A stretch of 64,000 bases of DNA from an uncultured Alphaproteobacteria bacterium (GTDB lineage: Bacteria > Pseudomonadota > Alphaproteobacteria > RF32 > CAG-239), in NCBI GenBank assembly GCA_934254585.1, contig CAKQLF010000001.1:245250-309249 (forward strand), read 5' to 3'. Each line of letters begins with the position of its first letter. The first letter of the stretch is position 1. Positions 1 through 64,000 of this stretch are shown here, one piece after another. Both the position numbers and the translations under genes were made by a program. The notes under the pieces were generated by a model that did no database searches, had not been told where the DNA came from, and saw only the letters and a program-made list of their open reading frames with translations.

Positions 1-150
1 ACAATTACTTTCTATTTATAATACGTTTTTCAGTATAGTTCTAAAAACCTAAAACTTCAACATAAAAAAACATACGCTCTTGACTTGTTTATTATTACCT
101 ACTAAGTATCTATATAGGTATTTTTCTTAAAAATTGAAGAGGAAGCAAGA

Positions 151-735
151 ATGACTGATAAAAAAGAAAAAAAAGCTGTCGATGCGGAAAATGAAAAAGA
201 TGTGAAAACAACTGAAGACAGTTCTGAAAATGTGCAAAACTCAGAAGGTATAGATGAATTGGCGCAACTCAAAGAAGAAAATCAGAAGTTGAAAGATTCT
301 TTTTTGAGGGCGTATGCAGAAGCGGAAAATACTAAAAAACGCTGCCAACAGGAAATTGAAAAAAATTCTAAATTTGCTATTTCTTCATTTGCAAAAGAGT
401 TGTTGGGGGTTGCCGATAATTTACAAAGAGCTTTGAGCGCGGCCGATGAGGAAACAAAAGCTAAATGCGAAGCTTTTATAAAAGGTGTGGAATTGACGCA
501 AAATGAACTGACAAAGGTTTTCGGAAAATTCGGTATTAAAAAAATGGAAAGCTTAAATAAGGTTTTTAACCCGAATTTTGAACGAGTGGTTCAGGAAGTT
601 GAAGATAAGGAAAAGCCTGCAGGAACAATTATTGCCGAATTACAGGCCGGATATACTCTGAATGACAGAATTTTGCGCGAGGCAATGGTGATTGTGACCA
701 AAGGCGGAGCCGCAGCTGAAAAAGAAGATAAATAA
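151..735 (+). CDS. grpE: Nucleotide exchange factor GrpE
   Basis: 194 aa. Acidic N-terminus, then the GrpE coiled-coil and C-terminal beta domain pattern (LRA.AE.EN.KKR...). Hairpin plus T-run terminator follows at about 755-790. Confidence 0.85.
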   Translation: MTDKKEKKAVDAENEKDVKTTEDSSENVQNSEGIDELAQLKEENQKLKDSFLRAYAEAENTKKRCQQEIEKNSKFAISSFAKELLGVADNLQRALSAADEETKAKCEAFIKGVELTQNELTKVFGKFGIKKMESLNKVFNPNFERVVQEVEDKEKPAGTIIAELQAGYTLNDRILREAMVIVTKGGAAAEKEDK

Positions 736-754
736 AAAAAACAGATGTTTAAGA

Positions 755-790
755 AAATCCGTCTGATTAAAATGACGGATTTTTTTATTT
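755..790 (+). terminator. Rho-independent terminator after grpE
   Basis: Stem atccgtc ... gacggat followed by an 8-nt T run. Confidence 0.5.
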
Positions 791-863
791 GACGTTGTAA
801 AATATATGGTATATCTGATAAATTGTTATTTATAACTAAAAAAATGGCGTTATAATTCCGCGT

Positions 864-1991
864 ATGAAAATATTGAACGTTTATATTTTTAGGCAGATTT
901 TTATCGGATTTCTGCTGGTTTGTTTCTCCCTGCTGGCTATGCTATGGCTGACGCAGTCGTTAAGGTTTGTGGAAATGGTGACGCGGCAGGGATTGCCCGT
1001 GTATTTATTTGCTGAAATGACTTCGCTTTTGATGCCTCGTATCTTTAATATTTTATCACCGGTAGCCGCTTTTGTGGCGGTTATGTTTGTGTATAATCGT
1101 TTGATAGCCGATAGAGAACTGGTGGTTATGCAGTCGGCCGGTATAAGTCCGTGGCAAAATGCTAAGGCGGCAATGTTTTTGGGGCTGATATTGGTCGCTT
1201 TTAATGTTTTTGTGATGAATTGGGGGATTCCTTGGGCCGAGTCCAAATTCAGAGATTTGGAATGGCGCGTGAAAAATAATCTGACGCAAATGGTTTTTCG
1301 CGAGGGTGAATTTACTAATCTGAAAAATGGTATAACGGTGTTTATTGATAAGCACGAAGATGATGGTTCTGTAAGCGGCATTTTTGTCAGCGATGAAAGC
1401 AAGCCAAATGTTAAAGTTACGCTTACAGCCGAAAAAGGGCGTTTGATGCAAACTGAAAACGGACCGCGCATTTTGTTTATTAATGGTGTAAGGCAAGAGA
1501 TAAATACAAAAGATTATAAATTCAGCACGCTTTCTTTTTCGCGCTATTCGGCAGAATTTAATAATATGGAAAGTAAAAAGAAAAAAGAACAAACGGTGCG
1601 GGAAAAATCTATATTTGAATTATTAAATTCCGGACGCGACCCGTCGTTAGACAGCCATTTAGCGCGTAAGAATATTGTCGAGGGCAATAGACGTATTTTA
1701 TATCCTTTGTTTAATTTGGTTTTTGCTTTAATGGCCTGTGTCGGCTTGCTTGTCGGCACTTTTAATCGTCGCGGTCAGGGTAAAATTATCAGCATAGAAG
1801 TTTTGTGTATGATTATAGTTTTGGGCAGTGATTTGGCTTTAACTAATTTAGCGGGAAGATCGTTGTTTTTCCTGCCGGTGTTGTATATGAATTGTTTGGT
1901 GCCGCTGTTAGTTTGTTTTTATTTATTGCTGTTTTATAATCCGTTTTATTTCCGCCGTTTAAGGACAAAGGAGCGTGTTGATGAAAATTAG
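864..1991 (+). CDS. LPS export ABC permease, LptF/LptG (YjgP/YjgQ) family
   Basis: 375 aa with N-terminal TM helices, a large periplasmic loop and C-terminal TMs. Overlaps the start of the downstream lptD. Antisense ORFs inside it are spurious. Confidence 0.7.
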   Translation: MKILNVYIFRQIFIGFLLVCFSLLAMLWLTQSLRFVEMVTRQGLPVYLFAEMTSLLMPRIFNILSPVAAFVAVMFVYNRLIADRELVVMQSAGISPWQNAKAAMFLGLILVAFNVFVMNWGIPWAESKFRDLEWRVKNNLTQMVFREGEFTNLKNGITVFIDKHEDDGSVSGIFVSDESKPNVKVTLTAEKGRLMQTENGPRILFINGVRQEINTKDYKFSTLSFSRYSAEFNNMESKKKKEQTVREKSIFELLNSGRDPSLDSHLARKNIVEGNRRILYPLFNLVFALMACVGLLVGTFNRRGQGKIISIEVLCMIIVLGSDLALTNLAGRSLFFLPVLYMNCLVPLLVCFYLLLFYNPFYFRRLRTKERVDEN

Positions 1992-4257
1992 TCGTTTGCT
2001 GAAAGGAAGTATATTGATGGCGGCTCTATCATTTGCCGCCAATTCAGCGCAAGCAGTCAGCGAGGCCGGAGAAATTCAACGCAAGGAACAAACATCGCCA
2101 CATGCGGCTATGAATGTGTCGCACAATATTACCAATATCGAGTTTGCCGAAGACAGCAATATTAAGGGAGATGGTGCAATCAATTTTAGCGCGGACGAGT
2201 TGGTTAATGATGAAAACACCGGTTTGATTACGGCTAAAGGCGAAGTTGAGATTAATTATAACAAAATGCGTTTGAAAACCGATAAATTGGTATATGATCA
2301 AAATAATGACCTTGTTAAGGCAATCGGTAATGTCAGACTTTATACTGCAGATGGTTCGGTCGTGTATAGCGATAATGTTTCTTTATCCGAACAAATGACT
2401 GTTGGCGAAATGCACCACATAAAAGTGCTGTTGAAAGATGAGTCAAAGGTTTTTGCCGAAAGTTTTCGGAAGAAAAATAATCAGAAAAAGCAATTAACTT
2501 ACGCTACTTATACACCTTGTGATATGTGTGATACTCAATCTCCGTTGTGGTCTATCAGTGCCAGAAAAGTCCAACACGATGAAAAAAGTCAGAATGTGCA
2601 TTATAATGATGCGGTGGTGAAGATAAAAGATGTCCCGATTTTTTATACGCCGTTTTTTTCGCATCCGGATCCGAGTGTAAAACGCCGTTCCGGTTTGCTT
2701 GCGCCGACGATGGGAAGTTCAAACTATTTGGGCGCGATGTTTCAACCTCGTTATTTTTGGGCGGTTGATAATCAGACAAATGTTCTTATTTCTCCGATTT
2801 TTTCGTCGGATAAAGGAGTTATTTGGGACGGACAGTATCAAAAATATTTTTACAGCGCAAACACAAATATTTCGGGAAGTTATCTAAAAGATAATGAAGA
2901 AAATCGTCAGCAGAATCGTGGAAATTTGTTTGCTTCAGGGCGTTACGACATTAATGATAAATGGCGTATGAAATATGATTTGAAGTATGTGACCGACTAC
3001 ATCTATCTTAAAGAACTCAGTTTGCCGTATCAAGACGATGCGTGGCTTACGTCCAATTTGTCTTTTGAGCGTTTTAGCGGGCGTGATTACGCTTCGGTCG
3101 AGGCTTATTATTACAAAATTTTGAGTTATAATCTCAGAATGAGCAATGAAAGTCAATTTAGAGAAATTAACGGCCGCAAACCTTTGGTGGCACCATTGAT
3201 AGACGTGGAAACATATTCTGATCCGAGTTCTATCGGTTCATATTTCAAAAACGAGTTTAACAGCGCGTCTATTTATCACCAAAACGGAAGACAAACCCAA
3301 CGCCTGACATCTATCAACGCTTGGGAGCTGCCATTTACTTCTTCTTTTGGTGAAAAGTATCGTTTTGTGGCCTCATTAAAATCAGATGCTTATTATATTA
3401 ATAAGTATAATTATTTGCCGAATAAGCAATATACCGGTACAACAACGCGCTTTTTCCCGCAAACCGGTATTGAATGGCGTTTGCCGTTTGTAAGAGCAAA
3501 TGAAACTTCGCGGCAAATTATTGAACCGGTGGTGGTTGGCGTTTTGGCTCCGAACGGCGGTAATAAAATTGATAAAATTCCTAATGAAGATAGTGAAGAT
3601 GTGTATTTTGACGACACTAATGTGTTGGATTTAGACAGATATGCCGGTTATGACCGAAATGACACCGGTAGTCGTATCAGTTATGGATTACGCTGGAGCT
3701 CGTATGGAGATATTATCGGACGTACATCGGCGTTTTTGGCTCAAAGCTATGAAAAAAACCGTGATTCCAGTTTTGCCGAAAGTTTGGATAGCACGAAAAG
3801 TTCAAATTTCAGTGATTATGTGGGACGAATTAATGCCGAACCTAATGATTATTTGTCGCTGAACTATCGTTTTCGTCTGGATAGAAAATCGTTAGATGCT
3901 AAATATAGTGAATTGGGAGCCGGTGTCGGTCCGTCTTTTCTACGGGCTTACGCATCTTATATCTTTTTACAAGGAAATACCTATTACAATAAGTTGTATT
4001 CGGAACGAAAAGAATTATATACTTCTTTGAGCTCGGATTTTTCGCAGTATTGGTCGGTGAGTATTTATAATCTGCAAGACTTGACGCAAAATAGCCGCGG
4101 TTCGTTGGAACATGGTGGAAATCTGATTTATGAAGATGAATGTCTTAAATGGGTTACTAATGTTAAAAAGTATAACAGCAGCAATCCGGATTTGAAAAAT
4201 AGTTATGAATTTGGTATTACCTTTTATCTGAAAACAATCGGTAGTTTCGGTTCGTAA
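1981..4257 (+). CDS. lptD: LPS-assembly outer membrane protein LptD (OstA)
   Basis: About 758 aa with a signal peptide (LMAALSFAANSAQA). N-terminal OstA-like region, then a long beta-barrel region ending in an aromatic residue. ATG at 1981 is preceded by aaaggag; the ORF track began at GTG 1975. Confidence 0.75.
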   Translation: MKISRLLKGSILMAALSFAANSAQAVSEAGEIQRKEQTSPHAAMNVSHNITNIEFAEDSNIKGDGAINFSADELVNDENTGLITAKGEVEINYNKMRLKTDKLVYDQNNDLVKAIGNVRLYTADGSVVYSDNVSLSEQMTVGEMHHIKVLLKDESKVFAESFRKKNNQKKQLTYATYTPCDMCDTQSPLWSISARKVQHDEKSQNVHYNDAVVKIKDVPIFYTPFFSHPDPSVKRRSGLLAPTMGSSNYLGAMFQPRYFWAVDNQTNVLISPIFSSDKGVIWDGQYQKYFYSANTNISGSYLKDNEENRQQNRGNLFASGRYDINDKWRMKYDLKYVTDYIYLKELSLPYQDDAWLTSNLSFERFSGRDYASVEAYYYKILSYNLRMSNESQFREINGRKPLVAPLIDVETYSDPSSIGSYFKNEFNSASIYHQNGRQTQRLTSINAWELPFTSSFGEKYRFVASLKSDAYYINKYNYLPNKQYTGTTTRFFPQTGIEWRLPFVRANETSRQIIEPVVVGVLAPNGGNKIDKIPNEDSEDVYFDDTNVLDLDRYAGYDRNDTGSRISYGLRWSSYGDIIGRTSAFLAQSYEKNRDSSFAESLDSTKSSNFSDYVGRINAEPNDYLSLNYRFRLDRKSLDAKYSELGAGVGPSFLRAYASYIFLQGNTYYNKLYSERKELYTSLSSDFSQYWSVSIYNLQDLTQNSRGSLEHGGNLIYEDECLKWVTNVKKYNSSNPDLKNSYEFGITFYLKTIGSFGS

Positions 4258-4268
4258 GGGAGGATTAA

Positions 4269-5468
4269 ATGAAAAAATTTTTTTTGGCAGCGGGAGTGGC
4301 TTGGTTCGGGTTTATACCCGCTTGGGCGGAAAATGTTGATTTGCAGGAATTAGACAGTCAAGCGCGGATGGAACGCCCTAATACTAATTCTATTATGTTT
4401 CGCCGCAACGCCGAACAATATCGTCAGCTTAGCGAGGCCGAAAAAAAGGAAATTGAGGCTCGGCGTGAAGAAGACCGAAAAATGCGCTTGCAGCAAGAAG
4501 AATATGCTCGCCGTTTGGCAGAAGAAGAAATGCGTCGCCGCCAAATGGAAGAGGCGCAAAAGGAAGCTGAACGCCGTCGCGCCGAGGCTTTAAAGCCAAT
4601 TACTCTCTATGAAAATAAGTTGAAAATATATGCGTTGGTAAATGGTGAAGTTATTACCAGTAGCGATATGCAAAGCCGAATTAATGCTTTTATTTTGACC
4701 ACGGGTATTCCTTATAATCCGCAAACAAAAGCGATGATTATCGGTAAGGTTTTGCAGTCGGCCATTGATGAAAAATTAAAAATTCAAGAGGCGGAAAAAA
4801 ATAAAATAAAAGTCACAAAAAAAGAAATAAACAATGCGTTGCGCCAGTTTGAGAAAAATAATAATATGCCGGCCGGACAACTGCAAAAAATTTTGAATGA
4901 GGCTAAAGTAAGTCTTAAGGTCTGGAGTATGCAAATAGAAGCAGATTTGGCGTGGCATAAGCTTATTTCGCAAAAAGGATATAATGAGGTTAATATCAGT
5001 GAAAATGATATTAATAAAGCTATTGCCGAAATCAAAAAGGATCAGAAAAAAGAAAAATTTATGGTTTCGGAAATTGTGATTGATAAAAAAGATGCAAAAG
5101 ATTTAAATCAGTTGGTGGAAAACCTGCGGAATGACCAGCGTTTTGAATTGTATGCAATGCAGTTTTCTCAAAGTCCGAGTGCGGCTAACGGCGGCCATTT
5201 AGGGTGGGTTGGTAAAGGTAAACTGCCGACGGTTTTGGAAAATGCGGTTTTAAATATGAAAGACGGAGATGTTTCTGACCCGATTGCCTATGGTAAGGAT
5301 TTTTATATTTTGAAATTGGAAAAGATTTTTAATCCGGCAATTGATAAAGCGGAAACGCCATCACGAAAAGAAGTTAAAAACTTTTTAGAAAATAAAAAGT
5401 TGGAAGAATATTCTAACCGCTATATTAAGAATTTGCGTAGTCGCGCGTTGATAGAGAAAAAAGTATGA
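4269..5468 (+). CDS. surA: SurA-like periplasmic chaperone / parvulin-type peptidyl-prolyl isomerase
   Basis: Signal peptide, charged coiled region, and a C-terminal parvulin (PpiC) motif (GGHLGWVGKGKLP...). Conserved position between lptD and rsmA. Confidence 0.55.
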   Translation: MKKFFLAAGVAWFGFIPAWAENVDLQELDSQARMERPNTNSIMFRRNAEQYRQLSEAEKKEIEARREEDRKMRLQQEEYARRLAEEEMRRRQMEEAQKEAERRRAEALKPITLYENKLKIYALVNGEVITSSDMQSRINAFILTTGIPYNPQTKAMIIGKVLQSAIDEKLKIQEAEKNKIKVTKKEINNALRQFEKNNNMPAGQLQKILNEAKVSLKVWSMQIEADLAWHKLISQKGYNEVNISENDINKAIAEIKKDQKKEKFMVSEIVIDKKDAKDLNQLVENLRNDQRFELYAMQFSQSPSAANGGHLGWVGKGKLPTVLENAVLNMKDGDVSDPIAYGKDFYILKLEKIFNPAIDKAETPSRKEVKNFLENKKLEEYSNRYIKNLRSRALIEKKV

Positions 5469-6328
5469 CGACGGAATTGCTTTCATTACGCGAAACGGTG
5501 GAACAGCACGGCTTAATGGCTAAAAAGGCTTTAGGGCAGAATTTTTTGTTGGACCAAAACATTACCGATAAAATTATTCGCTCTTCTCTGACAGGCCGCG
5601 GGGTTGCCGATTTTTCCGGCGAAGATGTTTATGAAATCGGCCCGGGGCCGGGGGGATTGACCAGAGCAGTTTTGAAGGCGAATCCGCATAAACTTACGGT
5701 GATTGAAATGGATGAGCGTTGCATCGAGATTATGCGGGAATTGCAAAATTTTTATAGCGGCATTTTGGATATTGTCAACGGCGATGCTATGAAATTTGAC
5801 TTTGGGCAAAAAACGGTTTGTCCTAAAAGTGTGGTTAGCAATTTGCCATATCATATATCAGTACCACTTTTAATCGGCTTGCTGAAAAAAATGGCGGAAT
5901 TTAAAAGCTTGACTTTGATGTTTCAAAAAGAAGTTGCCGAGCGAATTTTGGCTGAACCAAACTGCAAAAATTACGGCAGAATATCTGTTTTGGCTCAATT
6001 GATTTGCAAGGTTAAACTTTTGTTTAATCTTAATCCGAATTGTTTTGTGCCGGCACCAAAAATTTGGTCGTCTGTTTTGTTGTTTACTCCTCAAGAAAAT
6101 TTGCCAACATCTGAAGAAATTTTTTGTTTGGAAAAAATAACCGAGGCTGCATTCGGACAAAGGCGGAAAATGATTCGCCAAAGTCTGAAAAATCTACCGG
6201 ATTTGGAAAATGCGTGCAAAGAGGCGGGCATTGCTTTGACGGATAGAGCAGAAAATATTTTACCGGAACAATATTTACTTTTAGCTCGCTACATCATACA
6301 GAAAAATAGCATTTTATCAAAATGTTAA
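5465..6328 (+). CDS. rsmA: 16S rRNA (adenine1518/1519-N6)-dimethyltransferase RsmA/KsgA
   Basis: GQNFL...D motif, SAM-binding EIGPGPGGLT and NLPY motif. 4-nt overlap with surA. Confidence 0.85.
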   Translation: MTTELLSLRETVEQHGLMAKKALGQNFLLDQNITDKIIRSSLTGRGVADFSGEDVYEIGPGPGGLTRAVLKANPHKLTVIEMDERCIEIMRELQNFYSGILDIVNGDAMKFDFGQKTVCPKSVVSNLPYHISVPLLIGLLKKMAEFKSLTLMFQKEVAERILAEPNCKNYGRISVLAQLICKVKLLFNLNPNCFVPAPKIWSSVLLFTPQENLPTSEEIFCLEKITEAAFGQRRKMIRQSLKNLPDLENACKEAGIALTDRAENILPEQYLLLARYIIQKNSILSKC

Positions 6329-6378
6329 TATTTTTCATCTAGTTTGAAAAAAATACTATTTTACTGCGGGAAAAACAA

Positions 6379-8292
6379 ATGCATAGCGTTCATACACTGA
6401 TTCTGGATTTGACTTTAATTACAATTTATGCGGCCATTGTTACTCTTTTGTTCAAAAAGCTGAAGCAACCGACAGTTTTAGGATATATTTTAGCCGGTAT
6501 TTTGGCCGGTCCGTATTTTGACTTTTTGCCAACTGTTAAAGATAGTGAGAATCTGGTGTTGTGGGCGGATATCGGAGTTATTTTTCTGTTGTTCGGTTTG
6601 GGGTTGGAATTTAGTTTCAAAAAGATGCTTAATGTAGGAAAAGCGGCAATGATTACCGCCAACGCCAATATATTATTTATGCTGTTTTTGGGCTATAATA
6701 CGGGGCTGCTCTTAGGTTGGAGCACAATGGACAGTTTCTTTTTAGGCAGTATGATTTCAATGTCATCAACCACGATTATTATTAAAGCTTTTGATGATTT
6801 GAATATTAAAAAGCAGCGATTTACGGATTTGGTTTTCGGCGTTTTGGTGGTCGAAGATTTGGTGGGAATCTTGTTGTTGGTGTTGCTGCCTACCATCGCG
6901 CTGGGTTCAACCATAGACGGACAAGCTTTGTTGCTGAGTACCGGAAAATTAATTCTGTTTTTGGTTTTGTGCTTTGTGACCGGTATTTATCTGGTTCCGA
7001 CATTTTTGAAAAAAATAGAAAGATTTTTGAATGATGAACAATTGTTGTTAGTTATGATTGCTTTGTGTTTTGGTATGGTTTGGTTGGCAAATTATTCCGG
7101 ATTTTCATCGGCCTTAGGTGCTTTTATTATGGGGTCTATTTTGGCAGAAACGCCATTGGTGGAACGAATTGAAAAAACATTAAAGCCTTTGAAAGACTTT
7201 TTTGGCGCGGTATTTTTTGTTTCTGTCGGTATGATGGTTAATCCGGCGATGTTTTTGGAATATGCTTTGCCGATAGTTGTGATAACTTTTATTGTGATGG
7301 CGGGGAAAATTGCATTTTCCTGCTTTGGATTTATTGTATCGGGACAACCGTTAAAAACCGCGGTATTAGGCGCGTTTTCGTTGGCGCAGGTCGGTGAATT
7401 TGCTTTTATTATCGCCAGTTTGGGTATGAGTCTGGGGGTTTTGCATAATCAGGTCTATCCGATTATTGTGGCAGTTTCGGTGATTACAACATTTTTCACG
7501 CCTATGATGATAAAATTTGCCGAACCGATGTTTATGATGATTAAGAGATATCTACCAGAAAAATGGCAGACATTTTTGGCTCAGCACACGACCGGACAAA
7601 AGGAAACAAAAAGCGAAGAACGTTTGTGGAATATGTTGTTTAAAAATTATCTGTCGCGGCTGATTTTATTTATAATCATAAATTTTGCGGTTATAGGACT
7701 ATCCAATTACATTATTGTGCCGTTTATACATCGTTATTTGCCGAATATGGCGGCGCGTGCGGTTGTAACTTTGGTAACATTATTATTAATGTCGCCGTTT
7801 TTGAAAGCCTTGATCGGTTGGGAAACAATATTACCGGTGGTTTTTGCGGAAAAAATACGTCCTTTATTTACATTTTTCCAAAAATATTTGCATATAAAAT
7901 TGAGTGATAACAAAATGGTGCAAAAATTTAAGGATACTCTGAACACCTGTGAAAACTCGGAAAATATTAAAAACTTGTTTGTTTCCAACAATCAGGTGGC
8001 CGCGGTTTATTATAAATTGTGGAAAGCTAAAAAAGCCAATCGTTTGCCTTTGTTGTTTTTGACCAGCTTCCGAATGTTGATTGTCTGCTTTTTTATTATG
8101 ACTGTTGTGCATCAGTTTTTAACCGAAAATACCAAAGTTATTTTGGGGTTGGTGATAATTTCTTTGGTGATGCTGACACAGTCGCGTTGGCTGTTTGAGC
8201 AATATATGAAAATTGAAAAACAATTTTTAGAAAATCTGAACGGAGCGGAAAAGAAAAATGTTTCCGACGAGGCTGAGGCTAAAAAAGAATAG
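6379..8292 (+). CDS. Cation:proton antiporter (CPA/Kef-NhaP type) with extra C-terminal membrane domain
   Basis: 637 aa polytopic protein. The N-terminus LGYILAGILAGPYF is typical of Na+/H+ exchanger family proteins. Confidence 0.6.
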   Translation: MHSVHTLILDLTLITIYAAIVTLLFKKLKQPTVLGYILAGILAGPYFDFLPTVKDSENLVLWADIGVIFLLFGLGLEFSFKKMLNVGKAAMITANANILFMLFLGYNTGLLLGWSTMDSFFLGSMISMSSTTIIIKAFDDLNIKKQRFTDLVFGVLVVEDLVGILLLVLLPTIALGSTIDGQALLLSTGKLILFLVLCFVTGIYLVPTFLKKIERFLNDEQLLLVMIALCFGMVWLANYSGFSSALGAFIMGSILAETPLVERIEKTLKPLKDFFGAVFFVSVGMMVNPAMFLEYALPIVVITFIVMAGKIAFSCFGFIVSGQPLKTAVLGAFSLAQVGEFAFIIASLGMSLGVLHNQVYPIIVAVSVITTFFTPMMIKFAEPMFMMIKRYLPEKWQTFLAQHTTGQKETKSEERLWNMLFKNYLSRLILFIIINFAVIGLSNYIIVPFIHRYLPNMAARAVVTLVTLLLMSPFLKALIGWETILPVVFAEKIRPLFTFFQKYLHIKLSDNKMVQKFKDTLNTCENSENIKNLFVSNNQVAAVYYKLWKAKKANRLPLLFLTSFRMLIVCFFIMTVVHQFLTENTKVILGLVIISLVMLTQSRWLFEQYMKIEKQFLENLNGAEKKNVSDEAEAKKE

Positions 8293-8331
8293 TCGTTTTT
8301 TGTGAAATCAGCCATAAAAACAAAGATAAGT

Positions 8332-10014
8332 TTATTTAGGAAGTTTTTGCCAATCAACTACATAAAGATAGGAGTTTGGGTAGTTCTTTTTAATCAGCCA
8401 TTCAGGATAATTTCCGCATTTCATAATCTGGCCATACAGTTTGTCACAATTCTTTTCCGGTTCTTTGTAGTAGTCGGAATCCATATTTTGCGGAATATAA
8501 ATACTACCGACTTTATGCTTGCGGATTAATTTTATAACTTTGTTCATATCAGAGGAGAAGAGAATTTGGTGGTTATCTAAAATTCCTTCGACATTGCGGT
8601 GATAAGGCGAGGCAATAACCGGCTTTTCGGTGTACCATATAACGTACGGAGCAATAAACACATCAGTGACCACGGCTCCCGATGGTAACAGGTTGGAATC
8701 CAAATTAATCTGTGTCGGAGTTTGCGGTTTAATATCTTCTATTTTGTTGGAAATTAAGGTATTTAGGGCAAAGGAGATAAAATCAATATTGTATAGAAGA
8801 AAAATTGCCACCAGAAAACTCAGATTTTTCCATTTGGTTTGATTCAGTTTTAAGGCCATAAGAAAAGCCGAAAACAATGCCGCTGAGGCTAAAAAACGCA
8901 TAGCATAAATCTGCAGGCAGGTATATAGCGCGAGATTCACTGTTAAATAAATTGTGAACAAAACCGATTGTTTTGAGAGCAGTTTCGCGGCGCAAATCAG
9001 GCCAATTAAGGGATAGGCAAGATAGTATATGTTGCCGCCGCTGTTGAGTTCGCTTATGCGTGAAGTAAAGGCTGTTTGCAGTGTTTTATCAAGCGGCGAT
9101 GACAATAAGCCGCCAAAGTAGGTCAGGGCAATGAGTAAAATTGCCGACAAAATCAGCAGGGTAGTTTGTTTTAATTTGCTTTTTAGAAAGTTTGATAAAT
9201 AAAAACTCAGGTTAACCCAAACGGCAATTAAAACATATAACAAAGAAAGTCGGCCGTTGTCGAAATATAAATATCCTTGATATGGAGGGTTGATTAAATA
9301 ATATATGGACGTAAAACAGACGTAGTAACCGGTGATTTTGACAATTGAGGACAGTTTGTTCTTTTGTAATAAATAACCAAGATAAAAAGAGCCTAAAATT
9401 CCAAGATATAAAAATATTCCCTCAGCTGAAACCCAAAGTGATGTGGCCGCGAACATTGCCGTAAATAAAAGGTGTTTTTCGCGCTTGTTTTCACTGAAAC
9501 ATCTGATTTGCCAAATAGTACCGGCCATCAGAAAAATTAAAAGCGAATGATGGTCCGGTCTATCAGCCAAAAAACTTTGCATAAAATGAATCTGGGCAAA
9601 TAAAATGACAAAAAATGCTATTCGCGAGCGAAAATTTAATAAATTTTTCACACCGAGCCAACAAACCAAAAACGTGGTAATCAATAAAAAAGGATTAAAT
9701 AACAATCCACCCGCAAAAGCCGCCTCTTTAAGTGGATAAAACGGCAAAAACGGCAGTATTAACAAGCTCATTAAAATATCCGGAAGCTTGGTCCAGTGGC
9801 TAATTTCACCAAACGGGTAGTTCGACCACATAAAACGATGTTCAAAAATACTGGGATTCTGCATAAAGTCGATTGTTCGTAAAACGTGAAAATAGTTGTC
9901 GGTATCAATGTAGGTTCCATTGTTGGTCAGAATTTGCTGTGCTGACCAATAGACAATTATAAAAATGTAGACAAGCGGTTCTAACCAATCGTAAAGATGA
10001 AACTTTTTAATCAT
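8332..10014 (-). CDS. Polytopic membrane protein, putative GT-C-fold glycosyltransferase (PMT/ArnT-like)
   Basis: 560 aa with more than 10 TM helices. DxD (YIDTDNY) in the first predicted extracytoplasmic loop and a C-terminal soluble domain. Start overlaps the stop of the upstream ArsR gene. Confidence 0.35.
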   Translation of the reverse strand: MIKKFHLYDWLEPLVYIFIIVYWSAQQILTNNGTYIDTDNYFHVLRTIDFMQNPSIFEHRFMWSNYPFGEISHWTKLPDILMSLLILPFLPFYPLKEAAFAGGLLFNPFLLITTFLVCWLGVKNLLNFRSRIAFFVILFAQIHFMQSFLADRPDHHSLLIFLMAGTIWQIRCFSENKREKHLLFTAMFAATSLWVSAEGIFLYLGILGSFYLGYLLQKNKLSSIVKITGYYVCFTSIYYLINPPYQGYLYFDNGRLSLLYVLIAVWVNLSFYLSNFLKSKLKQTTLLILSAILLIALTYFGGLLSSPLDKTLQTAFTSRISELNSGGNIYYLAYPLIGLICAAKLLSKQSVLFTIYLTVNLALYTCLQIYAMRFLASAALFSAFLMALKLNQTKWKNLSFLVAIFLLYNIDFISFALNTLISNKIEDIKPQTPTQINLDSNLLPSGAVVTDVFIAPYVIWYTEKPVIASPYHRNVEGILDNHQILFSSDMNKVIKLIRKHKVGSIYIPQNMDSDYYKEPEKNCDKLYGQIMKCGNYPEWLIKKNYPNSYLYVVDWQKLPK

Positions 10015-10289
10015 TAACTGAGTTTTCCTATGTTTTTATAGCGTTTATGGATACACTGTAATGACGTTTTGTGCACGCCTTTGGTTATGTTATAATAAAT
10101 AAAACGTCCATTACGGCGTTGAGTTTTAACCAGACCGGCATCACGCAGTTTTTGAAGATTTTGTGAAACAGAGTTTTCACCATAGATGTTAAGAAATTCT
10201 AAAATTCGCAAGCGCAAAGGGTGGGCAATAGAGCTTATTCCTTTTACGGCTTGTTTCATTAGGTCTAATGGCAGCTGTGTTTCTATCAT
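10014..10289 (-). CDS. ArsR/SmtB-family HTH transcriptional regulator
   Basis: 91 aa. HPLRLRILEFL helix-turn-helix signature of the ArsR family. Confidence 0.65.
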   Translation of the reverse strand: MIETQLPLDLMKQAVKGISSIAHPLRLRILEFLNIYGENSVSQNLQKLRDAGLVKTQRRNGRFIYYNITKGVHKTSLQCIHKRYKNIGKLS

Positions 10290-10317
10290 TTTTTCCTCAA
10301 TAAATTTTATTACATAT

Positions 10318-10352
10318 AATCAAAAAACAGCAACTCTGTCAAGAGATGCTGT
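10318..10352 (-). terminator. Hairpin terminator downstream of 10369..11211 gene
   Basis: acagca ... tgctgt stem with flanking T/A runs. Confidence 0.4.
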
Positions 10353-10368
10353 TTTTTGATTGTTAGAC

Positions 10369-11211
10369 TTAAAGCTTCCAGTGGCCATAACTTTCGCCGA
10401 CTTTAGCATAAAGTCCGGAAGAACTTTTTCTAAAATGTTCTTTTATCGTCGATAGTTCTTTTTCGTTGCCGTTAAAATAAACGTTATCAACGGGATTTTC
10501 GACAATGAGCTGAGAATCTTCATAAAACACGATTCCGTGGTCTTTGTTTCGACATTTTTGCGGGCAGTTGTTAAGTCGGCTTAAAATGCAAAAACAATTA
10601 CGGGCAATACTCTGCAACACCCAATAAGTGTCAGACGAAGATGTTCGAACAATAAGAACATCAGACCCGACATAAAGCGTTTTTCTTTCGGTTACCAGTC
10701 CGGAAATTTTATGGTTGTCAGAAGATATCGTACTGATATTTTCGGCCGTCTTGACAAGAAAAAAATGCCGCTTTTTTGTTGTTGAGCTGTGCCTGATGCT
10801 TTCTTGCGACCAAAAATCATCAGCAAATGTTTGAGCAAATTTAAATTGCGGCAAACCTATTTGGTTCAAACTGTTGTTGATTGCCAAAACAGCGTTGTTT
10901 ATAGCCTGAATGTCGTTTTCAGTCGGCAAGTCATCAATATCTCCTTGAAGAATATCAAATACTTCAATTTTGTTGTAAACTTTATCGGAAAGCGAAGATA
11001 ACTCAATGAACTTGTTATCTTTTCCAATAAATATTCCGCGCTCCTGCGCAAACTTTGTTGATGCGGAGAAGCGGCCGTTTTTCAAGATAAAATCTCCGGG
11101 GAGAATATCGGTTTTGAGATAAAACTTGCCGTCTAGGCATTCAAGGTACACACGATTTTGTTCGATAGGAATGTAGCGATTTACTCTTGTTAAAAATTTA
11201 GGAAAAGTCAT
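10369..11211 (-). CDS. Conserved hypothetical protein (Cys cluster CxC...CxxxC near C-terminus)
   Basis: 280 aa ORF with coding-like composition. No family recognised by eye. Confidence 0.4.
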   Translation of the reverse strand: MTFPKFLTRVNRYIPIEQNRVYLECLDGKFYLKTDILPGDFILKNGRFSASTKFAQERGIFIGKDNKFIELSSLSDKVYNKIEVFDILQGDIDDLPTENDIQAINNAVLAINNSLNQIGLPQFKFAQTFADDFWSQESIRHSSTTKKRHFFLVKTAENISTISSDNHKISGLVTERKTLYVGSDVLIVRTSSSDTYWVLQSIARNCFCILSRLNNCPQKCRNKDHGIVFYEDSQLIVENPVDNVYFNGNEKELSTIKEHFRKSSSGLYAKVGESYGHWKL

Positions 11212-11402
11212 AATTAAAAATATTTAAGTCAATAATAAAATTTACCTTGTTGTATATACATCTTAACGCCAACTTTGTCAATAGCGAGAATGGGCGAAAA
11301 ATTTATTTGTCTTGTGAGCACGGGCAATATAAAATAACTTTGTCTTAGCTATTGATTAAAAGAAAAAAATAAATTATCTTGGCGGCAAGAAAAGGAGATA
11401 AG

Positions 11403-13205
11403 ATGAACGATTTAAGTTTAATCCGCAATTTTGCTATTATTGCCCATATTGATCACGGAAAATCAACCATTGCCGACAGGTTGATTGAATATTGCGGCGG
11501 TTTGCAGCATCGTGAAATGACTGAACAAGTGTTGGACTCGATGGATATCGAAAAAGAACGCGGCATTACCATTAAGGCGCAAACAGTAAGATTGAACTAT
11601 CACGCTAAAGACGGAAAAACTTATCAGCTTAATTTAATTGACACCCCGGGACACGTTGATTTTACTTATGAGGTGTCGCGTTCGTTGGCCTCATGCGAGG
11701 GATCTGTTTTGGTGGTAGACGCCACTCAGGGAGTGGAAGCGCAAACTTTAGCAAATGTGTATTTGGCTTTAGATAATAATCACGAAATTGTTACGGCGTT
11801 AAATAAAATAGATTTACCTTCAGCCGAACCGGAAAAAGTAAAACAGCAAATTGAAGATGTTATCGGATTGGACGCTTCCGATGCCGTCGAGGTTTCCGGA
11901 AAAACAGGGATAGGTATTGATAATTTGTTGGAAGAAATAGTCCATAAACTTCCGGCTCCTGTCGGAGATGACAGTGCTCCGTTGAAAGCATTGTTAATTG
12001 ACAGTTGGTACGACTCTTATTTGGGGGTTATTATTTTAGTGCGGGTGAAAGACGGGATTTTGCGTAAGAAACAAAATATTCGAATGATGTCGCACGGCGC
12101 GGATTATGTTATTGACAGAATCGGAATTTTTACGCCGAAAATGAAAGAAGTTGAGGCTTTGTACGCCGGTGAAGTCGGGTTTATTACCGCAAGTATCAAA
12201 AGTGTGGAAGATTGCAAGGTCGGTGATACGATTACGGATAATAAATTCCCTTGCGCCGCGCCGTTGGCTGGTTTTAAACCATCGGTATCGGTTGTGTTTT
12301 GCTCAATCTTTCCGGTGGACAGCAGTCAATATGGCGCATTAAAAGATGCTTTGGCAAAATTAAAACTAAATGATGCCAGTATTAATTATCAGCCTGAAAA
12401 TTCAACGGCGTTAGGTTTAGGGTTTCGCTGTGGCTTTTTGGGCTTGTTACATATGGATATTATTCAGGAGCGAATCGGTCGTGAATTTGATTTGGATATT
12501 ATAACAACAGCTCCTTCCGTGGCATATAAAATTTATCTGACTAACGGCACGCAGATTATGTTGCATAATCCGGCTGATATGCCTGATATCTCAACAATAA
12601 GGCAAATCGAGGAGCCAATGGTGCAGGCAACGATTATGGTGCCGGACACTTATTTGGGGGCGGTGCTGAAACTTTGCACCGAACGACGCGGCGAACAAGT
12701 TGATTTGACATACGTTGGCAATCGGGCAATGGTGGTCTATAAAATTCCACTGAGCGAAATTGTTTTTGATTTTTATGACAGACTGAAATCAATTACCAGC
12801 GGTTATGCCAGTTTTAATTATGAACTCGTCGGATATGCCCAATCTGATTTGGTGAAAGTGCAAATTTTAATTAATGAAGAACCGGTAGACGCACTGTCGT
12901 TTTTGTGCCATCGTTCCGAGGCAGAATCTCGAGGACGACAAATTTGCGGCCGGCTGAAAGATTTGATTCCGAAACATTTGTTTAAGATTCCGTTGCAGGC
13001 GGCAATCGGCGGGCGAATCGTGGCGCGTGAAACAATTTCGGCTTTGCGTAAAGATGTTACGGCCAAGTGTTATGGCGGTGACATAACGCGTAAGCGTAAA
13101 TTGCTGGATAATCAAAAGAAAGGTAAACAGCGTATGCGGCAATTCGGTAAAGTTGAAGTACCGCAATCTGCTTTTATTGAAGCTTTGCGAATCGGTGATA
13201 ATTAG
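11403..13205 (+). CDS. lepA: Elongation factor 4 (LepA)
   Basis: GTP-binding motifs ([18 protein letters not shown]) and the LepA C-terminal domain. ATG at 11403 has an aaaggag RBS; the ORF track began at an upstream TTG. Confidence 0.9.
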
Positions 13206-13215
13206 TGTTTGCGCT

Positions 13216-13620
13216 CTATTCTTTTAAGGGAGAAGCATCGAGGATATGTTCTTCACCATCAAATTTGCTGAGAGTTTCCTGTAATTCGGAATTATTTATT
13301 TTCTCTCCTTGAGAAATGTTTTGCAAATCTTTTTGATATTGTTTCATACTGTCCGCGGCTTTTTGGGAATAGTAATCTTTTTCTAAGTCCGGTTTCGCAT
13401 TTTGAGGCAAAGAACGAGAATGTTTTTTTTCTGCTTGGATTGTGTATAAATGATTTTCTTGCTCTTGAATTTGCGGTGTCGTGTTTGAATTTAAGGTGTT
13501 TGTCAGCGCGGTTTGGGGAATGAAAAAGTTTGGTTGCTTTTGTTTGCGTCTATAGGCCGCATTTACGGTGGCAGCTCCGGTTAATAAACATATTATTAAA
13601 ATTACGATTAGTTTTTTCAC
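13216..13620 (-). CDS. Small secreted protein (signal peptide), unknown function
   Basis: 134 aa. N-terminal signal peptide MKKLIVILIICLLTGAATVNA. Confidence 0.4.
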   Translation of the reverse strand: MKKLIVILIICLLTGAATVNAAYRRKQKQPNFFIPQTALTNTLNSNTTPQIQEQENHLYTIQAEKKHSRSLPQNAKPDLEKDYYSQKAADSMKQYQKDLQNISQGEKINNSELQETLSKFDGEEHILDASPLKE

Positions 13621-13713
13621 TTTTCTTCTCCAAAGTTGATTGGTGATATTCTAAGCCAAAAATATTTTTTTTGTCTTAATACAGGCTTAATAAATGCGTG
13701 TTAATATTTTTGT

Positions 13714-14385
13714 ATGAAAAAATTGTTGCTGTTTATAGGAATATTTTTATCGCTGGATTTTGGCTGTGCTTGCGGGGCAACAACAAATCCGGAGGATTTA
13801 TGCCGAAAAATAGCTCAAGCTGATTTTAAAAAAGCGGAAATTATATCCCATCTGGGAAAAATTAATTATATCGGTGATTACAGTTCTAAGGAATTGGCCG
13901 AAAAGTTTCCCGAAAGAGCCGTGAAAAATCAAGATATGTTGGGGTTAACCGCAATCGCATTGGAATATTCGGTGATTTTGCACATAAATAAGTATAAAAT
14001 GTCTGATGGGTCTTTTTGTGTATATCCCAAAAATGTTCAGGTTGATATCGGCTATAGTAATCCGACGATTTATTTGTCTTCCGATTTAAAAAAAGGTAGC
14101 TGTGTTTATAAAAGAACTTTGCGTCACGAGTGGCAACATCTTGTTTTAATTTATATTTATTTTCAGCAATATATACATAGCATAAAGCGGAATTTAAGTT
14201 TAGGGCCGCAAATTTTGGTAACAAAAAAAACAGAAACGGCCGACAATTTATTGCAACAGAAATATTCTGAAACAATTGAAAAAATCCACTCCGCTAATAT
14301 GGAAAAATTAATGGAGTTTGAAAAGCAATTGGACTCGTTTGAAAATTATCAAAATGAAGGCAATTTGTGCAAGTCTGATGAATAG
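13714..14385 (+). CDS. Secreted/lipoprotein-like hypothetical protein
   Basis: 223 aa with a signal peptide. Confidence 0.4.
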   Translation: MKKLLLFIGIFLSLDFGCACGATTNPEDLCRKIAQADFKKAEIISHLGKINYIGDYSSKELAEKFPERAVKNQDMLGLTAIALEYSVILHINKYKMSDGSFCVYPKNVQVDIGYSNPTIYLSSDLKKGSCVYKRTLRHEWQHLVLIYIYFQQYIHSIKRNLSLGPQILVTKKTETADNLLQQKYSETIEKIHSANMEKLMEFEKQLDSFENYQNEGNLCKSDE

Positions 14386-14386
14386 G

Positions 14387-15058
14387 TCAGCAACAAAATT
14401 CTTTTTCCAGATACTGCAAACATTCATTAATGTTATCAACGGCAATATCAATATATTCGTTGCATTTATCATTCGGTTTTCCGTGGCATAAGCGCATTGT
14501 AACCATTCCGGCTTTTTTTGCAAATTCCAAATTTGAATAACTATCATCAATAAACAGGCAATTTTCGGCATTATGTTTTATTTTTTCGCATAATTTCAGA
14601 TAAACGTCAGGGCTTTCATTTTTTTTGTAGCAGTCAAAGTCTTCAACCGAATAGAATTTTCCGGCAAAAAAGTCATAAAGTCCGATGTGTTTCAAAATGG
14701 CCTCGCAAGCCGCGCGCGAACTGGTTGATAAAATATATTGTGAGCACTTCAGTTTTTCAATACGCTCCAAAAGTCCCTCATAAGGAACAATAGGATGAAG
14801 ATTATATTCTTTGCGTTTGTGATAGGCATCGAACATTTCTTTGGGAGAAATCCCGAATTTTTGCACAAAAATCTCGCCGCCGTCACGATATTTTCGATAT
14901 GACTCGGTAACCATTGCTTTAGCTGTTGGAAAATCCAACGGTAAGTTCAAATCTTCAATAGCCGCTTTAGCTGTTATTTCATCTAATAAGTCGTGAAATT
15001 CAGGTGTTTCACGGTATAAAGTGTTGTCTAAATCCCATACAATAACGTTCTGTTTCAT
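14387..15058 (-). CDS. HAD-superfamily hydrolase (DxDxT motif)
   Basis: WDLDNTLY motif I. Likely start MKQNV (15058) with an aaaagga RBS; the ORF track extends to 15112. Confidence 0.6.
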   Translation of the reverse strand: MKQNVIVWDLDNTLYRETPEFHDLLDEITAKAAIEDLNLPLDFPTAKAMVTESYRKYRDGGEIFVQKFGISPKEMFDAYHKRKEYNLHPIVPYEGLLERIEKLKCSQYILSTSSRAACEAILKHIGLYDFFAGKFYSVEDFDCYKKNESPDVYLKLCEKIKHNAENCLFIDDSYSNLEFAKKAGMVTMRLCHGKPNDKCNEYIDIAVDNINECLQYLEKEFCC

Positions 15059-15385
15059 AGTCATATCCTTTTCAAACTCATCTAAAAATATCATAATTTT
15101 AGGCGAGGTCAAGGTTTAAATCTGCTAACTAAACGCTATATTTGGGCTAAAGGAGAGAAAAATGAATAAATTGCAAAAATTTGTCGTAACGTTGTGTGTT
15201 TGGACTTCTGTTTCGGTCTTTTCAAATAACGATTTTTCCGCTCAAAATGTTTCGGTAAAAGAACACGATAACTTTTTATCTTTTTCAAAAACAAAAAAAG
15301 AGGACTTAAAAATAAAAAATTCCCCTAAAAAAGAAGAGGGGAAAAATATAAAAAATTTCAAATTTTTACCGGCAAAAACAAAAAA

Positions 15386-16060
15386 TTAGCGATTGTCAAG
15401 CTCGGATAATTTTTTATCAATCAAAGGTTCGATAACTTTTAGCGAATCGGCCAATTGTTTGTCTGAAGTATCTATCAATATTGCATCGTCAGCAGGTTTA
15501 AGCGGAGCGGTGCTACGATTCGAGTCACGCTCATCTCGGGCTTTCATATCATTATAAACTTGTTCAAACGAAGTACTGTGGCCGGCGGCTTTCAAATCAT
15601 TGTATCGGCGGCGAGCTCTTATTTCCAAGTCAGCAATAACATAAAATTTTAACTCAGCTTGAGGACAAATCACAGTTCCGGTGTCACGGCCGTCATAGAT
15701 TGCTCCCCGAGCCGGTGTTCCGTCCGAAAAGACAGGGTTTAGCGCAAAGTCTTTTTGCATAGTCAACAAGGCGGCGCGGACACGCGGTTGTGCCGAAACA
15801 ATGGACGCGGCTTTGCTGCCGATGTCGGAACGAAAATCTTTGTTTTTAGCTAAATTCATCATTTGCGGAAAAGTAAGGGTTTGCGCAATTTTTTCGGCTT
15901 TGTCTTCATCATTTAAATCATCACCATTTAAAACCATCTGCAAGCCAACGGCGCGATATACCATTCCGGTATCAAAGTAAGCCATTTTGTATTTTTCGGC
16001 TAATGCCGCCGCAATTGTGCCTTTGCCTGAACCGGCCGGACCATCAATAGTGATAATCAT
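15386..16060 (-). CDS. cmk: Cytidylate kinase
   Basis: ITIDGPAGSGKGT P-loop and cytidylate kinase layout, 224 aa. Confidence 0.85.
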   Translation of the reverse strand: MIITIDGPAGSGKGTIAAALAEKYKMAYFDTGMVYRAVGLQMVLNGDDLNDEDKAEKIAQTLTFPQMMNLAKNKDFRSDIGSKAASIVSAQPRVRAALLTMQKDFALNPVFSDGTPARGAIYDGRDTGTVICPQAELKFYVIADLEIRARRRYNDLKAAGHSTSFEQVYNDMKARDERDSNRSTAPLKPADDAILIDTSDKQLADSLKVIEPLIDKKLSELDNR

Positions 16061-16140
16061 TTTTTATATCCTTACAAAATAAAATACGTTATATTTTCCT
16101 TAACATATATAGTATATAATCACAAAATAAAAATGTTTTT

Positions 16141-16887
16141 ATGCAATGTTTTTTGAGTCTGGAAATGATTGTACGACTTTATTGTAATGAAAAGTTGAAA
16201 GAAATCGGGCAAACAGTTTGTTTAAACGATAAGCAAATTCATTATCTTGGCAATGTGCTGAGAATGAAAATCGGTGATGTGTTTTATTTGTTTGATGGTG
16301 AAAACGGTGAGTTTGAAGCACAAATTTCAGATATGTCAAAAAAATCAGGATTGGCCGTTTTGTTAAAGCAAACCCAAAAAATGCGCCGTTCCCCTGATGT
16401 GTGGTTGCTGTTTGCGCCGTTGAAAAAGGATAAGACCGATATGGTTTTACAAAAAGCTACGGAATTGGGAGTTAGAAAAATTATTCCCGTGCAAACTGAT
16501 TTTACAAATGCCGAAAAAGTTCGTTTGGAACGGTATGAAACTCAGGTGGAAGAAGCGGCAGAACAATGTCGACGCTTAGATGTTCCGGAATTAGAAAATA
16601 TCAGCACTTTGGATAAAGTTTTAGAAAACTGGCCCGAAGATAGAACTCTGTTTTTTATGAATGAAAAAGGAGCTGGCTCGCAAGTGCTTAACTTGTTGGC
16701 AAATGCACCTAAAGCGGCGATTTTAATCGGACCTGAAGGGGGCTTCAGTCAGCAAGAATGTAAAAAACTGTTGGAGCGACCATTTGTAAAAAGCATTTAT
16801 CTTAGAGGGCAAATTTTGCGAGCAGAAACGGCGGCAATTGCTGCGCTTTCATGTTGGCAGGCAGTTAATGGAGATTGGGCAAAATGA
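16141..16887 (+). CDS. rsmE: 16S rRNA (uracil1498-N3)-methyltransferase RsmE
   Basis: PUA-like N-terminus and SPOUT C-terminus (ILIGPEGGFS). Alternative start at M9 (16165). Confidence 0.7.
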   Translation: MQCFLSLEMIVRLYCNEKLKEIGQTVCLNDKQIHYLGNVLRMKIGDVFYLFDGENGEFEAQISDMSKKSGLAVLLKQTQKMRRSPDVWLLFAPLKKDKTDMVLQKATELGVRKIIPVQTDFTNAEKVRLERYETQVEEAAEQCRRLDVPELENISTLDKVLENWPEDRTLFFMNEKGAGSQVLNLLANAPKAAILIGPEGGFSQQECKKLLERPFVKSIYLRGQILRAETAAIAALSCWQAVNGDWAK

Positions 16888-17564
16888 AATTTTTAATAGC
16901 AGATGACCACGAATTGTTTTTACAAGGTTTAGAGTTTATTTTGCATAAACAATATCCGCAGGCGGAAATTGTTTTAACAAACAGCTATACCGGAATTTTT
17001 GAGATTTTGGCTAAACAAAAAAATTTTGATTTGATTGTGACTGATTTGGCGATGCCGGGTGTTAATTGGCAAGAAGCTCTCAGTCGGATTCACACTATGT
17101 GTCCTGATGTTCCGGTTATAATTATTTCTGCCGTATTTGATAAGGAAATTTTACAAAAGACCTTTGACATCGGGGTTGCCGGTTATGTTTCAAAATCTTT
17201 TCCAAACAGCATAATAATCAGTGCCATTAATCTGGTTCTGGCCGGTGGAATGTATATTCCTCCGGAGTTGCTTCGGAGTAATTTGCAAAATGCTTCTCTG
17301 CCAATCGGTGAGTTGATGAAAGATTTAGATGAAAAACCTAAGTCCGTACGCGAAAATAATATTTTAACACCTCGACAAACAGAAGTTTTGCAGTGTTTGG
17401 CCGAAGGGCTTTCAAATAAACAGATTGCATATCGTCTGGGGTTAAGCGAGGGAACAGTAAAAATACATATCACCTTGCTGATGCGGGCTTTAGATGTCAG
17501 TAACAGACTGCAGGCTGTGCGCGAGGCTCAGCACCGAGGTTTGTTAAAAGCTGATGAGGTTTAA
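16875..17564 (+). CDS. Two-component response regulator, NarL/FixJ (LuxR-HTH) family
   Basis: Receiver domain (LIADDHELF...D..MPG) plus a C-terminal LuxR HTH (LTPRQTEVLQCLAEGLSNKQIA). Confidence 0.75.
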   Translation: MGKMKFLIADDHELFLQGLEFILHKQYPQAEIVLTNSYTGIFEILAKQKNFDLIVTDLAMPGVNWQEALSRIHTMCPDVPVIIISAVFDKEILQKTFDIGVAGYVSKSFPNSIIISAINLVLAGGMYIPPELLRSNLQNASLPIGELMKDLDEKPKSVRENNILTPRQTEVLQCLAEGLSNKQIAYRLGLSEGTVKIHITLLMRALDVSNRLQAVREAQHRGLLKADEV

Positions 17565-18288
17565 AATGGTAAAAGGAAAAAAAACAAATCAACTTCCGCC
17601 CTATATGGGAATTTTTAGCAATTTAATCTATGAAAACAAAATTATTTCAGGGATTTTTGATGACTCGCGTATTGTCAGATTGCGTAGCTTGGGATTGCAG
17701 AAAAAAATTGTGTCGGAGTTGTTGCGCGATATTTCTAAAAACGCTCACGTCTTGCAAATAGGTTTGGTTTTCGGTGATGAAATTCTGAGAGTTTATGACA
17801 AAGTCAAAAAACAGGGAAAACTGGATATTTTTGATGTTTCTGATACGCAGATAGCTTTGGCAAAAGAAAAATATGCCCGTAAAAATATTGAAATAAGTAA
17901 CTATAATGCCGCAGTTGAATGGGACGAGAAATATGATGTGGTTATATGTTATAATTTGTTACACGAGCTTCCGCTTAAAACCAGACAAAAAGTGATGGAC
18001 AATGTTTTGACCAGTTTGGCTATGGGCGGAAAGGCCATATTCGTAGATTATGCCAAACCTGTTTGGTGGCAATTGTTTCGTTGGCCTCTGTGGGTGTTTA
18101 ATCGCCTGTATCAGCCTTTTGCCGAGAGTTTGTGGCAAAAACCATTGGAAAAGTTTTGCAGCAAAAAAGATGATTATCGTTGGCAGCACAGCTATTTTGG
18201 CGGCGGTTTGTGGCAAAAAACCATAGCGGTTAGAAAAATTTTAAGCAACGAAGATGTGCGAAAGTTGACAGCGTTATTTAGAAAATAA
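17554..18288 (+). CDS. Class I SAM-dependent methyltransferase
   Basis: Methyltransferase fold motifs (LQIGLVFGDE...DIFDVSD...VICYNLLHEL). Confidence 0.5.
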   Translation: MRFKMVKGKKTNQLPPYMGIFSNLIYENKIISGIFDDSRIVRLRSLGLQKKIVSELLRDISKNAHVLQIGLVFGDEILRVYDKVKKQGKLDIFDVSDTQIALAKEKYARKNIEISNYNAAVEWDEKYDVVICYNLLHELPLKTRQKVMDNVLTSLAMGGKAIFVDYAKPVWWQLFRWPLWVFNRLYQPFAESLWQKPLEKFCSKKDDYRWQHSYFGGGLWQKTIAVRKILSNEDVRKLTALFRK

Positions 18289-18289
18289 A

Positions 18290-18325
18290 AGAAACAGCGG
18301 TTATCTCCCGCTGTTTCTTTTTTGT
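18290..18325. terminator. Bidirectional hairpin terminator between convergent genes
   Basis: Perfect 10-bp stem gaaacagcgg/ccgctgtttc with T-runs on both sides. Overlaps the last codons of the minus-strand gene. Confidence 0.5.
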
Positions 18326-19551
18326 AAAAATTGTTGCAAATTAAGAGTTTTTTCTGTTCCGTCTTTTCTGATGATTGTTCCGTCAGAATTTGTTGCGGGA
18401 CGTTGCGTGCGCGTCATATCCACTTTTTGGGTTTCATCGGGAGTCAAAATTTTATCAACCATTTCTTTTATTTCTTGTTTGTCGTCTTTTACTTTTTGAT
18501 TGAATTGACTGTACATATCGTCAGCACCCTCATAGCCGGCAATGGCTAGCTGTCTAGCGGTTTCAAGTGTTATGTAGTTGCACCGATTACATTCTTTGGC
18601 TTTGTTTAACACTTTCGTTTCCGCCAGATTTCTTTCGGAATTACAACCGAAAGCAATTGAGGATGACAGATATACACCTGCATTGCCGACTGAAACGCAA
18701 GAAGCGTCACGAAGCCCGTTTTTTTGGGCGAAAAGTTTAGCTTTTTTGGCGGGAATATTTTTGCCGTTTTCAATCGGATAAAAAGCTATGGCATATTCTT
18801 TTTCCGCTTTCATCAATTCATCATAGTGTTCTGAGCTCAGCTTTTTTATGTCGTTTATAAAGGCATTTGAGAAACGGCGCGGGCTTTTAGGCGTCGCACC
18901 TCTTTCTGTTATTCCGACAACAGAAAGTTTGTTCATATCTCTCAAGGCTTTTTGTCGTTCTAAGACGCCGGAAACTCCGGTTTTCAGCTCTCCGTCTTCA
19001 GTGTAAAGCTGTTTTCGTGCTTTTTCAAGAATTTCCGCATTTTCAGGAGTGTTTTTTATGTATTTGGCCGCTATATTGTGTAGATTTTCATCGGGAGAGC
19101 AATATAAACTGCGAACAAAATTTTTAGCAATAACCTCATTACCCTGAAAAATAAACATTCTGGTTCGAGCCTTGTTTAAATTGACAATATCACCTTTTTG
19201 TCCTTCACGATTTTCCATAACACTGGTCACTTCGTGGTTATAGATTTCGCGAGAATCCACGCGTTTGACATTCATTAAACCATCGTTACGCCAATCATCA
19301 ACATTCATAATATATTCCGTGTGTCGGTTGATGGCGGCATATTCTTGAGGAAGTTCTTGGGCTTTTTCAAAAGAAATGGTTTTGCCTGATATTTCCGGAA
19401 CAGCCTCTATATTTACTTCTTTAGGGGTTGAAGTAATGGTCATTGTGGTTGTTTCGTTTTCTTTTTCAGAGGGAAGCACATTTTGCGCCGTCATTTGGGT
19501 GGAATAGCTGGAAACCGCACCGACAGCCGCAATTTTAAGATAAGTTTTCAT
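18301..19551 (-). CDS. Secreted hypothetical protein
   Basis: Signal peptide begins at [15 protein letters not shown] (start moved to 19551). No recognisable domain. Possible host-interaction protein. Confidence 0.4.
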
Positions 19552-19732
19552 TTTGTTGATTTTTTCGGACAATGTATTTTCTTTTGTGTTGACAACCATT
19601 TTATATCTTCCTCCATCTGTTACCATATTTATAATAACATATTTATGTTTGATAATCCAGTTTTTTATTGAAAAAAAAATTTGTCAAGGTTATAGTCACG
19701 TTAGTTTATTTTATTTATGTAGGACAATGAAA

Positions 19733-21205
19733 ATGGCAAATGAAACAAATATTCATAGAGAATCTCGATTGGCAAAATTAAATACTCTGCAAGAAAAGGG
19801 GTATAATCCTTATCCGTATAAATTTTCTCCGACAACTTTTGCAGCAGATTTGCAGGAAAAATATAAAGATTTGCCAGATGGAACCGATACGGAAGACCGC
19901 GTGACAATTGCCGGACGCGCTATGGCGGTTCGTAACAGCGGTATGTTTGTGGATATTAAAGACAAAAGCGGAAAAATTCAGGCTTTTTGTTATAAGAAAA
20001 TTTTGCCGGAAAATGATATGGAATTGCTGAAATGTCTTGATGTCGGGGATATTGTCGGTGTAAGCGGCTTTGTGCGCCGCACTCCGCGTGGTGAACTGAC
20101 TATTGCTGCCGAAAAATTTGATATCATTGCCAAATCGTTGCAGCCTCTGCCGGAAAAGTTTCACGGCTTGACCGATGTTGATGCCAGATATCGTCAAAGA
20201 TATGTCGATTTTATTATGAATGAAGACAGTAAGGAAATATTTAAAAAACGTTGCCGCATTACTTCGGCCGTGCGCCGCTATTTTGAACAGCACGAGTTTT
20301 TAGAAGTAGAAACTCCGATGTTGCATCCGATTATGGGCGGGGCAAATGCAAAGCCGTTTATTACTCATCACAATGCTTTGGATATGGATTTGTATTTGCG
20401 GATTGCTCCGGAGTTGTATTTGAAAAAACTTGTTGTCGGCGGATTTGACAGAGTGTTTGAAATCGGTCGCAACTTTAGAAATGAGGGTATTGATAAAAAT
20501 CATAATCCGGAATTTACAGGGTTGGAAGCTTATCAGGCTTATGCCGATTATAATGATATGGCCGATTTGATTCAAGACTTGCTGCGTTTTGTGGCTCAAG
20601 ATGTTTTGGGTACACAGGTTTTAACAATCGGCGATAAAGAAGTTGACTTAGCAAAACCTTTTGCGCGGAAATCTATTGTGGATTTGATTAAAGAAAAAAC
20701 GGGAATCGATTTGTTACAGGCAGAAACTTTGGAGCAGGCTAAAGAAATGGCTAAATCAATAGGAGTTGATGCCGGAGCTTGCAGCTGTTGGGGAAAAGTG
20801 GTGCAAGAAGTGTTTGATGAAAAAGTAGAAGCTTCGCTTATTGAACCGACTTTTGTGATGGATATGCCTCGAGATGTTTCGCCATTGGCTAAAACCCATC
20901 GCTCTAATCCAAGATTAGTGGAACACTTTGATGCTTATCTGGGGGGAATGGAAATCGGCTGTGCTTATTCTGAACTTTCTAATCCGCTGGAACAAAGAGA
21001 GCGTTTTGAGGCAGAAGTCGCCGCTCGTGAAAATGGTGATGATGAAGCTCAAATGCTTGATGAGGATTTTATCAACGCTCTGGAAAACGGTTTTCCTCCT
21101 TCCGGCGGTATGGGAATGGGAATTGACAGATTGGCAATATTGTTTACCGGTGCGGAAACAATTCGTGATGTTATTGCTTTTCCTACTTTGAGAAAGAAAG
21201 ATTAG
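19733..21205 (+). CDS. lysS: Lysyl-tRNA synthetase (class II)
   Basis: Class II aaRS motifs ([14 protein letters not shown]) and an N-terminal OB anticodon-binding domain. Start MANETN at 19733 has an agga RBS; the ORF track extended 180 nt upstream. Confidence 0.85.
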
Positions 21206-21209
21206 GTAA

Positions 21210-22277
21210 ATGAAAAAAATTAATAAAGTTTGGGTGTTAACCATTGTTTTGTCGGTTATTGCTGCCATCGAGGGACTGGTTGTCATTTATGATGTGCTGC
21301 GTTCGTCACCGGATAAATATCCGTTGGCAACGGCGAGCGTGGCTGTGCCAAGACAAATTGTTAAGATTCAGCCTTTCATTTTTGAAATGAATGTTGAAAA
21401 AGAGTTGTCTGAAAAATTGTCAGCCCTACGTTCTCAGATTAACAGACCTTTGTTAGAAAAAATGATTGAAGGGCAAGAAAAAGAACAAAATACGACTTCG
21501 GATAGCGCAAACGTCGAAATTTCGAAAGATTCAGAAAAAAAAACTAAAGTCGAAGATATGAACTCTTCGGCTTTAAAAACAGAAGGCGGCGCGGTTATGG
21601 TGGCCGTGGTGATAGACGATATGGGAGTGAGCGTTCCGCATACTCGGGATATTTTGAGCTTAGAAAAGCCTGTAACCGCCTCTTTCTTAACCTATGGAGC
21701 AGCTAACCGCAAACAAGTTATAACAGCCAAGGAAAAGGGGTTTGAAGTGATGCTTCATGTGCCGATGATGCCTCATTCTAAAGCTGATTTGGCTCCGGTT
21801 ACGCTGTCGCCTGATATGTCGGAAGATGAAATAAAAAATGATTTGGTGCAAATGTTGGACAGATATAAAGGGTTGGGTATGAAAGGAATAAACAACCATA
21901 TGGGGAGCTTGTTTACCGAAGATGAAAAAAGTTTGAGCTCTGTTATGCAAATTTTGAAGGAGCGCAATTTATTTTTTTTGGATTCTAAAACCACGGCAAA
22001 GTCAGTTGGGGCTAAAGTGGCGGCAGAATATGGTGTGCCGTATATAGCTCGTGATGTGTTTTTGGATAATGAAAACGATTATAACTATATTATGAAACAG
22101 TTGCGTCAAACTGAAAAAATTGCCCATATGCGTGGTTATGCGGTGGCGATAGGACATCCGCGTTCACAAACTTATTTAGCTTTACGCGACTGGATAAAAG
22201 AGTTGCCGGAGCGGAAAATCAGGTTAGTCCGCTTAGGAGATTTGGTGCGTGAGGTCAATAAAAAAACAAAAAATTAA
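21210..22277 (+). CDS. Divergent polysaccharide deacetylase family protein (YibQ-like)
   Basis: 355 aa with an N-terminal TM anchor. Motifs AVVIDDMG and HVPMMP are typical of DUF610/YibQ. Confidence 0.6.
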   Translation: MKKINKVWVLTIVLSVIAAIEGLVVIYDVLRSSPDKYPLATASVAVPRQIVKIQPFIFEMNVEKELSEKLSALRSQINRPLLEKMIEGQEKEQNTTSDSANVEISKDSEKKTKVEDMNSSALKTEGGAVMVAVVIDDMGVSVPHTRDILSLEKPVTASFLTYGAANRKQVITAKEKGFEVMLHVPMMPHSKADLAPVTLSPDMSEDEIKNDLVQMLDRYKGLGMKGINNHMGSLFTEDEKSLSSVMQILKERNLFFLDSKTTAKSVGAKVAAEYGVPYIARDVFLDNENDYNYIMKQLRQTEKIAHMRGYAVAIGHPRSQTYLALRDWIKELPERKIRLVRLGDLVREVNKKTKN

Positions 22278-22306
22278 AAAAAATTGATTTTATGTGAAAA
22301 AAGTTC

Positions 22307-22335
22307 TTGACCTTATGAAAAAATACAAGTATATA
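22307..22335 (+). promoter_or_regulatory. Sigma70-like promoter for tRNA-Glu
   Basis: TTGACC, 17-nt spacer, TATATA, about 20 nt upstream of the tRNA 5' end. Confidence 0.4.
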
Positions 22336-22355
22336 TGCGTATGTTCTTAATGAAT

Positions 22356-22430
22356 GGTCCCATCGTCTAATGGTTAGGACATCACCCTTTCACGGTGGCA
22401 ATATGGGTTCGAGTCCCGTTGGGATCACCA
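22356..22430 (+). tRNA. tRNA-Glu (anticodon UUC)
   Basis: 75-nt cloverleaf. Acceptor GGTCCCA/TGGGATC, anticodon loop CTTTCAC, T-loop GGTTCGAGTCC, encoded CCA. The overlapping ORF 22395..22805 is spurious. Confidence 0.85.
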
Positions 22431-22543
22431 ATACAAACGGCAGGCAGTAAAAAGCCTGCTTTTTCTTTTATTTCCAAGTACTTATGCGAGTTCGAATCTT
22501 TGTTTTTTGAAAACTGCGATTTTGGGAAGTTTTTCCGAACTCG
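22424..22543. repeat. Direct repeat copy 0 (tRNA 3' end plus flank; att-like), tRNA-proximal
   Basis: atcaccaatacaaacggcagg...ctttatttccaag...cgagttcgaa...tttgaaaactgcgattttggg...ccgaactcg. Contains a terminator hairpin (22436-22463) and a cgagttcg/cgaactcg inverted repeat. Confidence 0.7.
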
Positions 22544-22689
22544 CTTGCGCAAGTTTCTTTGTTTTTCAGTATATTACACAAGTTCACATCCGGTTAGGTC
22601 TTTGGGATACTTTTTTATCATCAATCAGATTAGAAGCCAGCTAACAAGAAAAGTTCTTGACCTTGACGACAAATTATTTTTTATACAAC

Positions 22690-22860
22690 CTCTGCAAATT
22701 TTAGCAGGGGTTCAGCTTCGAGCCACCATACCCAGCCCGCCATTCCGGTACTCTCCGGTCGGGATATGCCTACCTACCAGCCCACACTGGCTAGGCTTAA
22801 AATGACTAACAAAAGTTGGAAGAGGCCTTTACGTGCGAAGGCCTTAAAATGGCTTTGGCG
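22690..22860 (+). other. GC-rich structured segment downstream of a duplicated promoter-like element; candidate small RNA
   Basis: Local GC is far above the surrounding island. Hairpin-prone strings (ccggtactctccgg, ccagcc...ggctagg). Preceded by TTGACC/TTGACG promoter-like copy. Confidence 0.25.
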
Positions 22861-24398
22861 TTTTCAGTAGGATTTTATAACTTCTTTTCTTAAGCTAAAA
22901 AAATTGCTTGTTATGATTTAATGACATCGATGTCACTTAATGGATATTGATTAACCTTTAACATCCAAGTTTTAAAGGTTGGCTTTTTCTTTATAATACA
23001 TCTCAAAATATTAAAAGTAAGCAAAAAAAAATATACTATTTGGAAATTTATTTTATCAAATCTGAACAAGTAGACAATTCTAGAAATAAAAAGTTGGAGA
23101 ATTGCTCATGCGAAAAAAACAGAAAATAACCTCAAAAAAGAAGAGCCAACGCAGCTTCAGAGCTTTTATTTCCATAGTTAAATGGTATAAAAATAAATTT
23201 GATGTCGCACTCTATATTAGTAATATATATGGAAATGAGTGTTAAAAGAAAGAAGTCAACATTCGTAAATTACCTTTATGGAGAGATATAACAAATATTC
23301 AAAAACTGGCGTATTTTTTTTATTTTATGGCAGAAACAAAAAAATTCACAAATGTTAAACCATTTACATTAGACTTCAGTAAACAATTTAGAGATTGGTA
23401 TAACAAGTTAATATACAAAAAGCTAAAAGCAGTCATCATCAAAAGAATATATGGTAACCTTGATTATGTCATTCAATCACATAATAAACCTATGATGTCC
23501 TTTATACTTGAAAATAAACATAAGAATAAAAGAAAAGATATAAATGATAAATAGACTCATATACACGGGATTAGAGAAGTCTTTGATGAAGATATTGATA
23601 GTAAAGTCAGATTAGCATTAAAGACATCGGTTTGTAATGGTAAGAAAGAATATAAAGGAACCAAATACAAAAATATGCTCCAAACTAAAAAAGGATATGA
23701 TAAAAATGGTGCAAACGGTTGGTTATGGTATCTTAATAAAGGTGCTTGTTCCAATAATGGTTTGTATATATCTAAATCTCTTCTTGAAAAAATACGTGAT
23801 GACTACAACCTGCTTTATAAAGAATATAAATCAGACGTTAAAAATTTAAAAGATCATGGTATCAAGATTAAATACATCAATTTATAAGCTATATGACAGG
23901 AATCGTATATAAATTGTTTTTATCCATAAATGGTTTAATTCTGTAAATCTTAATCAAAACCCCCACATAAACAAGCCTAAATCAGCCCATAACAAGCCGC
24001 TTAATGAAAATCTGAGTAAACCTATACCAAATAAAACGGCTGAGTCCAGAAATCAAAAAACAAGATATTTAACCTTGTGCCCTTGAGGGCAAGAGGTTGC
24101 TTTAAAAGTTCGTGACGTTAATGACAAGTTATTTTTACAACCTTTGACATAAGCTTGTTAAAAGTTCTTCTTCGCAAATTAGAAACGGAAAAATAATTAA
24201 AAAAATGGTTTTACTTTGCCATAGAATCACGACATTAAGTATATATCAAAAGAAATTGATAGTTATAACACATTGTAAATAGGTATTATTATGTTTATTA
24301 GCTCATAAATAACCCGTGGACTCAAGAATTGCTTTTTCATAATAAACCTATACCAAAAGCAAAATCGTTATCCACTGGCCAAAATATGAGATTTATGG

Positions 24399-24749
24399 TT
24401 AGTATTCCTCTGCCAACATAATTGTCATAACTCTGTTGGTTATATTTGGATTGCTTGGATTCTCTGATAAGTATTGATAATTCTTGTCATAGTAATCTAT
24501 TTTGAAGTAAATTGTCTCGCCGTTATAATCAAAACTTCCGAAGTCATGTTCGCCATGAGGATCGTTAGCTTTAGTAAAATGATTAAACTGTCTGACTTCT
24601 GATAAGATTTTTGCAATATCATCTTGTGATTTAGCATTTATACCAGCAGTTAACATTACTCTTCCACCGGTAAAGGTTTGTCGGAAGTTGTCATTTAAGG
24701 TTTTAACATCTGTCATAACACACCTCTTAGGCAGACATTTCAGAAGCAA
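24399..24749 (-). CDS. DUF3768-family protein (plasmid/ICE-associated)
   Basis: Motifs NDNFRQTFTGGRVMLTAGI and DPHGEHDFGSFDYNGETIYFKIDYYD match the DUF3768 family seen on alphaproteobacterial plasmids. Probable start at the internal MTDV. Confidence 0.55.
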   Translation of the reverse strand: MLLKCLPKRCVMTDVKTLNDNFRQTFTGGRVMLTAGINAKSQDDIAKILSEVRQFNHFTKANDPHGEHDFGSFDYNGETIYFKIDYYDKNYQYLSENPSNPNITNRVMTIMLAEEY

Positions 24750-24984
24750 GAAACATTTTGAATTTTCTCAAAGCCTGACGAACAGAGGTATGGCTTCTTT
24801 TGCCATAGCTTGATTTTTCACTGGCTGTTTCATATTGAGGCAGGATAGAAGAAATGTTTTCAACTAGATAAGCAAGTGAAAATTTCTCTTTTCTACAAAG
24901 CCCTTCTATCCGCCCATGATAATCCAAAGCAGTTGTTGGTTTATAGTTTTGCTCCAAGAGCCAGTTTTCAAATTGTTTCAACAT
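24727..24984 (-). pseudogene. Possible truncated tyrosine-recombinase N-terminal (SAM-like core-binding) domain remnant
   Basis: 85 aa; F..WL...Y.PTT...Y...I and a C-terminal ALRKFKMFL pattern like integrase N-termini. No catalytic domain follows. Confidence 0.25.
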
Positions 24985-25287
24985 CTCGGCTCTCCTTATA
25001 AACTGACAATTTCAGTTATCACAGCGCAGCCGCGAGCCTTTTCAACCTCACAGGCATTCATCGCATCACGTAGATACCAATAAATCGTCGGCGTCAAGAT
25101 TCCATTCACTTTAATTTGATATATAATCAATCTCCTTTGGGTTATTAACTATGTATATTATGCCGTGAATTTTCCCATCCGCGAGCCCGTAAAACTCACC
25201 GCGTTGGTAACATTTTGCTACGATTGAGATATTTAACAAATCAAATAAAAATTTTAATAATGAAATACACAATTGATATGATTAATT

Positions 25288-26397
25288 TTAATCATTTTCA
25301 TAATCAATTTCTTCAAAACGCAAATTTGTATCATCAATATAATATGTGACATACTTAATCTTGCAAATATAAGTTTCATTAAATTTCTTTAAGGCTTCAA
25401 TACTTTTTAGGTATCTTTTTGTTTTCCTGTTTGTTTTTTTAACAATAATTGTAGGCTCTATTATATCTGGAATCGGCTGAAAATATTGTTTAATCCAACG
25501 TAAATATCTTCCGATTTGCTCTGTTATCTCGGGATAAATAGTTGTTGATTTCAATTCCATAGGTATTAATATTCTTTTATTAGTTTCTGCATTTGTAGCC
25601 ATTAACATAATATCAATCCGCCGCATACCAACGCCACACATTACTTCATTACCTAACCACTCCATTCTGCTATTATTTAAAAAGATTTCCTTCAACTCTG
25701 AATCAGCATCAATAGACTGAGTTATATATGTTTGCAAAAAAGCTTCATAAGCGTAACTGGTATATATCAATTTGCGTTTCACATTGATAGGGTGTGAAAA
25801 TTCTAAGTTATACTGGCTTCGCACACCCTCTATTATGGTTTTACTGTTTTGATCATATGAAAATTGCGAAAAAGCAAGAGGTATATTATCATTTTTAGAG
25901 CTAATCATATCAATTAATCGTTTTGACTCAGCTGGAGTTATCATTGTATTACCCCTATTACCATCTAGCTTTCTATAAATCAACGACCATAAAATATCAT
26001 TAGGTTTTTCAACTCCATCTAAATTATCCAAAGCTTCCCATTCAGTTACTCCTTTGGCGAAAACTATATCAGGCTCTAATAAAACACGAAAAGTAAGTTT
26101 TTTAGACAATTCTGGTGTTGCTTGGGATTTGGGATCAATAAAGCATCTATCTTTTGCTTGAAATACGCCATAAAAATGACCTTTACCCAATTCTCCAGTA
26201 CAATAGAAAATAATTTTATCTCCTTTGCGTATTCGCGCAGAATCCGCCATCATACCAACCAAATTTTGGGCAACCTTTTGATTTTCCGCTGTATCATTAA
26301 ATTCTACATCTAAATCTCTAGCTCCTGTGCCAGCAAACATATACTTTAAATGTAACGGGAAAGTTTTTTCATTTACAATAAAAACATGTGTGGTCAT
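25288..26397 (-). CDS. Putative restriction endonuclease (C-terminal PD-(D/E)xK-like motif) with N-terminal PUA/EVE-like barrel
   Basis: 369 aa, last gene of the MTase operon. RIDIML...IPMELK fits D...ExK. N-terminal GDKIIFY...GHFYGVFQ resembles PUA-like/EVE folds. Not recognisably DpnII/MboI-like. Confidence 0.4.
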   Translation of the reverse strand: MTTHVFIVNEKTFPLHLKYMFAGTGARDLDVEFNDTAENQKVAQNLVGMMADSARIRKGDKIIFYCTGELGKGHFYGVFQAKDRCFIDPKSQATPELSKKLTFRVLLEPDIVFAKGVTEWEALDNLDGVEKPNDILWSLIYRKLDGNRGNTMITPAESKRLIDMISSKNDNIPLAFSQFSYDQNSKTIIEGVRSQYNLEFSHPINVKRKLIYTSYAYEAFLQTYITQSIDADSELKEIFLNNSRMEWLGNEVMCGVGMRRIDIMLMATNAETNKRILIPMELKSTTIYPEITEQIGRYLRWIKQYFQPIPDIIEPTIIVKKTNRKTKRYLKSIEALKKFNETYICKIKYVTYYIDDTNLRFEEIDYEND

Positions 26398-26408
26398 AGT
26401 CTATATGC

Positions 26409-27209
26409 TCATTTCCTAAATAAAAATATATACTCGTGCTTAAACAAATACAAACCATTAGATAATGCTCTATACCGCCATAAAGCTTGCTGATTTTGTT
26501 TACCTTTAGTTGTGTCAAAATTTTTAACAATTATTGATTTAAGTTTCAGTTTTTCTCTCTGTGCTGCTTGCATTGCGTAAAAACCTAATGGAACAATTTC
26601 ACCATTAGCATACTTATCACCAATGACAATTACAAGGTATCTCCCTTTTGCTAAAACCTCTACACTTTTCTTTATTATTAGCTGAAACCTCTCAATAAAA
26701 TCTACCAATGTTTTGGAATTACTAAGGTTATCCTCATCTTGTCCAAATTTTATAATATCCCAATAAGGAGGATGCAAGATAACGAGCTGCACCTCTTTAA
26801 GATTATGATTATTTAATTCTTGCATATAGTTAATCTTTAAACTATCGCCACATACAAGAGAGGCTTCTGCTTTACAACCTTCATCTAAAAATCTTGCAGC
26901 ATTATCAAGTGCTTGTTGAGTTTGAAGACATGTATCTTGATTTATTTCAAAACCAAGAGCATTACGATTAAGTCGCCTTGCTTCAATTAAGGTTGTTCCT
27001 CCTCCTGCAAATGGATCTAAAACCCAATCCCCAGCTTTTGTATATCTCATAATAAACTGGTAAGGAATCTGAGGAACAAAATTTCCCCAAAAACCATTTT
27101 TATGTCCATGCTCATTATCTCTTTTATCAATAAGCCATAATGAATCAGTCCAGATATCTGTTAGATTTTTCCAATTATGTAAATCAAGCTCATTTATCTT
27201 ATTCATCAA
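26409..27209 (-). CDS. DNA N6-adenine/N4-cytosine methyltransferase (N6_N4_Mtase family), second MTase of the locus
   Basis: Motif I DPFAGGGTT and motif IV HPPY. Its start overlaps the Dam-like MTase stop by 4 nt. Confidence 0.7.
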   Translation of the reverse strand: MMNKINELDLHNWKNLTDIWTDSLWLIDKRDNEHGHKNGFWGNFVPQIPYQFIMRYTKAGDWVLDPFAGGGTTLIEARRLNRNALGFEINQDTCLQTQQALDNAARFLDEGCKAEASLVCGDSLKINYMQELNNHNLKEVQLVILHPPYWDIIKFGQDEDNLSNSKTLVDFIERFQLIIKKSVEVLAKGRYLVIVIGDKYANGEIVPLGFYAMQAAQREKLKLKSIIVKNFDTTKGKQNQQALWRYRALSNGLYLFKHEYIFLFRK

Positions 27210-28195
27210 TTTTTCTTCAGTATATGTAAATACTCAATAGTTTTATCAGCTAAATAACTCCTATTAGCATCAGCTTTAAAGCGTTGATAATCTTTTGTTG
27301 CTAAGGAATATTCACCATATTTGTTCATTGTAGATTTTATATCATCAACAGACATCAAACCTTCATTATTATAACTTAAAAAAATATATTTAAATTTGGC
27401 ATTTTTTATCAAATCATCAAAACTATCTAAAACTTTATCTCTTTTACAATATAATGAACGACTATAATCTCTGAGCCCTGTTTTACCTTTAGGCTGAAAT
27501 TTATCATACAAAGCTATTGTATTAAGTAAATGATAATTGGCTCCATATTGTCGTTCATTATACGGAGGATCCAGATACAAAATATCACCTTGAATATGTT
27601 TAATAAGTTGATTGGCATCCTCGCAATATACTTGGTGGTCATGGTCATTTATCTGATATAAAGCAGGCTCCAAATTTAATGATTTTTGAGCAGATTTCTT
27701 TAATTTTTTCAAGAATGCACCATATACAGATGCCGTATTTGCAACTCTATCTGCGCTTTCCAATAATGATGCAAGTAAAAAGTAATATTGATTATCTGAA
27801 ATTTTGGCTGTATCTTTCCATACTTGTATTTTATTTCTTATTGCATCAATTTTTTTGCCATTTTCATCAGAAAAATATTGCCGCCCAGAACCACTTCCTA
27901 AACAATAATTATTAAAGATAAAACCTTCTACACCTTCAAGGCTCATCAAATCAGATATTAACTTCTGGTAATCCATAGCCAAATGATTGCCTATATAGTT
28001 ACGATTTAATATATAGCTATATCGTTCAATATCATTAGAAATTATCTGTTTTGTTTTTAATTTGAAATAACGACCAACGATACCTGTTCCTGCAAATAAA
28101 TCACAAAAAACACATGATTTAATATCATTTACGACACGAGATATATTATCATCTAAAAAAGAAAGTAATTTATATTTTGATCCGATATAGTTCAT
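27206..28195 (-). CDS. Dam-family (D12 class, alpha) N6-adenine DNA methyltransferase
   Basis: MNYIGSKYKLL (Dam N-terminal), FAGTG motif I and LDPPY motif IV. Arrangement is like DpnM/MboIA. Confidence 0.8.
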   Translation of the reverse strand: MNYIGSKYKLLSFLDDNISRVVNDIKSCVFCDLFAGTGIVGRYFKLKTKQIISNDIERYSYILNRNYIGNHLAMDYQKLISDLMSLEGVEGFIFNNYCLGSGSGRQYFSDENGKKIDAIRNKIQVWKDTAKISDNQYYFLLASLLESADRVANTASVYGAFLKKLKKSAQKSLNLEPALYQINDHDHQVYCEDANQLIKHIQGDILYLDPPYNERQYGANYHLLNTIALYDKFQPKGKTGLRDYSRSLYCKRDKVLDSFDDLIKNAKFKYIFLSYNNEGLMSVDDIKSTMNKYGEYSLATKDYQRFKADANRSYLADKTIEYLHILKKN

Positions 28196-28258
28196 TGTTT
28201 ACCTTAATTTAAAATTCGATTTAATTTACATATAACGCATAAAAAAATCATTTGTAAA

Positions 28259-28897
28259 TCAAATTTCTCCTTTTCGAGCTTTTTTAATCACTTCTTTTCT
28301 GTATTCTACGGGATCATATTGATAGCATCCTTCACATCCGTAGTCATGCAACGATTTTCCACCTTTATAATAAGCCATTGGATTTCCGTCTAAGTTACGA
28401 GCATCCCAACGCTCTCCAGTTTCCATGCATTTTTTACAAATTTGCCTTTTGGCATCATTTGCAGCTTTTGTAAGAGGCTGAAAGTCATCAATTGTTTGGG
28501 TGCTTAAATCCGAAACGCGAAAATTGTTCTTTCTACCATCTTTGTGATCAATTTCAATTTTGATATTTTCAGAATTACCCCTAATTCCAAGCATTACGCA
28601 GTTTTTATCTTTATAATATTCTTTTATATCTGAACGAATTGTTTGATTAAATGACGCATCAGTATTAAGACCGATTGTTCTAACGGCATCAATAGAATTC
28701 CCCGACGTTTGAGTTTTATCAAATTCCAGCTTATACCTTTTAGCCAAAGTAGACTCTTTACGACACCAACTTCCTCCATTGCCAAGTTTTAATTCCCTGT
28801 ATTCTCCAACGAATTCTGCAACAGAAACCCAGCGGCTATATCCCTGTTCATTTGGTGATGCCAATTCTAAAAATAGTTCAGTTTTTGTTTTTTTCAT
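28259..28897 (-). CDS. Putative HNH/zinc-finger nuclease (candidate restriction or nicking endonuclease)
   Basis: 212 aa. EIDHKDGRKNN (HNH-like D-H...N-N) plus CxxC...CxxC pairs (ICKKC, GCEGC). First gene of the apparent R-M operon. Confidence 0.35.
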   Translation of the reverse strand: MKKTKTELFLELASPNEQGYSRWVSVAEFVGEYRELKLGNGGSWCRKESTLAKRYKLEFDKTQTSGNSIDAVRTIGLNTDASFNQTIRSDIKEYYKDKNCVMLGIRGNSENIKIEIDHKDGRKNNFRVSDLSTQTIDDFQPLTKAANDAKRQICKKCMETGERWDARNLDGNPMAYYKGGKSLHDYGCEGCYQYDPVEYRKEVIKKARKGEI

Positions 28898-29420
28898 AAA
28901 ATGACTCCTTTATTGAAAAGCTTATGTAAATAAAAACAAAAAAACAAGAAATCTTATTTTGTTATCTGCAACTTTTATCGTTTCAACCTTTAACTTGGCA
29001 ATGTCAAAGGTTACAAAATTTCATTTTTAATAAAATTTTTCAAATAATCTCAAAAAACTTTAGTAGAAATTCGCAAGCTTCATATTCTATAAAATATGAC
29101 AAATGCGTATAATCAACTCAAAAATGAGTTATCAATTCTCTATCCCGATGTTACGGATATTGAATTAAAAGAAATGGCAAGCAATCTGATTGATTTTTAT
29201 ACAACGGCTGTAAAAGCCGTTTTAGAAGATGATACAAAAGAATTTGTTACTGATGACAAAAACTCTTCTTCATAACCTTATTTATTTTGTAAATTAGGTT
29301 AATTGTTTGAAAAATCAGCAAAATATTAGCAATAAAGTCGTCAGAAACAGAAAATAACCGCTTACATTCCCAAAATAACGCGACATAATATTATTATGTA
29401 AAAACAAAGGAGTAATGAAT

Positions 29421-31004
29421 ATGGCTAAGAAATACAGATATGCTAAAGCTGCACCATGCGTTCAGGCTGTCATTTTTGCACGCGTATCTACCAAGGAACA
29501 AGAACCAGGGGGTTCTCTAAAGGCTCAGAAAGAAGCAATGGAAGATTATTGTAACAAAAAGGGACTTCCTATTGTTCAGAAATATAAAGCGGTTGAAAGT
29601 TCCACCAATGGCAAACGTACAAAATTCAATGAAATGTTAGACTTTGTAAAAAAGCAGAAACGCAAAACCGCGATTGTTGTCCATTGTATTGACCGTTTTC
29701 AAAGACGCTTCAATGAATGTGTGGAAGTTGAAGAAATATTATTAGATGACAAAACTGACCTGCATTTTTGCAAAGAAAGGTTAATTCTCACTAAAAATAG
29801 TCCGTCTTCTGATATTATGCGTTGGGATATGGGCATTTTATCCGGCAAAATGTATGTGGCAAATCTGCGAGATAATGTTAACAGAGGTATGAATTATAAC
29901 TGGTCGATTGGAAAATATCAGACAAAGGCTCCGGTTGGGTATTTGAATATTAACAAAGACATTATTGTTGATTCAGAACGTGCACCTTTAGTTAAAAAGA
30001 TGTTTGAGATGTATGCGACCGGACAATATTCCGTAAAACGCTTGCAAGAATTTGCCTCGGAAATGAATTTATGTTCTTCTCATTCTAAAACAAATAAACC
30101 ATTAGGACGAGAAACCATATATGCGATGTTAAAAAATCCGTTTTATTATGGTGAAATGGTAATCCGTGGTGAAATTATGCCACATGCTTATGAACCTCTT
30201 ATTTCAAAATCATTATATGATAAAGTTCAAGAAGTGCGTTCTGGTGGTAAAATACATACAAAAATGCGAGAATATGCCGGAATTCCTTTTGTGTTTCGCG
30301 GATTGATAAAATGTGCGGAATGTGACGGCACCATCTCATCAGAACAGCATTTTAAGAAAAGTGGCAGAAAATATACTTATTTGCGTTGTACACACTCAAA
30401 CGGTTGTTGTCATCAAGGTCTGGTTAGCGAAAACCTTTTATTACAACAACTTGATGATGAAGTTTTTAGTAAACTAAGACTTAGCAAGAATATTTTAGAG
30501 CCTCTGAAAAAATGCGTGCAGAAAAAATTGATTGAAGAATCCGAAGCAAATACCATTGTAAAACGCAAGATCTCCGTGGAATTAAACAATCTTGAAGCTA
30601 AAGAGAGACGGGTTAAGGATTCATTTTTTGACGGAGACATAACCAGAGAGGAATGGCAGGAAGAAAAAGCTATTATTGCCACCAAGAGGGAAGAATTACA
30701 ACGGACAGCTAAAAAATATGCCGATATTAGCAAAGATATTCAAGTAACTGTTAATGAAATTTTAGATATTGCGGCAACTGTTTCCGATATTATGAAAAAA
30801 GCTGATTCTACTCAGCAAAATAAATTGTTAAGTCTTATGCTCTCAGAATGTTATCTTGACGGTCAGAGACTAATTTATACGTTGAGAAAACCTTTTGACA
30901 AGCTGATTAACCTCAAAAATGCCAGTACCTGGTTTGATTTTGATAAATCAGACATCAAGGAATACAAAAACAGGACAGATAAAGTGGAGAGGTATAAGAA
31001 TTGA
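29421..31004 (+). CDS. Large serine recombinase (resolvase catalytic domain, recombinase domain, zinc ribbon, coiled coil)
   Basis: AVIFARVSTKEQE catalytic-serine motif. Cys-rich zinc ribbon (CAECDG...CTHSNGCC) and a C-terminal coiled coil. Opposite strand to the rest of the island. Start at 29421 has an aaggag RBS. Confidence 0.8.
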   Translation: MAKKYRYAKAAPCVQAVIFARVSTKEQEPGGSLKAQKEAMEDYCNKKGLPIVQKYKAVESSTNGKRTKFNEMLDFVKKQKRKTAIVVHCIDRFQRRFNECVEVEEILLDDKTDLHFCKERLILTKNSPSSDIMRWDMGILSGKMYVANLRDNVNRGMNYNWSIGKYQTKAPVGYLNINKDIIVDSERAPLVKKMFEMYATGQYSVKRLQEFASEMNLCSSHSKTNKPLGRETIYAMLKNPFYYGEMVIRGEIMPHAYEPLISKSLYDKVQEVRSGGKIHTKMREYAGIPFVFRGLIKCAECDGTISSEQHFKKSGRKYTYLRCTHSNGCCHQGLVSENLLLQQLDDEVFSKLRLSKNILEPLKKCVQKKLIEESEANTIVKRKISVELNNLEAKERRVKDSFFDGDITREEWQEEKAIIATKREELQRTAKKYADISKDIQVTVNEILDIAATVSDIMKKADSTQQNKLLSLMLSECYLDGQRLIYTLRKPFDKLINLKNASTWFDFDKSDIKEYKNRTDKVERYKN

Positions 31005-31101
31005 ACCAATACAGGTTACGCAAAATTTCAAAGCTAATGACGCTATGAAAATCAATTGTGCAAAAACGATAAGAATTTTCTATGTTAAGGAGTATGCAAA
31101 A

Positions 31102-32475
31102 TTAGTTTTCAATTAGATATGAAGAAATCACGCGTATCCAAGATGACAAATACAAGATTTCAATACCTAATTTTTCTTCTAATGTATCTTTAGCTTGTTG
31201 TAATTGCTTCATGATGTCATTAATATTATGCTCTTTTATGAAGTTATATTCTTTTTCTTTATTATATAAATAATGTCTCAAGCACAGTTCTTTGGCTTCA
31301 GTTGTAGGATATGACATCATTACACTATACTCTTGTCCATTTTTACTTTTTCGTATATTGGTCACAGTATTTATAATGCCAAATTCTTGAATATCGCTTT
31401 CAGGGTCATTTTTTATTATTTCTTTACACTGAGGACAATCACAAACTTTTTCAAAATATATACTTTTGCTATTAAGCCATCCTTCATCTAATAACAGCTG
31501 AATTATATTTCTAAAATGAAAGCGTTTGTGAGCTATAGGTAAATAAAATTTAGAAATAGGGACGCCTCCTCCTACGGGGAAAACACTTCTAGATTCTCCA
31601 TATTCCATACCGTGACAACAAGCCTGCAACAATCCCAAATTAATAAGTATTAGTGAAAAATAACTGCCGTATAATTGTGAAACTGGAATGTTTTTTTCTT
31701 TAAATTTTACTAACAAGTATAAATAATTGTTTAGTAAAACATCTCCAGCATCTTTTTCATCAAACGCATCAATCCACAATAAAATTTCACAGGGATTAAC
31801 TTTTGAGTATTCATCAACTAAAAGGTTAAGCTTGTCCTTATCCAACAAAATGCTTGAATTAATAACAAGTTGTGCAGAAATAGAAGGATGATAAGTTTTA
31901 GACAATTCAATCGCTTTAGTATTAATATGTAACCAGTGATTGAAATTATTATCAGATAAATAAAAATAAGGAGCTATTAAACAGCAAGGAGCTACGCATA
32001 AACTGTTTTCATCATTTCCTAAAATATACTCTATGTATTCTTTATATTCATTTTTTTCTTCTAATACTTCTTTTTTTATAGTATTTTGCTGAAATTCAAT
32101 AACTTTTTGACATAGTTCTTTTAAAAAGGTGTCATTATCATCGAAGTCTGTTAACTCAATTGACCGCTTTTTACATGAAATTATATCTTTTAATGTGTCA
32201 CCGTAAAAGCTGAGAAGCTTTTCAATAGATTTTTTCAAATTACCATCAGATCCAATCAAACCTTGATAGTATTGGAATGCATACGTTTGAGGGTCAATTA
32301 TGAAATCTTTTTTACATAATTCATTGCTTATAAATTTGGAAATAGAATTAGTACAATGTGCAAAGATATTTGCATTTAGTATTAAAACATCATATGAATC
32401 ATTAAAACTTGAAACATATTTTTTTTCTGCATTGGTACCAAAGCGTAATAAATGTGTTCCTTTAATCATACCCAA
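31102..32475 (-). CDS. Cys-rich protein with tRNA-guanine transglycosylase (TGT/DpdA)-like motifs; 4th gene of candidate defence operon
   Basis: 457 aa. LNANIFAH (compare TGT LGNTFHL), DPQTYAFQ (compare DSGGFQ), IDAFDE, VGGGVP, a CDCPQC zinc knuckle (compare E. coli Tgt CDCYTC) and a downstream RHYL. Assignment is by motif only. Confidence 0.3.
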   Translation of the reverse strand: MGMIKGTHLLRFGTNAEKKYVSSFNDSYDVLILNANIFAHCTNSISKFISNELCKKDFIIDPQTYAFQYYQGLIGSDGNLKKSIEKLLSFYGDTLKDIISCKKRSIELTDFDDNDTFLKELCQKVIEFQQNTIKKEVLEEKNEYKEYIEYILGNDENSLCVAPCCLIAPYFYLSDNNFNHWLHINTKAIELSKTYHPSISAQLVINSSILLDKDKLNLLVDEYSKVNPCEILLWIDAFDEKDAGDVLLNNYLYLLVKFKEKNIPVSQLYGSYFSLILINLGLLQACCHGMEYGESRSVFPVGGGVPISKFYLPIAHKRFHFRNIIQLLLDEGWLNSKSIYFEKVCDCPQCKEIIKNDPESDIQEFGIINTVTNIRKSKNGQEYSVMMSYPTTEAKELCLRHYLYNKEKEYNFIKEHNINDIMKQLQQAKDTLEEKLGIEILYLSSWIRVISSYLIEN

Positions 32476-32885
32476 ACTCCATTGATTCTGTTTTTAAAAG
32501 CTTCATTTAACCAAATTTTTCCAACCTTCCATACTTTTCTATTATGTTTTGCAGGGTAAATGGTTTCTATTAATTTGTCACTATCCTTATCAAAGAAAAC
32601 AAGACCAACATCAGTTTTTTCCATTGCTTTTGATAATTTTTCGGGTATTTTTTTCTTAGGTTTAGGGATACATATATATACTTCATTTGTGCCTAAAAAA
32701 TGACTCGATGCTTGCTCTATGGCTCGTTTCCAATTATCAATTTTAAATTCAATAGCAATTAATTGGTTTTTTTTAAGGTAAACAAGATCTATAGACTGTT
32801 GCATAAAAGGAACCTCCGTTACAACTTGAATTCCTTTTTTTCTTAAATAATCTTGAACTTTATTTACCATCTCAATTTCGTACAT
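32466..32885 (-). CDS. Small PD-(D/E)xK-like nuclease-fold protein; 3rd gene of operon
   Basis: 139 aa. TEVPF...IDLVYL...IAIEFK gives an E-P...D...ExK pattern like restriction-endonuclease/Hjc-like folds. Confidence 0.35.
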   Translation of the reverse strand: MYEIEMVNKVQDYLRKKGIQVVTEVPFMQQSIDLVYLKKNQLIAIEFKIDNWKRAIEQASSHFLGTNEVYICIPKPKKKIPEKLSKAMEKTDVGLVFFDKDSDKLIETIYPAKHNRKVWKVGKIWLNEAFKNRINGVWV

Positions 32886-32895
32886 AATCCAGTCC

Positions 32896-33423
32896 TTATA
32901 TTATGAAATCTGCTTGTCTTTTTATTTCAGTAGATAAATGCCTAAATCCCATATATGTACCCCATATTCTACAAATGCAGTATAGTAAATAAAGAAAAAT
33001 TATAATTATTAACCCATTAAAGATATCTAAATATTTTTCTTGCGCAAAGACTTTTCCATATTTACTGCATAAGAGCCAAGCATTTTTTATAGCTGCAGTA
33101 CCAAAAATTAAGATAGCGGAAACTATTAACCTTGAAGTGTATTTTGCATATTTATTGATATGTTTCTTTAAATTTATTTTATTCTCAAAAGCTACAGACA
33201 TTTGCTTGATGAATAAAGAGAAGGATGTGCTCATACTATCGTCATATACTAGATTATTGTGTATTTTATTTTCTATTTTTTCAATAAATTCGGCAAGAAG
33301 CGAAGTTTTCGTCAATAAAAGTGAATTTAAAATTTGATTAGCTTTATCATCAAATTTAGTAAATATAGGGAAAATAATTCCCAGTAGAACACCTGCAACT
33401 GCTAAAATATCCTCAAATCCCAT
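32896..33423 (-). CDS. Small multi-pass membrane protein (candidate toxin/effector); 2nd gene of operon
   Basis: 175 aa with 3-4 hydrophobic helices. Sits 3 nt downstream of the Panacea-domain gene. Confidence 0.4.
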   Translation of the reverse strand: MGFEDILAVAGVLLGIIFPIFTKFDDKANQILNSLLLTKTSLLAEFIEKIENKIHNNLVYDDSMSTSFSLFIKQMSVAFENKINLKKHINKYAKYTSRLIVSAILIFGTAAIKNAWLLCSKYGKVFAQEKYLDIFNGLIIIIFLYLLYCICRIWGTYMGFRHLSTEIKRQADFII

Positions 33424-33426
33424 TAT

Positions 33427-34014
33427 TTAATAACCTTTCAATACTTTTTCTTTTATTTTTGATTTCTCAGTAAATTCCGGGTATTTAGTATATACATATC
33501 GCAAAATATCACGCAACTTTGCCTTATTGTATCTGGCTTTAAATGCTGATAAAATTTCTTTTTGATTATTAGACAAGCTTTCATATTTATTCTTTTGCTG
33601 AATGAACTGAACTCCTTTGTCACTGATTTCAAAGCGTTCTAATGCATATTCAACAGGTTTTACATCTAATTCTTTTTCCGCATAATCATTAAATTCTGAA
33701 ATTTCTTCATAAGTTAAAATATCACTACTATTTGAATATGAAGTTGAGATAAAATCTATATTTTTTAAGAAATCAATATCTTTAAATGCTTTAATAGACA
33801 TTGGACCAAAATTCCAAGCGGTAAAGAAAAACAAATCATCACTATATTCCAGTGTATCTTCAGTAAATTTTTTTAAAATTTCTTTTTCAAAAATAAAAAG
33901 GAGTTTTGTTAATTTTGTCCGACCTTCTATAGCTTCGCGGAATTCTTTTGTATAACCGGGAGAATACAAAAGCAACATGATTATATCAACAGATGTTAAT
34001 TTTATTTTGGACAT
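33427..34014 (-). CDS. Panacea-domain (DUF4065/GepA-like) protein, candidate antitoxin; 1st gene of operon
   Basis: 195 aa. TKLTKLLFIF...FTAWNFGPMSIKAF matches the Panacea hallmark (T/N)KLQKLLY...AWxxGPV. Confidence 0.45.
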   Translation of the reverse strand: MSKIKLTSVDIIMLLLYSPGYTKEFREAIEGRTKLTKLLFIFEKEILKKFTEDTLEYSDDLFFFTAWNFGPMSIKAFKDIDFLKNIDFISTSYSNSSDILTYEEISEFNDYAEKELDVKPVEYALERFEISDKGVQFIQQKNKYESLSNNQKEILSAFKARYNKAKLRDILRYVYTKYPEFTEKSKIKEKVLKGY

Positions 34015-34123
34015 TGTAAAACCTTTACGAACTACTCTAATATATTATAATACAATTTATTCCTATCAAGTTAAGAAATAATAAATTAATTTGCACAGCT
34101 TTTAATCTTTTTAGCTCGGAAAC

Positions 34124-34245
34124 TGTGAGGTAAGCATCACCAATACAAACGGCAGGCATAAAAACCTGCCGTTTTGCTTTATTTTCCAAGCCTTTCAGCG
34201 AGTTCGAATGTTGTAAATTTGAAAATTGCGTTTTCGGTTTTTTGT
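34124..34245. repeat. Direct repeat copy 1 (att-like, tRNA 3' end plus terminator hairpin)
   Basis: gtgaggtaagcatcaccaatacaaacggcaggcataaaaacctgccgtttt...ctttattttccaagcctttcagcgagttcgaa...tttgaaaattgcgttttcgg. Near-identical to copies 0 and 2. Confidence 0.7.
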
Positions 34246-34264
34246 TAATAAAGGTTAAATTTTA

Positions 34265-35080
34265 TCAACGTCGTATTCCTATGTCTCTTAAAGTTTGATT
34301 AACGATTTTATTAACATTATTTTGTTGTCTTTCCTTAGCAAAAAATCTATTTCCAGCTTTTACGCAATCCGGGCAAATCGGAGATAAGCCTTCTCTTTTG
34401 CAAGCTAATCTGGCTCTTGTTATATCGCTGAAATCTCCATCAACTCTTTGTTGCATAATACAAAGACCATCTTCGTCCGTACAATGAGTTCCATAAATAT
34501 CGGCAGAATTTTCCCTTCCTTCATAGGTGAGGCCTATTACATGGCCAAATTCATGCATTAATACAGTTTTGAAATTTTCACAATCAATGATGTTGCCAGA
34601 GTCGTCTGAAAATCTGCGGGCAGAAACGACACATCCAATTCCTTCATCTCCCAACCCGAAACAATAATTCATTTCTTGATTGGGATATAAATCATCTTTG
34701 GTAAGTAAAATTGTAAATTGCGGAATTTCTTTATTTGTTGGATCGGTCTGCATGGTTTGAAATAATGTGCTTGCATTTAATTGATTAGGACGACCGTCTA
34801 GGATAGCATCTCTTTTGGCATTTTCAATGTGCCAGCGTGTACTTTTATATGGAGCCAGATAAAGCTTGCCGTTTTCCGGATATATATATCCAGTGTCTTT
34901 CCATGCACCTAAATTCGTGATTGGATAATCATTTTTATATTGAGGAAAGCAAGCCATCAATTCTTTTATGGCTTCAACGGCTATTTGGTTTGCCTGAGGA
35001 TTGAGACCGTCTTGGCTGACAATAAATATATCTTTTTGCTTCATAAACGTTATCCCCCTCCTTAGTATAGAATATACCAT
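34265..35080 (-). CDS. Archaemetzincin-like zinc metalloprotease (peptidase M54-like)
   Basis: HEFGHVIGLTYE...HCTDEDGLCIM...CPDC fits the archaemetzincin signature HExxHxxGxxH + CxxxxCxM + CxxC. Confidence 0.6.
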   Translation of the reverse strand: MVYSILRRGITFMKQKDIFIVSQDGLNPQANQIAVEAIKELMACFPQYKNDYPITNLGAWKDTGYIYPENGKLYLAPYKSTRWHIENAKRDAILDGRPNQLNASTLFQTMQTDPTNKEIPQFTILLTKDDLYPNQEMNYCFGLGDEGIGCVVSARRFSDDSGNIIDCENFKTVLMHEFGHVIGLTYEGRENSADIYGTHCTDEDGLCIMQQRVDGDFSDITRARLACKREGLSPICPDCVKAGNRFFAKERQQNNVNKIVNQTLRDIGIRR

Positions 35081-35124
35081 AATTTTATGTAAAAAAAAAG
35101 AAGTTTCAGCTTGTGAAACATAAA

Positions 35125-35249
35125 TTAAGCATCACCAATACAAACGGCAGGTATAAAAAACTGCCGTTTTTCTTTATTTTCCAAGCCTTTCAGCGAGTTC
35201 GAAAGTCGTATTTTCGAAAACCGCTTTTTGGGAAGTTTTTACGAACTCG
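35125..35249. repeat. Direct repeat copy 2 (att-like)
   Basis: ttaagcatcaccaatacaaacggcaggtataaaaaactgccgttttt ctttattttccaagcctttcagcgagttcgaaag...ttttgggaagtttttacgaactcg. Overlaps the last ~22 codons of the 35190..35843 gene. Confidence 0.7.
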
Positions 35250-35843
35250 TTTATGTTGATTTTTTTGTTTATAACAAATTGTTACCAATACATCATTGTT
35301 TGGATAACCATATAAATTGGAATCATATTGCGGATTACTCACTTTGATGTATTTTGTTTCTCCGTAATTAATTTTTCCCAGCGCATGCGAAACATATCCA
35401 CTTCCGTCTCTAGGGGCATAATAAGGAATTGAACCTTTGATAGCAAACATTCTCACATATCCTCCCTTTTTATCTTTAGCTTCTTCTCCTGTCCAAAAAT
35501 AGATGTGACTATCGTTTTCCCAAATATTCATAGCTTTCATAAGTGAATCGTTTCTATTACCATAAATGCTTGTTTCTGTTGTTTCCTTATTATATATTTT
35601 TTTTGCTAATTTATGTAGATCATTTCCTGTAGGTAGATTCTCAATGTGCCCGCAAGCTTTGGCTGCACCAGCTAGGTAATCATTGTCATAAGGACAATAT
35701 TTTAAGCCGAGAGTTTCTTTATAAGAGAGGCATTCTTTTTGACTTAATGGAGTATATTCTACTTTTATGAAGTCTTTTGCATAAGCATGATTGATTAGGC
35801 CTATACTGATAATGCTTAGTATTTTTATGCTATTTTTAATCAA
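35190..35843 (-). CDS. Secreted protein of unknown function (signal peptide)
   Basis: 217 aa. Signal peptide MIKNSIKILSIISIGLINHAYA. C-terminal tail (RKNFPKSGFRKYDFRTR) is encoded inside repeat copy 2. Confidence 0.5.
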   Translation of the reverse strand: MIKNSIKILSIISIGLINHAYAKDFIKVEYTPLSQKECLSYKETLGLKYCPYDNDYLAGAAKACGHIENLPTGNDLHKLAKKIYNKETTETSIYGNRNDSLMKAMNIWENDSHIYFWTGEEAKDKKGGYVRMFAIKGSIPYYAPRDGSGYVSHALGKINYGETKYIKVSNPQYDSNLYGYPNNDVLVTICYKQKNQHKRVRKNFPKSGFRKYDFRTR

Positions 35844-35925
35844 AGTAGTCTCCTAGTGATAATTATGATGCCTTTTGAACATATTATTTATTCATTAATA
35901 TATCATTAAACAGTAGCTCGTAATT

Positions 35926-35979
35926 TGTGAGTTAAGCATCACCAATACAAGCGGCAGGTATAAAAACCTGCCGTTTTTT
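35926..35979. repeat. Direct repeat copy 3 (truncated, att-like), followed by a strong GC hairpin 35992-36013
   Basis: tgtgagttaagcatcaccaatacaagcggcaggtataaaaacctgccgtttttt, then aaaaccccgcg ttaga cgcgggg ttt. Confidence 0.65.
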
Positions 35980-36114
35980 GTATAAAGAAAACCCCGCGTT
36001 AGACGCGGGGTTTAGTGTAGTTTATAGCGGTGAGTTTGACAAAGTGCTTCTAGTAATTACTTTAACACAAACTTTTTAGAAACTTAAAGCATAACCCCAC
36101 AAAATGCTACAGAC

Positions 36115-36723
36115 TCAAAATTTACTTTTTATATAGCGATGTATTGTTATCCAACTGCAGTCCATCAATCTGGCCATTTCGGCTTTTGATATGCCTTTAT
36201 TTATCAGTTCGACAATTTTATTATGTTTTTTCTCAAGTTTTTGATATGAAAGTCCTCGTGGTCGTCCAAGCCGTTTTCCCTCATCTTTTAGGCGTTTTAG
36301 CGAGTTTTTTGTTCGCTCGGAAATCAACTGGCGTTCCAACTCTCCGACTAATGAAAAGGCAAAGGCTAAAATTTTACTTTGAATATCAGCACCTAAGCGG
36401 TAATTTTCTTTCAATGTCCAGATTTGGCAACCTTTTTCCAAACAATGTTGCAAAATTCCCATAACTTCAAGCAAATTTCTTCCTAAACGGCTTAATTCGG
36501 TTGCAATTAAAATATCTCCTTTTTTAAGCTTTTTCAATAATTTACCAAGTTTTCGTTCGGTGAGCAATTTGCGTGAAGAAATTGTTTCTGAAATCCATTT
36601 ATCAATAGGGATATTGTGTTGTTGCGTATAAGTTAGAATTTCGTGTTGTTGGTTTTGGGTGTTTTGATGGTCGGTGCTAACCCGAATATAAGCGTAGTAC
36701 ATAAAAAAAGTCCTTATAGTCAT
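36115..36723 (-). CDS. Small serine recombinase (resolvase/invertase family) with C-terminal HTH
   Basis: YAYIRVSTDHQNTQNQ catalytic-serine motif, ELSRLGRN and C-terminal HTH (ISKAEMARLMDCSWITIHRYI). Probable start at MYYAY (36702). Confidence 0.8.
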   Translation of the reverse strand: MTIRTFFMYYAYIRVSTDHQNTQNQQHEILTYTQQHNIPIDKWISETISSRKLLTERKLGKLLKKLKKGDILIATELSRLGRNLLEVMGILQHCLEKGCQIWTLKENYRLGADIQSKILAFAFSLVGELERQLISERTKNSLKRLKDEGKRLGRPRGLSYQKLEKKHNKIVELINKGISKAEMARLMDCSWITIHRYIKSKF

Positions 36724-36867
36724 TAATCCAGATTATGAAAGTTAGCAGAAAACAGCATCTTTTAGGCGTGATAAAATAGAGGATTTTGGGAAAAGTTATT
36801 GACAATTTAGGCTAAAAAAGGTTACTTGATATTTAGTATATCTAATTATTAATTAATAATTATTATT

Positions 36868-37371
36868 ATGGAAAAGGAAAAAGCTTTAATGAAAATTGTT
36901 AGGATTATGCAAGATAATAATCTTGACAGTAAAGAGGTGATAGATTTTGTTAAAAAACAAAATTCTCAGCTTCCGGAGTTTGATTTGCTTTGTTCGGTAA
37001 ATGGTGTTTTAACCCGTCTTTCTTTTGCAGAGGGAAAAGATAAAAATCCGTGTGGATTATATCCGTTTGAGAAGGATAACCGATATTTGGAGCTTAAAGA
37101 ATCGGAAGTTACTTTGCGTAAATTTGCTAAGGAAAATTTGTTGCCGGATGAAGATTTTTGTGAGCTGATTTACTTTATACTTCATCAAATAAATTTCGCT
37201 TTGAGTATATTGGAGCGGCCGTTGCTGAAAGGTGCTTATTTTGTCCGCGGAAAAACGTATGAAGATTTAAATTGGATAATCAGTTTTGATGATAACTCAA
37301 CGGGGCGAATGTCCAGTGATTATTATGATGATAATGAACCGGCAAAGATTCGTTATTGCGGCGTTTTGTAA
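36868..37371 (+). CDS. Hypothetical protein
   Basis: 167 aa ORF followed by a 10-bp-stem terminator (37372-37410). No family recognised. Confidence 0.35.
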   Translation: MEKEKALMKIVRIMQDNNLDSKEVIDFVKKQNSQLPEFDLLCSVNGVLTRLSFAEGKDKNPCGLYPFEKDNRYLELKESEVTLRKFAKENLLPDEDFCELIYFILHQINFALSILERPLLKGAYFVRGKTYEDLNWIISFDDNSTGRMSSDYYDDNEPAKIRYCGVL

Positions 37372-37445
37372 AATAAAGCGATAGTCTTGGGGCTATCGCT
37401 TTATTGTTGACTTTAAATAAGGTCTTTTTAATAACTTAATTAAAT

Positions 37446-40274
37446 TTAATCAACTCCGATGACTTCGCGGCGGCCAACACGATCAGGGGCTGTCACCACT
37501 CCTTCATCTTCCATTCTTTCAATTAAAATGGCGGCACGGTTATAGCCAATCCGCAATTTGCGTTGAATATAGCTTATGGAAGCTTTTTTATCGGTGCGGA
37601 CAATTTCAACCGCTTGGTTATATAAATCATCATCACCGCCGTTGCTGCCGCTCATTTCGCCTTTGTCAAACACCGGAGTGTCTTTGCCGGAGTTTAATTC
37701 TCCTTCCGTTACGTCTGCCACATATTTAGGCTCGCCTTCTGATTTTATAAATTCAACAACGCCTTCAACTTCAGCATCGGTGACAAAGCAGCCGTGAACT
37801 CGTATCGGGCGCAGGCCTGACGGCATATAAAGCATATCACCCATACCAAGCAATTGTTCGGCACCTTTTTCGTTTAAGATGGTTTTACTGTCTATGCCGG
37901 TAGTGACGTGAAAGCTGATACGGCTTGGAAAATTGGCTTTGATGGTACCGGTAATCACATCAACAGACGGACGTTGCGTTGACATAATCAAGTGAATACC
38001 CGCAGCGCGAGCCATTTGCGCCAAACGTTGAATCGCCGCTTCTACTTCTTTGCCGGCTACCAGCATTAAGTCTGCCATTTCATCTACCACAATTACAATA
38101 TAGGGCATTGGGGAAGTATCTATCAGCTGTTCTTCATAAAGCGGTCGACCGGTTTCTTTATCAAAACCGACTTGAATTGTTTTTTTGATTTCTTTGCCTG
38201 AGGCGCGCATATCTGCAACTTTTTGGTTATATCCGGCTATGTTGCGGACATTTAATAAAGCCATTGCACGATAGCGGTCTTCCATTTCTCTTACTGCCCA
38301 TTTCAGGCCGACAACCGCTTTAGCCGGATCGGTGATAACCGGTGTTAATAAATGTGGAATTCCGTTGTACATTGAAAATTCAAGTTGTTTCGGGTCAATC
38401 ATAATTAATTTGCATTGGTCCGGAGTCAGACGGAAAAGCAGGGACAAAATCATTGAGTTGACGCCGACGGATTTTCCGGAACCGGTTGTACCTGCCACCA
38501 AAAGGTGAGGCATTTTGGCCAAATCGGCGTAAACGTGTTGACCGCCAATGTCTTTACCAAGTGATACGTTCAGAATGTTTTTGCTGTTTTTAAATTCAGC
38601 ATCTTCAAGTAATTCGCGCAGCCAAACGGTTTGACGTTTTTCATTCGGTAATTCGATACCAATGGTGTTATGACCGCTGACTACGGCCATACGAACCGAG
38701 GCTACAGCCATAGAGCGGGCAATGTCATCGGACAAACCAATCACGCGAGCCGTTCGTGTACCAGGAGCCGGTTCAAGTTCGTATAAAGTCACTACCGGAC
38801 CGGGGCGTACTTTGACAATTTTGCCTTTTATGCCAAAATCTTGCAAAACAGTTTCCAATTTGGCGGCGTTTTCTTTGAGCAAGTTTTCATCGTATTCTAT
38901 ATCGCCGGAATCTTTGGGTATAGATAGAAGATTGATGTCCGGAAGATGATATGTTTTTTTCTCGTCAGTTTTGTTTATAGCCTCTGTTTTTGCGGTTTTA
39001 TCGGTCAGAGAAGCTGATTTCGTTGTTGTTTTTTCGGTTGGTGCAAATGTCGGAACAGGGGTTGGTTCAATTCGATTGCTTGCAGTTTGTTGCACTTGTT
39101 TCGTGACCGGTTGTTGAGCTTGTAAACTTGAAGTTTCAGCGATGTTTGTCGGTTTTAAGCTGAGTAATTCTTCTTGTTGAGGCAGCGGAGACAAGGCAGA
39201 TGTAGAATTTTTAGCCGGAACAGAGCGGCTTCCTTCGGTTTGGTAGATGTCTTCCGGAGTAATTTTTTTAGATGGTTTTTTGGTGTTCTGGTTGGCAAAG
39301 TCACCTTCTTTAATAAAGTCAAAAGTCGGATTATAACTGTTTCCAGAGGCAAAAGCAGGCTCACTGCCGGTAGTTTCAACAGCAAGATTTCCATAGTCGG
39401 AAGTGGCTGATTTGGGTAACTCGATGGTCAAATTGCCGCTTTGAGTTGCGGCGGAAACTGGTGAGATGTTATTTTGACTACGCATAAATTGCGGGGTGAC
39501 AAGATTTTCTTTTTGCTCGAAACTCGGTTCAACTCGTTTTTGCGGAGTAAGTTGTTTTTTGCTGTGCAGCTTATTTTGCAAATAACTCGGATTGATTTCT
39601 TTAAATTCTTTGAAGTTTTTAATATTTGCAAGATGTTTTGCAATATTGACGACCATACTGCTGAAAGTTTGTAACATTCGGAACAGACGTTCGCTCAAAC
39701 GCAGCCATAAAGTGAAGGTTATGCCGGCGGCAAAGTTAAAGGACAAGACGCTGACAAATAAAACAATTCCTTCTAATAAGAGTGTATTATATGAGAAATT
39801 GAGCATATTTATATAGTTGTTAAGCGGTCGGCTGATGACGCGACTCCATTCGCCTGTAAGGTTGTAAGGCAGGTTAAAACGCCCTAAAAAAGAACTGCTG
39901 GTCAAATCCAGAAAAGCTGAAAAACATAACATTCCGACTAACCAAGCAAAAATACGCATTTTATATTCGGCAAAAGCTTGATAGCGAACTAATCCTAATC
40001 CCCATATCACGGGAACAATAAGATAAATTATCAGCGAAAGGCCAAAAGAACTTAGCACAAAGTCCGCGCTATTTGCGCCAAACTGTCCCAACCAATTTTT
40101 TACGGCAACACCCGTTGCGGCGGCTTTGTTAAACGAAGGGTCGTCGGCGTGATATCCCAAAAGGCTGATATAAACGAGCAGCGGAAAGATTATGAAACCT
40201 AATCCGATAACTTCACACAACAGTTTTTTCCACCAGCTTTTCGGCTGTTCTTTGGTTGTTTTTTTCTTTGCCAT
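37446..40274 (-). CDS. ftsK: DNA translocase FtsK
   Basis: N-terminal TM helices, a Pro/Ser/Thr-rich linker, the motor domain Walker A GTTGSGKSVGVN and a C-terminal gamma domain. 942 aa. Confidence 0.9.
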   Translation of the reverse strand: MAKKKTTKEQPKSWWKKLLCEVIGLGFIIFPLLVYISLLGYHADDPSFNKAAATGVAVKNWLGQFGANSADFVLSSFGLSLIIYLIVPVIWGLGLVRYQAFAEYKMRIFAWLVGMLCFSAFLDLTSSSFLGRFNLPYNLTGEWSRVISRPLNNYINMLNFSYNTLLLEGIVLFVSVLSFNFAAGITFTLWLRLSERLFRMLQTFSSMVVNIAKHLANIKNFKEFKEINPSYLQNKLHSKKQLTPQKRVEPSFEQKENLVTPQFMRSQNNISPVSAATQSGNLTIELPKSATSDYGNLAVETTGSEPAFASGNSYNPTFDFIKEGDFANQNTKKPSKKITPEDIYQTEGSRSVPAKNSTSALSPLPQQEELLSLKPTNIAETSSLQAQQPVTKQVQQTASNRIEPTPVPTFAPTEKTTTKSASLTDKTAKTEAINKTDEKKTYHLPDINLLSIPKDSGDIEYDENLLKENAAKLETVLQDFGIKGKIVKVRPGPVVTLYELEPAPGTRTARVIGLSDDIARSMAVASVRMAVVSGHNTIGIELPNEKRQTVWLRELLEDAEFKNSKNILNVSLGKDIGGQHVYADLAKMPHLLVAGTTGSGKSVGVNSMILSLLFRLTPDQCKLIMIDPKQLEFSMYNGIPHLLTPVITDPAKAVVGLKWAVREMEDRYRAMALLNVRNIAGYNQKVADMRASGKEIKKTIQVGFDKETGRPLYEEQLIDTSPMPYIVIVVDEMADLMLVAGKEVEAAIQRLAQMARAAGIHLIMSTQRPSVDVITGTIKANFPSRISFHVTTGIDSKTILNEKGAEQLLGMGDMLYMPSGLRPIRVHGCFVTDAEVEGVVEFIKSEGEPKYVADVTEGELNSGKDTPVFDKGEMSGSNGGDDDLYNQAVEIVRTDKKASISYIQRKLRIGYNRAAILIERMEDEGVVTAPDRVGRREVIGVD

Positions 40275-40445
40275 AACTACCTCAAATTTTTATGCAGACG
40301 TATGGTTTACATTGTAGTTTGAAATGTTCAAAAAATTATTAAAATGTTCTTCAAACAAAATAACTATGTTAATAAAAATTTTTGAAAAACTTGACATTTA
40401 ATTAAAGAAATATACACTCAGCGCAGAATAGAGGAGAATATTTTA

Positions 40446-41390
40446 ATGAAATATGCTTTTGTTTTCCCTGGTCAGGGTTCTCAGTTTGTGGGAATGGGAC
40501 GGGAATTGGCCGATAATTTTGTTTCGGCGCGTGAAGTTTTCCAAGAAGTTAACGAAGCGTTATCTCAAGACCTGTTTAAAGTTATGGTTGACGGGCCGGA
40601 GAGTGAATTGACGATGACTGCTAATACACAGCCGGCGTTGATGGCTTTTTCGATGGCGGTTGTGCGCGTTTTGGAAAAAGATTTCGGTATTAAGTTGAAA
40701 GACAAAGCGGCGTTTGTTGCCGGACATTCTCTCGGAGAATATTCAGCGGCTTGCAGTGCCGGAGTCTTTTCGCTAAGTGATACGGCTAAGCTGTTGCGAA
40801 TCCGCGGAAACGCTATGCAAAATGCAGTTCCGTTCGGAGTTGGCGGTATGGCTGCCGTTTTGGGATTGTCTTATAAAGATGTCGGAGCATTGGTGGAAGC
40901 TTGCTCAAATGGTAAAGATATTTGTGTGGCGGCTAATGATAACTCCGATGGTCAGGTCGTTTTATCCGGCGCAATGTCGGCAATAGACCGCGCTGTGGAA
41001 ATTGCTTCGGAATTTGGAGCGAGAAAATGTGTGAAATTGGCGGTTAGCGCGCCGTTCCACAGTCCGTTTATGCAACCGGCGGCCGAGGCAATGGCTCGTG
41101 CATTTATGAACGTTGAAGCAAATAATGCGGAGATTCCGCTGATAGCCAATGTGTTGGCTGCTCCAATAACGAATCATAAGGAAATTATTAAACATTTAAT
41201 AGAACAAGTGACCGGTACAGTGCGGTGGCGTGAAACAATGGCTTATCTGCAAGAACAAGGGGTTACGGATTTTGTGGAACTTGGTGCCGGAAAGGTTTTG
41301 TCCGGTATAGCCAAGCGTAGCCACAAAGAAATGAATGCTTTTTCTGTTGGTTCAGTTGAAGATATTGAAGAACTGGCGAAAAATTTATAA
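40446..41390 (+). CDS. fabD: Malonyl-CoA:ACP transacylase FabD
   Basis: FPGQGSQ and GHSLGE active-site motifs. Confidence 0.85.
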   Translation: MKYAFVFPGQGSQFVGMGRELADNFVSAREVFQEVNEALSQDLFKVMVDGPESELTMTANTQPALMAFSMAVVRVLEKDFGIKLKDKAAFVAGHSLGEYSAACSAGVFSLSDTAKLLRIRGNAMQNAVPFGVGGMAAVLGLSYKDVGALVEACSNGKDICVAANDNSDGQVVLSGAMSAIDRAVEIASEFGARKCVKLAVSAPFHSPFMQPAAEAMARAFMNVEANNAEIPLIANVLAAPITNHKEIIKHLIEQVTGTVRWRETMAYLQEQGVTDFVELGAGKVLSGIAKRSHKEMNAFSVGSVEDIEELAKNL

Positions 41391-41406
41391 TGAAAGGAAT
41401 TTAAAT

Positions 41407-42144
41407 ATGTTTAGATTAGATGGCAAAGTTGCATTAATTACCGGTGCGGCCGGCGGTTTGGGACACAAAATTGCAAACACTTTGCACGCACAAGGTGCAA
41501 TTTTGGCTTTGACAGATAGAAATGCCGAGGCTTTGGCGGCAATGAAAGCTGAATTGGGCGAAAATGTTGAATGTTTTGTGGCAAATTTGACCGATGGCGA
41601 AGCTATCATTCAATTGGTAAAAGATATTGAGGAAAAACTTGGTCGTATTGATATTTTGGTAAATAACGCCGGTATGACTCGGGACAATTTGTTTATCAGA
41701 ATGAGTGATGAAGATTGGCAGATGGTGCTTGATGTTAATTTGACTGCCGGTTTCAAATTGGCAAAGGCTGCAGTTCGCGGTATGATGAAACGTCGTTTCG
41801 GCCGTATTATCGGTATTGCTTCAGTGGTTGGCGTTATGGGAAATGCTGGTCAAGCTAACTATTCCGCTTCTAAAGCCGGTATGATTGCAATGAATAAATG
41901 TTTGGCTCAAGAAGTTGGTTCTCGCGGTATTACCGTAAATTCAATTGCGCCGGGATTTATCAGAACTCCGATGACAGATGTTTTATCTGATGATGTAAAG
42001 GCTGCTTTGTTGTCTAAGATTCCGGAAGCTAAATTGGGCGAAGCTCAAGATATTGCCAACGTTGTTGCTTTCTTGGCTTCTGATGAAGCTCAATATATTA
42101 CAGGTCAAACCATTCACGTTAATGGCGGTATGGCTATGATTTAA
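41407..42144 (+). CDS. fabG: 3-oxoacyl-ACP reductase FabG
   Basis: SDR motifs TGAAGGLG, NNAG and YSASKAG. Start MFRLDGK at 41407; the ORF track started upstream inside fabD. Confidence 0.85.
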   Translation: MFRLDGKVALITGAAGGLGHKIANTLHAQGAILALTDRNAEALAAMKAELGENVECFVANLTDGEAIIQLVKDIEEKLGRIDILVNNAGMTRDNLFIRMSDEDWQMVLDVNLTAGFKLAKAAVRGMMKRRFGRIIGIASVVGVMGNAGQANYSASKAGMIAMNKCLAQEVGSRGITVNSIAPGFIRTPMTDVLSDDVKAALLSKIPEAKLGEAQDIANVVAFLASDEAQYITGQTIHVNGGMAMI

Positions 42145-42377
42145 TCACTTTGATGATTGTATTTCAAAGGCGTCGAGTTTTTTCGGCGTCTTTTTTTTAT
42201 GTTTTGCTACATATTGGCGATATTTTTATATAAAATTGCCAAACAGTGGTTTGTATTTGTTTTAGAATATAAATGTAACGGATTTTTTCATAAAAATAAA
42301 AGCTTAACATCTTGACAAAAATTAAAAATTGTACTTTATAAGGGCTGTTTAGAATTATATAAAAAGAATCTGAGGAA

Positions 42378-44117
42378 ATGATGTTGAAAAGAATATGGGA
42401 AAGATTTAGGTCTGACTACACGCCTAAATCTGTAGAAATTTTACGGAAAGGTTATAGTTTATCGCTATTCAAACGCGATTGTATTTCGGGTCTGACGGTT
42501 AGTATTGTATCGTTGCCGTTAGCTATGGCATTGGCAATTGCCAGCGGTTTAACTCCGGCACAGGGTTTGTATACGGCAATTGTCGCCGGTTTTGTGATTG
42601 CCTTGATGGGCGGCTCCCGTTTTCAAATCGGCGGTCCGACAGGCGCGTTCGCTATTGTAGTTTTAGAAGTTTTACATAACTATGGATATAATGGTTTAAT
42701 TGCCTCAATGATTTTGACCGGAGTTTTGTTGTTGATTGCCGGTTTTATGAAATTAGGCAGCTATATTAAATATATTCCATATCCGGTGATTGTCGGCTTT
42801 ACCGCTGGTATCGGTTTAATCCTTATCACTTCACAGATGAAAGATTTTTTGGGGTTGACCAGAGAAGATATTCCGAGTGACTTTTTGCAACGTTGGTATA
42901 CATATATCATCAGCTTACCGCAAGCCAATTGGGCAGCTACATTTATTGGATTTTTGTCTTTAGGCTTGTATTTGGGTATTAAGAAATTTACGCCGAAAAT
43001 TCCGGTTTATTTAGCTATTTTGGTTGTTACAACCTTAGTTACCTGTATATTTAATTTGCCGGTGGAAACGATTGGCAGTAAATATGGTGATTTACCGAAG
43101 ATGTTGCCGGCTCCTTCTTTTCCGGAGATGAACTTAGCCTTGTTTAAGCAGGTTTTTCCGAGCGCGTTGACAGTGGCGTTTTTGGCGGCGGTGGAATCAT
43201 TGCTGAGTGCCAAGGTTGTAGACAGTATGAGCGGTGATGTCCATAATCCTAACGCCGAGTTGATGGGGGAGGGATTGGCTAATATTGCGGCGGCAGCTTT
43301 CTTCGGCTTGCCGGCAACAGGCGCAATTGCTCGAACAGCGACAAATTATAAGGCTAATGCTTATTCTCCGGTTTCGGGAATGATGCAGTCCGTATTTTTG
43401 TTGACGTTTATGTTCTTTTTATCTCCGTTGGTTAAATATATTCCGCTTGCCAGTTTGGCTTTGATTTTGATTATGATTGGTTGGAATATGCTTAATCTGG
43501 ATAAAATGTATGGCTTGATTAAACTGCTTCCGGGAGATAGGTACACTTTGTTGGTGACTGTGGTCTTAACTGTTGTTGTAAACTTGAGCGCGGCTATTGC
43601 CGTTGGCTTTATTATGGCTGCAGTAATCTTTATGCATCGTATGAGCAAGGAGATTGAATTGGCCAATATGGATGAAGTTTTGCCCGATGTTGAAAGTGAA
43701 GTGGCGCAAGATTTGCACGACAAAGGTATTGTGGTGGTAAGAGTAGCCGGTCCGCTTTTTTTTGGTGTGGTTACACAAATTTCTGAATTTTTCCGCCAGT
43801 TGGGTAAAAAACCGAATGTTGTAATTATCCGTATGGGACACGTTTCAATGATTGATGCCAGTGGAGCAAATTTGATTGTGGAATTTATTCAAAAAATGCA
43901 TCAAACGCAAACTAAGGTGATTATTTCAAACATAAAAACACAGCCAAAACGGGTTTTACACCAAGCTTTTGCCAATGCTCACATTCGCTTGTCCGATATT
44001 TCTACGGCCTCAAATTATGACAACGCCGTGAAAATGGCAAAACGTTATGTAAGCCGCAAAAATAAGGAAAAAGCTGCAAAAGAAGTAGCTGCAGCGGCAA
44101 ATATGGCGGCAGAATAA
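42378..44117 (+). CDS. SulP-family anion transporter with C-terminal STAS domain
   Basis: 579 aa polytopic protein plus a STAS-like C-terminus. Terminator at about 44135-44170. Confidence 0.7.
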   Translation: MMLKRIWERFRSDYTPKSVEILRKGYSLSLFKRDCISGLTVSIVSLPLAMALAIASGLTPAQGLYTAIVAGFVIALMGGSRFQIGGPTGAFAIVVLEVLHNYGYNGLIASMILTGVLLLIAGFMKLGSYIKYIPYPVIVGFTAGIGLILITSQMKDFLGLTREDIPSDFLQRWYTYIISLPQANWAATFIGFLSLGLYLGIKKFTPKIPVYLAILVVTTLVTCIFNLPVETIGSKYGDLPKMLPAPSFPEMNLALFKQVFPSALTVAFLAAVESLLSAKVVDSMSGDVHNPNAELMGEGLANIAAAAFFGLPATGAIARTATNYKANAYSPVSGMMQSVFLLTFMFFLSPLVKYIPLASLALILIMIGWNMLNLDKMYGLIKLLPGDRYTLLVTVVLTVVVNLSAAIAVGFIMAAVIFMHRMSKEIELANMDEVLPDVESEVAQDLHDKGIVVVRVAGPLFFGVVTQISEFFRQLGKKPNVVIIRMGHVSMIDASGANLIVEFIQKMHQTQTKVIISNIKTQPKRVLHQAFANAHIRLSDISTASNYDNAVKMAKRYVSRKNKEKAAKEVAAAANMAAE

Positions 44118-44398
44118 ATTATTTGTTGCGCTTAGAAAAAGAGAGGCTCGCGGCTTCTCTTTTTTTATTGCCAAAATAGAAAAAATATTGTATAATGAAG
44201 CTGTATTTATAAGTATTTTATTTAAAATTTTGTTTATTATTTGAGCCTTTTTCATAGTTTAACTGAGTTTACTCTTTTAACTTTGATTGCTTTTATAATT
44301 TTCAGAAATTCTAAATATTGTACTATATTTAATTTTTTTGAGTATTAATTTAAGGAGGATTAGTTTAAGGAGCGAACCTCATTAAAAAAAGTTATATT

Positions 44399-45109
44399 AT
44401 GAAAAAGTTTTTTGCAACATTCGTAATGATGATGGTATGTGTACTTTCTGTTATGGCTACTGATGTTTATAAAGTCAGATTTGTAAAGATTGGTACAGGT
44501 GATAGAGGGACGGAAGTCATTTGTGAGGGAAGTAAAACATTTTATGCTCCTTTACGAGATTTACGACTGAGATCTTTTTTTAACACTCTTCGCGCAGGCG
44601 ATATTGTTGAGGTTGAAGAGTATGAAAACAGAATCTTAGCCATTCGCAAGATTGGTCATGAGGCTCCTTCTGGTATGACTAACGGTGTTATCGTTGACAA
44701 TGCTAACAACTATGGCGGTTATTATGGTGGCGGTTACTATGGTGGCGGTTATGCTTCTGTAGAAACTAAGAATGTTGGTGTAGGTTATGACCCTTATACC
44801 GGTGTTCATGTACGCGTTAATGGTACTTATGTTAATCTTCCTATTCGTTTCAAGAATAAGAGAGCTAACAATAGTGGTAATTATACTGTTGAAAACAACG
44901 GTGGTATGGTTACTGCAAATCCTGCAACACGTCCAGCTGTAAAGACTGTCAAGACTGTTAAGGCCAGCGATTTATATGGTTATTCAAATCAGACTGTTCG
45001 CACATCATCAACTGTTTCGACTTCTTCTGTTTCTGCTCCGGCAAAGGCAAAGAAAGTTTCAAGAACAACCGGTTGTGGCTATGACTTGTCTAGTCTTGCC
45101 GGTATGTAG
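44399..45109 (+). CDS. Secreted Gly/Tyr-rich repeat protein
   Basis: Signal peptide, then a YGGYYGGGYYGGGYA tract encoded by a 15-nt tandem repeat x3 (about 44714-44758). Bidirectional terminator at 45120-45160. Confidence 0.45.
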   Translation: MKKFFATFVMMMVCVLSVMATDVYKVRFVKIGTGDRGTEVICEGSKTFYAPLRDLRLRSFFNTLRAGDIVEVEEYENRILAIRKIGHEAPSGMTNGVIVDNANNYGGYYGGGYYGGGYASVETKNVGVGYDPYTGVHVRVNGTYVNLPIRFKNKRANNSGNYTVENNGGMVTANPATRPAVKTVKTVKASDLYGYSNQTVRTSSTVSTSSVSAPAKAKKVSRTTGCGYDLSSLAGM

Positions 45110-45166
45110 TAAAAAAGAAAGCACTTTAACTGTAAGGTTAAAGTGCTTTTGCGTTTTTAGAATAAA

Positions 45167-45736
45167 TTATTTAATGTTTTTTCTAATCACTTTTTTCTTG
45201 TCGTCTTTTTGTTTGTTGTGAACGGCAGAAATGGCCAAGGCGTTTTCCAAATCTTTTTCGTTGCACAAGCCGATGGCAACCGGATTCATTGGTTTCAAAT
45301 TAATCATATCGGCATATTCACCGTTGCGAATTTTAGCAATGGTTGGTTTTGTTGTTCCGACAAGTTTACAAATTTGCGAGTCCATAATTTCCGGACAATG
45401 TTTCAAAATCCATAAAATAGCGGCCGGTTTGCTGTTACGTTGTGACGGAGAAAGAACTTTTTTCGCTTTGGCGTTGCGTTCTTTAACATTTTTTTCCAAA
45501 ATATTGGCTTTTAAGTCGGCGGTAGGGTCTTTTTCGCAACGGCGAATTTCTTCCCAGTCCAACTGACCATTGTTAATTGGGCTTAAACCCTGAATATTAT
45601 AAGCAATATCACCATCGGCAATTGCTTGAATTTCCAGTTCGTGAATTTCACAAAATTTGGCAATTTGGCGGAAGGTTAAAGAAGTGTTGTCAACCAACCA
45701 TACCGCAGTGGCTTTTGGCATTAAAGGAGCCGTCAT
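45167..45736 (-). CDS. DUF1013-family protein (alphaproteobacterial)
   Basis: 189 aa with repeated HTH-like segments. Family is typical of Alphaproteobacteria. Confidence 0.5.
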   Translation of the reverse strand: MTAPLMPKATAVWLVDNTSLTFRQIAKFCEIHELEIQAIADGDIAYNIQGLSPINNGQLDWEEIRRCEKDPTADLKANILEKNVKERNAKAKKVLSPSQRNSKPAAILWILKHCPEIMDSQICKLVGTTKPTIAKIRNGEYADMINLKPMNPVAIGLCNEKDLENALAISAVHNKQKDDKKKVIRKNIK

Positions 45737-45866
45737 TATTTTTTCCTTTCATAAAAAACTTTATATTGTCCATACAATAGACATTGTTTTTGCAAGATAC
45801 AAGATATTTTTTTCTTTATAAACGCAAAAACCCGCTCAAAGGCGGGCTTTTATTCTAAAATTCAAA

Positions 45867-46109
45867 TTAGTTGCTAGATTTCAAACCAAAAGCACCAAAT
45901 TTGCTGTTGAAACGACCAACGCGACCGCCGGTATCAACAACACGACGAATACCAGTCCAAGCTGGATGTGACTTAGGGTCGATTTCGAGCAACATTTTTT
46001 CGCCGGCTTTGCCCCAAGTAGATTTGGTTTTAACTTCAGTTCCATCTGTCATCACATAAGTAATTTCGTGATAATCAGGGTGAATTCCTTTTTTCATTTT
46101 TATCTCCAA
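45867..46109 (-). CDS. rpmE: 50S ribosomal protein L31
   Basis: [12 protein letters not shown]...GRFNSKF, 80 aa. Minus-strand terminator at 45836-45862. Confidence 0.85.
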
Positions 46110-46198
46110 ATAAAATACTTTATATAGTTTTTACGCTTTTATACATTAAGCAAACAAAATACGCAAGTATTATTTTTACTGTTTTTTAAATTTTTTTA

Positions 46199-46981
46199 TC
46201 ATTTTGCCAAAGTATTGGCTGCTTTTTGACGCAAAGCTTCATTGGTGGCAATTAGAGCTCCGCCGAATAAAACTTTGGTAAAGTCTTCGGAACGCACATC
46301 GGTTTCGCCCAAAGCCACAATATAGCCTCCGGATTCTTTTACCAACAGCATACCGGCGGCAATGGTTTGCGGCAAATTATCAGCCGAAACAACAATATCC
46401 AATTTTCCGGCGGCTAAATAGGCTAAATCCAAAGAAGACGTGCCTTTCACCAACACGTTTTTGCTCAAGCTTAAAGATTTGCGGAATAGTTCAGCACTGG
46501 TTCCGCAACCGATGAGTGCCTGTTCTGTCATTTTGGTGCCGGCTACGCGCAAACGCTCGTGACTACGGAAACCTTCTTTAAATGCGCCGCAACCTTTTTC
46601 GGCAAAAAACAATTCATCATAAACCGGATTATAAACCACGGCGTCGACTACCACGTTGTTTTCCACCATAGCAACCGAAACGGCAAAACTTCCATTACCG
46701 TGGGCAAAGTTGGCAAAACCGTCAATAGGGGTAACCAAAAAATAGTTGCCGTCAGCCGGAATAACATCGTCTTTTTTGCTGACAAAAGCATAAGTCGGTT
46801 TTAATTTAGCCAATTCTTCCTGAAGTGTTTTTTCCACTTTTTCATAAGAACGTTGGGCAAAGCGGCCATCGTTGTGGCCGGATTGCAAGTGTTCCAATTC
46901 ATTAAAGTCGCGCGACAGGGCTACAGAGGCCTTTTTGACGGCATTAGCTATCGCGGTTAAAGCAGTTGAAATATAAGCCAT
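46199..46981 (-). CDS. suhB: Inositol monophosphatase family protein (SuhB-like)
   Basis: TPIDGF (DPIDGT-like) and LAYLAAGKLD (WDxAAG-like) motifs. Confidence 0.65.
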   Translation of the reverse strand: MAYISTALTAIANAVKKASVALSRDFNELEHLQSGHNDGRFAQRSYEKVEKTLQEELAKLKPTYAFVSKKDDVIPADGNYFLVTPIDGFANFAHGNGSFAVSVAMVENNVVVDAVVYNPVYDELFFAEKGCGAFKEGFRSHERLRVAGTKMTEQALIGCGTSAELFRKSLSLSKNVLVKGTSSLDLAYLAAGKLDIVVSADNLPQTIAAGMLLVKESGGYIVALGETDVRSEDFTKVLFGGALIATNEALRQKAANTLAK

Positions 46982-47544
46982 TATTTTGCTCTTTCAACAT
47001 AGTTGGCTTCAGAAGTGCCGACAACGATTTTGTCGCCTACACCGATAAACGGAGGAACGGTTGTGCGCACGCCATTGTCCAAAATAGCCGGTTTGTATGA
47101 AGAAGAAACGGTTTGACCTTTAATCACCGGTTCGGTTTCAACAACTTCGCAAACAACCTGCAGAGGTAAATCAACAGAAATCGGACGACCGTCAATGTAA
47201 GAAACTTTCACGCTCATACCATCTGTCAAAAACGGACGAGAATCGCCAAGCAAATCGGCAGGCATAGTGAATTGTTCAAAAGTTTCGGATTCCATAAAGG
47301 TTAAACCGGTGGAGTCTTCAAACAAAAATTGGCAGTCTTTATCTTCAACCATCAATTTTTCTACAGTGTCTTCAGTTCTGAAACGTTCGTTAGTTTTGGT
47401 TCCGGCTTCAACTTCTTTCATTTCCACCTGCATAAAAGCACCGCCTTTACCCGGTTTAATGTGTACGGCTTTGGTAATAGTCCAAGGTTTGCCTTTATAT
47501 TCAATAACCCAACCAATTCTAATTGCTCCGGCAAGTTGTTTCAT
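46981..47544 (-). CDS. efp: Elongation factor P
   Basis: 187 aa, KPGKGGAF motif, three OB-like domains. Confidence 0.85.
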   Translation of the reverse strand: MKQLAGAIRIGWVIEYKGKPWTITKAVHIKPGKGGAFMQVEMKEVEAGTKTNERFRTEDTVEKLMVEDKDCQFLFEDSTGLTFMESETFEQFTMPADLLGDSRPFLTDGMSVKVSYIDGRPISVDLPLQVVCEVVETEPVIKGQTVSSSYKPAILDNGVRTTVPPFIGVGDKIVVGTSEANYVERAK

Positions 47545-47616
47545 ATTTTTATCTCCTATTTACAATGTTAAAAATGATTATTTAATTTTGATGTTCGCAA
47601 CATAAACCAACATTTT

Positions 47617-48141
47617 TTATTTCGCAACAAAAATCGTATAGGCTGTGTCGTTTAAAATGACAAAATCCGCCGGTATTTTGCGGGTATCAATTTCATCTTC
47701 AGGCAAAACGGCGTTTTGAATTAAAAAAAGGTCACTATACCATTTTAGAAGTTCGATGTTGTGGTCAAGACCGTCTTTCCAAATACGAAAGATAATAAAG
47801 TCCGGCTCGCATTCACTGACTAACATCGCTTCGTGCCGGCGGTTTCGGCAAATAACGCCTAACAGGGCTTTTTTGCATTTTGCTTTAATCTCTTTGATTT
47901 GTTTTGCGGGATTTTCATTTTTTGACGTGTCGATAATCAATCCATCGCCAAGATTTTGCAAATATAAATCGGCGGCTTTTTCTCCAGACAACAATACTAA
48001 TTTTTTTGCCGCCTGTGCTTTGGCGTAAAAATCGGCAATAAAACTTTGCGGCAGCGAATCGGAAAGAATAAAGCAACCGAGTTGCGAATCGTTAAGCAGA
48101 TTTGTATTTTCTTGCGTAATATTAATGATTAAGTTTTGCAT
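47617..48141 (-). CDS. Hypothetical protein
   Basis: 174 aa ORF, not classified. Confidence 0.3.
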   Translation of the reverse strand: MQNLIINITQENTNLLNDSQLGCFILSDSLPQSFIADFYAKAQAAKKLVLLSGEKAADLYLQNLGDGLIIDTSKNENPAKQIKEIKAKCKKALLGVICRNRRHEAMLVSECEPDFIIFRIWKDGLDHNIELLKWYSDLFLIQNAVLPEDEIDTRKIPADFVILNDTAYTIFVAK

Positions 48142-48210
48142 TTTAATATTCTTTGTGTTAGCTATAAATTAAGTTAGTGAAAGTATATAAACAATTTGTG
48201 TTAAAGGAAA

Positions 48211-48861
48211 GTGTTTTTTACGATGGATATGCAAAAAATGGAACAAAGCCAAAATTCTTTGGAACGCTTGAGAAAATCAGTTGATGAACTGATTGAGGTT
48301 ATTCATAAACAGCAAGCCGATTTTGAACAAAAGCTTAAAGCAGAGCAGGATAAAACCGCGTTGGAAAGTGCAAAAGCCGAGGTTTTAAGTGCGGATAACG
48401 CAAAGTTAAAGTCTGAACTGGCGGCGGCTCAGAACAATTCGGAAAATGAAGCTCGTCTGCAACAGCTGCAAAATGAAATTGAAAATAAAACAGCTAAAAT
48501 AAGCAATTTGCAAAATGAAGTGCAGAACTTGAACAATGCTTTGACGAATCGCAAAAATCAGTTGGAAGAACTGGAGGCTAAAAATAAGCAATTTGCCGAG
48601 CAGTTGGAAGAGGCTAACGGTAGAGTTTTAACCTTGGAACAAACAAGTTCGGCCGGTAGCAGCGAGTTGGAAGAACTGAAAGAGCAATTGGCGGCGGAAA
48701 CGTTGCAAAAAGAGGATTTAGCGCAAAAATGTCAGGATTTTGAAACAAAACTGGCCGAAATGCAAACAACAATCAGCCAAACCTCGGAAAATATTGACGA
48801 TGTGGTGGCCAGACTGGAAAAGGTGTTAGAAGAAAATGGGGCAAGTTACAATAACAATTGA
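48211..48861 (+). CDS. Coiled-coil protein upstream of zapA (ZauP/ZapB-like candidate)
   Basis: 216 aa, nearly all heptad-like Q/E/L/K/N-rich coiled coil. Overlaps the zapA start. Confidence 0.4.
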   Translation: MFFTMDMQKMEQSQNSLERLRKSVDELIEVIHKQQADFEQKLKAEQDKTALESAKAEVLSADNAKLKSELAAAQNNSENEARLQQLQNEIENKTAKISNLQNEVQNLNNALTNRKNQLEELEAKNKQFAEQLEEANGRVLTLEQTSSAGSSELEELKEQLAAETLQKEDLAQKCQDFETKLAEMQTTISQTSENIDDVVARLEKVLEENGASYNNN

Positions 48862-49156
48862 CAAGCGCGAATACGCCATAACTTGTGAAGACGGCGAAGA
48901 GGCGCACATTATTAAATTATCGCGGATTTTGGACGGCAAAGCAAAATTGCTGTCGCAAAGCATCGGCTTGGTGAATGAAAATATGATGTTAGCAATGGTT
49001 GGTTTGTTGTTGGCTGATGAAAACGCCGAATTGCAAAAGAAAAACGGCGGGGTTTCTGATGAAAATATAAAACAAATAGACGAAGCCGTTGCCAAATCCA
49101 TAGACAGCGAATCGCAGCGAATTCATTCGCTTGTGCAAAATATAAAACCTTTGTGA
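48836..49156 (+). CDS. zapA: Cell division protein ZapA
   Basis: 106 aa. VTITIDKREYAITCEDGEEAHI is typical of ZapA. Confidence 0.7.
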   Translation: MGQVTITIDKREYAITCEDGEEAHIIKLSRILDGKAKLLSQSIGLVNENMMLAMVGLLLADENAELQKKNGGVSDENIKQIDEAVAKSIDSESQRIHSLVQNIKPL

Positions 49157-49234
49157 TTTTGTGGTGGAAAAGTAAGAAAAATTTGCTTTTTTCCGCTTGA
49201 AATACATTTGATTTTACGCTAGTATATTTATATA

Positions 49235-49425
49235 AATAAAGACTGTCTGATGCGTCATCACCGCATGTCTTTCCGGCCAACATTATTATTTAGGGAGCTG
49301 TCTCTGTCTAAATCGTGGTTTAGTTATATGGCACCCACCTTGTACAAGCGGTTCGGTAGAGAATGTTCTCGGATACGGTCAGACGGTCGCAGTTTTAACG
49401 TCGCCCCAGGTTGGGCGGCGTTTTT
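49235..49425 (+). ncRNA. ssrS: 6S RNA (SsrS) candidate
   Basis: Conserved zapA-ssrS synteny. TTGAAA-17-TAGTAT promoter at about 49196-49224. 5' gactgtctga pairs with 3' tcagacggtc as the closing stem, with a U-G wobble valid only on the plus strand. Terminator-like hairpin plus T-run at 49399-49426. Confidence 0.5.
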
Positions 49426-49649
49426 ATATTTTTTTCAACAAATAGTATCCACAGCGCGGTGAATTTTAAAATAAATTAACTTGACTTTTTTGCGGGGGGG
49501 TAACCTATTTTTTGCAAGTAAAAAGTGTGTTGTGTTTTTAAGAATGACAAATTCAGGGGTTAGAAATAAAATGCTCTTAGTAGTCAATAATATATATTTC
49601 GCAAATGTGTATTTGACTTAGTTTTAATTCGCAAAGAAAGGAAATAAGC

Positions 49650-52244
49650 ATGAGGAAAAGTTTGTTATTATCAACAGCATTGGTGGCGGTTTTCGCAGCT
49701 ACACAGACGTTTGCAGCAGGTGATATTATTACAGGCGAGGTTAATATTTCAAATATTGAAAACAAAACAGAAGAAAGTTTTGATAGCTATTATGGTATTG
49801 TTTATTCGGTTACATCAACAGGAACTTTGAATATTGAAAATTCTTATTTTGCCAACAAAACAAATAAAATAGGTGTTGGAGTAATTTATAGTGAAAGTAA
49901 GTCCTTAAAAATAGAGGGAACTTCTTTCGTAGAAAACAGCGCAAAAACTGAAGGTGGAGCTATATCTTTATACGGAGAAGACAATTATACATCTGATAAA
50001 GACTTGGCAGTCGCAAATATTAATAATTCCACATTTAAAAATAATAAAATTACGGCTGCTGATGTTGGTGGGGCAATTTCTGTTGGGCGCAATACTAAAG
50101 CAATTATTTCAAATTCTATTTTTGAAGGTAATACAGCCGATAATGGATGGAGCGGTGCAATTAATTCTTATGCATCGTCGAAAGATACATATGGTTTATC
50201 AAAAGGTGGTATCTTAGATATTTCCAACTCTAAATTTATAAATAATTCGGCATTGGGAAATGGTGCTATAGGAGCTTTTTCTGAAACAAAATTAGATTCG
50301 GTTGATTTTATTGGTAATAAAGCAACTGGCACAGAAGCAGATGAAGAAGGTGCCGGAGCTCTCTTTTTAGGCGCAGTATCTAAAACACAAGCAAATAATT
50401 TGAATTTTGAAGCTAACACATCCGTCTCAAATGGTGGTGCTATAGCTACTCGTACCGGACAATTAGCAAATAACAGCAATGCAGAGTTGAGTTTGGTAAA
50501 TTCTGTTTTGAGAGCAAATTCAGCTGAAAAAAATGGTGGTGCTGTTTATAACACTTTTTATAAAAGTAGTATTGGTGATTATGTTAACATATCTTCCACA
50601 ATTTTTGAGGAAAATAAAGCCGGTATAAATGGTGGTGCTGTTTATAATAATGGTGAAAAAGATAAAGGTGGAAAGGTAGCTTCTATATTATTTGCGGATT
50701 CAACATTTACAAATAACGTTGCCGGTTCAGAAGGCGGTGCCGTGTATAATATGAAAAATGCGGCTATCAAATTTAGCGGCAATAACGTATTTTCCGGCAA
50801 TACAGCCGGCGGTAAGGCAAATGATATTCACAATGAAGGCGCAATCAATGTCGCCGGCGACTTTACTTTGGATGGTGGTATAAGCGGCGATGGCACAATC
50901 ACTTTCGCCAAAGATTCCAACTTGTCGGTTAAAGTTAATAAAACCGCAATCGCCAACAATGTGGTTAATAACGGCGCAACCTTAAATATGATTTTTGATA
51001 CCGGATTTGAGGGCGAATATCAGCTTGTTACCGGCTCTTTGGATAAAGAATTTGACGGCTACAACAATAACGCTTTGTACAACATTGAGTCATCTAAAAA
51101 CGGCACTTATCAGATTAGCAAAAAAACAGCTCAAGAAATTTCTGATGCGGTGGCGGCTACGCAAAACGAGGCTAATGTTATTGCCGCTTTAACGGCCAAC
51201 GAATCTACAGGTCACGCAAAATCAGACTTGATTGCCAATTCGGTAAATGAGGCTTTGCAAAGCGGGGACGCTGCTAAAATTACTGCTGCCAAAGAGGCCG
51301 CTTCAGCGTTGGCTCCGGAAGTGGTGCCTGTAGTTCCACAAACCGAAACTATGGTGGCCAAACAGGTTTATAACGCAATCGGAACTCGCTTGAGCGGTGG
51401 AATCAATAGCGCAAATCAAGGTATTTCTTCCGGTGATATGTTAGACGATGCGGCGGTTTGGGTGCAAGGTTTGTATAACAAATCTAAGCTGAACAACACT
51501 TCAAAAGCTTATGGCTATGACGCTGACACTTATGGAACAGCTTTCGGTTTGGAAAAATTTGTTACCAAATCTGTTAAACTCGGTGCCGGTTATGCTTATA
51601 ACTATACCGACATTGATGGCCATAATCGTGATACAGATGTTCATACAAGCACTTTGTTTGCATACGGCGAATATAAGCCGAACAATTGGTTTGTAAACGG
51701 TATTGCTTCGTATGGTTGGTCTGATTATTCCGAAACAAAACATTCTACTGTTGATGTAAAATCTAAGTACGATGTTAATACATTCGGTTTGCAAGCTATG
51801 ACCGGTTATGATTTCAATTTGCCGCAAGCCTTTACTTTGACGCCGGAAGCCGGTGTGCGTTATGCGCGTGTCGAGCAAGACGGATATGTTGATGATGCAG
51901 GACAAAGCGTAAAAAGTCATAACAGCGATATTTGGACAGGCGTTGCCGGTGCTAAATTAAGCAAAGCTTTCGCCGCTGATAATGGTATGATTTTCAAGCC
52001 TGAATTGCGTTTGGCCGCAACTTATGATTTGAAAAACGATAAGTCTAATTCTTTTGTAACTTTGGCCAACGGCACATCTTATGCAGTGCAAAACACCTCT
52101 TTGAAACGTTTTGGCGTTGAAGTAGGTGCAGGTGTAACTGCAAATTTGAACGACAATGTTGAACTTTCTTTGGGATACGAAGGTCGTTTTCGTGAGCACT
52201 ATCAAGACCATACCGGTTTGATTAACGCCAAATACAAATTCTAG
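49650..52244 (+). CDS. Autotransporter with PMP-type (GGA[IV]) passenger repeats
   Basis: Signal peptide, about ten GGA(I/V) repeats and a C-terminal beta-barrel ending in KYKF. Terminator hairpin at about 52265-52300. Confidence 0.7.
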   Translation: MRKSLLLSTALVAVFAATQTFAAGDIITGEVNISNIENKTEESFDSYYGIVYSVTSTGTLNIENSYFANKTNKIGVGVIYSESKSLKIEGTSFVENSAKTEGGAISLYGEDNYTSDKDLAVANINNSTFKNNKITAADVGGAISVGRNTKAIISNSIFEGNTADNGWSGAINSYASSKDTYGLSKGGILDISNSKFINNSALGNGAIGAFSETKLDSVDFIGNKATGTEADEEGAGALFLGAVSKTQANNLNFEANTSVSNGGAIATRTGQLANNSNAELSLVNSVLRANSAEKNGGAVYNTFYKSSIGDYVNISSTIFEENKAGINGGAVYNNGEKDKGGKVASILFADSTFTNNVAGSEGGAVYNMKNAAIKFSGNNVFSGNTAGGKANDIHNEGAINVAGDFTLDGGISGDGTITFAKDSNLSVKVNKTAIANNVVNNGATLNMIFDTGFEGEYQLVTGSLDKEFDGYNNNALYNIESSKNGTYQISKKTAQEISDAVAATQNEANVIAALTANESTGHAKSDLIANSVNEALQSGDAAKITAAKEAASALAPEVVPVVPQTETMVAKQVYNAIGTRLSGGINSANQGISSGDMLDDAAVWVQGLYNKSKLNNTSKAYGYDADTYGTAFGLEKFVTKSVKLGAGYAYNYTDIDGHNRDTDVHTSTLFAYGEYKPNNWFVNGIASYGWSDYSETKHSTVDVKSKYDVNTFGLQAMTGYDFNLPQAFTLTPEAGVRYARVEQDGYVDDAGQSVKSHNSDIWTGVAGAKLSKAFAADNGMIFKPELRLAATYDLKNDKSNSFVTLANGTSYAVQNTSLKRFGVEVGAGVTANLNDNVELSLGYEGRFREHYQDHTGLINAKYKF

Positions 52245-52316
52245 TTTTTAACCTCTAAATACTCAAAACCCACCGTTCTTTTCAGGGCGGTGGGTTTGTT
52301 GTGAGAAACGGTAATT

Positions 52317-53717
52317 CTATCTTGCGCCGATTAAAGAAACAGAAGAAATTGTGTCGCCCATACCGACCAGAGTTAAGGGTTTTTCGATAATAATGGTTGG
52401 AACGGCTATAATGTCATAGTTTTCATATTGACAGATTCCGCTTTCAATCAGTTCGGGTTTTTGCAAATACTCGGACAATTCTTGCAGATTGTTAAGACTG
52501 ATTTCGGAAACTTCTTTGCCGTGCGCCCATAACAGTTGCGCGTGGTCTTCTATTTTTCCGGTGCCGGCTTTGGTGGCGGCAACAGTAGAAGCAAGCATCA
52601 TACCGCGCAGGTTTTGTTCCGCCGAAAGACGAAAGCCTTTATCTTGCAAAGTCAAATACAAGCCGAACATATGCAGTTGAATCCGCGGTGCTTGCGTTTT
52701 TTCTTTTATAAGGCGCACAATTTCAAACAGGCGCGGAGAGGTTAAGTCTTCGTGAGCCAATTCTTGATATTTTTGCGGATTGACAACTTCCAAGGCATCC
52801 AAAGCTTCCCGCTCATTCAAGCCGAGCGAATCGGCAAGCGGAGCAATTTTTTCGATGATGGCGGTGCGCACTTTTTTATCTTGGGTAGAAGCCAACTCCA
52901 AGTGGATAACTCCTTGCGGATTGTGTTTTTTCCAATCTTTAATTAAAGCTATGGAGTTGTTGACCAATTCTACGCCATTACGCTTAGAAGTCAAATTGTG
53001 ATAGCCGGAAAGCACCAAGTAATCATAGCCGTTTTGCGACAAGTGTTTCACAAAATCCGGATTGATAACCAAATCAATGTTGGCGGGGTCATAGGTGGCA
53101 ATAAAACGATTAGACTTTGGACAGGTAAATTCTTTGCCCCAAGCCGTAAACGAATCGCCGATGTCAAATTCAATAATCCAATGGATAAGCGGTGTTTCGG
53201 CGGCGCGGTCAATATCTGCGGCGCGGCAGACTTTTCCGTTTTCATCAATACCGAAAAGGTTTTCTAAGGGCAAAAATTGTTGGGCTTGCAGTTTGGGGTG
53301 AGAATTGGTATGAACAAAAACATTTTGCACACCCAAAACGGCTAAGGCATTGGCAACAATTCCACCTTGTCCACCCATTTGCAGATGGTCGTAACCTAAA
53401 TTTTGTCTCATCCATTCATAAACCGATTTATCATCGGTAATCCATTCTTCGGCAATGCCGCGGCTAAAACATTTGGCTATGCCGTGCACCACGTCTTGCG
53501 GATTTTCCAATAAAGTGCGCGGACTGTCAAACTCTTTTTCGGTCAGATTGGTCGTTTTTAGCAATTCGGCAATTTTTTTCCCGCTGATTTTTAAAACCGC
53601 GTCAATATTGGTGTTAAAAGCTGTGGCGGCGGAATGTACCTCTTTTACTTTTTCCAACTGAGCGGGAACAGCGGCGTATTTTTTTAACCAAAGTTTTTGC
53701 AAGGCGGCAATCGTCAT
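52317..53717 (-). CDS. ADP-dependent sugar kinase (ADP-glucokinase/phosphofructokinase family, archaeal type)
   Basis: MGGQGGIVANALAVLG (compare GGQAGIMAN) and C-terminal VGMGDTISSVSL (compare GDTISAG), 466 aa. Confidence 0.6.
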   Translation of the reverse strand: MTIAALQKLWLKKYAAVPAQLEKVKEVHSAATAFNTNIDAVLKISGKKIAELLKTTNLTEKEFDSPRTLLENPQDVVHGIAKCFSRGIAEEWITDDKSVYEWMRQNLGYDHLQMGGQGGIVANALAVLGVQNVFVHTNSHPKLQAQQFLPLENLFGIDENGKVCRAADIDRAAETPLIHWIIEFDIGDSFTAWGKEFTCPKSNRFIATYDPANIDLVINPDFVKHLSQNGYDYLVLSGYHNLTSKRNGVELVNNSIALIKDWKKHNPQGVIHLELASTQDKKVRTAIIEKIAPLADSLGLNEREALDALEVVNPQKYQELAHEDLTSPRLFEIVRLIKEKTQAPRIQLHMFGLYLTLQDKGFRLSAEQNLRGMMLASTVAATKAGTGKIEDHAQLLWAHGKEVSEISLNNLQELSEYLQKPELIESGICQYENYDIIAVPTIIIEKPLTLVGMGDTISSVSLIGAR

Positions 53718-54739
53718 TTTGTTCTCTCCATTTCTTTTAGATGTAAGTTGGCTAGCGAATTCATAATCAATCCATTAACGGAATGTTCAAATTCAAGATA
53801 GTCACGAGTTTGCAAAATCCAAGCGTTGAGTTCGGCAGAATTTATGTCACCATATTTGCGGTCGGTTTGGATTTTGTTCAAAGCCTCGGCAAAATCACCA
53901 TTGTTAACCAATTGATAAATTTCGTCCGGTGTCTTTGGAAAAACCAGAGTCGGTTTATTTTCTCTTTTTTTCAAAACAACCAACTCTTTTAATTTGCGTA
54001 TAAGAGCTTCATTCCAAGTTTCTTGAATTTCCGGTTCAGTTGTTTTGTTGATTTGCGGGCGGCTTAAATCAGTGTAAACTTTATGAAATTCACTGATAAG
54101 CATGGCTCGACCTTTGATACCGGAAACAGCATATTTTTTGAGAGCCGAAATATAATTCAAAGCGGTGGCGTTGCCTTCGGCCAGAATTTGCAACACTTCG
54201 GTTTCATAGTCAAACGGCAGGCCGTCTTCCGCCAAGCCTTTTACGGTGAGTGCCCCGGCGGCAAGCAAAACTTCCGGAGCTGTTACAGCGGCGGAAACAT
54301 TGGTGGAAACATTGGTGGAAACGATTGGTGCGTTATCGTAAACTTTTTCGGTTTGCGGTAAAAGCGGAATAATTTTAGCGGCAAGTTGTTGCAAATCTTC
54401 TTCGGACAGCGGAGAAGATTTAGTTAAGTTTTCCGAAGATGGCTGTTGTAGCTGATTGATTAAAGTTTCTTGTTGCTGTAACTGTTTTTTGAGATTGTTT
54501 ATTTTTTTATTGTAATCGGCCGCGAGCTGAGACGCCAAGTCGGTGTTCAGCGTTTTGGTCAATTCAATGTTATAGGCAACAAAGCCGGCACAGCAAAGCA
54601 ATAATACAAAACAAACGATAGCGGAATAATTTTTTTGACGAGGTTGCTTTTTTTTGCTTTCAACATTCTCTGCCGCAACAGGGGTAACTTCTTCTTTTTT
54701 TTCGATTTTAGCCATTTTCTGTATCCTTTTTCTTGACAA
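53714..54739 (-). CDS. Membrane-anchored coiled-coil protein
   Basis: Single N-terminal TM, then a coiled coil with a tandem STNVSTNV. 341 aa. Confidence 0.4.
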   Translation of the reverse strand: MSRKRIQKMAKIEKKEEVTPVAAENVESKKKQPRQKNYSAIVCFVLLLCCAGFVAYNIELTKTLNTDLASQLAADYNKKINNLKKQLQQQETLINQLQQPSSENLTKSSPLSEEDLQQLAAKIIPLLPQTEKVYDNAPIVSTNVSTNVSAAVTAPEVLLAAGALTVKGLAEDGLPFDYETEVLQILAEGNATALNYISALKKYAVSGIKGRAMLISEFHKVYTDLSRPQINKTTEPEIQETWNEALIRKLKELVVLKKRENKPTLVFPKTPDEIYQLVNNGDFAEALNKIQTDRKYGDINSAELNAWILQTRDYLEFEHSVNGLIMNSLANLHLKEMERTK

Positions 54740-54820
54740 ATTGTCGGATTATATTTCATATAGTTATAACGAAAAAAAGTTTACAGATAATAAACAAAAA
54801 AAAGATAGTGGAATAAATAA

Positions 54821-55897
54821 ATGATTGTCTTGGGAATTGAAAGCAGCTGTGACGATACCGGCGCGGCGTTGGTAACCGATGAAAAAGAAATATTGGGTGA
54901 GGCGTTGCAATCGCAGGAAGAACATAAGCGTTATGGCGGTGTTGTACCGGAAATTGCCGCCCGCGCTCATTTGGAACACGTTGATGAAATTGTCAGTGCT
55001 TGTGTGGAACGCGCTAAAATATCGCTTAATGATATTGATGCCGTGGCGGCTTCTTCCGGTCCGGGGTTGATTGGGGGCGTGGTTGTCGGCGTGATGACGG
55101 CAAAAGCCTTGGCCTTGGCCTTAAACAAACCTTTTGTGGCCGTTAATCATTTGGAAGGTCACGCTTTGTGCGCTCGTTTGGCTAATCCGGTGGAATTTCC
55201 GTATTTGCTTTTATTGGTTTCTGGCGGACATTGCCAAATTTTAGTGGTTAAAAATGTTGGTGAATACGAGCGGCTGGGTACAACAATTGATGACGCCGCC
55301 GGCGAAGCCTTTGATAAAGTGGCAAAAATGCTGGGCTTGGGATATCCCGGGGGGCCGATGATTGAAAAATTGGCGGCAATGGGAAATGGTTCGCGTTTTA
55401 CGTTGCCTCGTCCTTTACTTAATTCCGGCGATTGTAATCTATCCTTTTCCGGTCTAAAAACAGCGGTGCGGAAGATTATTGAATCTTATTCTCCCGATGG
55501 AGAAGTTGAACACGCTATTTTACCAAAGCAAGATGTGGCTGATGTTTGCGCTTGTTTCCAAATGACCGCGACCGATTGTTTGGTTCGCAAGTTGGAAAAA
55601 GCAATTGCCTATTTTAAACAGAAATATCCAAACGGACAGCATTTGGTGGTTTCCGGAGGGGTGGCTTCAAACACATATTTACGCGGCAAACTAAACCAAT
55701 TGGCTCAAAAAAATGGTTTGGAATTTGCCGCTCCGCCAATTCGTTTTTGCACGGATAATGGTGTGATGGTGGCTTGGGCAGGTTTGGAGCGTTTTCGCAA
55801 AGGTTTTGTTAATTCGCTTGATTTTAAACCTCGTCCGCGTTGGCCGTTAGATGAAAACGCGCCTAAAGCCGCCGGAGCCGGCGGAGTAAAAGCTTAA
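54821..55897 (+). CDS. tsaD: tRNA N6-adenosine threonylcarbamoyltransferase TsaD
   Basis: MIVLGIESSCDDTGAAL start and Kae1/TsaD architecture. Confidence 0.85.
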   Translation: MIVLGIESSCDDTGAALVTDEKEILGEALQSQEEHKRYGGVVPEIAARAHLEHVDEIVSACVERAKISLNDIDAVAASSGPGLIGGVVVGVMTAKALALALNKPFVAVNHLEGHALCARLANPVEFPYLLLLVSGGHCQILVVKNVGEYERLGTTIDDAAGEAFDKVAKMLGLGYPGGPMIEKLAAMGNGSRFTLPRPLLNSGDCNLSFSGLKTAVRKIIESYSPDGEVEHAILPKQDVADVCACFQMTATDCLVRKLEKAIAYFKQKYPNGQHLVVSGGVASNTYLRGKLNQLAQKNGLEFAAPPIRFCTDNGVMVAWAGLERFRKGFVNSLDFKPRPRWPLDENAPKAAGAGGVKA

Positions 55898-56532
55898 TGC
55901 GTTCGGCAAAAGAAATTTTAGAAATTATGCGGATTTTTGAGCGGGAAAATCCAAATCCGCAATGTGAACTGCATTTTCATAATCCATATACGCTGTTGGT
56001 CGCGGTTATGCTTTCGGCTCAAAGTACGGATAAAGGTGTTAATAAGGCAACGGAAGCTTTGTTTCGGGTCGCTGATTCTCCGCAAAAAATGCTTGATTTA
56101 GGAATTGATAATCTCAAAAAATATATCAAAACCATCGGACTTTATAATAACAAAGCCAAAAATATTTTGACAATGAGTCAACAGTTGGTTGCGGATTTTG
56201 GCGGAGAAGTTCCTGCTGACAGAGATGTTTTGACCACTTTGGCGGGTGTGGGGCGTAAAACGGCTAATGTGGTTATGAATGTTTGGTATCATAGACCGAC
56301 ATTGGCTGTGGATACCCATGTTATGCGGATTTCGCATCGGCTGGATTTCAGTCAAGGAAAAACGCCGCTGGACGTGGAAAAAGATTTGATGGCGGTTTTG
56401 CCAGAAAAATATGTGATAAACGCCAATCATTGGTTGGTGTTGTTTGGGCGATATATCTGCAAGGCGCAGCGTCCGTTATGCGAAAAATGTCCGATATCGG
56501 CTTATTGTCATTGTGATGACAAAAAAGTTTAG
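55897..56532 (+). CDS. nth: Endonuclease III
   Basis: HhH-GPD motif (LAGVGRKTANVV) and a C-terminal 4Cys cluster (CxxxxxxCxxCxxxxxC). Confidence 0.85.
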   Translation: MRSAKEILEIMRIFERENPNPQCELHFHNPYTLLVAVMLSAQSTDKGVNKATEALFRVADSPQKMLDLGIDNLKKYIKTIGLYNNKAKNILTMSQQLVADFGGEVPADRDVLTTLAGVGRKTANVVMNVWYHRPTLAVDTHVMRISHRLDFSQGKTPLDVEKDLMAVLPEKYVINANHWLVLFGRYICKAQRPLCEKCPISAYCHCDDKKV

Positions 56533-57099
56533 TCACATTTTAGCTAAAGTTTGAGCAATGTCCTGACTCAGCAAATGTACGGCGTTGTTTTCAGCTTTGA
56601 CCAATTCGGCAATGCTTTCACCTTGAACTGGCGTTTCATAACTGGTTTGGCGGCGTTTCAAAATAGTTCCGTCAACATTGGAAATATTCCACCAAACAGA
56701 TAACTTTACTTTTTCGCCGCGGTAAGCCTCAATTTTATTAATCTCTATCTTAACATTATAAGACAGGGTTTCGGTGTCGTAGCGCGCGCTCTTGACGTAG
56801 GATTTAGGTAAATAAGCAATCAAATCGTTGGTTACGGTGTTTTGCAACACGGCCGGTAAAGCTTCGCCCCAGCGGCTGAATTCCAACATATTTACTTTTT
56901 GATTGGCCGAATTATAGGTTATAAGTTGAGGTCTGTCCAACAAATCCGGAACATTAATCGTTTGCACCGAAATACTTAATTGTTTATCGGAAATTTTATT
57001 TAAGCCGCGACTGTCCATCATATAAAAAGACGCATCGGGAGAACGCCAACAACAGGCGGATATTGAAAGCAGGGCGCAAAGCGTTATAAAAATTTTCAT
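56533..57099 (-). CDS. ABC-transport auxiliary lipoprotein (PqiC/YmbA-like)
   Basis: Lipobox-like signal (LLSISACC). Last gene of the Mla/Mce operon. Confidence 0.5.
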   Translation of the reverse strand: MKIFITLCALLSISACCWRSPDASFYMMDSRGLNKISDKQLSISVQTINVPDLLDRPQLITYNSANQKVNMLEFSRWGEALPAVLQNTVTNDLIAYLPKSYVKSARYDTETLSYNVKIEINKIEAYRGEKVKLSVWWNISNVDGTILKRRQTSYETPVQGESIAELVKAENNAVHLLSQDIAQTLAKM

Positions 57100-57878
57100 T
57101 TTGGTCTCCTTTTTCCTTGTAACATTGCTTCAGGGTGGCGTTCGAGATAGTCGGCCAAATTTTGAACCGAACGTCCGGCGCGGGTCATTTGATTTATCAT
57201 TGCATTGAAATTTGTAATGGTTTTTGAGGCTTCATTGGCTTTGCTATCCAAAAGTTTATCGGTTTTATCGGTGATTTTATATAAGTTTTCCATAATCGGC
57301 GGCAAACTTTCATCAAGTTCTTTCAATAAATTACCGAGTTGCATCATATTTTCGCGGAATGGAATTTCCTGTAAATCTTTAGATATCATTCCAATAGAGG
57401 AAATGACAGTCGGAATTTCCAAATGCTCACCGGTGCCTCGCAAAATGGCCGGTGTGCTCGGGTCCATATCCAACTCAATCATCAATTGTCCGGTTAAGTA
57501 GTTGGCACTGATTAAACGTGCCCGCAAACCTTTTTCTATTAAAGTATGTAAAATTTCTTGCGCGGTGGCATCTTTTCCATCTTTCATTTTGAAAGAGCGA
57601 TTTTGCTTAAAGGTGATGAATACCGGCATTTTGAATGTCCCGTTTTGCAAGTTGGTGATAAGGCTTATTTTAGCGACCTGACCGACTTCAACTCCTTTGA
57701 AAACCACAGAAGAACCTACATTCAGTCCTTGTATGGATTCTTCAAAGTACAAAACGACATATTGCGAATCATCGGAAGAAAACTTTTTACCGACATAATG
57801 AAAAATAATGGCGGCAAAAACTAAAAAACCGGTTAAAACAAAAAGTCCTACCATTTTATATGTGGTGTTTTTCTGCAT
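57096..57878 (-). CDS. mlaD: MCE-domain protein MlaD-like
   Basis: N-terminal TM plus an MCE domain. An alternative start at MVGLFV (57854) would abut the mlaF stop. Confidence 0.65.
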   Translation of the reverse strand: MQKNTTYKMVGLFVLTGFLVFAAIIFHYVGKKFSSDDSQYVVLYFEESIQGLNVGSSVVFKGVEVGQVAKISLITNLQNGTFKMPVFITFKQNRSFKMKDGKDATAQEILHTLIEKGLRARLISANYLTGQLMIELDMDPSTPAILRGTGEHLEIPTVISSIGMISKDLQEIPFRENMMQLGNLLKELDESLPPIMENLYKITDKTDKLLDSKANEASKTITNFNAMINQMTRAGRSVQNLADYLERHPEAMLQGKRRPK

Positions 57879-58623
57879 TTTTATTTCCTCTGGTTAAAAA
57901 TTCAAAAACTTCGTCATTCGGCGGATTTTTAAGAATATCCTGCGGGTTTCCTCGCGCTAAAATACTTTTACTGCTCGGGTCCAAAAAAATGGAATTGGTG
58001 CCAATGGCAAAGATAGAAGCCAGTTCGTGCGTGACAACCACAATAGTGGTGCCCAAGCTTTGATTAATTTCTATAATCAGATTGTCTAAATTGCGGGAAC
58101 TTATCGGGTCTAATCCGGCCGAGGGTTCATCAAAATAAACAATTTCCGGATCAAGAGCCAGGGCGCGGGCTAAGCCGGCGCGTTTTTTCATTCCGCCGCT
58201 AATTTCCGACGGATAAAAATCATCGAATCCGGTTAGTCCGACCAACGATAATTTCAGTGAGGCCAGTTCTTTTATTTCCGCTTCGGAATAGGTTGAATAT
58301 TGCTGTAAGGGAAGAGCGATGTTTTCAGCCAAAGTCATAGAACTGAAAAGGGCTCCGCTTTGATAGAGAATCCCTGATTTTTGGCGAATTTTTTCAAGTT
58401 GTTTCGGGGTGGTTTTATAGAGGTTTTCACCGTCAATGATTACATCGCCCGCCAGCGGCGGCAATAAGCCGGTCAACACGCGGAGCATACTGCTTTTTCC
58501 GCAACCGCTACCGCCCATTATAATAAAAATATCACCTTTGTTTACCACAAAATCGGCATTTTTCTGTAAAATGAAATTGCCGTATCCCATTGTCAGATTA
58601 TTTGCTTCAATGATTGTTGTCAT
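57856..58623 (-). CDS. mlaF: ABC transporter ATP-binding protein MlaF-like
   Basis: Walker A GGSGCGKSS, signature LSGGMKKR and Walker B. Start MTTIIEANNL at 58623 abuts the upstream stop. Confidence 0.8.
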   Translation of the reverse strand: MTTIIEANNLTMGYGNFILQKNADFVVNKGDIFIIMGGSGCGKSSMLRVLTGLLPPLAGDVIIDGENLYKTTPKQLEKIRQKSGILYQSGALFSSMTLAENIALPLQQYSTYSEAEIKELASLKLSLVGLTGFDDFYPSEISGGMKKRAGLARALALDPEIVYFDEPSAGLDPISSRNLDNLIIEINQSLGTTIVVVTHELASIFAIGTNSIFLDPSSKSILARGNPQDILKNPPNDEVFEFLTRGNKNAEKHHI

Positions 58624-59834
58624 ATATCCAACTCCTGACAAATTACCGTGATAATTCCAGTGACCACAATCATCCAGACAATGGCGCAAACCACAGAACG
58701 AGTAGTGGCTAATCCAACGCTATCAGAGTTGCGTCCGCAGTTTATTCCCTGATAACAACCACACAAAGCAATGATAACGCCAAAACACAAACTGTGAAAC
58801 AGACCGACCAAAAAGTTGTTTAAATGAAAGGCATTAAAGGCATATTTCCAATATTCCTGATAAGGTAAACCAATCAGAACCACTCCGACAAATGCTCCGC
58901 CGACCATTCCCATAAAATCGGACAGCATTGTGAGAATAGGCATGGCAATAACCAAAGCCAATAAACGCGGCAACACTAAAAAATCTATGCGCGACAGTCC
59001 CATTGTTTCCAACGCGTCGAGTTCCTCGTTTACCTGCATTGTGCCAAGAGCGGCGGCGTAAGAAGAACCGGTGCGGCCGGCCATAATAATCCCCACCATA
59101 ATTGCTCCCATAATGCGACACATTCCAATGGTAACTAAACTGGCAATATAAATTTGCGCGCCAAATTCTTGTAGTTGAACGCCACCGACAAAGGCAAGAA
59201 TCAATCCCACTAAAAAGCTGATGAGTGAAACAATGGCTAAAGCTTGCGGCCCGCAATCATTCAGAGCGGTTAAAAAGTCCTTTTTCCGCATAACCGTGGC
59301 AGCGGCAAACAAGCGACCGATTGCGCCAAAAGTTTGGAGGCAAAAATGGATAACTTTAGCTGAAATACGGCAAAGATTTATGGTGTGAAAACCAAGATTT
59401 TCAATAAATCCTAAATGAGATTCCGACGATTTATCAGGTGAGCGGTTAACTTCAAAAGCTAAATTTATTAAATCTTGGATATTATTTGGCAAGCTTTTCA
59501 AATCAGTCGCAATTTTTTGTTGTCGGGCTAATTTTACAGTTTCAAAAATAATTAAAAGCAGTGAAGAATCCCATTCACCCAATTGCGAAGAGTTAAAGCA
59601 AATTTGAGCCGGATTTTTTTTAACGGAACTACGGATTTTTGCTAAATCCGCTGTTCCGTCAAATTGCTTAAAGCTTCCGGCAAAACAAACTGCCAAACAA
59701 TTATTATCGGTGTGTAAGGTTATTTCCGGAGTTTGTTTATTCGCCGCTTTGGTCATTGTGTTGCTCCAATGCTTCATACAGCTCTTCTGTTTCCATTTCA
59801 TCAAGAGTTTCAAGCGGAACGGAATAGTCGCCAT
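58620..59834 (-). CDS. mlaE: MlaE-like ABC permease with N-terminal STAS (MlaB-like) extension
   Basis: C-terminal 250 aa is the MlaE permease. N-terminal ~140 aa is STAS-like (LAVCFAGSF...). Confidence 0.65.
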   Translation of the reverse strand: MATIPFRLKLLMKWKQKSCMKHWSNTMTKAANKQTPEITLHTDNNCLAVCFAGSFKQFDGTADLAKIRSSVKKNPAQICFNSSQLGEWDSSLLLIIFETVKLARQQKIATDLKSLPNNIQDLINLAFEVNRSPDKSSESHLGFIENLGFHTINLCRISAKVIHFCLQTFGAIGRLFAAATVMRKKDFLTALNDCGPQALAIVSLISFLVGLILAFVGGVQLQEFGAQIYIASLVTIGMCRIMGAIMVGIIMAGRTGSSYAAALGTMQVNEELDALETMGLSRIDFLVLPRLLALVIAMPILTMLSDFMGMVGGAFVGVVLIGLPYQEYWKYAFNAFHLNNFLVGLFHSLCFGVIIALCGCYQGINCGRNSDSVGLATTRSVVCAIVWMIVVTGIITVICQELDI

Positions 59835-59952
59835 TGAACCAACGTCCTAAATCAATGTCGGCACAGCGTTTGGAACAAAACGGAGCATATTTGTCATCGG
59901 CGCACAGTTTGTGACAAATCGGACATTTATGTGTTTTGATGACATTTTCCAT
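59737..59952 (-). CDS. yacG: DNA gyrase inhibitor YacG (zinc finger)
   Basis: CPICHK...CSKRCADIDLGRWF. Confidence 0.75.
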   Translation of the reverse strand: MENVIKTHKCPICHKLCADDKYAPFCSKRCADIDLGRWFNGDYSVPLETLDEMETEELYEALEQHNDQSGE

Positions 59953-59955
59953 TGT

Positions 59956-61119
59956 TTAAGGCTCCACTCTTCCGGTTCCGTTGCAAGTCGGACATTCAAC
60001 CGTGTATAAATCTCTCAGGCTCGGACGACGGCGTTGGCGCAAAATTTCAATATTTCCGCCGCGGCTCAGTCCCAAAACTCTGCTATGACATATATCATCG
60101 GCAAGCTCTTCTTCCAAGGTTTCAATAACTTTTTTCATAAAACGATATTCAGAAGAACCGGCAAAGTCTATGATGATTTTTCCGGATAAGTTGCGCAATC
60201 TGATTTGACGGGAGATTTCTTTAGCGGCCTCAATGTTCAGGCTGTCAATTTCACCGACATTTTTTTTACCCGCGCTATCAACATCAATTGCCACAAATGC
60301 TCGTGTTTCTTCAATATGGATATTGCCGCCGTGTTTTAATTTCACCGTGCGGTTTAAGGCTTCAATAATGGCATCGTCTATTCCAAACGTTTCAAAGGCT
60401 TCTTTTTGTAAAGTAACAGTGCCGTTAAAAACACTTTCAACCTGTTCTTTCAGTTTGGGCGAATCGACAACAATTTCTCTCAAACTGTCTTTGTAACGGC
60501 GAATATATTCAAACAGCGGGTTTTCTTTGGTGTACAAAACAGCCGGAGCAGTTAAGGTGCGAGCTTTTTTGCGAATGTTTTCGTAGGCGTCACGCAGTGA
60601 GGTCATTTCTTCCAACAACTGAGCTTCGGTGGCTTCGACTGCCGCTGTGCGTAAAATCCACCCCTCTTGACCCAAGCAACGTTCTTGAACTGTTTTTCGG
60701 TAAGCGTTTGCTTTTTCAACGTCTTCTATTTTAGAAGAAACATCAACATCAAATTTGAACGGACAATAAACCAGATAAGTGCCGGCAAGCTGAATGTTGC
60801 GGACAACTTTCGCCCCTTTTTCGGCTCTTTTTTCTTGAGCAACTTGGACAACAACGCTTTGTCCTTCATTCATATTTGCTTCTTTTAGTGCGGGTTCGTA
60901 TGAATTTAAGAAAGCTTCGTGTCCGTCGCCTATGTTGACCATAAAACCGGTACGATCATTAGCTAAGCTTATTTTTTTGCTGATGCGGCCGAGATAAACA
61001 TTGCCTTCCAAAGCGCGGTTTTCATTATAAATATCAATTTCCATCAGTCCTGTTTCGTCAAAAACGGCAATTCCGGACGCTTCATCGTTACGGTCAAATA
61101 TGATTTTTTCTGCTTTCAT
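59956..61119 (-). CDS. rng: Ribonuclease E/G family protein
   Basis: S1 domain (GNVYLGRISK) and a CPTCNGTGRV Zn-link motif. 387 aa is short for full-length RNase G. Confidence 0.6.
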   Translation of the reverse strand: MKAEKIIFDRNDEASGIAVFDETGLMEIDIYNENRALEGNVYLGRISKKISLANDRTGFMVNIGDGHEAFLNSYEPALKEANMNEGQSVVVQVAQEKRAEKGAKVVRNIQLAGTYLVYCPFKFDVDVSSKIEDVEKANAYRKTVQERCLGQEGWILRTAAVEATEAQLLEEMTSLRDAYENIRKKARTLTAPAVLYTKENPLFEYIRRYKDSLREIVVDSPKLKEQVESVFNGTVTLQKEAFETFGIDDAIIEALNRTVKLKHGGNIHIEETRAFVAIDVDSAGKKNVGEIDSLNIEAAKEISRQIRLRNLSGKIIIDFAGSSEYRFMKKVIETLEEELADDICHSRVLGLSRGGNIEILRQRRRPSLRDLYTVECPTCNGTGRVEP

Positions 61120-61691
61120 CGTATATTCTCCCCTTTTAATAAGTTTAGTGTTTCGTAGAGCGGCAATCCAATAATTCCGCTGTAAGAGCCCAAAATGCGG
61201 CAGACATAACCGGCTAAAGTTCCGTCAATGCGATAGCCGCAAACTCCGTGCCATTCGTCGCCGTCAACATAGCTTTTTATTTCGTCCGGTGTTAAAGTTT
61301 TCATTGAAACTTTAGAACTTACGGTTCTTTGTGAAATTTTGCCGTGCTTATTGATTAGACACACCGCACTGATAACGCGGTGTGTTTTTCCCGATAGCAA
61401 ATTCATTACTTTTGTTTGTTCTTCGGCATTTTGTGATTTATGCAAAATTCTTTTGCCAACCGCAACAATAGTGTCACAAGCCAAAATGTTTTCATTCGGA
61501 TTGTCTTGAGCCACTTTCCGCGCTTTTTCAAGAGCCATACGTCGAACATAGGGTAAAGGGTCTTCGTGAGGCAAACAATCTTCGCAAATGGCCGCCGGTA
61601 CAATTTTTTTGGGCTCATAAGCAATTTGCCGCAACAAAGCAATGCGTTGCGGCGAACCGGAGGCTAAGATAAAATCTTTTGTTTCAACCAT
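61116..61691 (-). CDS. maf: Maf-like nucleoside triphosphate pyrophosphatase
   Basis: ILASGSPQR N-terminus, 191 aa. Confidence 0.8.
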   Translation of the reverse strand: MVETKDFILASGSPQRIALLRQIAYEPKKIVPAAICEDCLPHEDPLPYVRRMALEKARKVAQDNPNENILACDTIVAVGKRILHKSQNAEEQTKVMNLLSGKTHRVISAVCLINKHGKISQRTVSSKVSMKTLTPDEIKSYVDGDEWHGVCGYRIDGTLAGYVCRILGSYSGIIGLPLYETLNLLKGENIR

Positions 61692-61697
61692 TGGGCG

Positions 61698-62123
61698 TTA
61701 CGCCTCATCATCATAAGTTTTTTCCATACGTTCGTGACGTTCTTGCGCTTCAATAGAAAGTGTGGCAACCGGACGTGCTTCCAATCTGTCCAAACCGATA
61801 GGTTCGCCGGTTTCTTCGCAATAGCCGTAAGTTCCGTCTTCAATACGGTCAAGAGCATCATCAATTTTAGAAATAAGCTTGCGGATACGATCTTTTGTAC
61901 GCAAATCAAGTGATTTATCGGTTTCTAAAGAAGCTCTGTCAATTTCATCAGGCTGATTCAGCCCGCCTTGCCGCAGGTCTTCCAGAGTGTCAACAGATTG
62001 AGAAATAATAGATTTCTTCCAATTTTCGAGCTTCTGTCGGAAATATTCAAGCTGCATATCATTCATATATTCTTCATTTGCAGACGGTTTGTAATCCGGC
62101 GGTAAAACAATAGAAGCTGTCAT
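61698..62123 (-). CDS. dksA: RNA polymerase-binding regulator DksA
   Basis: Coiled coil plus a C-terminal zinc-finger region (YGYCEETGEPIGLDRLEARPVATLSIEAQERHE). Confidence 0.8.
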   Translation of the reverse strand: MTASIVLPPDYKPSANEEYMNDMQLEYFRQKLENWKKSIISQSVDTLEDLRQGGLNQPDEIDRASLETDKSLDLRTKDRIRKLISKIDDALDRIEDGTYGYCEETGEPIGLDRLEARPVATLSIEAQERHERMEKTYDDEA

Positions 62124-62213
62124 TTGTTATCTCCTTTTAAAATTATTTTTATAATAGTTAGCAAAAATGGGGTGAAACTTCAAGTCTTTTTGTGATTTAA
62201 TAACACAAAAGGC

Positions 62214-62855
62214 TTAGTTAAATACCCACATAATTTGGTTGGTGTTTCTCGGTTTATTGCATTGGCCGTTATCATCAGCTGAAACACCGGTCAAAGCCGA
62301 CCGTTTTGTAGGCAAAGTAAAGTCCTCGGAGCTGATAACGGTATATATCGGCCAGAACCAATGATATTGATTGTTTATAACAATTGAATATAAATCGGAA
62401 ATGGTGTTTCTTTCCCAATTTTTCATTCCAAGCTCAATACACTGATCGCGGGTTAATCCTTCAAAAGTTATGGCAAATTGGTTGGAATCGGCGTCATCCG
62501 GAACGCTGATGTTTACTCTGCCGCCAAAAGCGTGATAGATGCTGTTACCTGATGAGCCTTTTACTACGCGAAAACTTGAAGGAATAATCTTCAAACCTTC
62601 TTTGTTTAGGGTGTCATTTTCTGATTTGCCGTTAATCATATCCACGGTTTCGACATAACTCGCACTTACGGCCGAAGCTTTAACAATGGCTCCGGATAAA
62701 TCTGAAATTTGGATTACGGACTGACTTAATTTATATTCGTTATATGCACCGGATATAATTTTGCTGACACCGGCAACAATCGCCATTACCGCTCCCATAT
62801 AGCCGATAACTTCAATCATAGAACGACCGGATTGTGTGTTTTTGTAGTCTGACAT
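62214..62855 (-). CDS. Type IV pilin/pseudopilin-like protein
   Basis: N-terminal G|RSMIEV followed by a hydrophobic helix, matching a prepilin peptidase site (G, then E at +5). Confidence 0.4.
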   Translation of the reverse strand: MSDYKNTQSGRSMIEVIGYMGAVMAIVAGVSKIISGAYNEYKLSQSVIQISDLSGAIVKASAVSASYVETVDMINGKSENDTLNKEGLKIIPSSFRVVKGSSGNSIYHAFGGRVNISVPDDADSNQFAITFEGLTRDQCIELGMKNWERNTISDLYSIVINNQYHWFWPIYTVISSEDFTLPTKRSALTGVSADDNGQCNKPRNTNQIMWVFN

Positions 62856-62976
62856 TTTTTACACCTCTTATAAAAGATATCACAAAAAAATTATTTTAAC
62901 AATAAAATAGCTTTATTTTTGAGATAATTTTACTATAATACCCATATTAAGCGTTTTCTATTTGGGATAAGAATAA

Positions 62977-63531
62977 ATGAAAAAGATTACATTTGTTTTA
63001 ATATTTGGAGCAATCTTCATAAATTTAAACAACGCCGCGGCGGACAACTATAAGTATGTTCCGTATATTGGCGGCGGATATCAATTTGATAAAGCTCAGT
63101 TGGCAGAAGTCAGACCGCAATATCATTCCGTTTATTTATATGTTGGGTCGGATTACAGTTCATATTTCGGAACGGAATTGTTTTTCAGTCAAAGTGCTTC
63201 AGAAAATAACAAACTTGGCAATAAAAAACTAAAAAGTTCATATCGCGCCTATGGTTTAGATGTGTTGGGATATTTGCCGGTAGATTGTCAGAAGAAATTT
63301 TCATTGGCAGCAACCGCCGGATTTGGCGAGTATACTTTTAATTTGAAAAAAACGACTGCGGTCAAACATCACAATGAACACGGATACGGCTATCGCTTGG
63401 GCGGTGGATTTAAATATGTGTTAGATGCTCATTGGCAAGCTCGTTTGTTGGCGCGTTATGTCAGATTTGATAAAGTTGATGATGTGAATCAATCGTTGGA
63501 ATATACATTGAGTGCGGAATATCATTTTTAG
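62977..63531 (+). CDS. Outer-membrane beta-barrel protein (OmpA-like/porin family)
   Basis: Signal peptide, alternating amphipathic strands, C-terminal YHF. Confidence 0.55.
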   Translation: MKKITFVLIFGAIFINLNNAAADNYKYVPYIGGGYQFDKAQLAEVRPQYHSVYLYVGSDYSSYFGTELFFSQSASENNKLGNKKLKSSYRAYGLDVLGYLPVDCQKKFSLAATAGFGEYTFNLKKTTAVKHHNEHGYGYRLGGGFKYVLDAHWQARLLARYVRFDKVDDVNQSLEYTLSAEYHF

Positions 63532-63546
63532 AGGGAGTAAGTATAA

Positions 63547-64000
63547 ATGTTGAAAAAAATTATAGTCATAACAGCTCTTTTGTTGTTAGTCGGATTTAGT
63601 GTTTCTTTGGTATATAAAACAAATAATGCAAGAGTTAAAGAAAATCAGAACGAGCCGGTTAAAGAAGCTGAACTTCCGGATACGGTGTTTGTGTTTAGCA
63701 AAGATACGCTGACAGAAGGCTGTTCTCAAAATGATGAACAGTTTTGTGCTGTGGAAAAGGCGGTGAAATGTACAATTAATCCCGACTTGAATGGTTGCAG
63801 CGAGGCTAATCTGCCAAAATTTATTTTTATGCAAGATCCGGGATTGGATAGACCGACTGAAATTCGCTATAAAATAGTTAACAAGCGCGTATTGGTGAAC
63901 AACAATGTGGAAATTCACACCGAAAGTTCTTGCAACGGCGGTTGGTTCGGACTTTGTCAGGGTACGGTTATTTATGTTTTATCCGAACCTGAAGGCGGAA
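63547..64000 (+). CDS. Secreted/membrane-anchored Cys-rich hypothetical protein (3'-partial at window end)
   Basis: ATG at 63547 (MLKKIIVITALLLLVGFSV...). Open to the window end, so absent from the ORF track. The antisense ORF 63586..63918 is rejected. Confidence 0.4.
   Translation, partial: MLKKIIVITALLLLVGFSVSLVYKTNNARVKENQNEPVKEAELPDTVFVFSKDTLTEGCSQNDEQFCAVEKAVKCTINPDLNGCSEANLPKFIFMQDPGLDRPTEIRYKIVNKRVLVNNNVEIHTESSCNGGWFGLCQGTVIYVLSEPEGG

Follow-up and report, generated by a model that had tools for sequence, protein, structure and literature searches.

A probable tandem array of mobile units at the 3' end of a tRNA-Glu gene, with a large serine recombinase as the candidate integrase

The region downstream of tRNA-Glu in the window, i.e., the whole 64-kb stretch of DNA analysed here, from an uncultured alphaproteobacterium of the human gut, is likely a tandem array of three mobile units inserted site-specifically at the extreme 3' end of the tRNA gene, and this level of confidence applies to the explanation as a whole, with a serine recombinase as the most probable enzyme. 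The units lie head to tail in the order 11.7-kb element, 1.0-kb p271 cassette, and 0.8-kb p217 cassette, and every unit has the same anatomy: a right arm (P'), cargo, and a left arm (P) (Table 1).

The 9-nt recombination core, ATCACCAAT, consists of the last 7 nt of tRNA-Glu (ATCACCA) followed by AT; ATCACCA comprises 3 nt of the acceptor stem, the discriminator A, and CCA, with the acceptor pairing read from the sequence. The core and a conserved arm occur in four copies (R1 to R4), beginning at 22424, 34136, 35131, and 35938, where the number expected by chance is zero, and no further copy of this core-arm repeat was found anywhere in the 64-kb window. A 21-mer, ATCACCAATACAAACGGCAGG, is exact in the first three copies and has one mismatch at 35938; none of 100 dinucleotide shuffles matched it. 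The four-copy repeat family that a sequence-only reading had described is therefore real, with spacings of 11712, 995, and 807 nt between the direct repeats; however, the starts given there for copies 2 to 4 (34124, 35125, and 35926) are too far upstream, because these copies also share a left arm that is absent from the tRNA copy, and the true cores lie 6-12 nt further downstream. Moreover, only 7 tRNA nt are duplicated, rather than 7-8.

The left arm of 23 nt, AGCTCGnAAAnnGTGAGnTAAGC, precedes each internal core. The stretch of ~100-250 nt after each core is the right arm of the inserted element, not chromosome; it had been read as a flank of about 100 nt belonging to the chromosomal attB, but each inserted unit brings its own copy, which takes the place of the native terminator. 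The right arm contains a terminator hairpin, an inverted repeat (GAGTTCGAA...TTCGAACTC), and a promoter-like box, and the arms are mutually 80-95% identical. The R1 arm reaches ~22685, as judged by its homology with arms in L016, L024, L048, L075, and others, and it holds a terminator hairpin at 22439-22460 (terminator scan), CTTTATTTCCAAG, and the inverted repeat GCGAGTTCGAA...CCGAACTCGC at 22490-22545. The changes in the inverted repeat are not compensatory, and it is therefore not a selected hairpin. A promoter-like copy in the R1 arm (TTGACC at 22657) resembles the tRNA-Glu promoter at 22297-22324 and may function as a promoter. The motifs CTTTATTTTCCAAG, CGAGTTCGAA, and TTTGAAAAYTGCG, which had been ascribed to the repeats together with the hairpin, are present in R1-R3 and absent from R4, where the right-arm remnant holds nothing beyond the hairpin; the scanner called the terminator-like hairpin in R1, R2, and R4, and the same hairpin is visible by eye, uncalled, in R3. 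The truncated type of arm in R2 also accompanies p271 in L107, L124, and L125.

Table 1. Features of the array and of its right border (window positions).
Feature	Position	Strand	Description
tRNA-Glu(TTC)	22356..22430	+	intact; ARAGORN; Rfam RF00005, 59.8 bits
core copy 1, ATCACCAAT	22424..22432	+	attL-type junction: tRNA on left, element right arm on right
R1 right arm (P')	22433..22685	+	profile match 126 nt (22424-22549), E 6e-34; repeat family D12
unit 1, integrative element, 11.7 kb	22433..34135	+	bounded by cores 1 and 2
DUF3768 protein	24399-24749	-	Pfam
85-aa protein	24727-24984	-	next to DUF3768 protein
N4/N6 methyltransferase	26409-27209	-	type II R-M; Pfam
Dam-class methyltransferase	27206-28195	-	type II R-M; Pfam
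IceA/NlaIII-family endonuclease	28259-28897	-	Pfam
59-aa ORF	29096..29275	+	directly upstream of large recombinase; 60-80-aa ORF there in homologous modules
large serine recombinase, 529 aa	29415..31004	+	resolvase catalytic domain (ARVSTKEQ), recombinase domain, zinc ribbon; Pfam
four cargo ORFs	31102..34014	-	457 aa, 139 aa, 175 aa, 195 aa
R2 left arm (P), tAGCTCGGAAACTGTGAGGTAAGC	34108..34135	+	profile from 47 left arms, E 1.6e-14
core copy 2 and R2 right arm	34136..34237	+	profile length 102 nt; truncated inside inverted-repeat loop; belongs to p271 cassette
p271 cassette gene	34265..35080	-	259 aa from second Met at 35044
R3 left arm, diverged copy, AGCTTGTGAAACATAAATTAAGC	35104..35130	+	profile E 5e-7
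core copy 3 and full R3 right arm	35131..35275	+	profile length 125 nt (35131-35255); p217 cassette; overlaps 3' end of p217 ORF
p217 cassette gene	35190..35843	-	hydrophobic N-terminus
R4	35907..35980	+	left arm 35907-35937, core copy 4 35938-35946, right-arm remnant 35947-35980; profile length only 43 nt (35938-35980)
perfect hairpin CCCCGCGTTAGACGCGGGG and ~40 nt	35989..36051	+	identity to L014 runs to 36051
small serine recombinase	36115..36723	-	resolvase domain and HTH_7; Pfam 2.4e-32; motif IRVSTDHQ
167-aa ORF	36868..37371	+	no family match; last gene of low-GC accessory tract
ftsK	37446..40274	-	Pfam; first core gene on right; outer limit of accessory region

Unit 1 carries the large serine recombinase and defence-type genes, and no internal site was found within it by profile search. 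On its left (22562-23720), it shares 91% identity with L021, versus ~82% for core DNA, and the genes for the DUF3768 and 85-aa proteins are a backbone common to other recombinase-bearing elements, with homologues in L019, L025, L097, L058, and L132-135. The two methyltransferases gave PADLOC MTase_II matches (E 8e-105 and 2e-131). Among the four cargo ORFs, the 457-aa and 175-aa ORFs had no family match, the 139-aa ORF is weakly nuclease-like, and the 195-aa ORF has weak SocA/Panacea (E 8e-4) and PDC-M19A matches; the window element showed no genes for conjugation or mobilisation. The p271 product has an HEFGH zinc-metalloprotease-like motif and a weak reprolysin-like Pfam match (E 6e-3), and the p217 product is a probable secreted protein. 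Thus, of the accessory functions proposed earlier, restriction-modification and the recombinases (large and small serine recombinases) were confirmed, and the toxin-antitoxin-like gene and the protease correspond to weak matches.

The enclosed DNA is, as had been supposed, more AT-rich than its surroundings, with a GC content of 0.311 at 22431-34135 and 0.342 at 34136-35946 versus 0.383 and 0.407 in the flanks. The array had also been taken to end at 36013; however, R4 is truncated, and beyond it lie a probable IS200-like remnant and, after that, a further 1.4 kb of accessory DNA, with GC staying low (0.340) to 37445 before climbing to 0.41 at ftsK. In L014, sequence matching the hairpin segment beyond R4 directly precedes an IS200-type Y1 transposase gene (Y1_Tnp), and in the window this segment is probably an IS200-like end remnant that truncated R4. 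Since the array has no clean end at 36013, an empty allele with tRNA-Glu joined to the sequence after 36013 is unlikely to exist. The small serine recombinase in this tract is detached and inverted, and its family adjoins the large recombinase in related elements; it is 83% identical to the L057 copy and 50-60% identical to the copies in L019, L025, L060, and L097. The 167-aa ORF was found on 9 contigs, versus 40 index blocks for the flanking deacetylase, and is far rarer in the collection than its core neighbours.

Comparison with relatives revealed empty as well as occupied alleles. The sister lineage L012 has an empty tRNA-Glu site (tRNA-ATCACCAATA-native terminator), and L107, whose flanks match those of L012 at 96.1% over 5270 nt upstream and 96.8% over 282 nt downstream, contains a 1793-nt insert consisting of p271 and p217 and bounded by the duplicated 10-nt ATCACCAATA. 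L025 shares the left flank of L012, and its tRNA junction, unlike the empty one of L012, is occupied by a recombinase-bearing element. L013 is likewise empty, L023 has one cassette, and L024 and L096 have two, ending in a closely similar native terminator. Arrays also vary between near-identical strains: L014 and L058 are 99.2% identical, yet differ after p217, and L126 and L129, which are 99.9% identical to the window, have an extra element exactly at core 3. Within the window's own species no empty allele was found, and the 11.7-kb element was present on all 17 informative contigs. The empty and occupied alleles and the variation between near-identical strains support the serial site-specific insertion at the tRNA 3' end that the sequence-only reading had proposed.

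Because the units run P'-cargo-P, a circularised unit would carry P-ATCACCAAT-P'. This circular intermediate would cross over with the tRNA end, TTGGG-ATCACCAAT-native flank, at a putative dinucleotide inside the 9-10-nt core; insertion would regenerate the 7 tRNA nt and provide the tRNA gene with a new terminator, the number of cores would rise by one with every later insertion, and the two recombinase-less cassettes may have moved in trans or together with neighbouring units. We infer both the catalysing protein and the roles of the arms. A circular form was not found, and no contig had a terminal overlap. The internal junctions are attP-like (P-core-P'), and excision or insertion at them counts against the model because canonical phage large serine integrases are not known to recombine the site pairs that would be needed. 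Furthermore, canonical large-serine-recombinase sites are ~40-50 bp, so a conserved right arm of 100-250 nt is not explained by the known enzyme class.

The large serine recombinase of unit 1 is the most probable integrase of the array as a whole; the RVST catalytic motif is kept in both window recombinases. Homologues, usually together with a small serine recombinase, occur in elements with these site boundaries at no fewer than 10 loci, and those of 73-93% identity (L021, L025, L048, L051, L057, L060, L080, L097, and L124) are all oriented like the site and lie 0.9-3.5 kb upstream of the left-arm site wherever the sequence reaches. This position, 0.9-3.5 kb from the element end and not directly at it, counts against the assignment. 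Down to 42% identity, the small serine recombinase, a 60-80-aa ORF, and the large serine recombinase stay together as a module, and by analogy with DsiA/DsiB and CcrA/CcrB the large recombinase possibly works with the small one. Distant relatives have kept the arms and changed the core: in L137-139, a distant recombinase abuts tRNA-Gln, a 20-nt tRNA-Gln 3' repeat lies 11 kb away, and right-arm-like sequence follows both tRNA-Gln sites (nhmmer E 4e-5 and 4e-7), and L136 has AGCTCGGAAATCGCGAG beside a different core. The right-arm-like sequence in L137 overlaps the recombinase's own 3' coding region, and part of the association between arm and recombinase could therefore reflect common descent, not binding. 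No recombinase was found within the available sequence of the L023, L024, L096, and L107 arrays, for which action in trans from elsewhere in the genome must be assumed.

These recombinase-free arrays would also fit an enzyme of another kind, i.e., a tyrosine integrase or Xer-type host enzyme located elsewhere that built the same array, with the serine recombinases being cargo or acting at other sites. Long conserved arms, as seen here, are typical of tyrosine-integrase attP sites. Tyrosine integrases also serve most islands in tRNA genes (Islander paper, PMC4383910). This alternative is nevertheless unlikely. Among 100 array-locus ORFs of at least 180 aa, there are 10 with a resolvase domain and 6 large serine recombinases, whereas no tyrosine recombinase was among the families matched by at least two of these ORFs (a single-ORF case could be missed), and Pfam detected no IntI or other tyrosine recombinase in the window. 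In addition, the sites that bound the cassettes are exactly those that bound the recombinase-bearing elements, the distant large-serine-recombinase homologues sit beside tRNA-Gln with the same right arm, 7 duplicated tRNA nt are short for tyrosine-integrase tRNA sites, and the core is unlike a dif site. Site-specific integration at the tRNA is supported as first read, with a serine recombinase, not the usual tyrosine integrase, as the candidate enzyme.

The p271 gene was found in 81 index blocks (contexts L123-L127), and an identical protein occurs in another species and context (L107). In L014, L023, L024, L058, L096, and L107, the p217 protein is 94-97% identical and the unit 94-98% identical in nucleotides; identity of the p217 unit (35125/35131-35946) reaches 97-98% in L023 and L024 and 94% in L014, with adjacent core DNA at 78-83%, and the p271 and p217 pair (34136-35949) matches L123 at 97.7%, versus 83.5% for the flanks. 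Cassettes are thus 94-98% identical across species whose core DNA is ~80% identical. It is decidedly improbable that they are decay remnants of formerly larger elements, in the manner of cis-mobilizable elements, and not mobile units, with array differences arising by homologous recombination between arms or by transfer of whole composite arrays. The arms are similar and long enough for homologous recombination and are truncated at R2 and R4, p271 and p217 usually travel together in the same order, p217 is always distal in the array, and accretion with cis-mobilizable elements is an established model (PMC5704250); however, the cross-species identity begins and ends at the 9-nt core, with unit boundaries and cores agreeing to the nucleotide, not at variable points in the arms, and p217 is joined by at least four different units or sequences on its left and by at least five on its right. 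Junctions of the P-core-P' type were present on 25 independent human-gut metagenome contigs, in units of 0.3-2.7 kb with 0-2 ORFs whose cargos include a HAD hydrolase, UvrD, inositol monophosphatase, GDSL lipase, Fic, MarR with a metallo-beta-lactamase-fold protein, and small membrane proteins. L016 has an ORF-less unit of 298 nt with both arms. Independent repeated decay is not expected to yield many different one-gene units of 0.5-1.7 kb on the same scaffold, and these units therefore argue against decay.

That the repeats are not recombination sites, but a tandemly duplicated stretch from downstream of tRNA-Glu or a dispersed REP- or MITE-like intergenic repeat, is extremely improbable. The repeat does hold a terminator and a promoter-like box resembling the tRNA promoter (family D12), and 9 of 14 related species have the right arm immediately after tRNA-Glu; however, the repeat is confined to this locus in the window, empty alleles have a different native terminator right after the core, the segments between repeats are unrelated, low in GC, and horizontally shared, and the comparison of L012 with L107 effectively refutes this reading. 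A classical integron (IntI tyrosine recombinase, cassettes bounded by attC) would account for short, mostly single-ORF units with diverse cargo and a repeated site between them, but it is next to impossible, being refuted by the enzyme (no IntI detected), by the site type (one conserved sequence with a fixed 9-nt tRNA core versus variable imperfect palindromes), by cassette genes in both orientations, and by an anchor that is a tRNA gene, not attI.

The closest known system to the tandem array proposed here is the Dehalococcoides ssrA islands, followed by the SCC composite islands. The Dehalococcoides islands lie in tandem downstream of a small stable-RNA gene and are bounded by its 3'-end repeat, with a conserved motif just upstream of each repeat that is unmatched in the RNA gene; their DsiA/DsiB module combines two serine recombinases, a large one of ~540 aa and another of ~200 aa, and some units lack the module and were read as cis-mobilizable (McMurdie et al. 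2011, PMC3146451). Tandem units, RNA 3'-end repeats, an upstream motif, a large and small pair, and module-less units are all shared with our array, the likeness to Dsi being one of description. In contrast, our array targets tRNA-Glu, a distant relative targets tRNA-Gln, and neither uses tmRNA; the RNA-gene repeat is 7 nt versus 20 bp; many cassettes here are single-gene or ORF-less units of 0.3-1.7 kb sharing a scaffold of up to ~300 nt with both arms; in the window's clade, the module points the same way as the tRNA and sits close to the right end, whereas the Dsi module is antisense at attL; and the hosts are gut Alphaproteobacteria.

SCCmec and other SCC composite islands (CcrAB or CcrC) at rlmH of staphylococci come next, grouped here with the Enterococcus cassette chromosome (PMC6222049). 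As here, large serine recombinases insert at the 3' end of a conserved gene, and tandem arrays are split by direct repeats with some segments lacking recombinase genes. Unlike here, the SCC target is protein-coding, the elements span kilobases to tens of kilobases, which sets them apart from single-gene cassettes, the two Ccr proteins are both large, and a long conserved arm is lacking.

Accretion at tRNA genes in the ICESt1/ICESt3 family likewise places att-flanked units without integration or transfer genes at the 3' end of a target gene, cis-mobilizable and in tandem with an autonomous element (PMC5704250), but that family has tyrosine integrases and conjugative partners, and its recombinase-less units are regarded as decay products, whereas a uniform small scaffold carries many cargos here. 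Prochlorococcus tycheposons also target tRNA genes and form tandem arrays and variable islands, and a minority (27 of 937) encode large serine recombinases (bioRxiv 10.1101/2020.12.28.424599); however, most have tyrosine recombinases and replication modules, and they are not described as single-gene cassettes sharing a scaffold. In function, the array resembles integrons, with short, mainly one-gene units of very diverse cargo at a single site, ORF-less units, and a promoter-like element within the conserved portion, but it differs from them in having a serine versus a tyrosine enzyme, a conserved double-stranded-type site versus a folded attC, no attI/IntI platform, and no fixed gene orientation. 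Altogether, the building of islands by tandem insertion is known, and the present case, probably driven by a serine recombinase, looks unusually integron-like.

The four direct repeats described in the sequence-only reading were confirmed as a single family (R1-R4); however, their true starts lie 6-12 nt to the right of the positions assigned to them there. The first copy begins in the last nucleotides of tRNA-Glu and the others follow at successive distances of 11712, 995 and 807 nt, delimiting an 11.7-kb element (unit 1, R1-R2) and two one-gene cassettes of 1.0 kb (p271, R2-R3) and 0.8 kb (p217, R3-R4). The 21-mer ATCACCAATACAAACGGCAGG is exact in R1, R2 and R3 and has one mismatch in R4, and it was absent from the remainder of the 64 kb and from 100 of 100 shuffles. 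With the tRNA read from the sequence, ATCACCA comprises the final 3 nt of the acceptor stem, the discriminator A and CCA; only 7 tRNA nucleotides are therefore repeated, a fragment much shorter than usual for islands in tRNA genes. In its ends, the arrangement is that of an Islander-type island: one end is an intact tRNA-Glu whose last 7 nt belong to the duplicated 9-nt core (ATCACCA plus AT, ATCACCAAT), and ATCACCA recurs as a displaced tRNA 3' fragment in the far-end direct repeats, at the start of R2, R3 and R4.

The copies are unequal in length. R1 and R3 are full, with a terminator-type hairpin (detected by scan in R1 and by eye in R3) followed by CTTTATTT(T)CCAAG, then GCGAGTTCGAA, about 40 nt and CGAACTCG; R2 is shortened, ending within the inverted repeat, and R4 retains the hairpin only. 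Directly left of the core in copies 2-4 stands a 23-nt left arm, AGCTCGnAAnnTGTGAGnTAAGC, for which the tRNA has no counterpart, and by eye no alignment of this arm with the tRNA T-arm or acceptor extends beyond ATCACCA. In ARAGORN and Rfam searches of related loci, neither the left arm nor a GC-rich 'CGTTGGGATCACCA' segment was recognised as a tRNA or tmRNA, and an Rfam search of 21000-38000 (E up to 1) returned nothing apart from the tRNA; sub-threshold small-RNA and leader matches around 35941-36081 were dismissed because they reflect two hairpins. The enclosed DNA is more AT-rich, as had been proposed, with a GC content of 0.31-0.34 between the repeats versus 0.38 and 0.41 outside; from R4 to 37445 it is 0.34.

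Features of the tRNA-Glu array and its right-hand neighbours
Feature	Position (strand)	Location	Remarks
tRNA-Glu(TTC)	22356-22430		sole tRNA gene of the window; Rfam 59.8 bits
R1	22424 (start)	3' end of tRNA-Glu	
DUF3768 protein and 85-aa protein		R1-R2	
369-aa protein		R1-R2	no family match
Type II restriction-modification set		R1-R2	two methyltransferases and an IceA/NlaIII-family endonuclease
59-aa ORF		R1-R2	directly before the large serine recombinase in gene order
Large serine recombinase, 529 aa	29415-31004 (+)	R1-R2	resolvase, recombinase and zinc-ribbon domains (PF00239, 1.4e-18; PF07508, 1.3e-14; PF13408, 5.6e-6); ARVSTKEQ motif
Four further ORFs		R1-R2	one weakly nuclease-like, one weakly SocA/Panacea-like
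R2	34136-34237		
p271		R2-R3	sole gene; HEFGH motif
R3	35131 (start)		
p217		R3-R4	sole gene; probable secreted protein
R4	35938-35980		
Perfect hairpin CCCCGCGTTAGACGCGGGG and about 40 nt	35989-36051	after R4	match DNA directly before the IS200-type (Y1) transposase gene in L014 (12110-12673)
Small serine recombinase, 202 aa	36115-36723 (-)	after R4	
167-aa ORF	36868-37371	after R4	no Pfam or PHROGs family match
ftsK		after R4	next after the 167-aa ORF

The accessory gene content was borne out for the restriction-modification set and the serine recombinases; the match behind the toxin-antitoxin-like call (SocA/Panacea) is weak. PHROGs and PADLOC analyses of the cargo proteins matched the restriction-modification methyltransferases and gave two weak matches, with nothing else; signatures of phages, satellites or conjugation were absent. 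Both cassette units, p271 and p217, consist of the core, arms on both sides and a single non-recombinase ORF; like cis-mobilizable elements, they keep both att sites and carry no integration or transfer genes. At 22647-22880, a promoter-like box (TTGACC, 17 nt, TTTATA) copies the tRNA-Glu promoter region at 22297-22324, and the GC-rich stretch 3' of it, set in AT-rich surroundings, is 91% conserved in the related locus L021; the segment has no Rfam match and an unremarkable fold (z = -1.6), and could be a small RNA or the element's 5' leader.

The nearest genome records were MAGs, mostly labelled uncultured Alphaproteobacteria, and contigs with exactly identical flanking proteins came from human-gut metagenomes, Hadza samples among them. 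Across the species of loci L012-L025, LysS is 94-96% identical, whereas the adjacent divergent polysaccharide deacetylase is 67-70% identical (window 19553-22277) and varies in length from 354 to 376 aa, a sharp rate contrast between neighbours. The deacetylase is followed by tRNA-Glu in 14 of 14 close relatives. Directly 3' of the tRNA, nine of the 14 carry the window-type arm and five (L012, L013, L015, L018 and L022) a different, ordinary terminator. Loci L107 and L012 are collinear on both flanks (96.1% identity over 5270 nt upstream, 96.8% over 282 nt downstream), and between these flanks L107 carries 1793 nt more; the 10 nt ATCACCAATA, single in L012, flanks the insert on either side in L107. 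This insert comprises two cassettes of the window, first p271, whose protein is 100% identical, and then p217, and the array terminates in left arm, core and the L012-type native terminator. A parallel series, with another closely similar native terminator, comprises L013 (empty), L023 (one cassette) and L024 and L096 (two cassettes: MarR plus a metallo-beta-lactamase-fold protein, then p217).

At the nucleotide level, p217 is 97-98% identical to the window in L023 and L024 and 94% in L014, and p271 plus p217 are 97.7% identical in L123; the adjoining core DNA is 78-84% identical. The high-identity blocks start at 34136 or 35125/35131 and stop at 35946-35950, that is, at the cores (the L014 block extends to 36051), and it follows from blocks so bounded that a unit is right arm, cargo and left arm. 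An identical core of 9-10 nt is present at both junctions, and the same junction is empty in L012 and occupied in L107 and L025, as in elements of large serine recombinases. Judged from these alignments, the crossover lies within the core and the arm is part of the inserts. The approximately 100 nt originally taken for chromosomal downstream flank are instead the right arm of each unit, empty sites having a different native terminator; the proposal of serial site-specific integration at tRNA-Glu was essentially right, with empty (L012, L013) and occupied (L107, L023, L024, L096) sites in relatives. A free unit would recombine at P-ATCACCAAT-P' (P, left arm; P', right arm), and the right arm of a unit landing beside the tRNA would replace the native terminator with its own.

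Variation was also observed between strains. Loci L014 and L058 are 99.2% identical over 12 kb; beyond the p217 unit, L014 has a native-type flank and an IS200-like element, and L058 has another unit. Two contigs of sample ERZ27287395, L126 and L129, are 99.9% identical to the window, with the array broken exactly at core 3. L129 contains ftsK, the small recombinase, p217, the R3 right arm and the core, and then a different canonical left arm that is preceded by unrelated coding sequence; L126 contains the large element, p271 and the core, and then an arm and a fragment of a second large-serine-recombinase gene. Exact-protein look-ups found no empty allele in the window's own species, 17 of 17 contigs extending past the tRNA carrying the 11.7-kb element; six own-species contigs stop at the core, which is suggestive of assembly branching. 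A check for circularly assembled cassette contigs found terminal overlap in none. An approximately 90-nt GC-rich insert, TCGCAAAAACGGCTTT...GCGCAATG, lies at the identical position, in the inverted-repeat loop, of two unrelated right arms (L126 ~6940-7030, in site orientation, and L103 ~1410-1490), and resembles a miniature element that has a target of its own within the arm.

At the right end of the array, the 43-nt R4 arm is followed by a hairpin and about 40 nt, probably an IS200-type end remnant and all that the window has of such an element, directly after the truncated R4. Next rightwards are the inverted small serine recombinase, 83% identical to the L057 copy that adjoins the large recombinase, and an orphan ORF, which was found in only 9 contigs in the collection, always beside the small serine recombinase and ftsK. 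We infer that the stretch from R4 to ftsK is left over from a fourth, older element that lost its arm and large recombinase, probably via IS activity. The accessory tract is therefore taken as 22431-37445, rather than the 22356-36013 of the sequence-only reading. Its distal boundary cannot be defined by a site, because a profile search for degenerate further sites found none between R4 and ftsK; none was found within the 11.7-kb unit either.

With regard to the enzyme, Pfam shows serine recombinases only, and not the tyrosine integrase expected of an Islander-type island, in the window region, and in a set of 100 array-locus ORFs (180 aa or longer) no tyrosine-recombinase family was among the families matched at least twice. 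A resolvase domain was present in 10 of these 100 ORFs, six of them large serine recombinases. The domains and motif of the window's 529-aa protein are those of a large serine recombinase; it weakly matched a resolvase-domain structure in the PDB (3guv, E 8.6e-5), and a protein search gave more than 1000 relatives, the few with a source name being labelled Alphaproteobacteria. Homologues at 73-93% identity were found in nine loci (L021, L025, L048, L051, L057, L060, L080, L097 and L124), all oriented like the sites and, wherever the sequence reaches, 0.9-3.5 kb upstream of the left-arm site; in L025, the recombinase-bearing element occupies the exact tRNA junction that is empty in L012. This placement and the L025 junction indicate that the recombinase elements use the same two ends as the cassettes.

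The small and large serine recombinase genes are adjacent, the arrangement of two-recombinase modules of the DsiA/DsiB and CcrA/CcrB type, in L025, L057, L060, L097, L124 and L132-139; the window's small recombinase is 5 kb off, inverted and outside the recombinase-bearing unit. Even for homologues at 58%, 48% and 42% identity, a small serine recombinase of about 199 aa and a 60-80-aa ORF come before the large gene. L137-139, which make up the 42% lineage, have the module directly next to an opposite-strand tRNA-Gln(CTG) gene; a 20-nt tRNA-Gln 3'-end repeat lies 11 kb off, and a match to the right-arm profile follows both sites (E 4e-5 and 4e-7). L136 has AGCTCGGAAATCGCGAG, which resembles the left arm, ahead of a different core. 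These sites indicate that the arms travel with the recombinase family and that the core changes with the target. Such joint movement is, at the level of sequence comparison, the strongest indirect argument for the large serine recombinase as the cognate enzyme, and the co-occurrence and orientation of the genes make it likely that this enzyme, perhaps with the small one, acts on the sites. In L137-L139 (10001-11601), the recombinase ORF overlaps the opposite-strand tRNA-Gln gene by 33 nt and an arm-like inverted repeat lies inside its C-terminal coding region, so that integration or excision might alter the recombinase C-terminus.

Against this assignment, several arrays have no recombinase in the available sequence, and internal junctions are attP-like; canonical phage serine integrases are not known to recombine two attP-like sites, although CcrAB has been reported to be promiscuous. 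In addition, the 3' coding part of the L137 recombinase itself contains arm-like sequence, and shared ancestry may for this reason explain part of the association between arms and recombinase. The right arm may have originated as a relic of the 3' end of the recombinase gene, but a present coding function was rejected, because the window arms preserve no reading frame and encode no recombinase-like peptide.

Searched for the junction TAAGCATCACCAATACAA, metagenome contigs yielded 78 matches, on which the left arm was required as a filter; the full left arm was present in 25, many from human-gut assemblies, and about two thirds of the 78 were unrelated coding sequence or chance. Viral contigs gave two matches to the junction 18-mer, both without arms and set aside as chance. 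The units at array loci span 0.3-2.7 kb and hold 0-2 ORFs, with genes on either strand; their cargo includes HAD hydrolase, UvrD-type helicase, inositol monophosphatase, GDSL lipase, Fic, small membrane proteins and ankyrin-repeat proteins. A 298-nt unit of L016 (11258-11565) consists of right arm, promoter-like box and left arm with no convincing gene and has a degenerate core, ATCATCAAT, at its end; such a unit amounts to an 'empty cassette'. In array locus L048 (331-1704, minus strand in the stored orientation) there is an ORF with a reverse-transcriptase domain (RVT_1, E 2.8e-12), and an RVT_1 gene also lies near the recombinase module of L137; these genes may be retron or other defence-type cargo.

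Together, 24 right arms form one conserved sequence family with a mean column identity of 76%. The core-adjacent terminator hairpin varies in stem sequence and loop length and is retained with several stems (GGCAGG/CCTGCC, CAGCAGCC/GGCTGCTG, CAGCGC/GCGCTG and CAACAGGC/GCCTGTTG), as would fit if every unit has to supply the tRNA gene with a terminator. The sequence of the GAGTTCGAA / TTCGAACTC repeat is conserved, with rare changes that are uncompensated; this pattern makes a protein-binding feature or a vestige likelier than a folded structure. A GC-rich segment of about 140 nt, AAGAGCCCAGGAGAG...CTCGTTGGGATCACCA, was observed in L057 (6330-6484, site orientation) and in L048, L051, L060, L064, L078, L090, L092 (twice) and L097, after a terminal site and before a core, a right arm and more small cassettes. 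Its last 14 nt are identical to the tRNA-Glu 3' end, it folds with an acceptor-like closing stem and ACCA tail (z = -2.35), and it has no ARAGORN or Rfam match; it may be a tRNA-like RNA that acts as a second, portable attB.

The small units could be decayed autonomous elements, and the R2 and R4 arms are truncated; however, the same scaffold is shared by many one-gene units that are otherwise unrelated and by an ORF-less unit, which would not be predicted from decay alone. A more speculative reading, which we hold to be doubtful, is that a large-serine-recombinase family of gut Alphaproteobacteria runs an integron-like gene capture, in which small cassettes on a common scaffold are swapped between species and stacked at a tRNA 3' end, with constant arms and a short core re-targeted to different tRNAs (Glu, Gln) and possibly to a tRNA-like RNA borne on a cassette and serving as a portable attB. 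The scaffold, of up to about 300 nt, would then be the right arm (tRNA terminator and inward promoter) plus the 23-nt left arm, and some cassettes would be ORF-less.

Altogether, the feature is real, its anatomy and boundaries are corrected here, and the interpretation first placed on it was essentially right. Integrative elements are well known to accrete in tandem at tRNA and tmRNA genes, and the basic phenomenon is therefore ordinary. What stands out is that the units range down to single genes or an ORF-less scaffold, that their boundaries run precisely from core to core and near-identical copies occur across species, that they are functionally a cassette system, and that serine recombinases are the enzymes associated with them. 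These units are hosted by uncultured gut Alphaproteobacteria of low GC content, which are abundant in non-industrialised populations such as the Hadza and whose mobile elements are, to our knowledge, essentially uncharacterised. If the link to the recombinase is confirmed, these loci would be natural cases of one arm architecture with different short cores, which is relevant to re-targeting serine integrases for genome engineering, and TAAGC-ATCACCAAT-ACAA would serve as a marker site for harvesting the accessory genes of these bacteria from metagenomes.

The likeness to integrons is in function only, and every defining integron feature that was tested is absent: no IntI tyrosine recombinase with an adjacent attI was found in the window region (Pfam) or among the families matched at least twice by the 100 array-locus ORFs, and the sites are unlike attC, a variable imperfect palindrome that recombines as a folded single strand, in that the 24 right arms are one conserved family with uncompensated changes in the inverted repeat. 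Searches of full-text literature returned no description of a large-serine-recombinase gene-cassette array, and no paper joining the enzyme class with gene-cassette, array and integron-like terms. Compared by description, the best match among known systems is the Dehalococcoides ssrA islands, which are tandem, bounded by a 20-bp tmRNA 3'-end repeat, every copy of which is immediately preceded by a conserved non-ssrA motif, and carry a module that pairs a CcrB-like serine recombinase of 540 aa (DsiB) with one of 200 aa (DsiA), some module-less units being interpreted as cis-mobilizable (PMC3146451). SCC composite islands and cis-mobilizable elements accreting at tRNA genes (PMC5704250) reflect the same kind of process as the window's array, and tycheposons are likewise stacked at tRNA genes, with occasional large serine recombinases (bioRxiv 10.1101/2020.12.28.424599). 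The array described here differs from these known systems in its tRNA target with only 7 nt duplicated, in its long conserved right arm, and in its abundant one-gene and ORF-less units, which share a common scaffold and are near-identical across species.

Follow-up and report, generated by a model that had tools for sequence, protein, structure and literature searches.

A mobile-island cassette that joins an NlaIII-type cutter and its methylase to a second methylase and a widespread nuclease family with a predicted EVE/YTH-like domain

The window analysed here, a stretch of 64,000 nucleotides, carries on a mobile island a four-gene cassette composed of an NlaIII-type cutter, its methylase, a second methylase and a nuclease (R2) that belongs to a widespread family. 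The cutter and its methylase represent an already known pair, and the R2 family is uncharacterised. We consider the chances roughly even that all four genes belong to one CATG-directed Type II restriction-modification (R-M) system, which would have two methylases and a pair of unrelated nucleases, and that the EVE-like domain of R2 probes the target base. All four ORFs lie on the minus strand, at the coordinates given in an initial annotation of this DNA, and are translationally coupled. ORFs and domain matches bear out the four-gene R-M-type locus with methylases of two classes described there, as well as the overlap of the methylase genes, with the TGA stop of M1 overlapping the TTG/ATG start of M2; the stop of M2 is followed after 11 nt by the ATG of R2. 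The features are:

28259..28897, minus strand: R1, 212-aa IceA1/NlaIII-family His-Me (HNH-type) restriction endonuclease with two CxxC zinc motifs (Pfam ICEA PF05315)
27206..28195, minus strand: M1, 329-aa D12-class (alpha) N6-adenine DNA methyltransferase, NlaIII/HpyIM type, probable site CATG (PF02086)
26409..27209, minus strand: M2, 266-aa N6_N4-type amino-methyltransferase with permuted motif order (PF01555)
25288..26397, minus strand: R2, whole gene, 369-aa predicted EVE/YTH-like reader domain fused to a NucS-like PD-(D/E)xK nuclease (AlphaFold2, Foldseek, profile matches)
25894..26397, minus strand: R2 residues 1-168, predicted EVE/YTH-like pseudobarrel (Foldseek, Pfam EVE in relatives)
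25288..25662, minus strand: R2 residues 246-369, PD-(D/E)xK nuclease domain (invariant E-D-E-K, NucS_C, Foldseek)
22356..22430, plus strand: tRNA-Glu(UUC), integration site of the cassette-carrying island (ARAGORN)
29415..31004, plus strand: large serine recombinase, divergent from the cassette, island mobility gene (Resolvase, Recombinase and Zn_ribbon_recom domains)

The 3' end of the tRNA gene, together with ~120 nt, is repeated at positions 34109, 35104 and 35911, and a low-GC tract spans 23-37 kb of the window. Serine recombinases recur beside the cassette in loci L006-L008. Since this set of genes turns up jointly in dozens of unrelated genomes, the arrangement is not a product of chance.

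The 212-aa R1, previously described as HNH/zinc-finger-like, matches Pfam ICEA essentially from end to end (protein residues 4-209, full length, E=1.6e-100; Pfam profile search). The IceA/NlaIII family has an invariant ExDH...N motif and two CxxC pairs, and the corresponding residues of R1 (E115, D117, H118, N147, C154, C157, C188 and C191) are invariant in 15 homologues, including a divergent clade. Judged by its sequence, R1 is a textbook IceA1/NlaIII-family His-Me (HNH-type) nuclease, in agreement with the earlier description. Its position upstream of the methylase had been called non-canonical; R-then-M is in fact the canonical iceA1-hpyIM arrangement.

M1 matches MethyltransfD12 (PF02086, E=6.8e-52; Pfam) and the PADLOC model MTase_II PDLC03257 (E=2e-131), and a 77% identical homologue bears the JGI name 'modification methylase nlaIII', through which we assign M1 as a probable NlaIII/HpyIM-type D12 enzyme. 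A Dam identity was rejected, the score against the Dam-family model TIGR00571 being 24.6 bits where the cut-off is 114.85. With an NlaIII-family R1 and an NlaIII/HpyIM-type M1, the known half of the cassette is CATG-type and not GATC/DpnII-type. The initial annotation had likened the locus to the GATC systems of the DpnII/MboI kind from the gene order M1(D12)-M2(N6_N4)-R; the order is indeed seen, but such an assignment is not supported, given the score far below the Dam cut-off, the nlaIII-named homologue, the NlaIII-family nuclease alongside, and the results for R2, since neither R2 nor R1 matched the DpnII or MboI families in Pfam.

Site avoidance was consistent with a CATG system in the host: when the window is counted without the island, CATG ranks first in depletion among the 256 tetranucleotides (12 observed and 119 expected, O/E 0.10). 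However, GATC was depleted in a like manner (O/E 0.12), and in the flanks of loci with an N6_N4 methylase only, for which no baseline set was used, GATC was more consistently depleted than CATG (median 0.41 vs 0.58), so that avoidance does not single out CATG for R2. The cassette thus shares with the Type IIP system NlaIII/HpyI (iceA1-hpyIM, site CATG) a full-length ICEA R1, an adjacent D12 M1, the R-then-M order and extreme CATG depletion in host DNA. The classical system consists of two genes, whereas the cassette adds a methylase of a second class and an unrelated nuclease in one operon, and many relatives of the cassette lack the ICEA gene or have it elsewhere in the operon.

The second methylase, M2, matches N6_N4_Mtase (PF01555, E=8.5e-26; Pfam) and PADLOC MTase_II PDLC03351 (E=8e-105), with the DpnA structure among its weak PDB matches. 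Its motifs are permuted, F-x-G-x-G-TT preceding an invariant HPPY across 84 homologues. Some M2 orthologues carry the NCBI name 'TRM11 family' (RNA methylase-like), which we count against our preferred explanation. The likeness to DpnII/LlaDCHI/MboI (DpnM D12, DpnA N6_N4 and R; site GATC) lies in a D12 gene, an overlapping ~266-aa N6_N4 gene and then a nuclease gene, an architecture which suggests that the methylases share the work in a similar way. The differences are that M1 is not of the Dam family, that R2 has another domain architecture and that M2 is permuted with HPPY.

For R2, a confident AlphaFold2 model (pLDDT 86.7, pTM 0.86) predicts the fusion of an EVE/YTH-like reader fold, of the PUA superfamily, with a PD-(D/E)xK nuclease. 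In Foldseek, the N-terminal ~170 residues of the model matched the EVE protein PH1033 (1wmm, E=3.4e-5, TM 0.69), also 2gbs and 1zce, and YTHDF1/2/3 at E~1e-3, with EVE/YTH match probabilities of 0.96-1.0. Residues 55-92 matched Pfam EVE (PF01878) at E=0.037 and 14.5 bits, under the gathering cut-off of 23, and the aligned part is exactly the GDKIIFY...GHFYGVF stretch in which a PUA/EVE-like domain had been proposed. Among 34 family members, 17 matched Pfam EVE at E<=0.1 (best E=1.6e-5), and the family sequence profile matched both PH1033 and NucS (2vld, E=0.005). The proposal is therefore supported, and the N-terminal domain appears to be a divergent EVE member. Two motifs, WSLIYRKL and RGNTMIT (candidate wedge and pocket), are invariant in 89-90 of 90 relatives, and no other part of the protein is as well conserved. 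The candidate pocket residues (F21-x-G-T-G, F75 and R-G-N-T-M-I-T), invariant as well, were set by eye onto the pocket of VcaM4I, formed by P24, W82 and Y130 with Q128 as the wedge (PMC7897488). This type of N-terminal domain occurs almost exclusively in the architecture of R2.

The C-terminal D...ExK motif reported for the 369-aa protein was also borne out. Residues D262 (25612-25614), E281 (25555-25557) and K283 (25549-25551), in the arrangement D262...E281-L-K283 and preceded by E251 (25645-25647), are invariant in all 90 relatives. NucS_C was matched in 25/34 family members (best E=4.2e-6), and the nuclease domain retrieved those of XisH, PaqCI, Card1 and Can2 in Foldseek; PADLOC holds no model for the family. 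Rather than the plain DpnII/MboI endonuclease that the initial annotation had named as the outcome that would speak against it, R2 thus has EVE and NucS-like matches.

The R2 family comprises more than 1,900 clusters at 90% identity and occurs in 215 species genomes of Bacteria and Archaea, with pairwise identities of 41-99% (median 58%). Some of its loci lie among housekeeping genes. We counted linkage in 49 non-redundant loci, each flanked by 2.2 kb or more of sequence, and an amino-methylase was directly adjacent to R2 in every one of them (N6_N4 only in 18, D12 only in 3, both in 28), mostly with junctions of -4 to +4 nt; the N6_N4 gene lies directly upstream of the nuclease gene in 46/49. 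By comparison, among 350 PUA-nuclease fusions surveyed earlier, <6% had a DNA methylase within 3 kb (PMC6765204), and the earlier view that such a fusion in an operon with methylases is unusual therefore stands. EVE-HNH and EVE-PD-(D/E)xK Type IV enzymes (VcaM4I/TspA15I) and SRA-nucleases (MspJI, TagI) share with R2 the N-terminal PUA-superfamily reader, the C-terminal nuclease, a conserved candidate pocket/wedge and a similar overall size; these enzymes are modification-dependent and have a linked methylase in <6% of cases, whereas the R2 family has one or two in 49/49. We therefore rejected a stand-alone Type IV gene without cognate methylase as a description of R2. The contrast makes it most likely that R2 cuts unmodified DNA, and the suggestion that it is aimed at foreign modifications is disfavoured, since a constantly adjacent methylase is what one expects beside a nuclease that depends on protective methylation.

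The division of the loci bears on how the two halves of the cassette are related. The D12-only pairs lie between housekeeping genes with all R2 catalytic residues kept and no other methylase in the locus neighbourhood; their R2 is 57-59% identical to that of N6_N4-only loci, and R2 looks, as far as its sequence tells, to have one specificity throughout the family. The 18 N6_N4-only and 3 D12-only loci suggest that either methylase suffices for R2, although in the D12-only loci an unlinked methylase, encoded at another place in the genome, could supply the protection, a point against our preferred explanation. D12 is present in 11/11 loci with ICEA and in 20/38 without it (p=0.004), and ICEA was found with N6_N4 alone in 0/18 loci. 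With m for N6_N4, I for ICEA, R for the EVE-nuclease and D for D12, the ICEA gene occurs in the orders m-I-R-D, I-m-R-D, m-R-I-D and I-D-m-R; these interleaved orders are translationally coupled, and at least three divergent ICEA lineages were inserted at different points of the operon. Finally, a long form of the N6_N4 methylase with an extra ~120-aa N-terminal domain is accompanied by D12 in 1/9 loci, the short form in 25/30 (p=1.6e-4). The coupled, interleaved orders, the restriction of ICEA to loci with D12 and the relation of N6_N4 length to D12 together indicate that the two halves are functionally entangled.

In the single-system explanation, M1 would make C(m6A)TG and R1 would cut unmethylated CATG, as homology predicts for the known half. 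Conserved linkage points to M2 and R2 as an ancient core pair, translationally coupled and also existing alone. We infer that M2 and R2 act on CATG too and that R2 is methylation-sensitive rather than methylation-dependent: its EVE/YTH-like domain would bind the recognition site, flip the target base into the conserved pocket and license the NucS-like PD-(D/E)xK domain to cut only where that base is unmethylated. Either methylase would be enough to protect the host, which would imply that both mark the same site, and R1 would depend specifically on M1. The D12, N6_N4 and R layout might then work like DpnM/DpnA/DpnB of DpnII, with M2 possibly a back-up or a single-strand/hemimethylated-DNA methylase, and two mechanistically unrelated nucleases acting on one mark would harden the barrier. 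Counting against this explanation, the absence of ICEA beside N6_N4 alone fits an M2 that does not protect CATG from NlaIII-type cleavage, and all characterised PUA/EVE/SRA-nuclease fusions are modification-dependent, not modification-blocked (PMC6765204, PMC7897488, PMC7641849).

R2 combines a 'modified-base reader' domain with a constant place beside protective methylases, which sets it apart from the reader-nucleases covered by surveys to date. A tentative thought, which we hold with some doubt, is that the domain serves as a methyl-mark sensor 'in reverse', flipping the target adenine (or cytosine), reading the mark of the host methylases and either turning the nuclease off on self DNA or directing it to the unmarked strand. 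If true, the R2 family would be a real Type II/IV hybrid and the first case of a restriction enzyme whose reader domain is obligately paired with the enzymes that write its mark, and the whole would form a writer-reader-effector module for m6A in prokaryotic DNA.

An alternative that we regard as unlikely is that the cassette consists of two neighbouring but independent Type II systems: ICEA and D12 as an NlaIII-like CATG system, and N6_N4 and the EVE-nuclease as a system for another site, possibly GATC, with the D12 gene after the nuclease being a hitch-hiking or remnant CATG methylase. It would explain the self-sufficiency of N6_N4 and nuclease in 18/49 loci, the constant company of D12 for ICEA, the GATC depletion, which equals that of CATG in the window and exceeds it in the N6_N4-only flanks, and the DpnA structure among the matches of M2. 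Sulfurimonas marina, where a separate HTH controller accompanies the D12 gene and two unknown ORFs lie between that gene and R2, looks like a case of two separate systems and counts against a single one. Independence is, however, hard to reconcile with at least three loci in which an intact R2 has D12 as its sole neighbouring methylase between housekeeping genes, with D12 following the nuclease at -4 to +14 nt in 17 loci without ICEA, with ICEA placed between N6_N4 and the nuclease through coupled junctions in 5-7 loci, or with the anticorrelation of long N6_N4 and D12.

A probable counterpart in Campylobacter jejuni argues in the same direction. The 'IceA1 gene cluster' (cluster X) of ST-677/HS:19 strains comprises a putative methylase ('FixL'/'sensor protein'), an IceA1/NlaIII homologue, two hypothetical proteins and an hpyIM orthologue, and was treated as IceA1/hpyIM plus an 'orphan' methylase, no second nuclease being recognised (PMC4202330, PMC8743553). 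Compared by its published outline, it matches the m-I-R-D order of the 5-7 loci. The SMRT methylome of HS:19/ST-677 contained C(m6A)TG, but no further motif that could be ascribed to the second methylase (PMC4202330, PMC8743553), and G(m6A)TC was absent as well (PMC8743553).

We think it improbable that the EVE-nuclease reads a modified base, either (a) in a Type IV-like attack on foreign modified DNA, the host being shielded by the mark of the linked methylases, or (b) by reading host m6A as a 'self' or strand signal, so that binding of a methylated site would veto or direct the nuclease, for instance to cut only the unmethylated strand or a partner site; both versions would make R2 a Type II/IV hybrid. 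The idea draws on the match of the N-terminal domain to m6A-binding YTH and EVE domains, on the exceptional conservation of the putative pocket/wedge motifs, on the linked enzymes both being amino-methylases, which would make a mark of the sort bound by YTH-like pockets, and on the characterised EVE/SRA-nuclease fusions all being modification readers (PMC7897488, PMC6765204). Yet version (a) leaves the obligatory methylase in 49/49 loci unexplained, modification-dependent PUA-nuclease fusions rarely having methylase neighbours (<6%; PMC6765204), and in D12-only loci a nuclease switched on by CATG m6A would be lethal to its host. Version (b) overlaps the single-system explanation and is computationally inseparable from it.

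A non-defence role as a methyl-directed DNA repair or processing module, with the mark used for strand choice as in Dam/MutH or NucS/EndoMS, is suggested by the NucS-like C-terminal domain and the loci among housekeeping genes but is very improbable, given the patchy cross-domain spread at 41-60% identity that is typical of horizontally moving R-M genes, the islands with recombinases and integrases, the repeated union in operons with members of a genuine restriction nuclease family and the missing NucS N-terminal domain. NucS/EndoMS (DUF91) is the closest sequence relative of the minimal PD-(D/E)xK domain of R2, which differs from it in methylase linkage, mobile context and an EVE/YTH-like N-terminus in place of the NucS dimerisation/DNA-binding domain; relatives of R2 are annotated as 'DUF91 domain-containing'.

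The four cassette genes are real open reading frames, transcribed head-to-tail on the minus strand as the initial annotation had reported:

28259-28897, minus, R1, a 212-aa ICEA (IceA1/NlaIII-family) nuclease
27206-28195, minus, M1, a 329-aa D12 methylase
26409-27209, minus, M2, a 266-aa N6_N4 methylase
25288-26397, minus, R2, the 369-aa EVE-nuclease (EVE/YTH-like domain plus NucS-like PD-(D/E)xK domain)

The stop codon of M1 overlaps the start codon of M2 (AAT-TGA-TG), and only 11 nt separate M2 from R2. Scanning the operon for promoters and terminators retrieved sites that were not in excess over shuffled sequence. A 99%-identical copy is present in a human-gut Alphaproteobacteria MAG (locus L010).

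The upstream half of the cassette resembles a well-known restriction system. R1 is a full-length member of the Pfam ICEA family (E=1.6e-100), and its ExDH...N motif and two CxxC pairs are kept in 15 homologues, including those of a very divergent clade, so that the earlier description of this protein as "HNH/zinc-finger-like" was right. M1 is a D12-class adenine methylase (E=6.8e-52) with a Dam-family score of 24.6, against a cut-off of 114.85 bits, and a homologue with 77% identity is entered by its source as "modification methylase nlaIII". In the Helicobacter pylori iceA1-hpyIM arrangement the nuclease gene precedes the methylase gene, and R1 and M1 follow the same order. Taken together, these features indicate that R1 and M1 probably form an ordinary NlaIII/HpyI-like system. 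The established site of such systems is CATG, not GATC. The ICEA match, the sub-cut-off Dam score and the nlaIII-named homologue exclude a GATC/DpnII identity for the D12/ICEA half; the initial annotation, which had likened the locus to DpnII/MboI/LlaDCHI, therefore erred on the family of this half and missed its NlaIII identity. The order D12, N6_N4, nuclease does mirror DpnII in its logic, but the enzymes and the predicted site differ. ICEA is without a model in PADLOC.

In the window outside the island that carries the cassette, CATG is the most depleted of the 256 tetranucleotides (12 observed, 119 expected, z=-11.8), which is consistent with an NlaIII/HpyI-like site for R1 and M1. GATC is nearly as depleted outside the island (1-22300 and 37400-64000; 16 observed versus 129 expected, O/E 0.12), the value for CTAG in the same intervals is 0.21, and no GATC-specific system was identified in the examined part of the window.

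The downstream nuclease, R2, is far less conventional. Taken alone it has only sub-threshold Pfam matches, to EVE (E=0.037, residues 55-92) and HSDR_N_2 (E=0.011, residues 252-333), and as a single sequence it gave no useful match among PDB chains; NucS (2vld) and PH1033 were the sole meaningful, albeit weak, PDB matches of the family profile. An AlphaFold2 model built with 34 relatives as input was confident (pLDDT 86.7, pTM 0.86). In Foldseek searches its first ~170 residues aligned to the EVE proteins PH1033 (E=3.4e-5, TM 0.69), Rpa0253 and Atu2648, and also to the m6A-binding YTH domains of YTHDF1-3, while its C-terminus aligned to the PD-(D/E)xK nucleases XisH, PaqCI, Card1 and Can2. Pfam detects NucS_C in 25 and EVE in 17 of 34 family members, and all 90 sequences compared retain E251, D262, E281 and K283; the proposal that the 369-aa protein joins a reader-like domain to a PD-(D/E)xK nuclease is thus borne out. 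Two further motifs invariant across these 90 sequences, WSLIYRKL and RGNTMIT, are likely candidates for DNA-facing wedge or pocket elements, by analogy with VcaM4I (PMC7897488).

The EVE-nuclease family comprises 1,949 protein-database clusters and occurs in 215 species-representative genomes among those scanned, spanning Bacteroidota, Campylobacterota, Spirochaetota, Chloroflexota, Planctomycetota, CPR bacteria and DPANN-type archaea, with a minimum pairwise identity of 41% (median 58%). Its members are annotated as "hypothetical", "predicted RNA-binding protein" or "DUF91 domain-containing". Used as the sole query, the N-terminal domain is essentially confined to this architecture. R2 is without a PADLOC model, no homologue was found in plasmid and phage collections, and a BFVD fold search with R2 gave generic PD-(D/E)xK matches alone. 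A characterised relative in REBASE, such as FatI, is a real if minor prospect, and the architectural point would stand regardless; a literature search for gene or sequence information on FatI found none.

To place the EVE-nuclease in its genomic context, the four cassette proteins were compared with all ORFs of 89 fetched loci, which reduced to 77 non-redundant loci, 49 of them flanked on each side by 2.2 kb or more. An amino-methylase lies immediately beside the EVE-nuclease in all 49. The methylase partner was N6_N4 only at 18 loci, N6_N4 with D12 at 17, N6_N4 with D12 and ICEA at 11, and D12 only at three. Most gene junctions measure -4 to +4 nt. Complete genomes with M2 and R2 alone include those of Limisphaerales (OZ242022) and Dehalococcoidia (OZ251531).

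Gene orders at the 49 well-flanked loci (m, N6_N4; R, EVE-nuclease; D, D12; I, ICEA)
mR: 18/49
mRD: 17/49
mIRD: 5/49
ImRD: 3/49
RD: 3/49
IDmR (the order in the window): 2/49
mRID: 1/49

D12 is present at 11/11 loci with ICEA and at 20/38 without it (p=0.004); across the 49 loci ICEA never accompanies N6_N4 alone, and the ICEA proteins at EVE-nuclease loci belong to at least three divergent lineages. The D12-only pairs, such as that of Helicobacter mesocricetorum, are flanked by housekeeping genes with no other methylase nearby, and they keep all catalytic residues. Mirror-tree correlations among the four proteins are moderate (r 0.53-0.83) and confounded by redundancy. In Sulfurimonas marina (CP041165) an integrase-bearing element (L091:4201-9312) carries N6_N4 and the EVE-nuclease, then two ORFs without an assignment (207 and 417 aa), and after these an HTH controller-like gene with D12; a second EVE-nuclease paralogue (P0279) is encoded in the same genome.

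In M2 and its homologues the AdoMet motif (F-x-G-x-G-TT) comes first and the catalytic motif second, opposite to the beta-class order in Pfam N6_N4_Mtase, and HPPY invariably replaces D/N/SPPY as the catalytic tetrapeptide. In NCBI the orthologues are called "TRM11 family methyltransferase", "DNA methyltransferase" or "DNA adenine methylase". The methylase comes in two forms, one short (~265 aa) and one long (~385 aa), the latter found at:

L012:584-1738
L018:4847-6001
19 other loci

The long form has an additional conserved N-terminal domain of ~120 aa (…LNISSNGDT.KVNK..LLEDLNQI..AQTIERAKYYI.RLKKSL…) without a Pfam match. D12 lies alongside 25/30 short-form versus 1/9 long-form methylases (p=1.6e-4), as if the extension substituted for the contribution of D12.

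Fusion of a PUA-superfamily reader to a nuclease is currently read as the mark of modification-dependent (Type IV) restriction, a rule on which screens for such enzymes depend. Among 350 surveyed PUA-nuclease fusions a DNA methylase was found within 3 kb in <6%, which was taken as an argument for modification dependence (PMC6765204), and EVE-PD-(D/E)xK fusions are generally classed as Type IV (PMC7641849). In contrast, the EVE-nuclease family adjoins a methylase in 49/49 loci and wholly breaks the methylase-poor rule; its context is that of a nuclease in need of protective methylation. Either methylase can stand as the only partner, the nuclease family appears, from its sequence identities, tight enough for isospecificity, and the D12 enzyme is of the NlaIII (CATG) type, which together point to one shared site. 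In the simplest model, both methylases would mark this site and the EVE-nuclease would be a second CATG-directed endonuclease, unrelated to R1, that would probe the target base through its reader-like domain. A model of "nuclease stacking under one methyl mark" agrees better than chance adjacency does with gene orders that are interleaved and coupled, and with NlaIII-like nucleases having been recruited repeatedly and independently.

Alternatively, the cassette may hold two systems, with M2 and R2 forming a second pair that has a different site, possibly GATC. This seems fairly unlikely, but it still carries appreciable weight due to the GATC depletion in the window, the absence of ICEA beside N6_N4 alone, and the layout in Sulfurimonas marina, where D12 comes with an HTH controller of its own and is separated from the nuclease by further ORFs. 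The flanks of N6_N4-only loci are also more depleted in GATC (median 0.41) than in CATG (0.58), and the flanks of every locus class are depleted in CATG (0.45-0.57) as well as in GATC, CTAG and GGCC; taken without a baseline set, these values do not single out a site for R2. A reader model, about as likely as the two-system one, would have the methylated base bound in the EVE-like pocket and serving as a signal of self or of strand; the EVE-nuclease would then belong to a self-mark-reading restriction system of a new kind. The patchy, mobile distribution of the family and its fusion into restriction operons make a repair role unlikely.

The locus is half textbook and half new, the latter being a widespread family of apparently methylase-dependent EVE-PD-(D/E)xK endonucleases, uncharacterised so far. 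With ~2,000 clusters and >200 species-level genomes in Bacteria and Archaea, the family combines the build of a reader-nuclease with the genomic signature of methylase protection, and it escapes both Pfam thresholds and PADLOC. If the EVE-nuclease is blocked by methylation, it would represent a new Type II endonuclease architecture, in which an EVE/YTH fold can serve to verify the absence of a mark. Two unrelated nucleases repeatedly stacked under one methyl mark would offer a testable case of defence redundancy; on the practical side, the EVE-nuclease would add a new enzyme for the CATG family (or for another 4-6 bp site) whose m6A discrimination could prove useful.

The EVE-nuclease would also make sense of the IceA1 clusters, in Campylobacter and relatives, that hold an "orphan" methylase along with hypothetical genes. 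In Campylobacter jejuni strains of ST-677 and HS:19, the "novel IceA1 gene cluster" runs from a methylase ("FixL") through IceA1/NlaIII and two genes left unmentioned or called hypothetical to an hpyIM orthologue (PMC4202330, PMC8743553), the same outline as our m-I-R-D loci when compared by published description only. SMRT methylomes of these C. jejuni contained only RAATTY, C(m6A)TG and one Type I motif, with neither an extra motif for the second methylase nor G(m6A)TC (PMC8743553). As a lead, if the cluster is homologous, the second methylase would be either CATG-specific or silent; C. jejuni is absent among the homologues listed. In Campylobacter ureolyticus, a 73-aa zinc-ribbon ORF between N6_N4 and the EVE-nuclease (L090:4780-5001) is similar to the N-terminal part of proteins in the divergent ICEA clade (…WHCTKCEL…AQAKT…), as if an NlaIII-like nuclease had decayed there; it may be the counterpart of the "hypothetical protein with zinc-ribbon domain" of C. 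jejuni cluster X. UpaP162 of Ureaplasma (CA^TG) was considered as a relative and is probably unrelated, its partner methylase being predicted as m5C-class (PMC6191088).

The cassette lies in a low-GC tract (0.27-0.35 versus ~0.40 in the surroundings) that starts at a tRNA-Glu gene and contains a divergently transcribed large serine recombinase. Four direct repeats punctuate the tract, each composed of the tRNA-Glu 3' end (last ~10 nt), a hairpin/T-run and ~100 nt of downstream sequence, in all about 120 nt beyond the tRNA 3' end; they and a small resolvase gene lie at:

22397-22525, tRNA-Glu-derived direct repeat
34109-34237, tRNA-Glu-derived direct repeat
35104-35232, tRNA-Glu-derived direct repeat
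35911-36039, tRNA-Glu-derived direct repeat
36115-36723, small resolvase gene

These repeats place the cassette within a tandem array of integrated elements, delimiting at the tRNA-Glu 3' end one element of 11.7 kb (with the cassette and the large serine recombinase) and others of ~1.0 kb and ~0.8 kb. Directly downstream of the cassette, a DUF3768 protein (E=3e-33) and an overlapping 85-aa ORF (24399-24749 and 24727-24984, minus) form a pair that is also found next to the cassette in distant relatives (L002, L003, L008) and may be part of the mobile element backbone. The island genes at 31102-34014 (minus), with scant or no annotation, may be additional defence or toxin-antitoxin cargo: a 457-aa ORF has no Pfam, NCBIfam or PADLOC match and a 175-aa ORF no Pfam match, while a 139-aa ORF weakly matches REase_MTES_1575 (PD-(D/E)xK-like) and a 195-aa ORF weakly matches SocA/Panacea antitoxin-like proteins. 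The element family of the island gathers methylases; its relative in L002 encodes a small phage-type Dam methylase (PF05869) and a large C5-cytosine methylase (L002:6376-6816 and 8198-10178).

Follow-up and report, generated by a model that had tools for sequence, protein, structure and literature searches.

The DNA analysed here (the window) is a stretch of 64,000 nucleotides from an uncultured Alphaproteobacteria bacterium, with positions counted from its first letter. It contains a cassette of four minus-strand genes, g1 to g4, at one end of an integrated island. The features of the island and its surroundings are as follows.

22356-22430: tRNA-Glu.
22397-22525, 35104-35232 and 35911-36039: further copies of the att-like repeat listed last (repeat family D1, four copies in total).
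26409-28897, minus strand: restriction-modification genes of the same island, encoding an IceA/NlaIII-like endonuclease, a Dam-class methyltransferase and an N6/N4 methyltransferase.
29415-31004, plus strand: large serine recombinase with the Pfam domains Resolvase, Recombinase and Zn_ribbon_recom, convergent with g4.
31102-32469, minus strand: g4, 455 amino acids, a TGT-superfamily-like TIM barrel with a zinc site (CxCxxC...H) and, C-terminally, a long helical hairpin; the signature gene.
32466-32885, minus strand: g3, 139 amino acids, a predicted minimal PD-(D/E)xK nuclease, NucS/MmcB-like; invariant core.
32896-33423, minus strand: g2, 175 amino acids, with one N-terminal and two C-terminal transmembrane (TM) segments; variable effector slot, putative membrane-disrupting effector.
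33427-34014, minus strand: g1, 195 amino acids, a Panacea/SocA-like winged-helix protein; invariant core, putative effector-neutralising or regulatory subunit.
34015-34108, minus strand: leader and probable operon promoter, with sigma-70-like hexamers and a Shine-Dalgarno sequence (AAAGG) ahead of g1.
34109-34237: att-like repeat, comprising the tRNA-Glu 3' end and a terminator hairpin; island boundary.

The four open reading frames are packed as a single operon, as originally predicted, with a gap of 3 nt between g1 and g2, a gap of 10 nt between g2 and g3, and an overlap between g3 and g4. The length of g4 has to be revised. It had been given as 457 amino acids, starting from a TTG at 32475 (ORF 31102-32475), whereas the sequence makes the ATG at 32469 the most likely start and the TTG an alternative, because this ATG overlaps the g3 stop codon as ATGA and a 99%-identical database protein (P0001) is 455 amino acids long, exactly the length of g4 read from 32469. 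Database searching found many homologues for each of the four proteins. Promoter-like sites are present upstream of g1 at 34074-34042, and we treat these as weak evidence because the region contains no more of them than expected from shuffled sequence.

The large serine recombinase and att-like repeat between which the cassette had been placed were both found. Alignment of the repeat copies gives a common core, ATCACCAATACAAACGGCAGG...TGCCGTTTT, and the tRNA-Glu was the sole hit when the island was scanned against Rfam. The recombinase is likely to be the mobility gene of an island of approximately 11.7 kb (22.4-34.2 kb). The restriction-modification genes of the island (Pfam E-values of 1.6e-100 for ICEA, 6.8e-52 for MethyltransfD12 and 8.5e-26 for N6_N4_Mtase) are context, and lie outside the four-gene system.

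We then analysed the occurrence of the cassette in 80 species-representative genomes, seven viral contigs from IMG/VR and many metagenome contigs. Co-occurrence of the homologues had been fixed beforehand as the test on which the proposal of a module could fail, and it passed: g1, g3 and g4 occur together in 77 of the 80 genome loci, and the remaining three loci are cut by contig ends. The carriers among these genomes comprise Alphaproteobacteria, Melainabacteria, Planctomycetota, Verrucomicrobiota, CPR bacteria, Firmicutes, Bacteroidota, Spirochaetota and Archaea. All seven viral contigs carry the three genes, and the trio is also kept in metagenome contigs whose g4 is 61%, 45%, 32% or 31% identical to that of the window and whose flanks are unrelated. 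An uncultured alphaproteobacterial MAG from the gut carries a copy of the cassette that is 98% identical. At 50% identity the g4 family falls into about 1,081 clusters, from many phyla and both prokaryotic domains; its distribution is patchy and almost confined to uncultured lineages, although Moorella mulderi DSM 14980 and Caproicibacter fermentans EA1 are cultured carriers of the SIR2 class described below. A copy from a contig labelled E. coli is not matched in any of 5,426 complete E. coli genomes, and a tblastn search with g4 found no match among PLSDB plasmids or INPHARED phages.

The cassette travels with integrases. In the other copies the neighbouring genes are enriched in serine and tyrosine recombinases, restriction-modification genes and AAA_14/DUF4143 proteins; serine recombinases are the commonest immediate neighbours (8 of 129) and also flank the cassette on viral contigs, while in prophage copies the cassette occupies an integrase-proximal position. 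The defence-island signal among the neighbours is genuine, if heterogeneous, with 176 Pfam families represented among the 129 neighbours. The cassette is horizontally mobile, and is carried on integrase-bearing islands and prophages beside restriction-modification systems.

The slot occupied in the window by g2 behaves differently from the other three genes. g2 had been described as a multi-TM protein, and hydropathy predicts three TM segments in it, at residues 6-24, 99-117 and 132-150. In 38 loci there is a gap between g1 and g3, and in all 38 it holds an open reading frame of 155-207 amino acids, 37 of which have two or three predicted TM segments. These proteins evolve fast, and have no sequence conservation across the 38 loci. 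A further 38 loci lack the TM gene and carry a SIR2 gene 3' of g4, in which the GAGxS, NWD and HGS motifs are retained; in one class the resulting gene order is g4-SIR2-g1-g3, with g1 adjoining g3. No locus of either class contains both. The fourth slot is thus filled by mutually exclusive genes, encoding either a protein with two or three TM segments or a SIR2 NADase, each a putative effector. In the g4 tree, the SIR2 clades are scattered among the others. No conserved fifth gene was found in the SIR2-class loci, and a comparison of TM and SIR2 loci found almost no class-discriminating columns in g1, g3 or g4, and so gave no clue to the core protein that meets the effector; the ratio of between-class to within-class identity is 0.88-0.90, alike for all three. 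Because g1, g3 and g4 co-occur and the fourth gene alternates, we conclude that the cassette is a single system in which g1, g3 and g4 form a constant core and the effector can be exchanged. The original prediction had left open whether the genes were a single undescribed system or a toxin-antitoxin pair beside a separate pair; the former is supported by the co-occurrence of the core wherever the contig allows, while the latter fails in the 38 SIR2 loci, where g1 stays with g3 and g4 although there is no TM gene.

g1 had been assigned from a Panacea/DUF4065 hallmark. The motifs stand, with TKLTKLLF and WNFGP falling in invariant columns of the family, but the window protein itself scores below the Pfam cut-off for Panacea (PF13274; 20.7 bits against 25.7). 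Across the family, SocA_Panacea matches 20 of 43 members at E <= 0.01, the best at 5e-6, and the source records of some homologues call them SocA family or YwgA. The best fold match of g1 is DarG, the chain that binds DarT in the DarTG complex, and in PADLOC v2.0.0 it matches PDC-M19A, partially only. Panacea antitoxins are direct neutralisers of TM toxins and have also been proposed as sensors (PMC8832971; PMC10440598).

The nuclease-fold pattern noticed in g3 proved to be a family feature: across 80 sequences, conservation reaches 90% or more at E3, D33, E46, K48, A55, Q58 and G94, and the g3 profile aligns to the nuclease domain of NucS (PDB 2vld_A, E 0.006) with the E...D...ExK...Q catalytic motif in register. 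The protein carries the E...D...(D/E)xK core by which members of the PD-(D/E)xK superfamily are recognised, and on this sequence criterion we assign it there. Its Pfam matches are weak and confined to PD-(D/E)xK families, and those in PADLOC v2.0.0 are likewise weak, to the nuclease regions of Csx1, CARF-PDDEXK and SduA, from unrelated systems.

The hallmark of TGT and DpdA is a zinc site together with three Asp residues, which serve as general acid/base, in base recognition and as nucleophile. The suggestion that g4 is TGT-like holds for the CDCxxC zinc knuckle, which is invariant, and for the predicted barrel fold, but is matched by nothing at the level of sequence: g4 has no TGT match in Pfam or NCBIfam at E <= 1, its profile has no matches to PDB sequences at E <= 10, and there is no model for it in Pfam, NCBIfam or PADLOC v2.0.0. 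hhalign of g4 with E. coli TGT aligns the zinc knuckle only (CDCPQC to CDCYTC), at 0.8% probability. In a Foldseek search with the predicted structure, the highest TM-score is for ArcTGT (0.47), with weak E-values, none of them <= 1e-3; ranked by E-value, generic GH10 TIM barrels come first. The predicted barrel is thus closest to TGT structures, at weak E-values, and g4 looks like a TGT-superfamily fold, an assignment that leans on this weak similarity of a model. The zinc ligands C345-x-C347-xx-C350 ... H401 are invariant in two alignments (53 and 83 sequences) and form a CxCxxC...His site C-terminal to the barrel, as expected for the structural zinc; the spacing to the His is about 50 residues, compared with 22-25 in DpdA and TGT. 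Approximately 20 invariant residues lie on the catalytic face. When mapped by motif order, the three Asp residues that are invariant in TGT and DpdA leave a single evident counterpart: D61, with an aromatic residue at +4, resembles the general-acid motif, the invariant E294 may take the place of the nucleophile, and the expected site of the base-recognising Asp is PYF 169-171, with no conserved acid. Because deazaguanine genes are unlinked and the base-recognising Asp is not evident, g4 probably does not insert preQ0; a reader or glycosylase is likelier than a self-marking modifier.

A literature search found no paper describing the cassette, the nearest being Cap10, DpdA and BREX-related capture (BRC) systems, and no system listed in PADLOC v2.0.0 is matched by all its components (g2 has no match there at all). 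Dpd had been named as a possible relative. The resemblance holds only at the level of fold, and no preQ0 genes are linked anywhere, and the observation that preQ0 and DpdB/ParB-like genes are missing from the window extends to 96 loci: phmmer searches with E. coli QueC, QueD, QueE and TGT found nothing in these or in the 64-kb window. The cassette lacks the DpdB, DpdC, DpdD-K and preQ0 synthesis genes of Dpd, and DpdB, DpdC and preQ0 synthesis are its defining partners, so that membership is ruled out. Moreover, DpdA and g4 have no sequence-level similarity and differ in zinc spacing and Asp set, and only the cassette always comes with a Panacea-like protein and an effector of the SIR2 or TM type. 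Type IV CBASS is ruled out in the same way, by the lack of a QueC-like Cap9 and of a CD-NTase. Its Cap10 binds protein, has no zinc site and has a remodelled nucleic-acid surface, whereas g4 keeps the zinc site, and the other cassette genes encode a wHTH/Panacea protein, a TM or SIR2 protein and a PD-(D/E)xK protein. The absence of linked preQ0/QueC genes therefore separates the cassette from both.

The closest likeness of g1 and g2 is to PanAT: g1 has the TKLxKLLF and WxFGP hallmarks, and a small TM gene comes directly after it, as in validated membrane-depolarising PanT (PMC8832971). An autonomous two-gene PanAT module is nevertheless not what is found: g1 is always tied to g3 and g4, whether the TM gene is present or not, and SIR2 can replace that gene. 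Short prokaryotic Argonautes (SPARSA, SPARTA, SPARDA and TM variants) provide an analogy only, in that a nucleic-acid sensor is combined with interchangeable SIR2, TM or nuclease killers. There is no homology; the cassette has no Argonaute or APAZ, its candidate sensor is a TGT-fold protein, and it always includes a Panacea-like protein and a separate mini-nuclease. BRC with GNAT/TGT modules likewise has a TGT homologue in a predicted defence system without DpdB or DpdC, but its HerA/FtsK, PglZ, BrxC-like and STAND proteins are found neither in nor beside the cassette (PMC12839542).

On the basis of these comparisons, we lean towards the view that the four genes form one self-contained mobile system, most likely an abortive-infection type of defence against phages or other mobile elements. 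We propose that g4 would inspect nucleic acid, flipping a base into its TGT-like pocket, and that g3, which is translationally coupled to g4, would be its partner on that nucleic acid. Once a base or structure specific to infection is recognised, the hold of g1 on the effector, comparable to that of standalone Panacea antitoxins on TM toxins, would be released. The freed g2 would then depolarise the cell or, in the other class, SIR2 would deplete NAD+, and in either case the infection would be aborted. We note that g4 keeps its zinc subdomain as TGTs acting on nucleic acid do, and has an Asp-x3-aromatic motif like that of TGT and DpdA. We also note a weak point of the model, which does not account economically for a nuclease and a suicide effector together. 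More tentatively, the TGT superfamily may have in the g4 family a new branch that serves immunity as a sensor or enzyme, independently of 7-deazaguanine synthesis; it would read or excise a phage-specific base or structure with a NucS-like nuclease and fire TM or SIR2 suicide effectors via a Panacea-type switch.

The cassette could instead be an addiction or competition module, with several components acting as a toxin-antitoxin system to keep islands and prophages stable or to shut out rival elements, and with no primary anti-phage role. The Panacea-like g1 beside a TM protein, as in validated PanAT pairs, the patchy distribution, and the carriage of nearly all copies as cargo of integrase-bearing islands or prophages all fit this idea, which we consider unlikely: two genes suffice for a simple toxin-antitoxin system, which leaves unexplained why the nuclease and the TGT-like enzyme are strictly conserved and retain their active-site residues, and the swapping of SIR2 and TM effectors is typical of sensor-coupled immune systems. 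Furthermore, toxin-antitoxin and defence roles can coexist (PMC10440598).

Next in plausibility, and also improbable, is a restriction-modification system of the Dpd kind, in which g4 would mark host DNA as self by base exchange, g3 would cut unmodified DNA and g1 would be the controller. In its favour, a PD-(D/E)xK nuclease gene overlaps a TGT-like gene; the winged helix of g1 resembles that of many C-proteins and regulators, and restriction-modification systems are frequent neighbours. It conflicts with the lack of QueC, QueD, QueE and DpdB/ParB-like genes in the 96 loci and the 64-kb window, with a cassette of four genes only, with the single Asp evident in g4 out of the three invariant in TGT and DpdA, and with an obligatory SIR2 or TM effector that has no role in restriction-modification logic. 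The cassette also occurs in CPR bacteria, which to our knowledge generally lack queuosine precursor synthesis.

Lower still we would place the idea that the toxic effector is g4, which might for instance excise bases from tRNA or DNA and would be restrained by g1, with g3 and g2 or SIR2 as auxiliaries. TGT-fold enzymes do cleave N-glycosidic bonds in tRNA and DNA, some 20 residues on the catalytic face of g4 are invariant, and Panacea antitoxins neutralise very diverse toxins, but the obligatory second, interchangeable lethal effector is left unaccounted for. Finally, the juxtaposition of two independent modules, with g1-g2 as a PanAT-type pair and g3-g4 as enzymes unrelated to it, would suit the PanA-PanT likeness of the former and the gene overlap of the latter, but is very improbable and largely refuted by co-occurrence, since all 38 loci without g2 keep g1 with g3 and g4, the order g4-SIR2-g1-g3 puts g1 by g3 rather than by a TM gene, and the cassette is constant where its flanks vary.

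We know of only two routes by which the TGT family has entered immunity: DpdA, with its preQ0 mark on self DNA, and Cap10, with its deazaguanylated CD-NTase. Both depend on QueC-type chemistry. The cassette described here would add a third, much more divergent TGT branch, whose constant companions are a nuclease, a protein of the Panacea type and an exchangeable effector, with deazapurine genes unlinked. Though widespread, it may have been missed because it is almost confined to uncultured lineages and no copy turned up when complete E. coli genomes, PLSDB plasmids and GenBank phages were searched. If our favoured reading of the cassette as a defence system is right, g4 would represent a new class of sensor or enzyme in bacterial immunity, and g1 a concrete case for Panacea domains as switches rather than simple antitoxins. 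If the more specific proposal for the g4 family is also true, g4 would provide the first demonstrated case of abortive infection triggered by a TGT-fold protein, within a new and very broad defence system that spans bacteria, CPR and archaea and is possibly directed against phages with hypermodified guanines. As a defence system, the cassette may show how hosts have answered guanine-hypermodifying phages.

The original prediction placed four packed minus-strand ORFs in the window, and these were found exactly where it had put them:

33427-34014, minus strand: g1, ORF of 195 aa (Panacea/SocA-like protein)
32896-33423, minus strand: g2, ORF of 175 aa (TM protein)
32466-32885, minus strand: g3, ORF of 139 aa (PD-(D/E)xK-like protein)
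31102-32475, minus strand: g4, ORF (TGT-like protein) as originally predicted; start preferred here, ATG 32469

The gaps between g1 and g2 and between g2 and g3 are 3 and 10 nt respectively, and the junction sequence reads ATGA where the g3 stop overlaps the ATG at 32469. This ATG is taken as the g4 start because the resulting 455 aa match the length of P0001, a database protein 99% identical to g4. The operon is intact, with a local GC content of 27-30% compared with about 40% in the flanks.

The cassette is one system, composed of a fixed core of three genes (g1, g3 and g4) and an interchangeable fourth. Homologues of g4 at 61%, 45%, 32% and 31% identity lie in the same cassette of about 195/175/140/455-aa proteins within unrelated neighbourhoods. 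With each species represented by a single genome, a comparative scan gave 80 loci, from Alphaproteobacteria, Gastranaerophilales, Planctomycetota, Omnitrophota, Verrucomicrobiota, Bacteroidota, Spirochaetota, Acidobacteriota and Chloroflexota; from CPR bacteria (Parcubacteria, Saccharibacteria, Peribacteria); from Clostridia, including Moorella mulderi and Caproicibacter fermentans; and from archaea (Thermoplasmata, Bathyarchaeota). The locus L017, in an uncultured alphaproteobacterial MAG from a Hadza gut sample, is 98% identical to the window cassette. HMM searches of all ORFs showed 77 of the 80 loci to contain the whole core (g1, g3 and g4); the other three are cut through by contig ends.

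The loci follow two architectures. One is g1-TM-g3-g4, where an ORF of 155-207 aa fills the gap between g1 and g3 in all 38 loci checked, and has 2-3 predicted TM segments in 37 of them; no sequence conservation was found among these 38 gap ORFs. The other lacks the TM gene and has a SIR2 gene after g4, giving g1-g3-g4-SIR2 or the circular permutation g4-SIR2-g1-g3, at times with g3-g1 inverted. The SIR2 proteins retain the GAGxS, NWD and HGS motifs, and loci of this class have no conserved fifth gene. TM and SIR2 genes were never found in one locus (38 of each after removal of duplicates). When g4 is placed on a rough neighbour-joining tree, the SIR2 classes fall into several clades amid TM-class branches, which suggests repeated swapping of the fourth gene. 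Of the two readings originally offered, a single undescribed system is borne out by the conserved core and the alternation of TM and SIR2, while a toxin-antitoxin pair beside an unrelated enzyme pair is excluded, since the core stays constant as the fourth gene swaps.

In the loci L093 (5998-6819) and L094 (257-1110), from a Bathyarchaeota MAG and an Ignavibacteria MAG, g4 is truncated or in three short ORFs, and these are likely to be pseudogenes or assembly errors. The SIR2 gene of L064, a SIR2-class locus on a contig labelled Escherichia coli (CAVGNR010000002.1), is divided between two ORFs, a sign of a frameshift or an assembly error. Because this copy has no megablast match among 5,426 complete E. 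coli genomes, its contig is probably either mis-binned or very rare. The system was not found in complete E. coli genomes, PLSDB plasmids or GenBank phages.

Searches with the g4 protein against Pfam, NCBIfam, PADLOC and the sequences of the PDB gave no match, and neither Pfam nor NCBIfam nor PADLOC v2.0.0 has a model for it. Its family is large and uniform, consisting of 440-470-aa proteins, every one named 'hypothetical'; among 1.84 billion representatives it comprises 1,081 clusters at 50% identity with E <= 1e-3, and 547 with E <= 1e-30. AlphaFold2, given 53 homologues, produced a confident model (pLDDT 92.5, pTM 0.91), in which an eight-stranded barrel is accompanied by a helical insertion at roughly residues 70-160, a beta-hairpin, a segment rich in Cys and a C-terminal pair of long helices. 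Foldseek returned nothing at E <= 1e-3 for this model; xylanases came first by E-value and ArcTGT was best by TM-score (0.47).

A zinc site and three invariant aspartates are common to TGT and DpdA (PMC10164549). In g4, C345-x-C347-xx-C350 ... H401 is invariant in family alignments, and hhalign aligns the Cys motif, and nothing else, with the zinc motif of E. coli TGT. When the active site is mapped by strand order rather than by superposition, the invariant D61 and the aromatic residue four positions on (IDPQT[Y/H]) are reminiscent of the general-acid/stacking motif of TGT/DpdA, the invariant E294 (EYGESR) is at the position expected for the nucleophile, and no conserved acid is found in the alignment where the base-recognition residue is expected. 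Cap10 has lost its zinc site and has a remodelled nucleic-acid surface, whereas g4 keeps the site, which favours nucleic acid as its substrate. Within the TGT superfamily, g4 seems to represent a new branch, and it is the signature gene of the system. DpdA, Cap10 and BRC systems are the nearest published cases, but their partners are entirely different from those of the cassette; membership of Dpd or type IV CBASS is excluded, as the defining partners are absent. Full-text literature searches found no published description of the system.

In g3, residues E3, D33, E46-x-K48 and Q58 are conserved across 80 sequences, and these motifs align in profile comparison with the NucS/EndoMS nuclease domain (E 0.006). 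Weaker Pfam and PADLOC matches are all to PD-(D/E)xK families. The Pfam SocA_Panacea match of the window g1 is under the cut-off; 20 of 43 family members match (best 5e-6), and homologues are in part labelled SocA family or YwgA in source databases. The match of g1 to the PADLOC candidate PDC-M19A is partial only. Hydropathy predicts three TM segments in g2, one N-terminal and two C-terminal.

The window cassette forms one end of a low-GC island of about 11.7 kb, whose cargo also includes a DUF3768 gene and a large serine recombinase convergent with g4:

22356-22430: tRNA-Glu, island boundary
22397-22525, 34109-34237, 35104-35232, 35911-36039: four copies of a repeat (~129 nt) of the tRNA-Glu 3' end plus terminator hairpin
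25288-26397: unannotated ORF of 369 aa, just past the RM genes
26409-28897, minus strand: complete-looking type II RM system, with an IceA/NlaIII-like endonuclease (ICEA, 1.6e-100), a Dam-class MTase and an N6/N4 MTase

The copy at 34109-34237 bounds the island opposite the tRNA. Serial integration at one att site is suggested, because the four copies delimit the island and two tandem single-gene islets of ~1 kb. The first islet holds a lone 271-aa ORF (34265-35080, minus strand) with HEFGHVIG...HC(x5)CxM...CPDC, a pattern known from archaemetzincin-type metalloproteases; it has no Pfam match at E <= 1e-3.

In other genomes, the genes most often found directly beside the cassette are serine recombinases (8/129), tyrosine integrases, AAA_14/DUF4143 ATPases (PADLOC PDC-S01) and RM genes. 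The remainder are highly diverse, as expected of a self-contained mobile cassette. In two unrelated lineages (loci L001-L004, 4931-6241; L010-L012, 1203-2348) the cassette has the ATPase directly upstream, and DUF3768 and a small resolvase occur near the cassette both in L001-L004 and in the window. In an Opitutales MAG (L009/L026, 2004-15126), a SIR2-class cassette, with an additional 150-aa ORF bearing a C-terminal TM anchor after SIR2, is nested within a larger cluster of SNF2 helicase, DUF4391, and then an N6_N4 MTase and a ResIII/RE_endonuc protein. In seven IMG/VR contigs the complete system has integrases, a tail protein and replication genes beside it; such an integrase-adjacent site is the usual place of prophage-borne defence cargo. 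On two viral contigs (L103, 1677-2714; L104, 1-1026), the cassette is preceded at about 1 kb by a reverse-transcriptase-like gene (PHROG 2825/1423), which may belong to a neighbouring retron or DRT defence system.

Abortive-infection systems have an effector slot whose signature is that a membrane protein and a SIR2 NADase exclude each other, and from this exclusivity in the cassette we infer that the fourth gene is such a slot. Standalone Panacea antitoxins directly neutralise TM toxins (PMC8832971), and Panacea antitoxins have been proposed as sensors (PMC10440598). In the best model, drawn from the exclusivity and this precedent, g4 and g3 would inspect or process nucleic acid, g1 would keep the effector in check, and infection would free it (g2 in the window, SIR2 in the other class). 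The model does not explain why one system would need both a nuclease and a suicide effector. No homologues of QueC, QueD, QueE or canonical TGT were found in any of the 96 loci or in the whole window, and CPR bacteria are for the most part not known to make queuosine precursors. Together, the absent deazapurine genes, the occurrence in CPR and the missing base-recognition Asp argue that g4 is more likely a reader or glycosylase than a preQ0 insertase. A role in countering phages that carry modified guanines is tempting, if speculative. The system would belong among modular sensor-effector defence or TA-like systems, with an apparently new TGT-superfamily branch as its signature gene.
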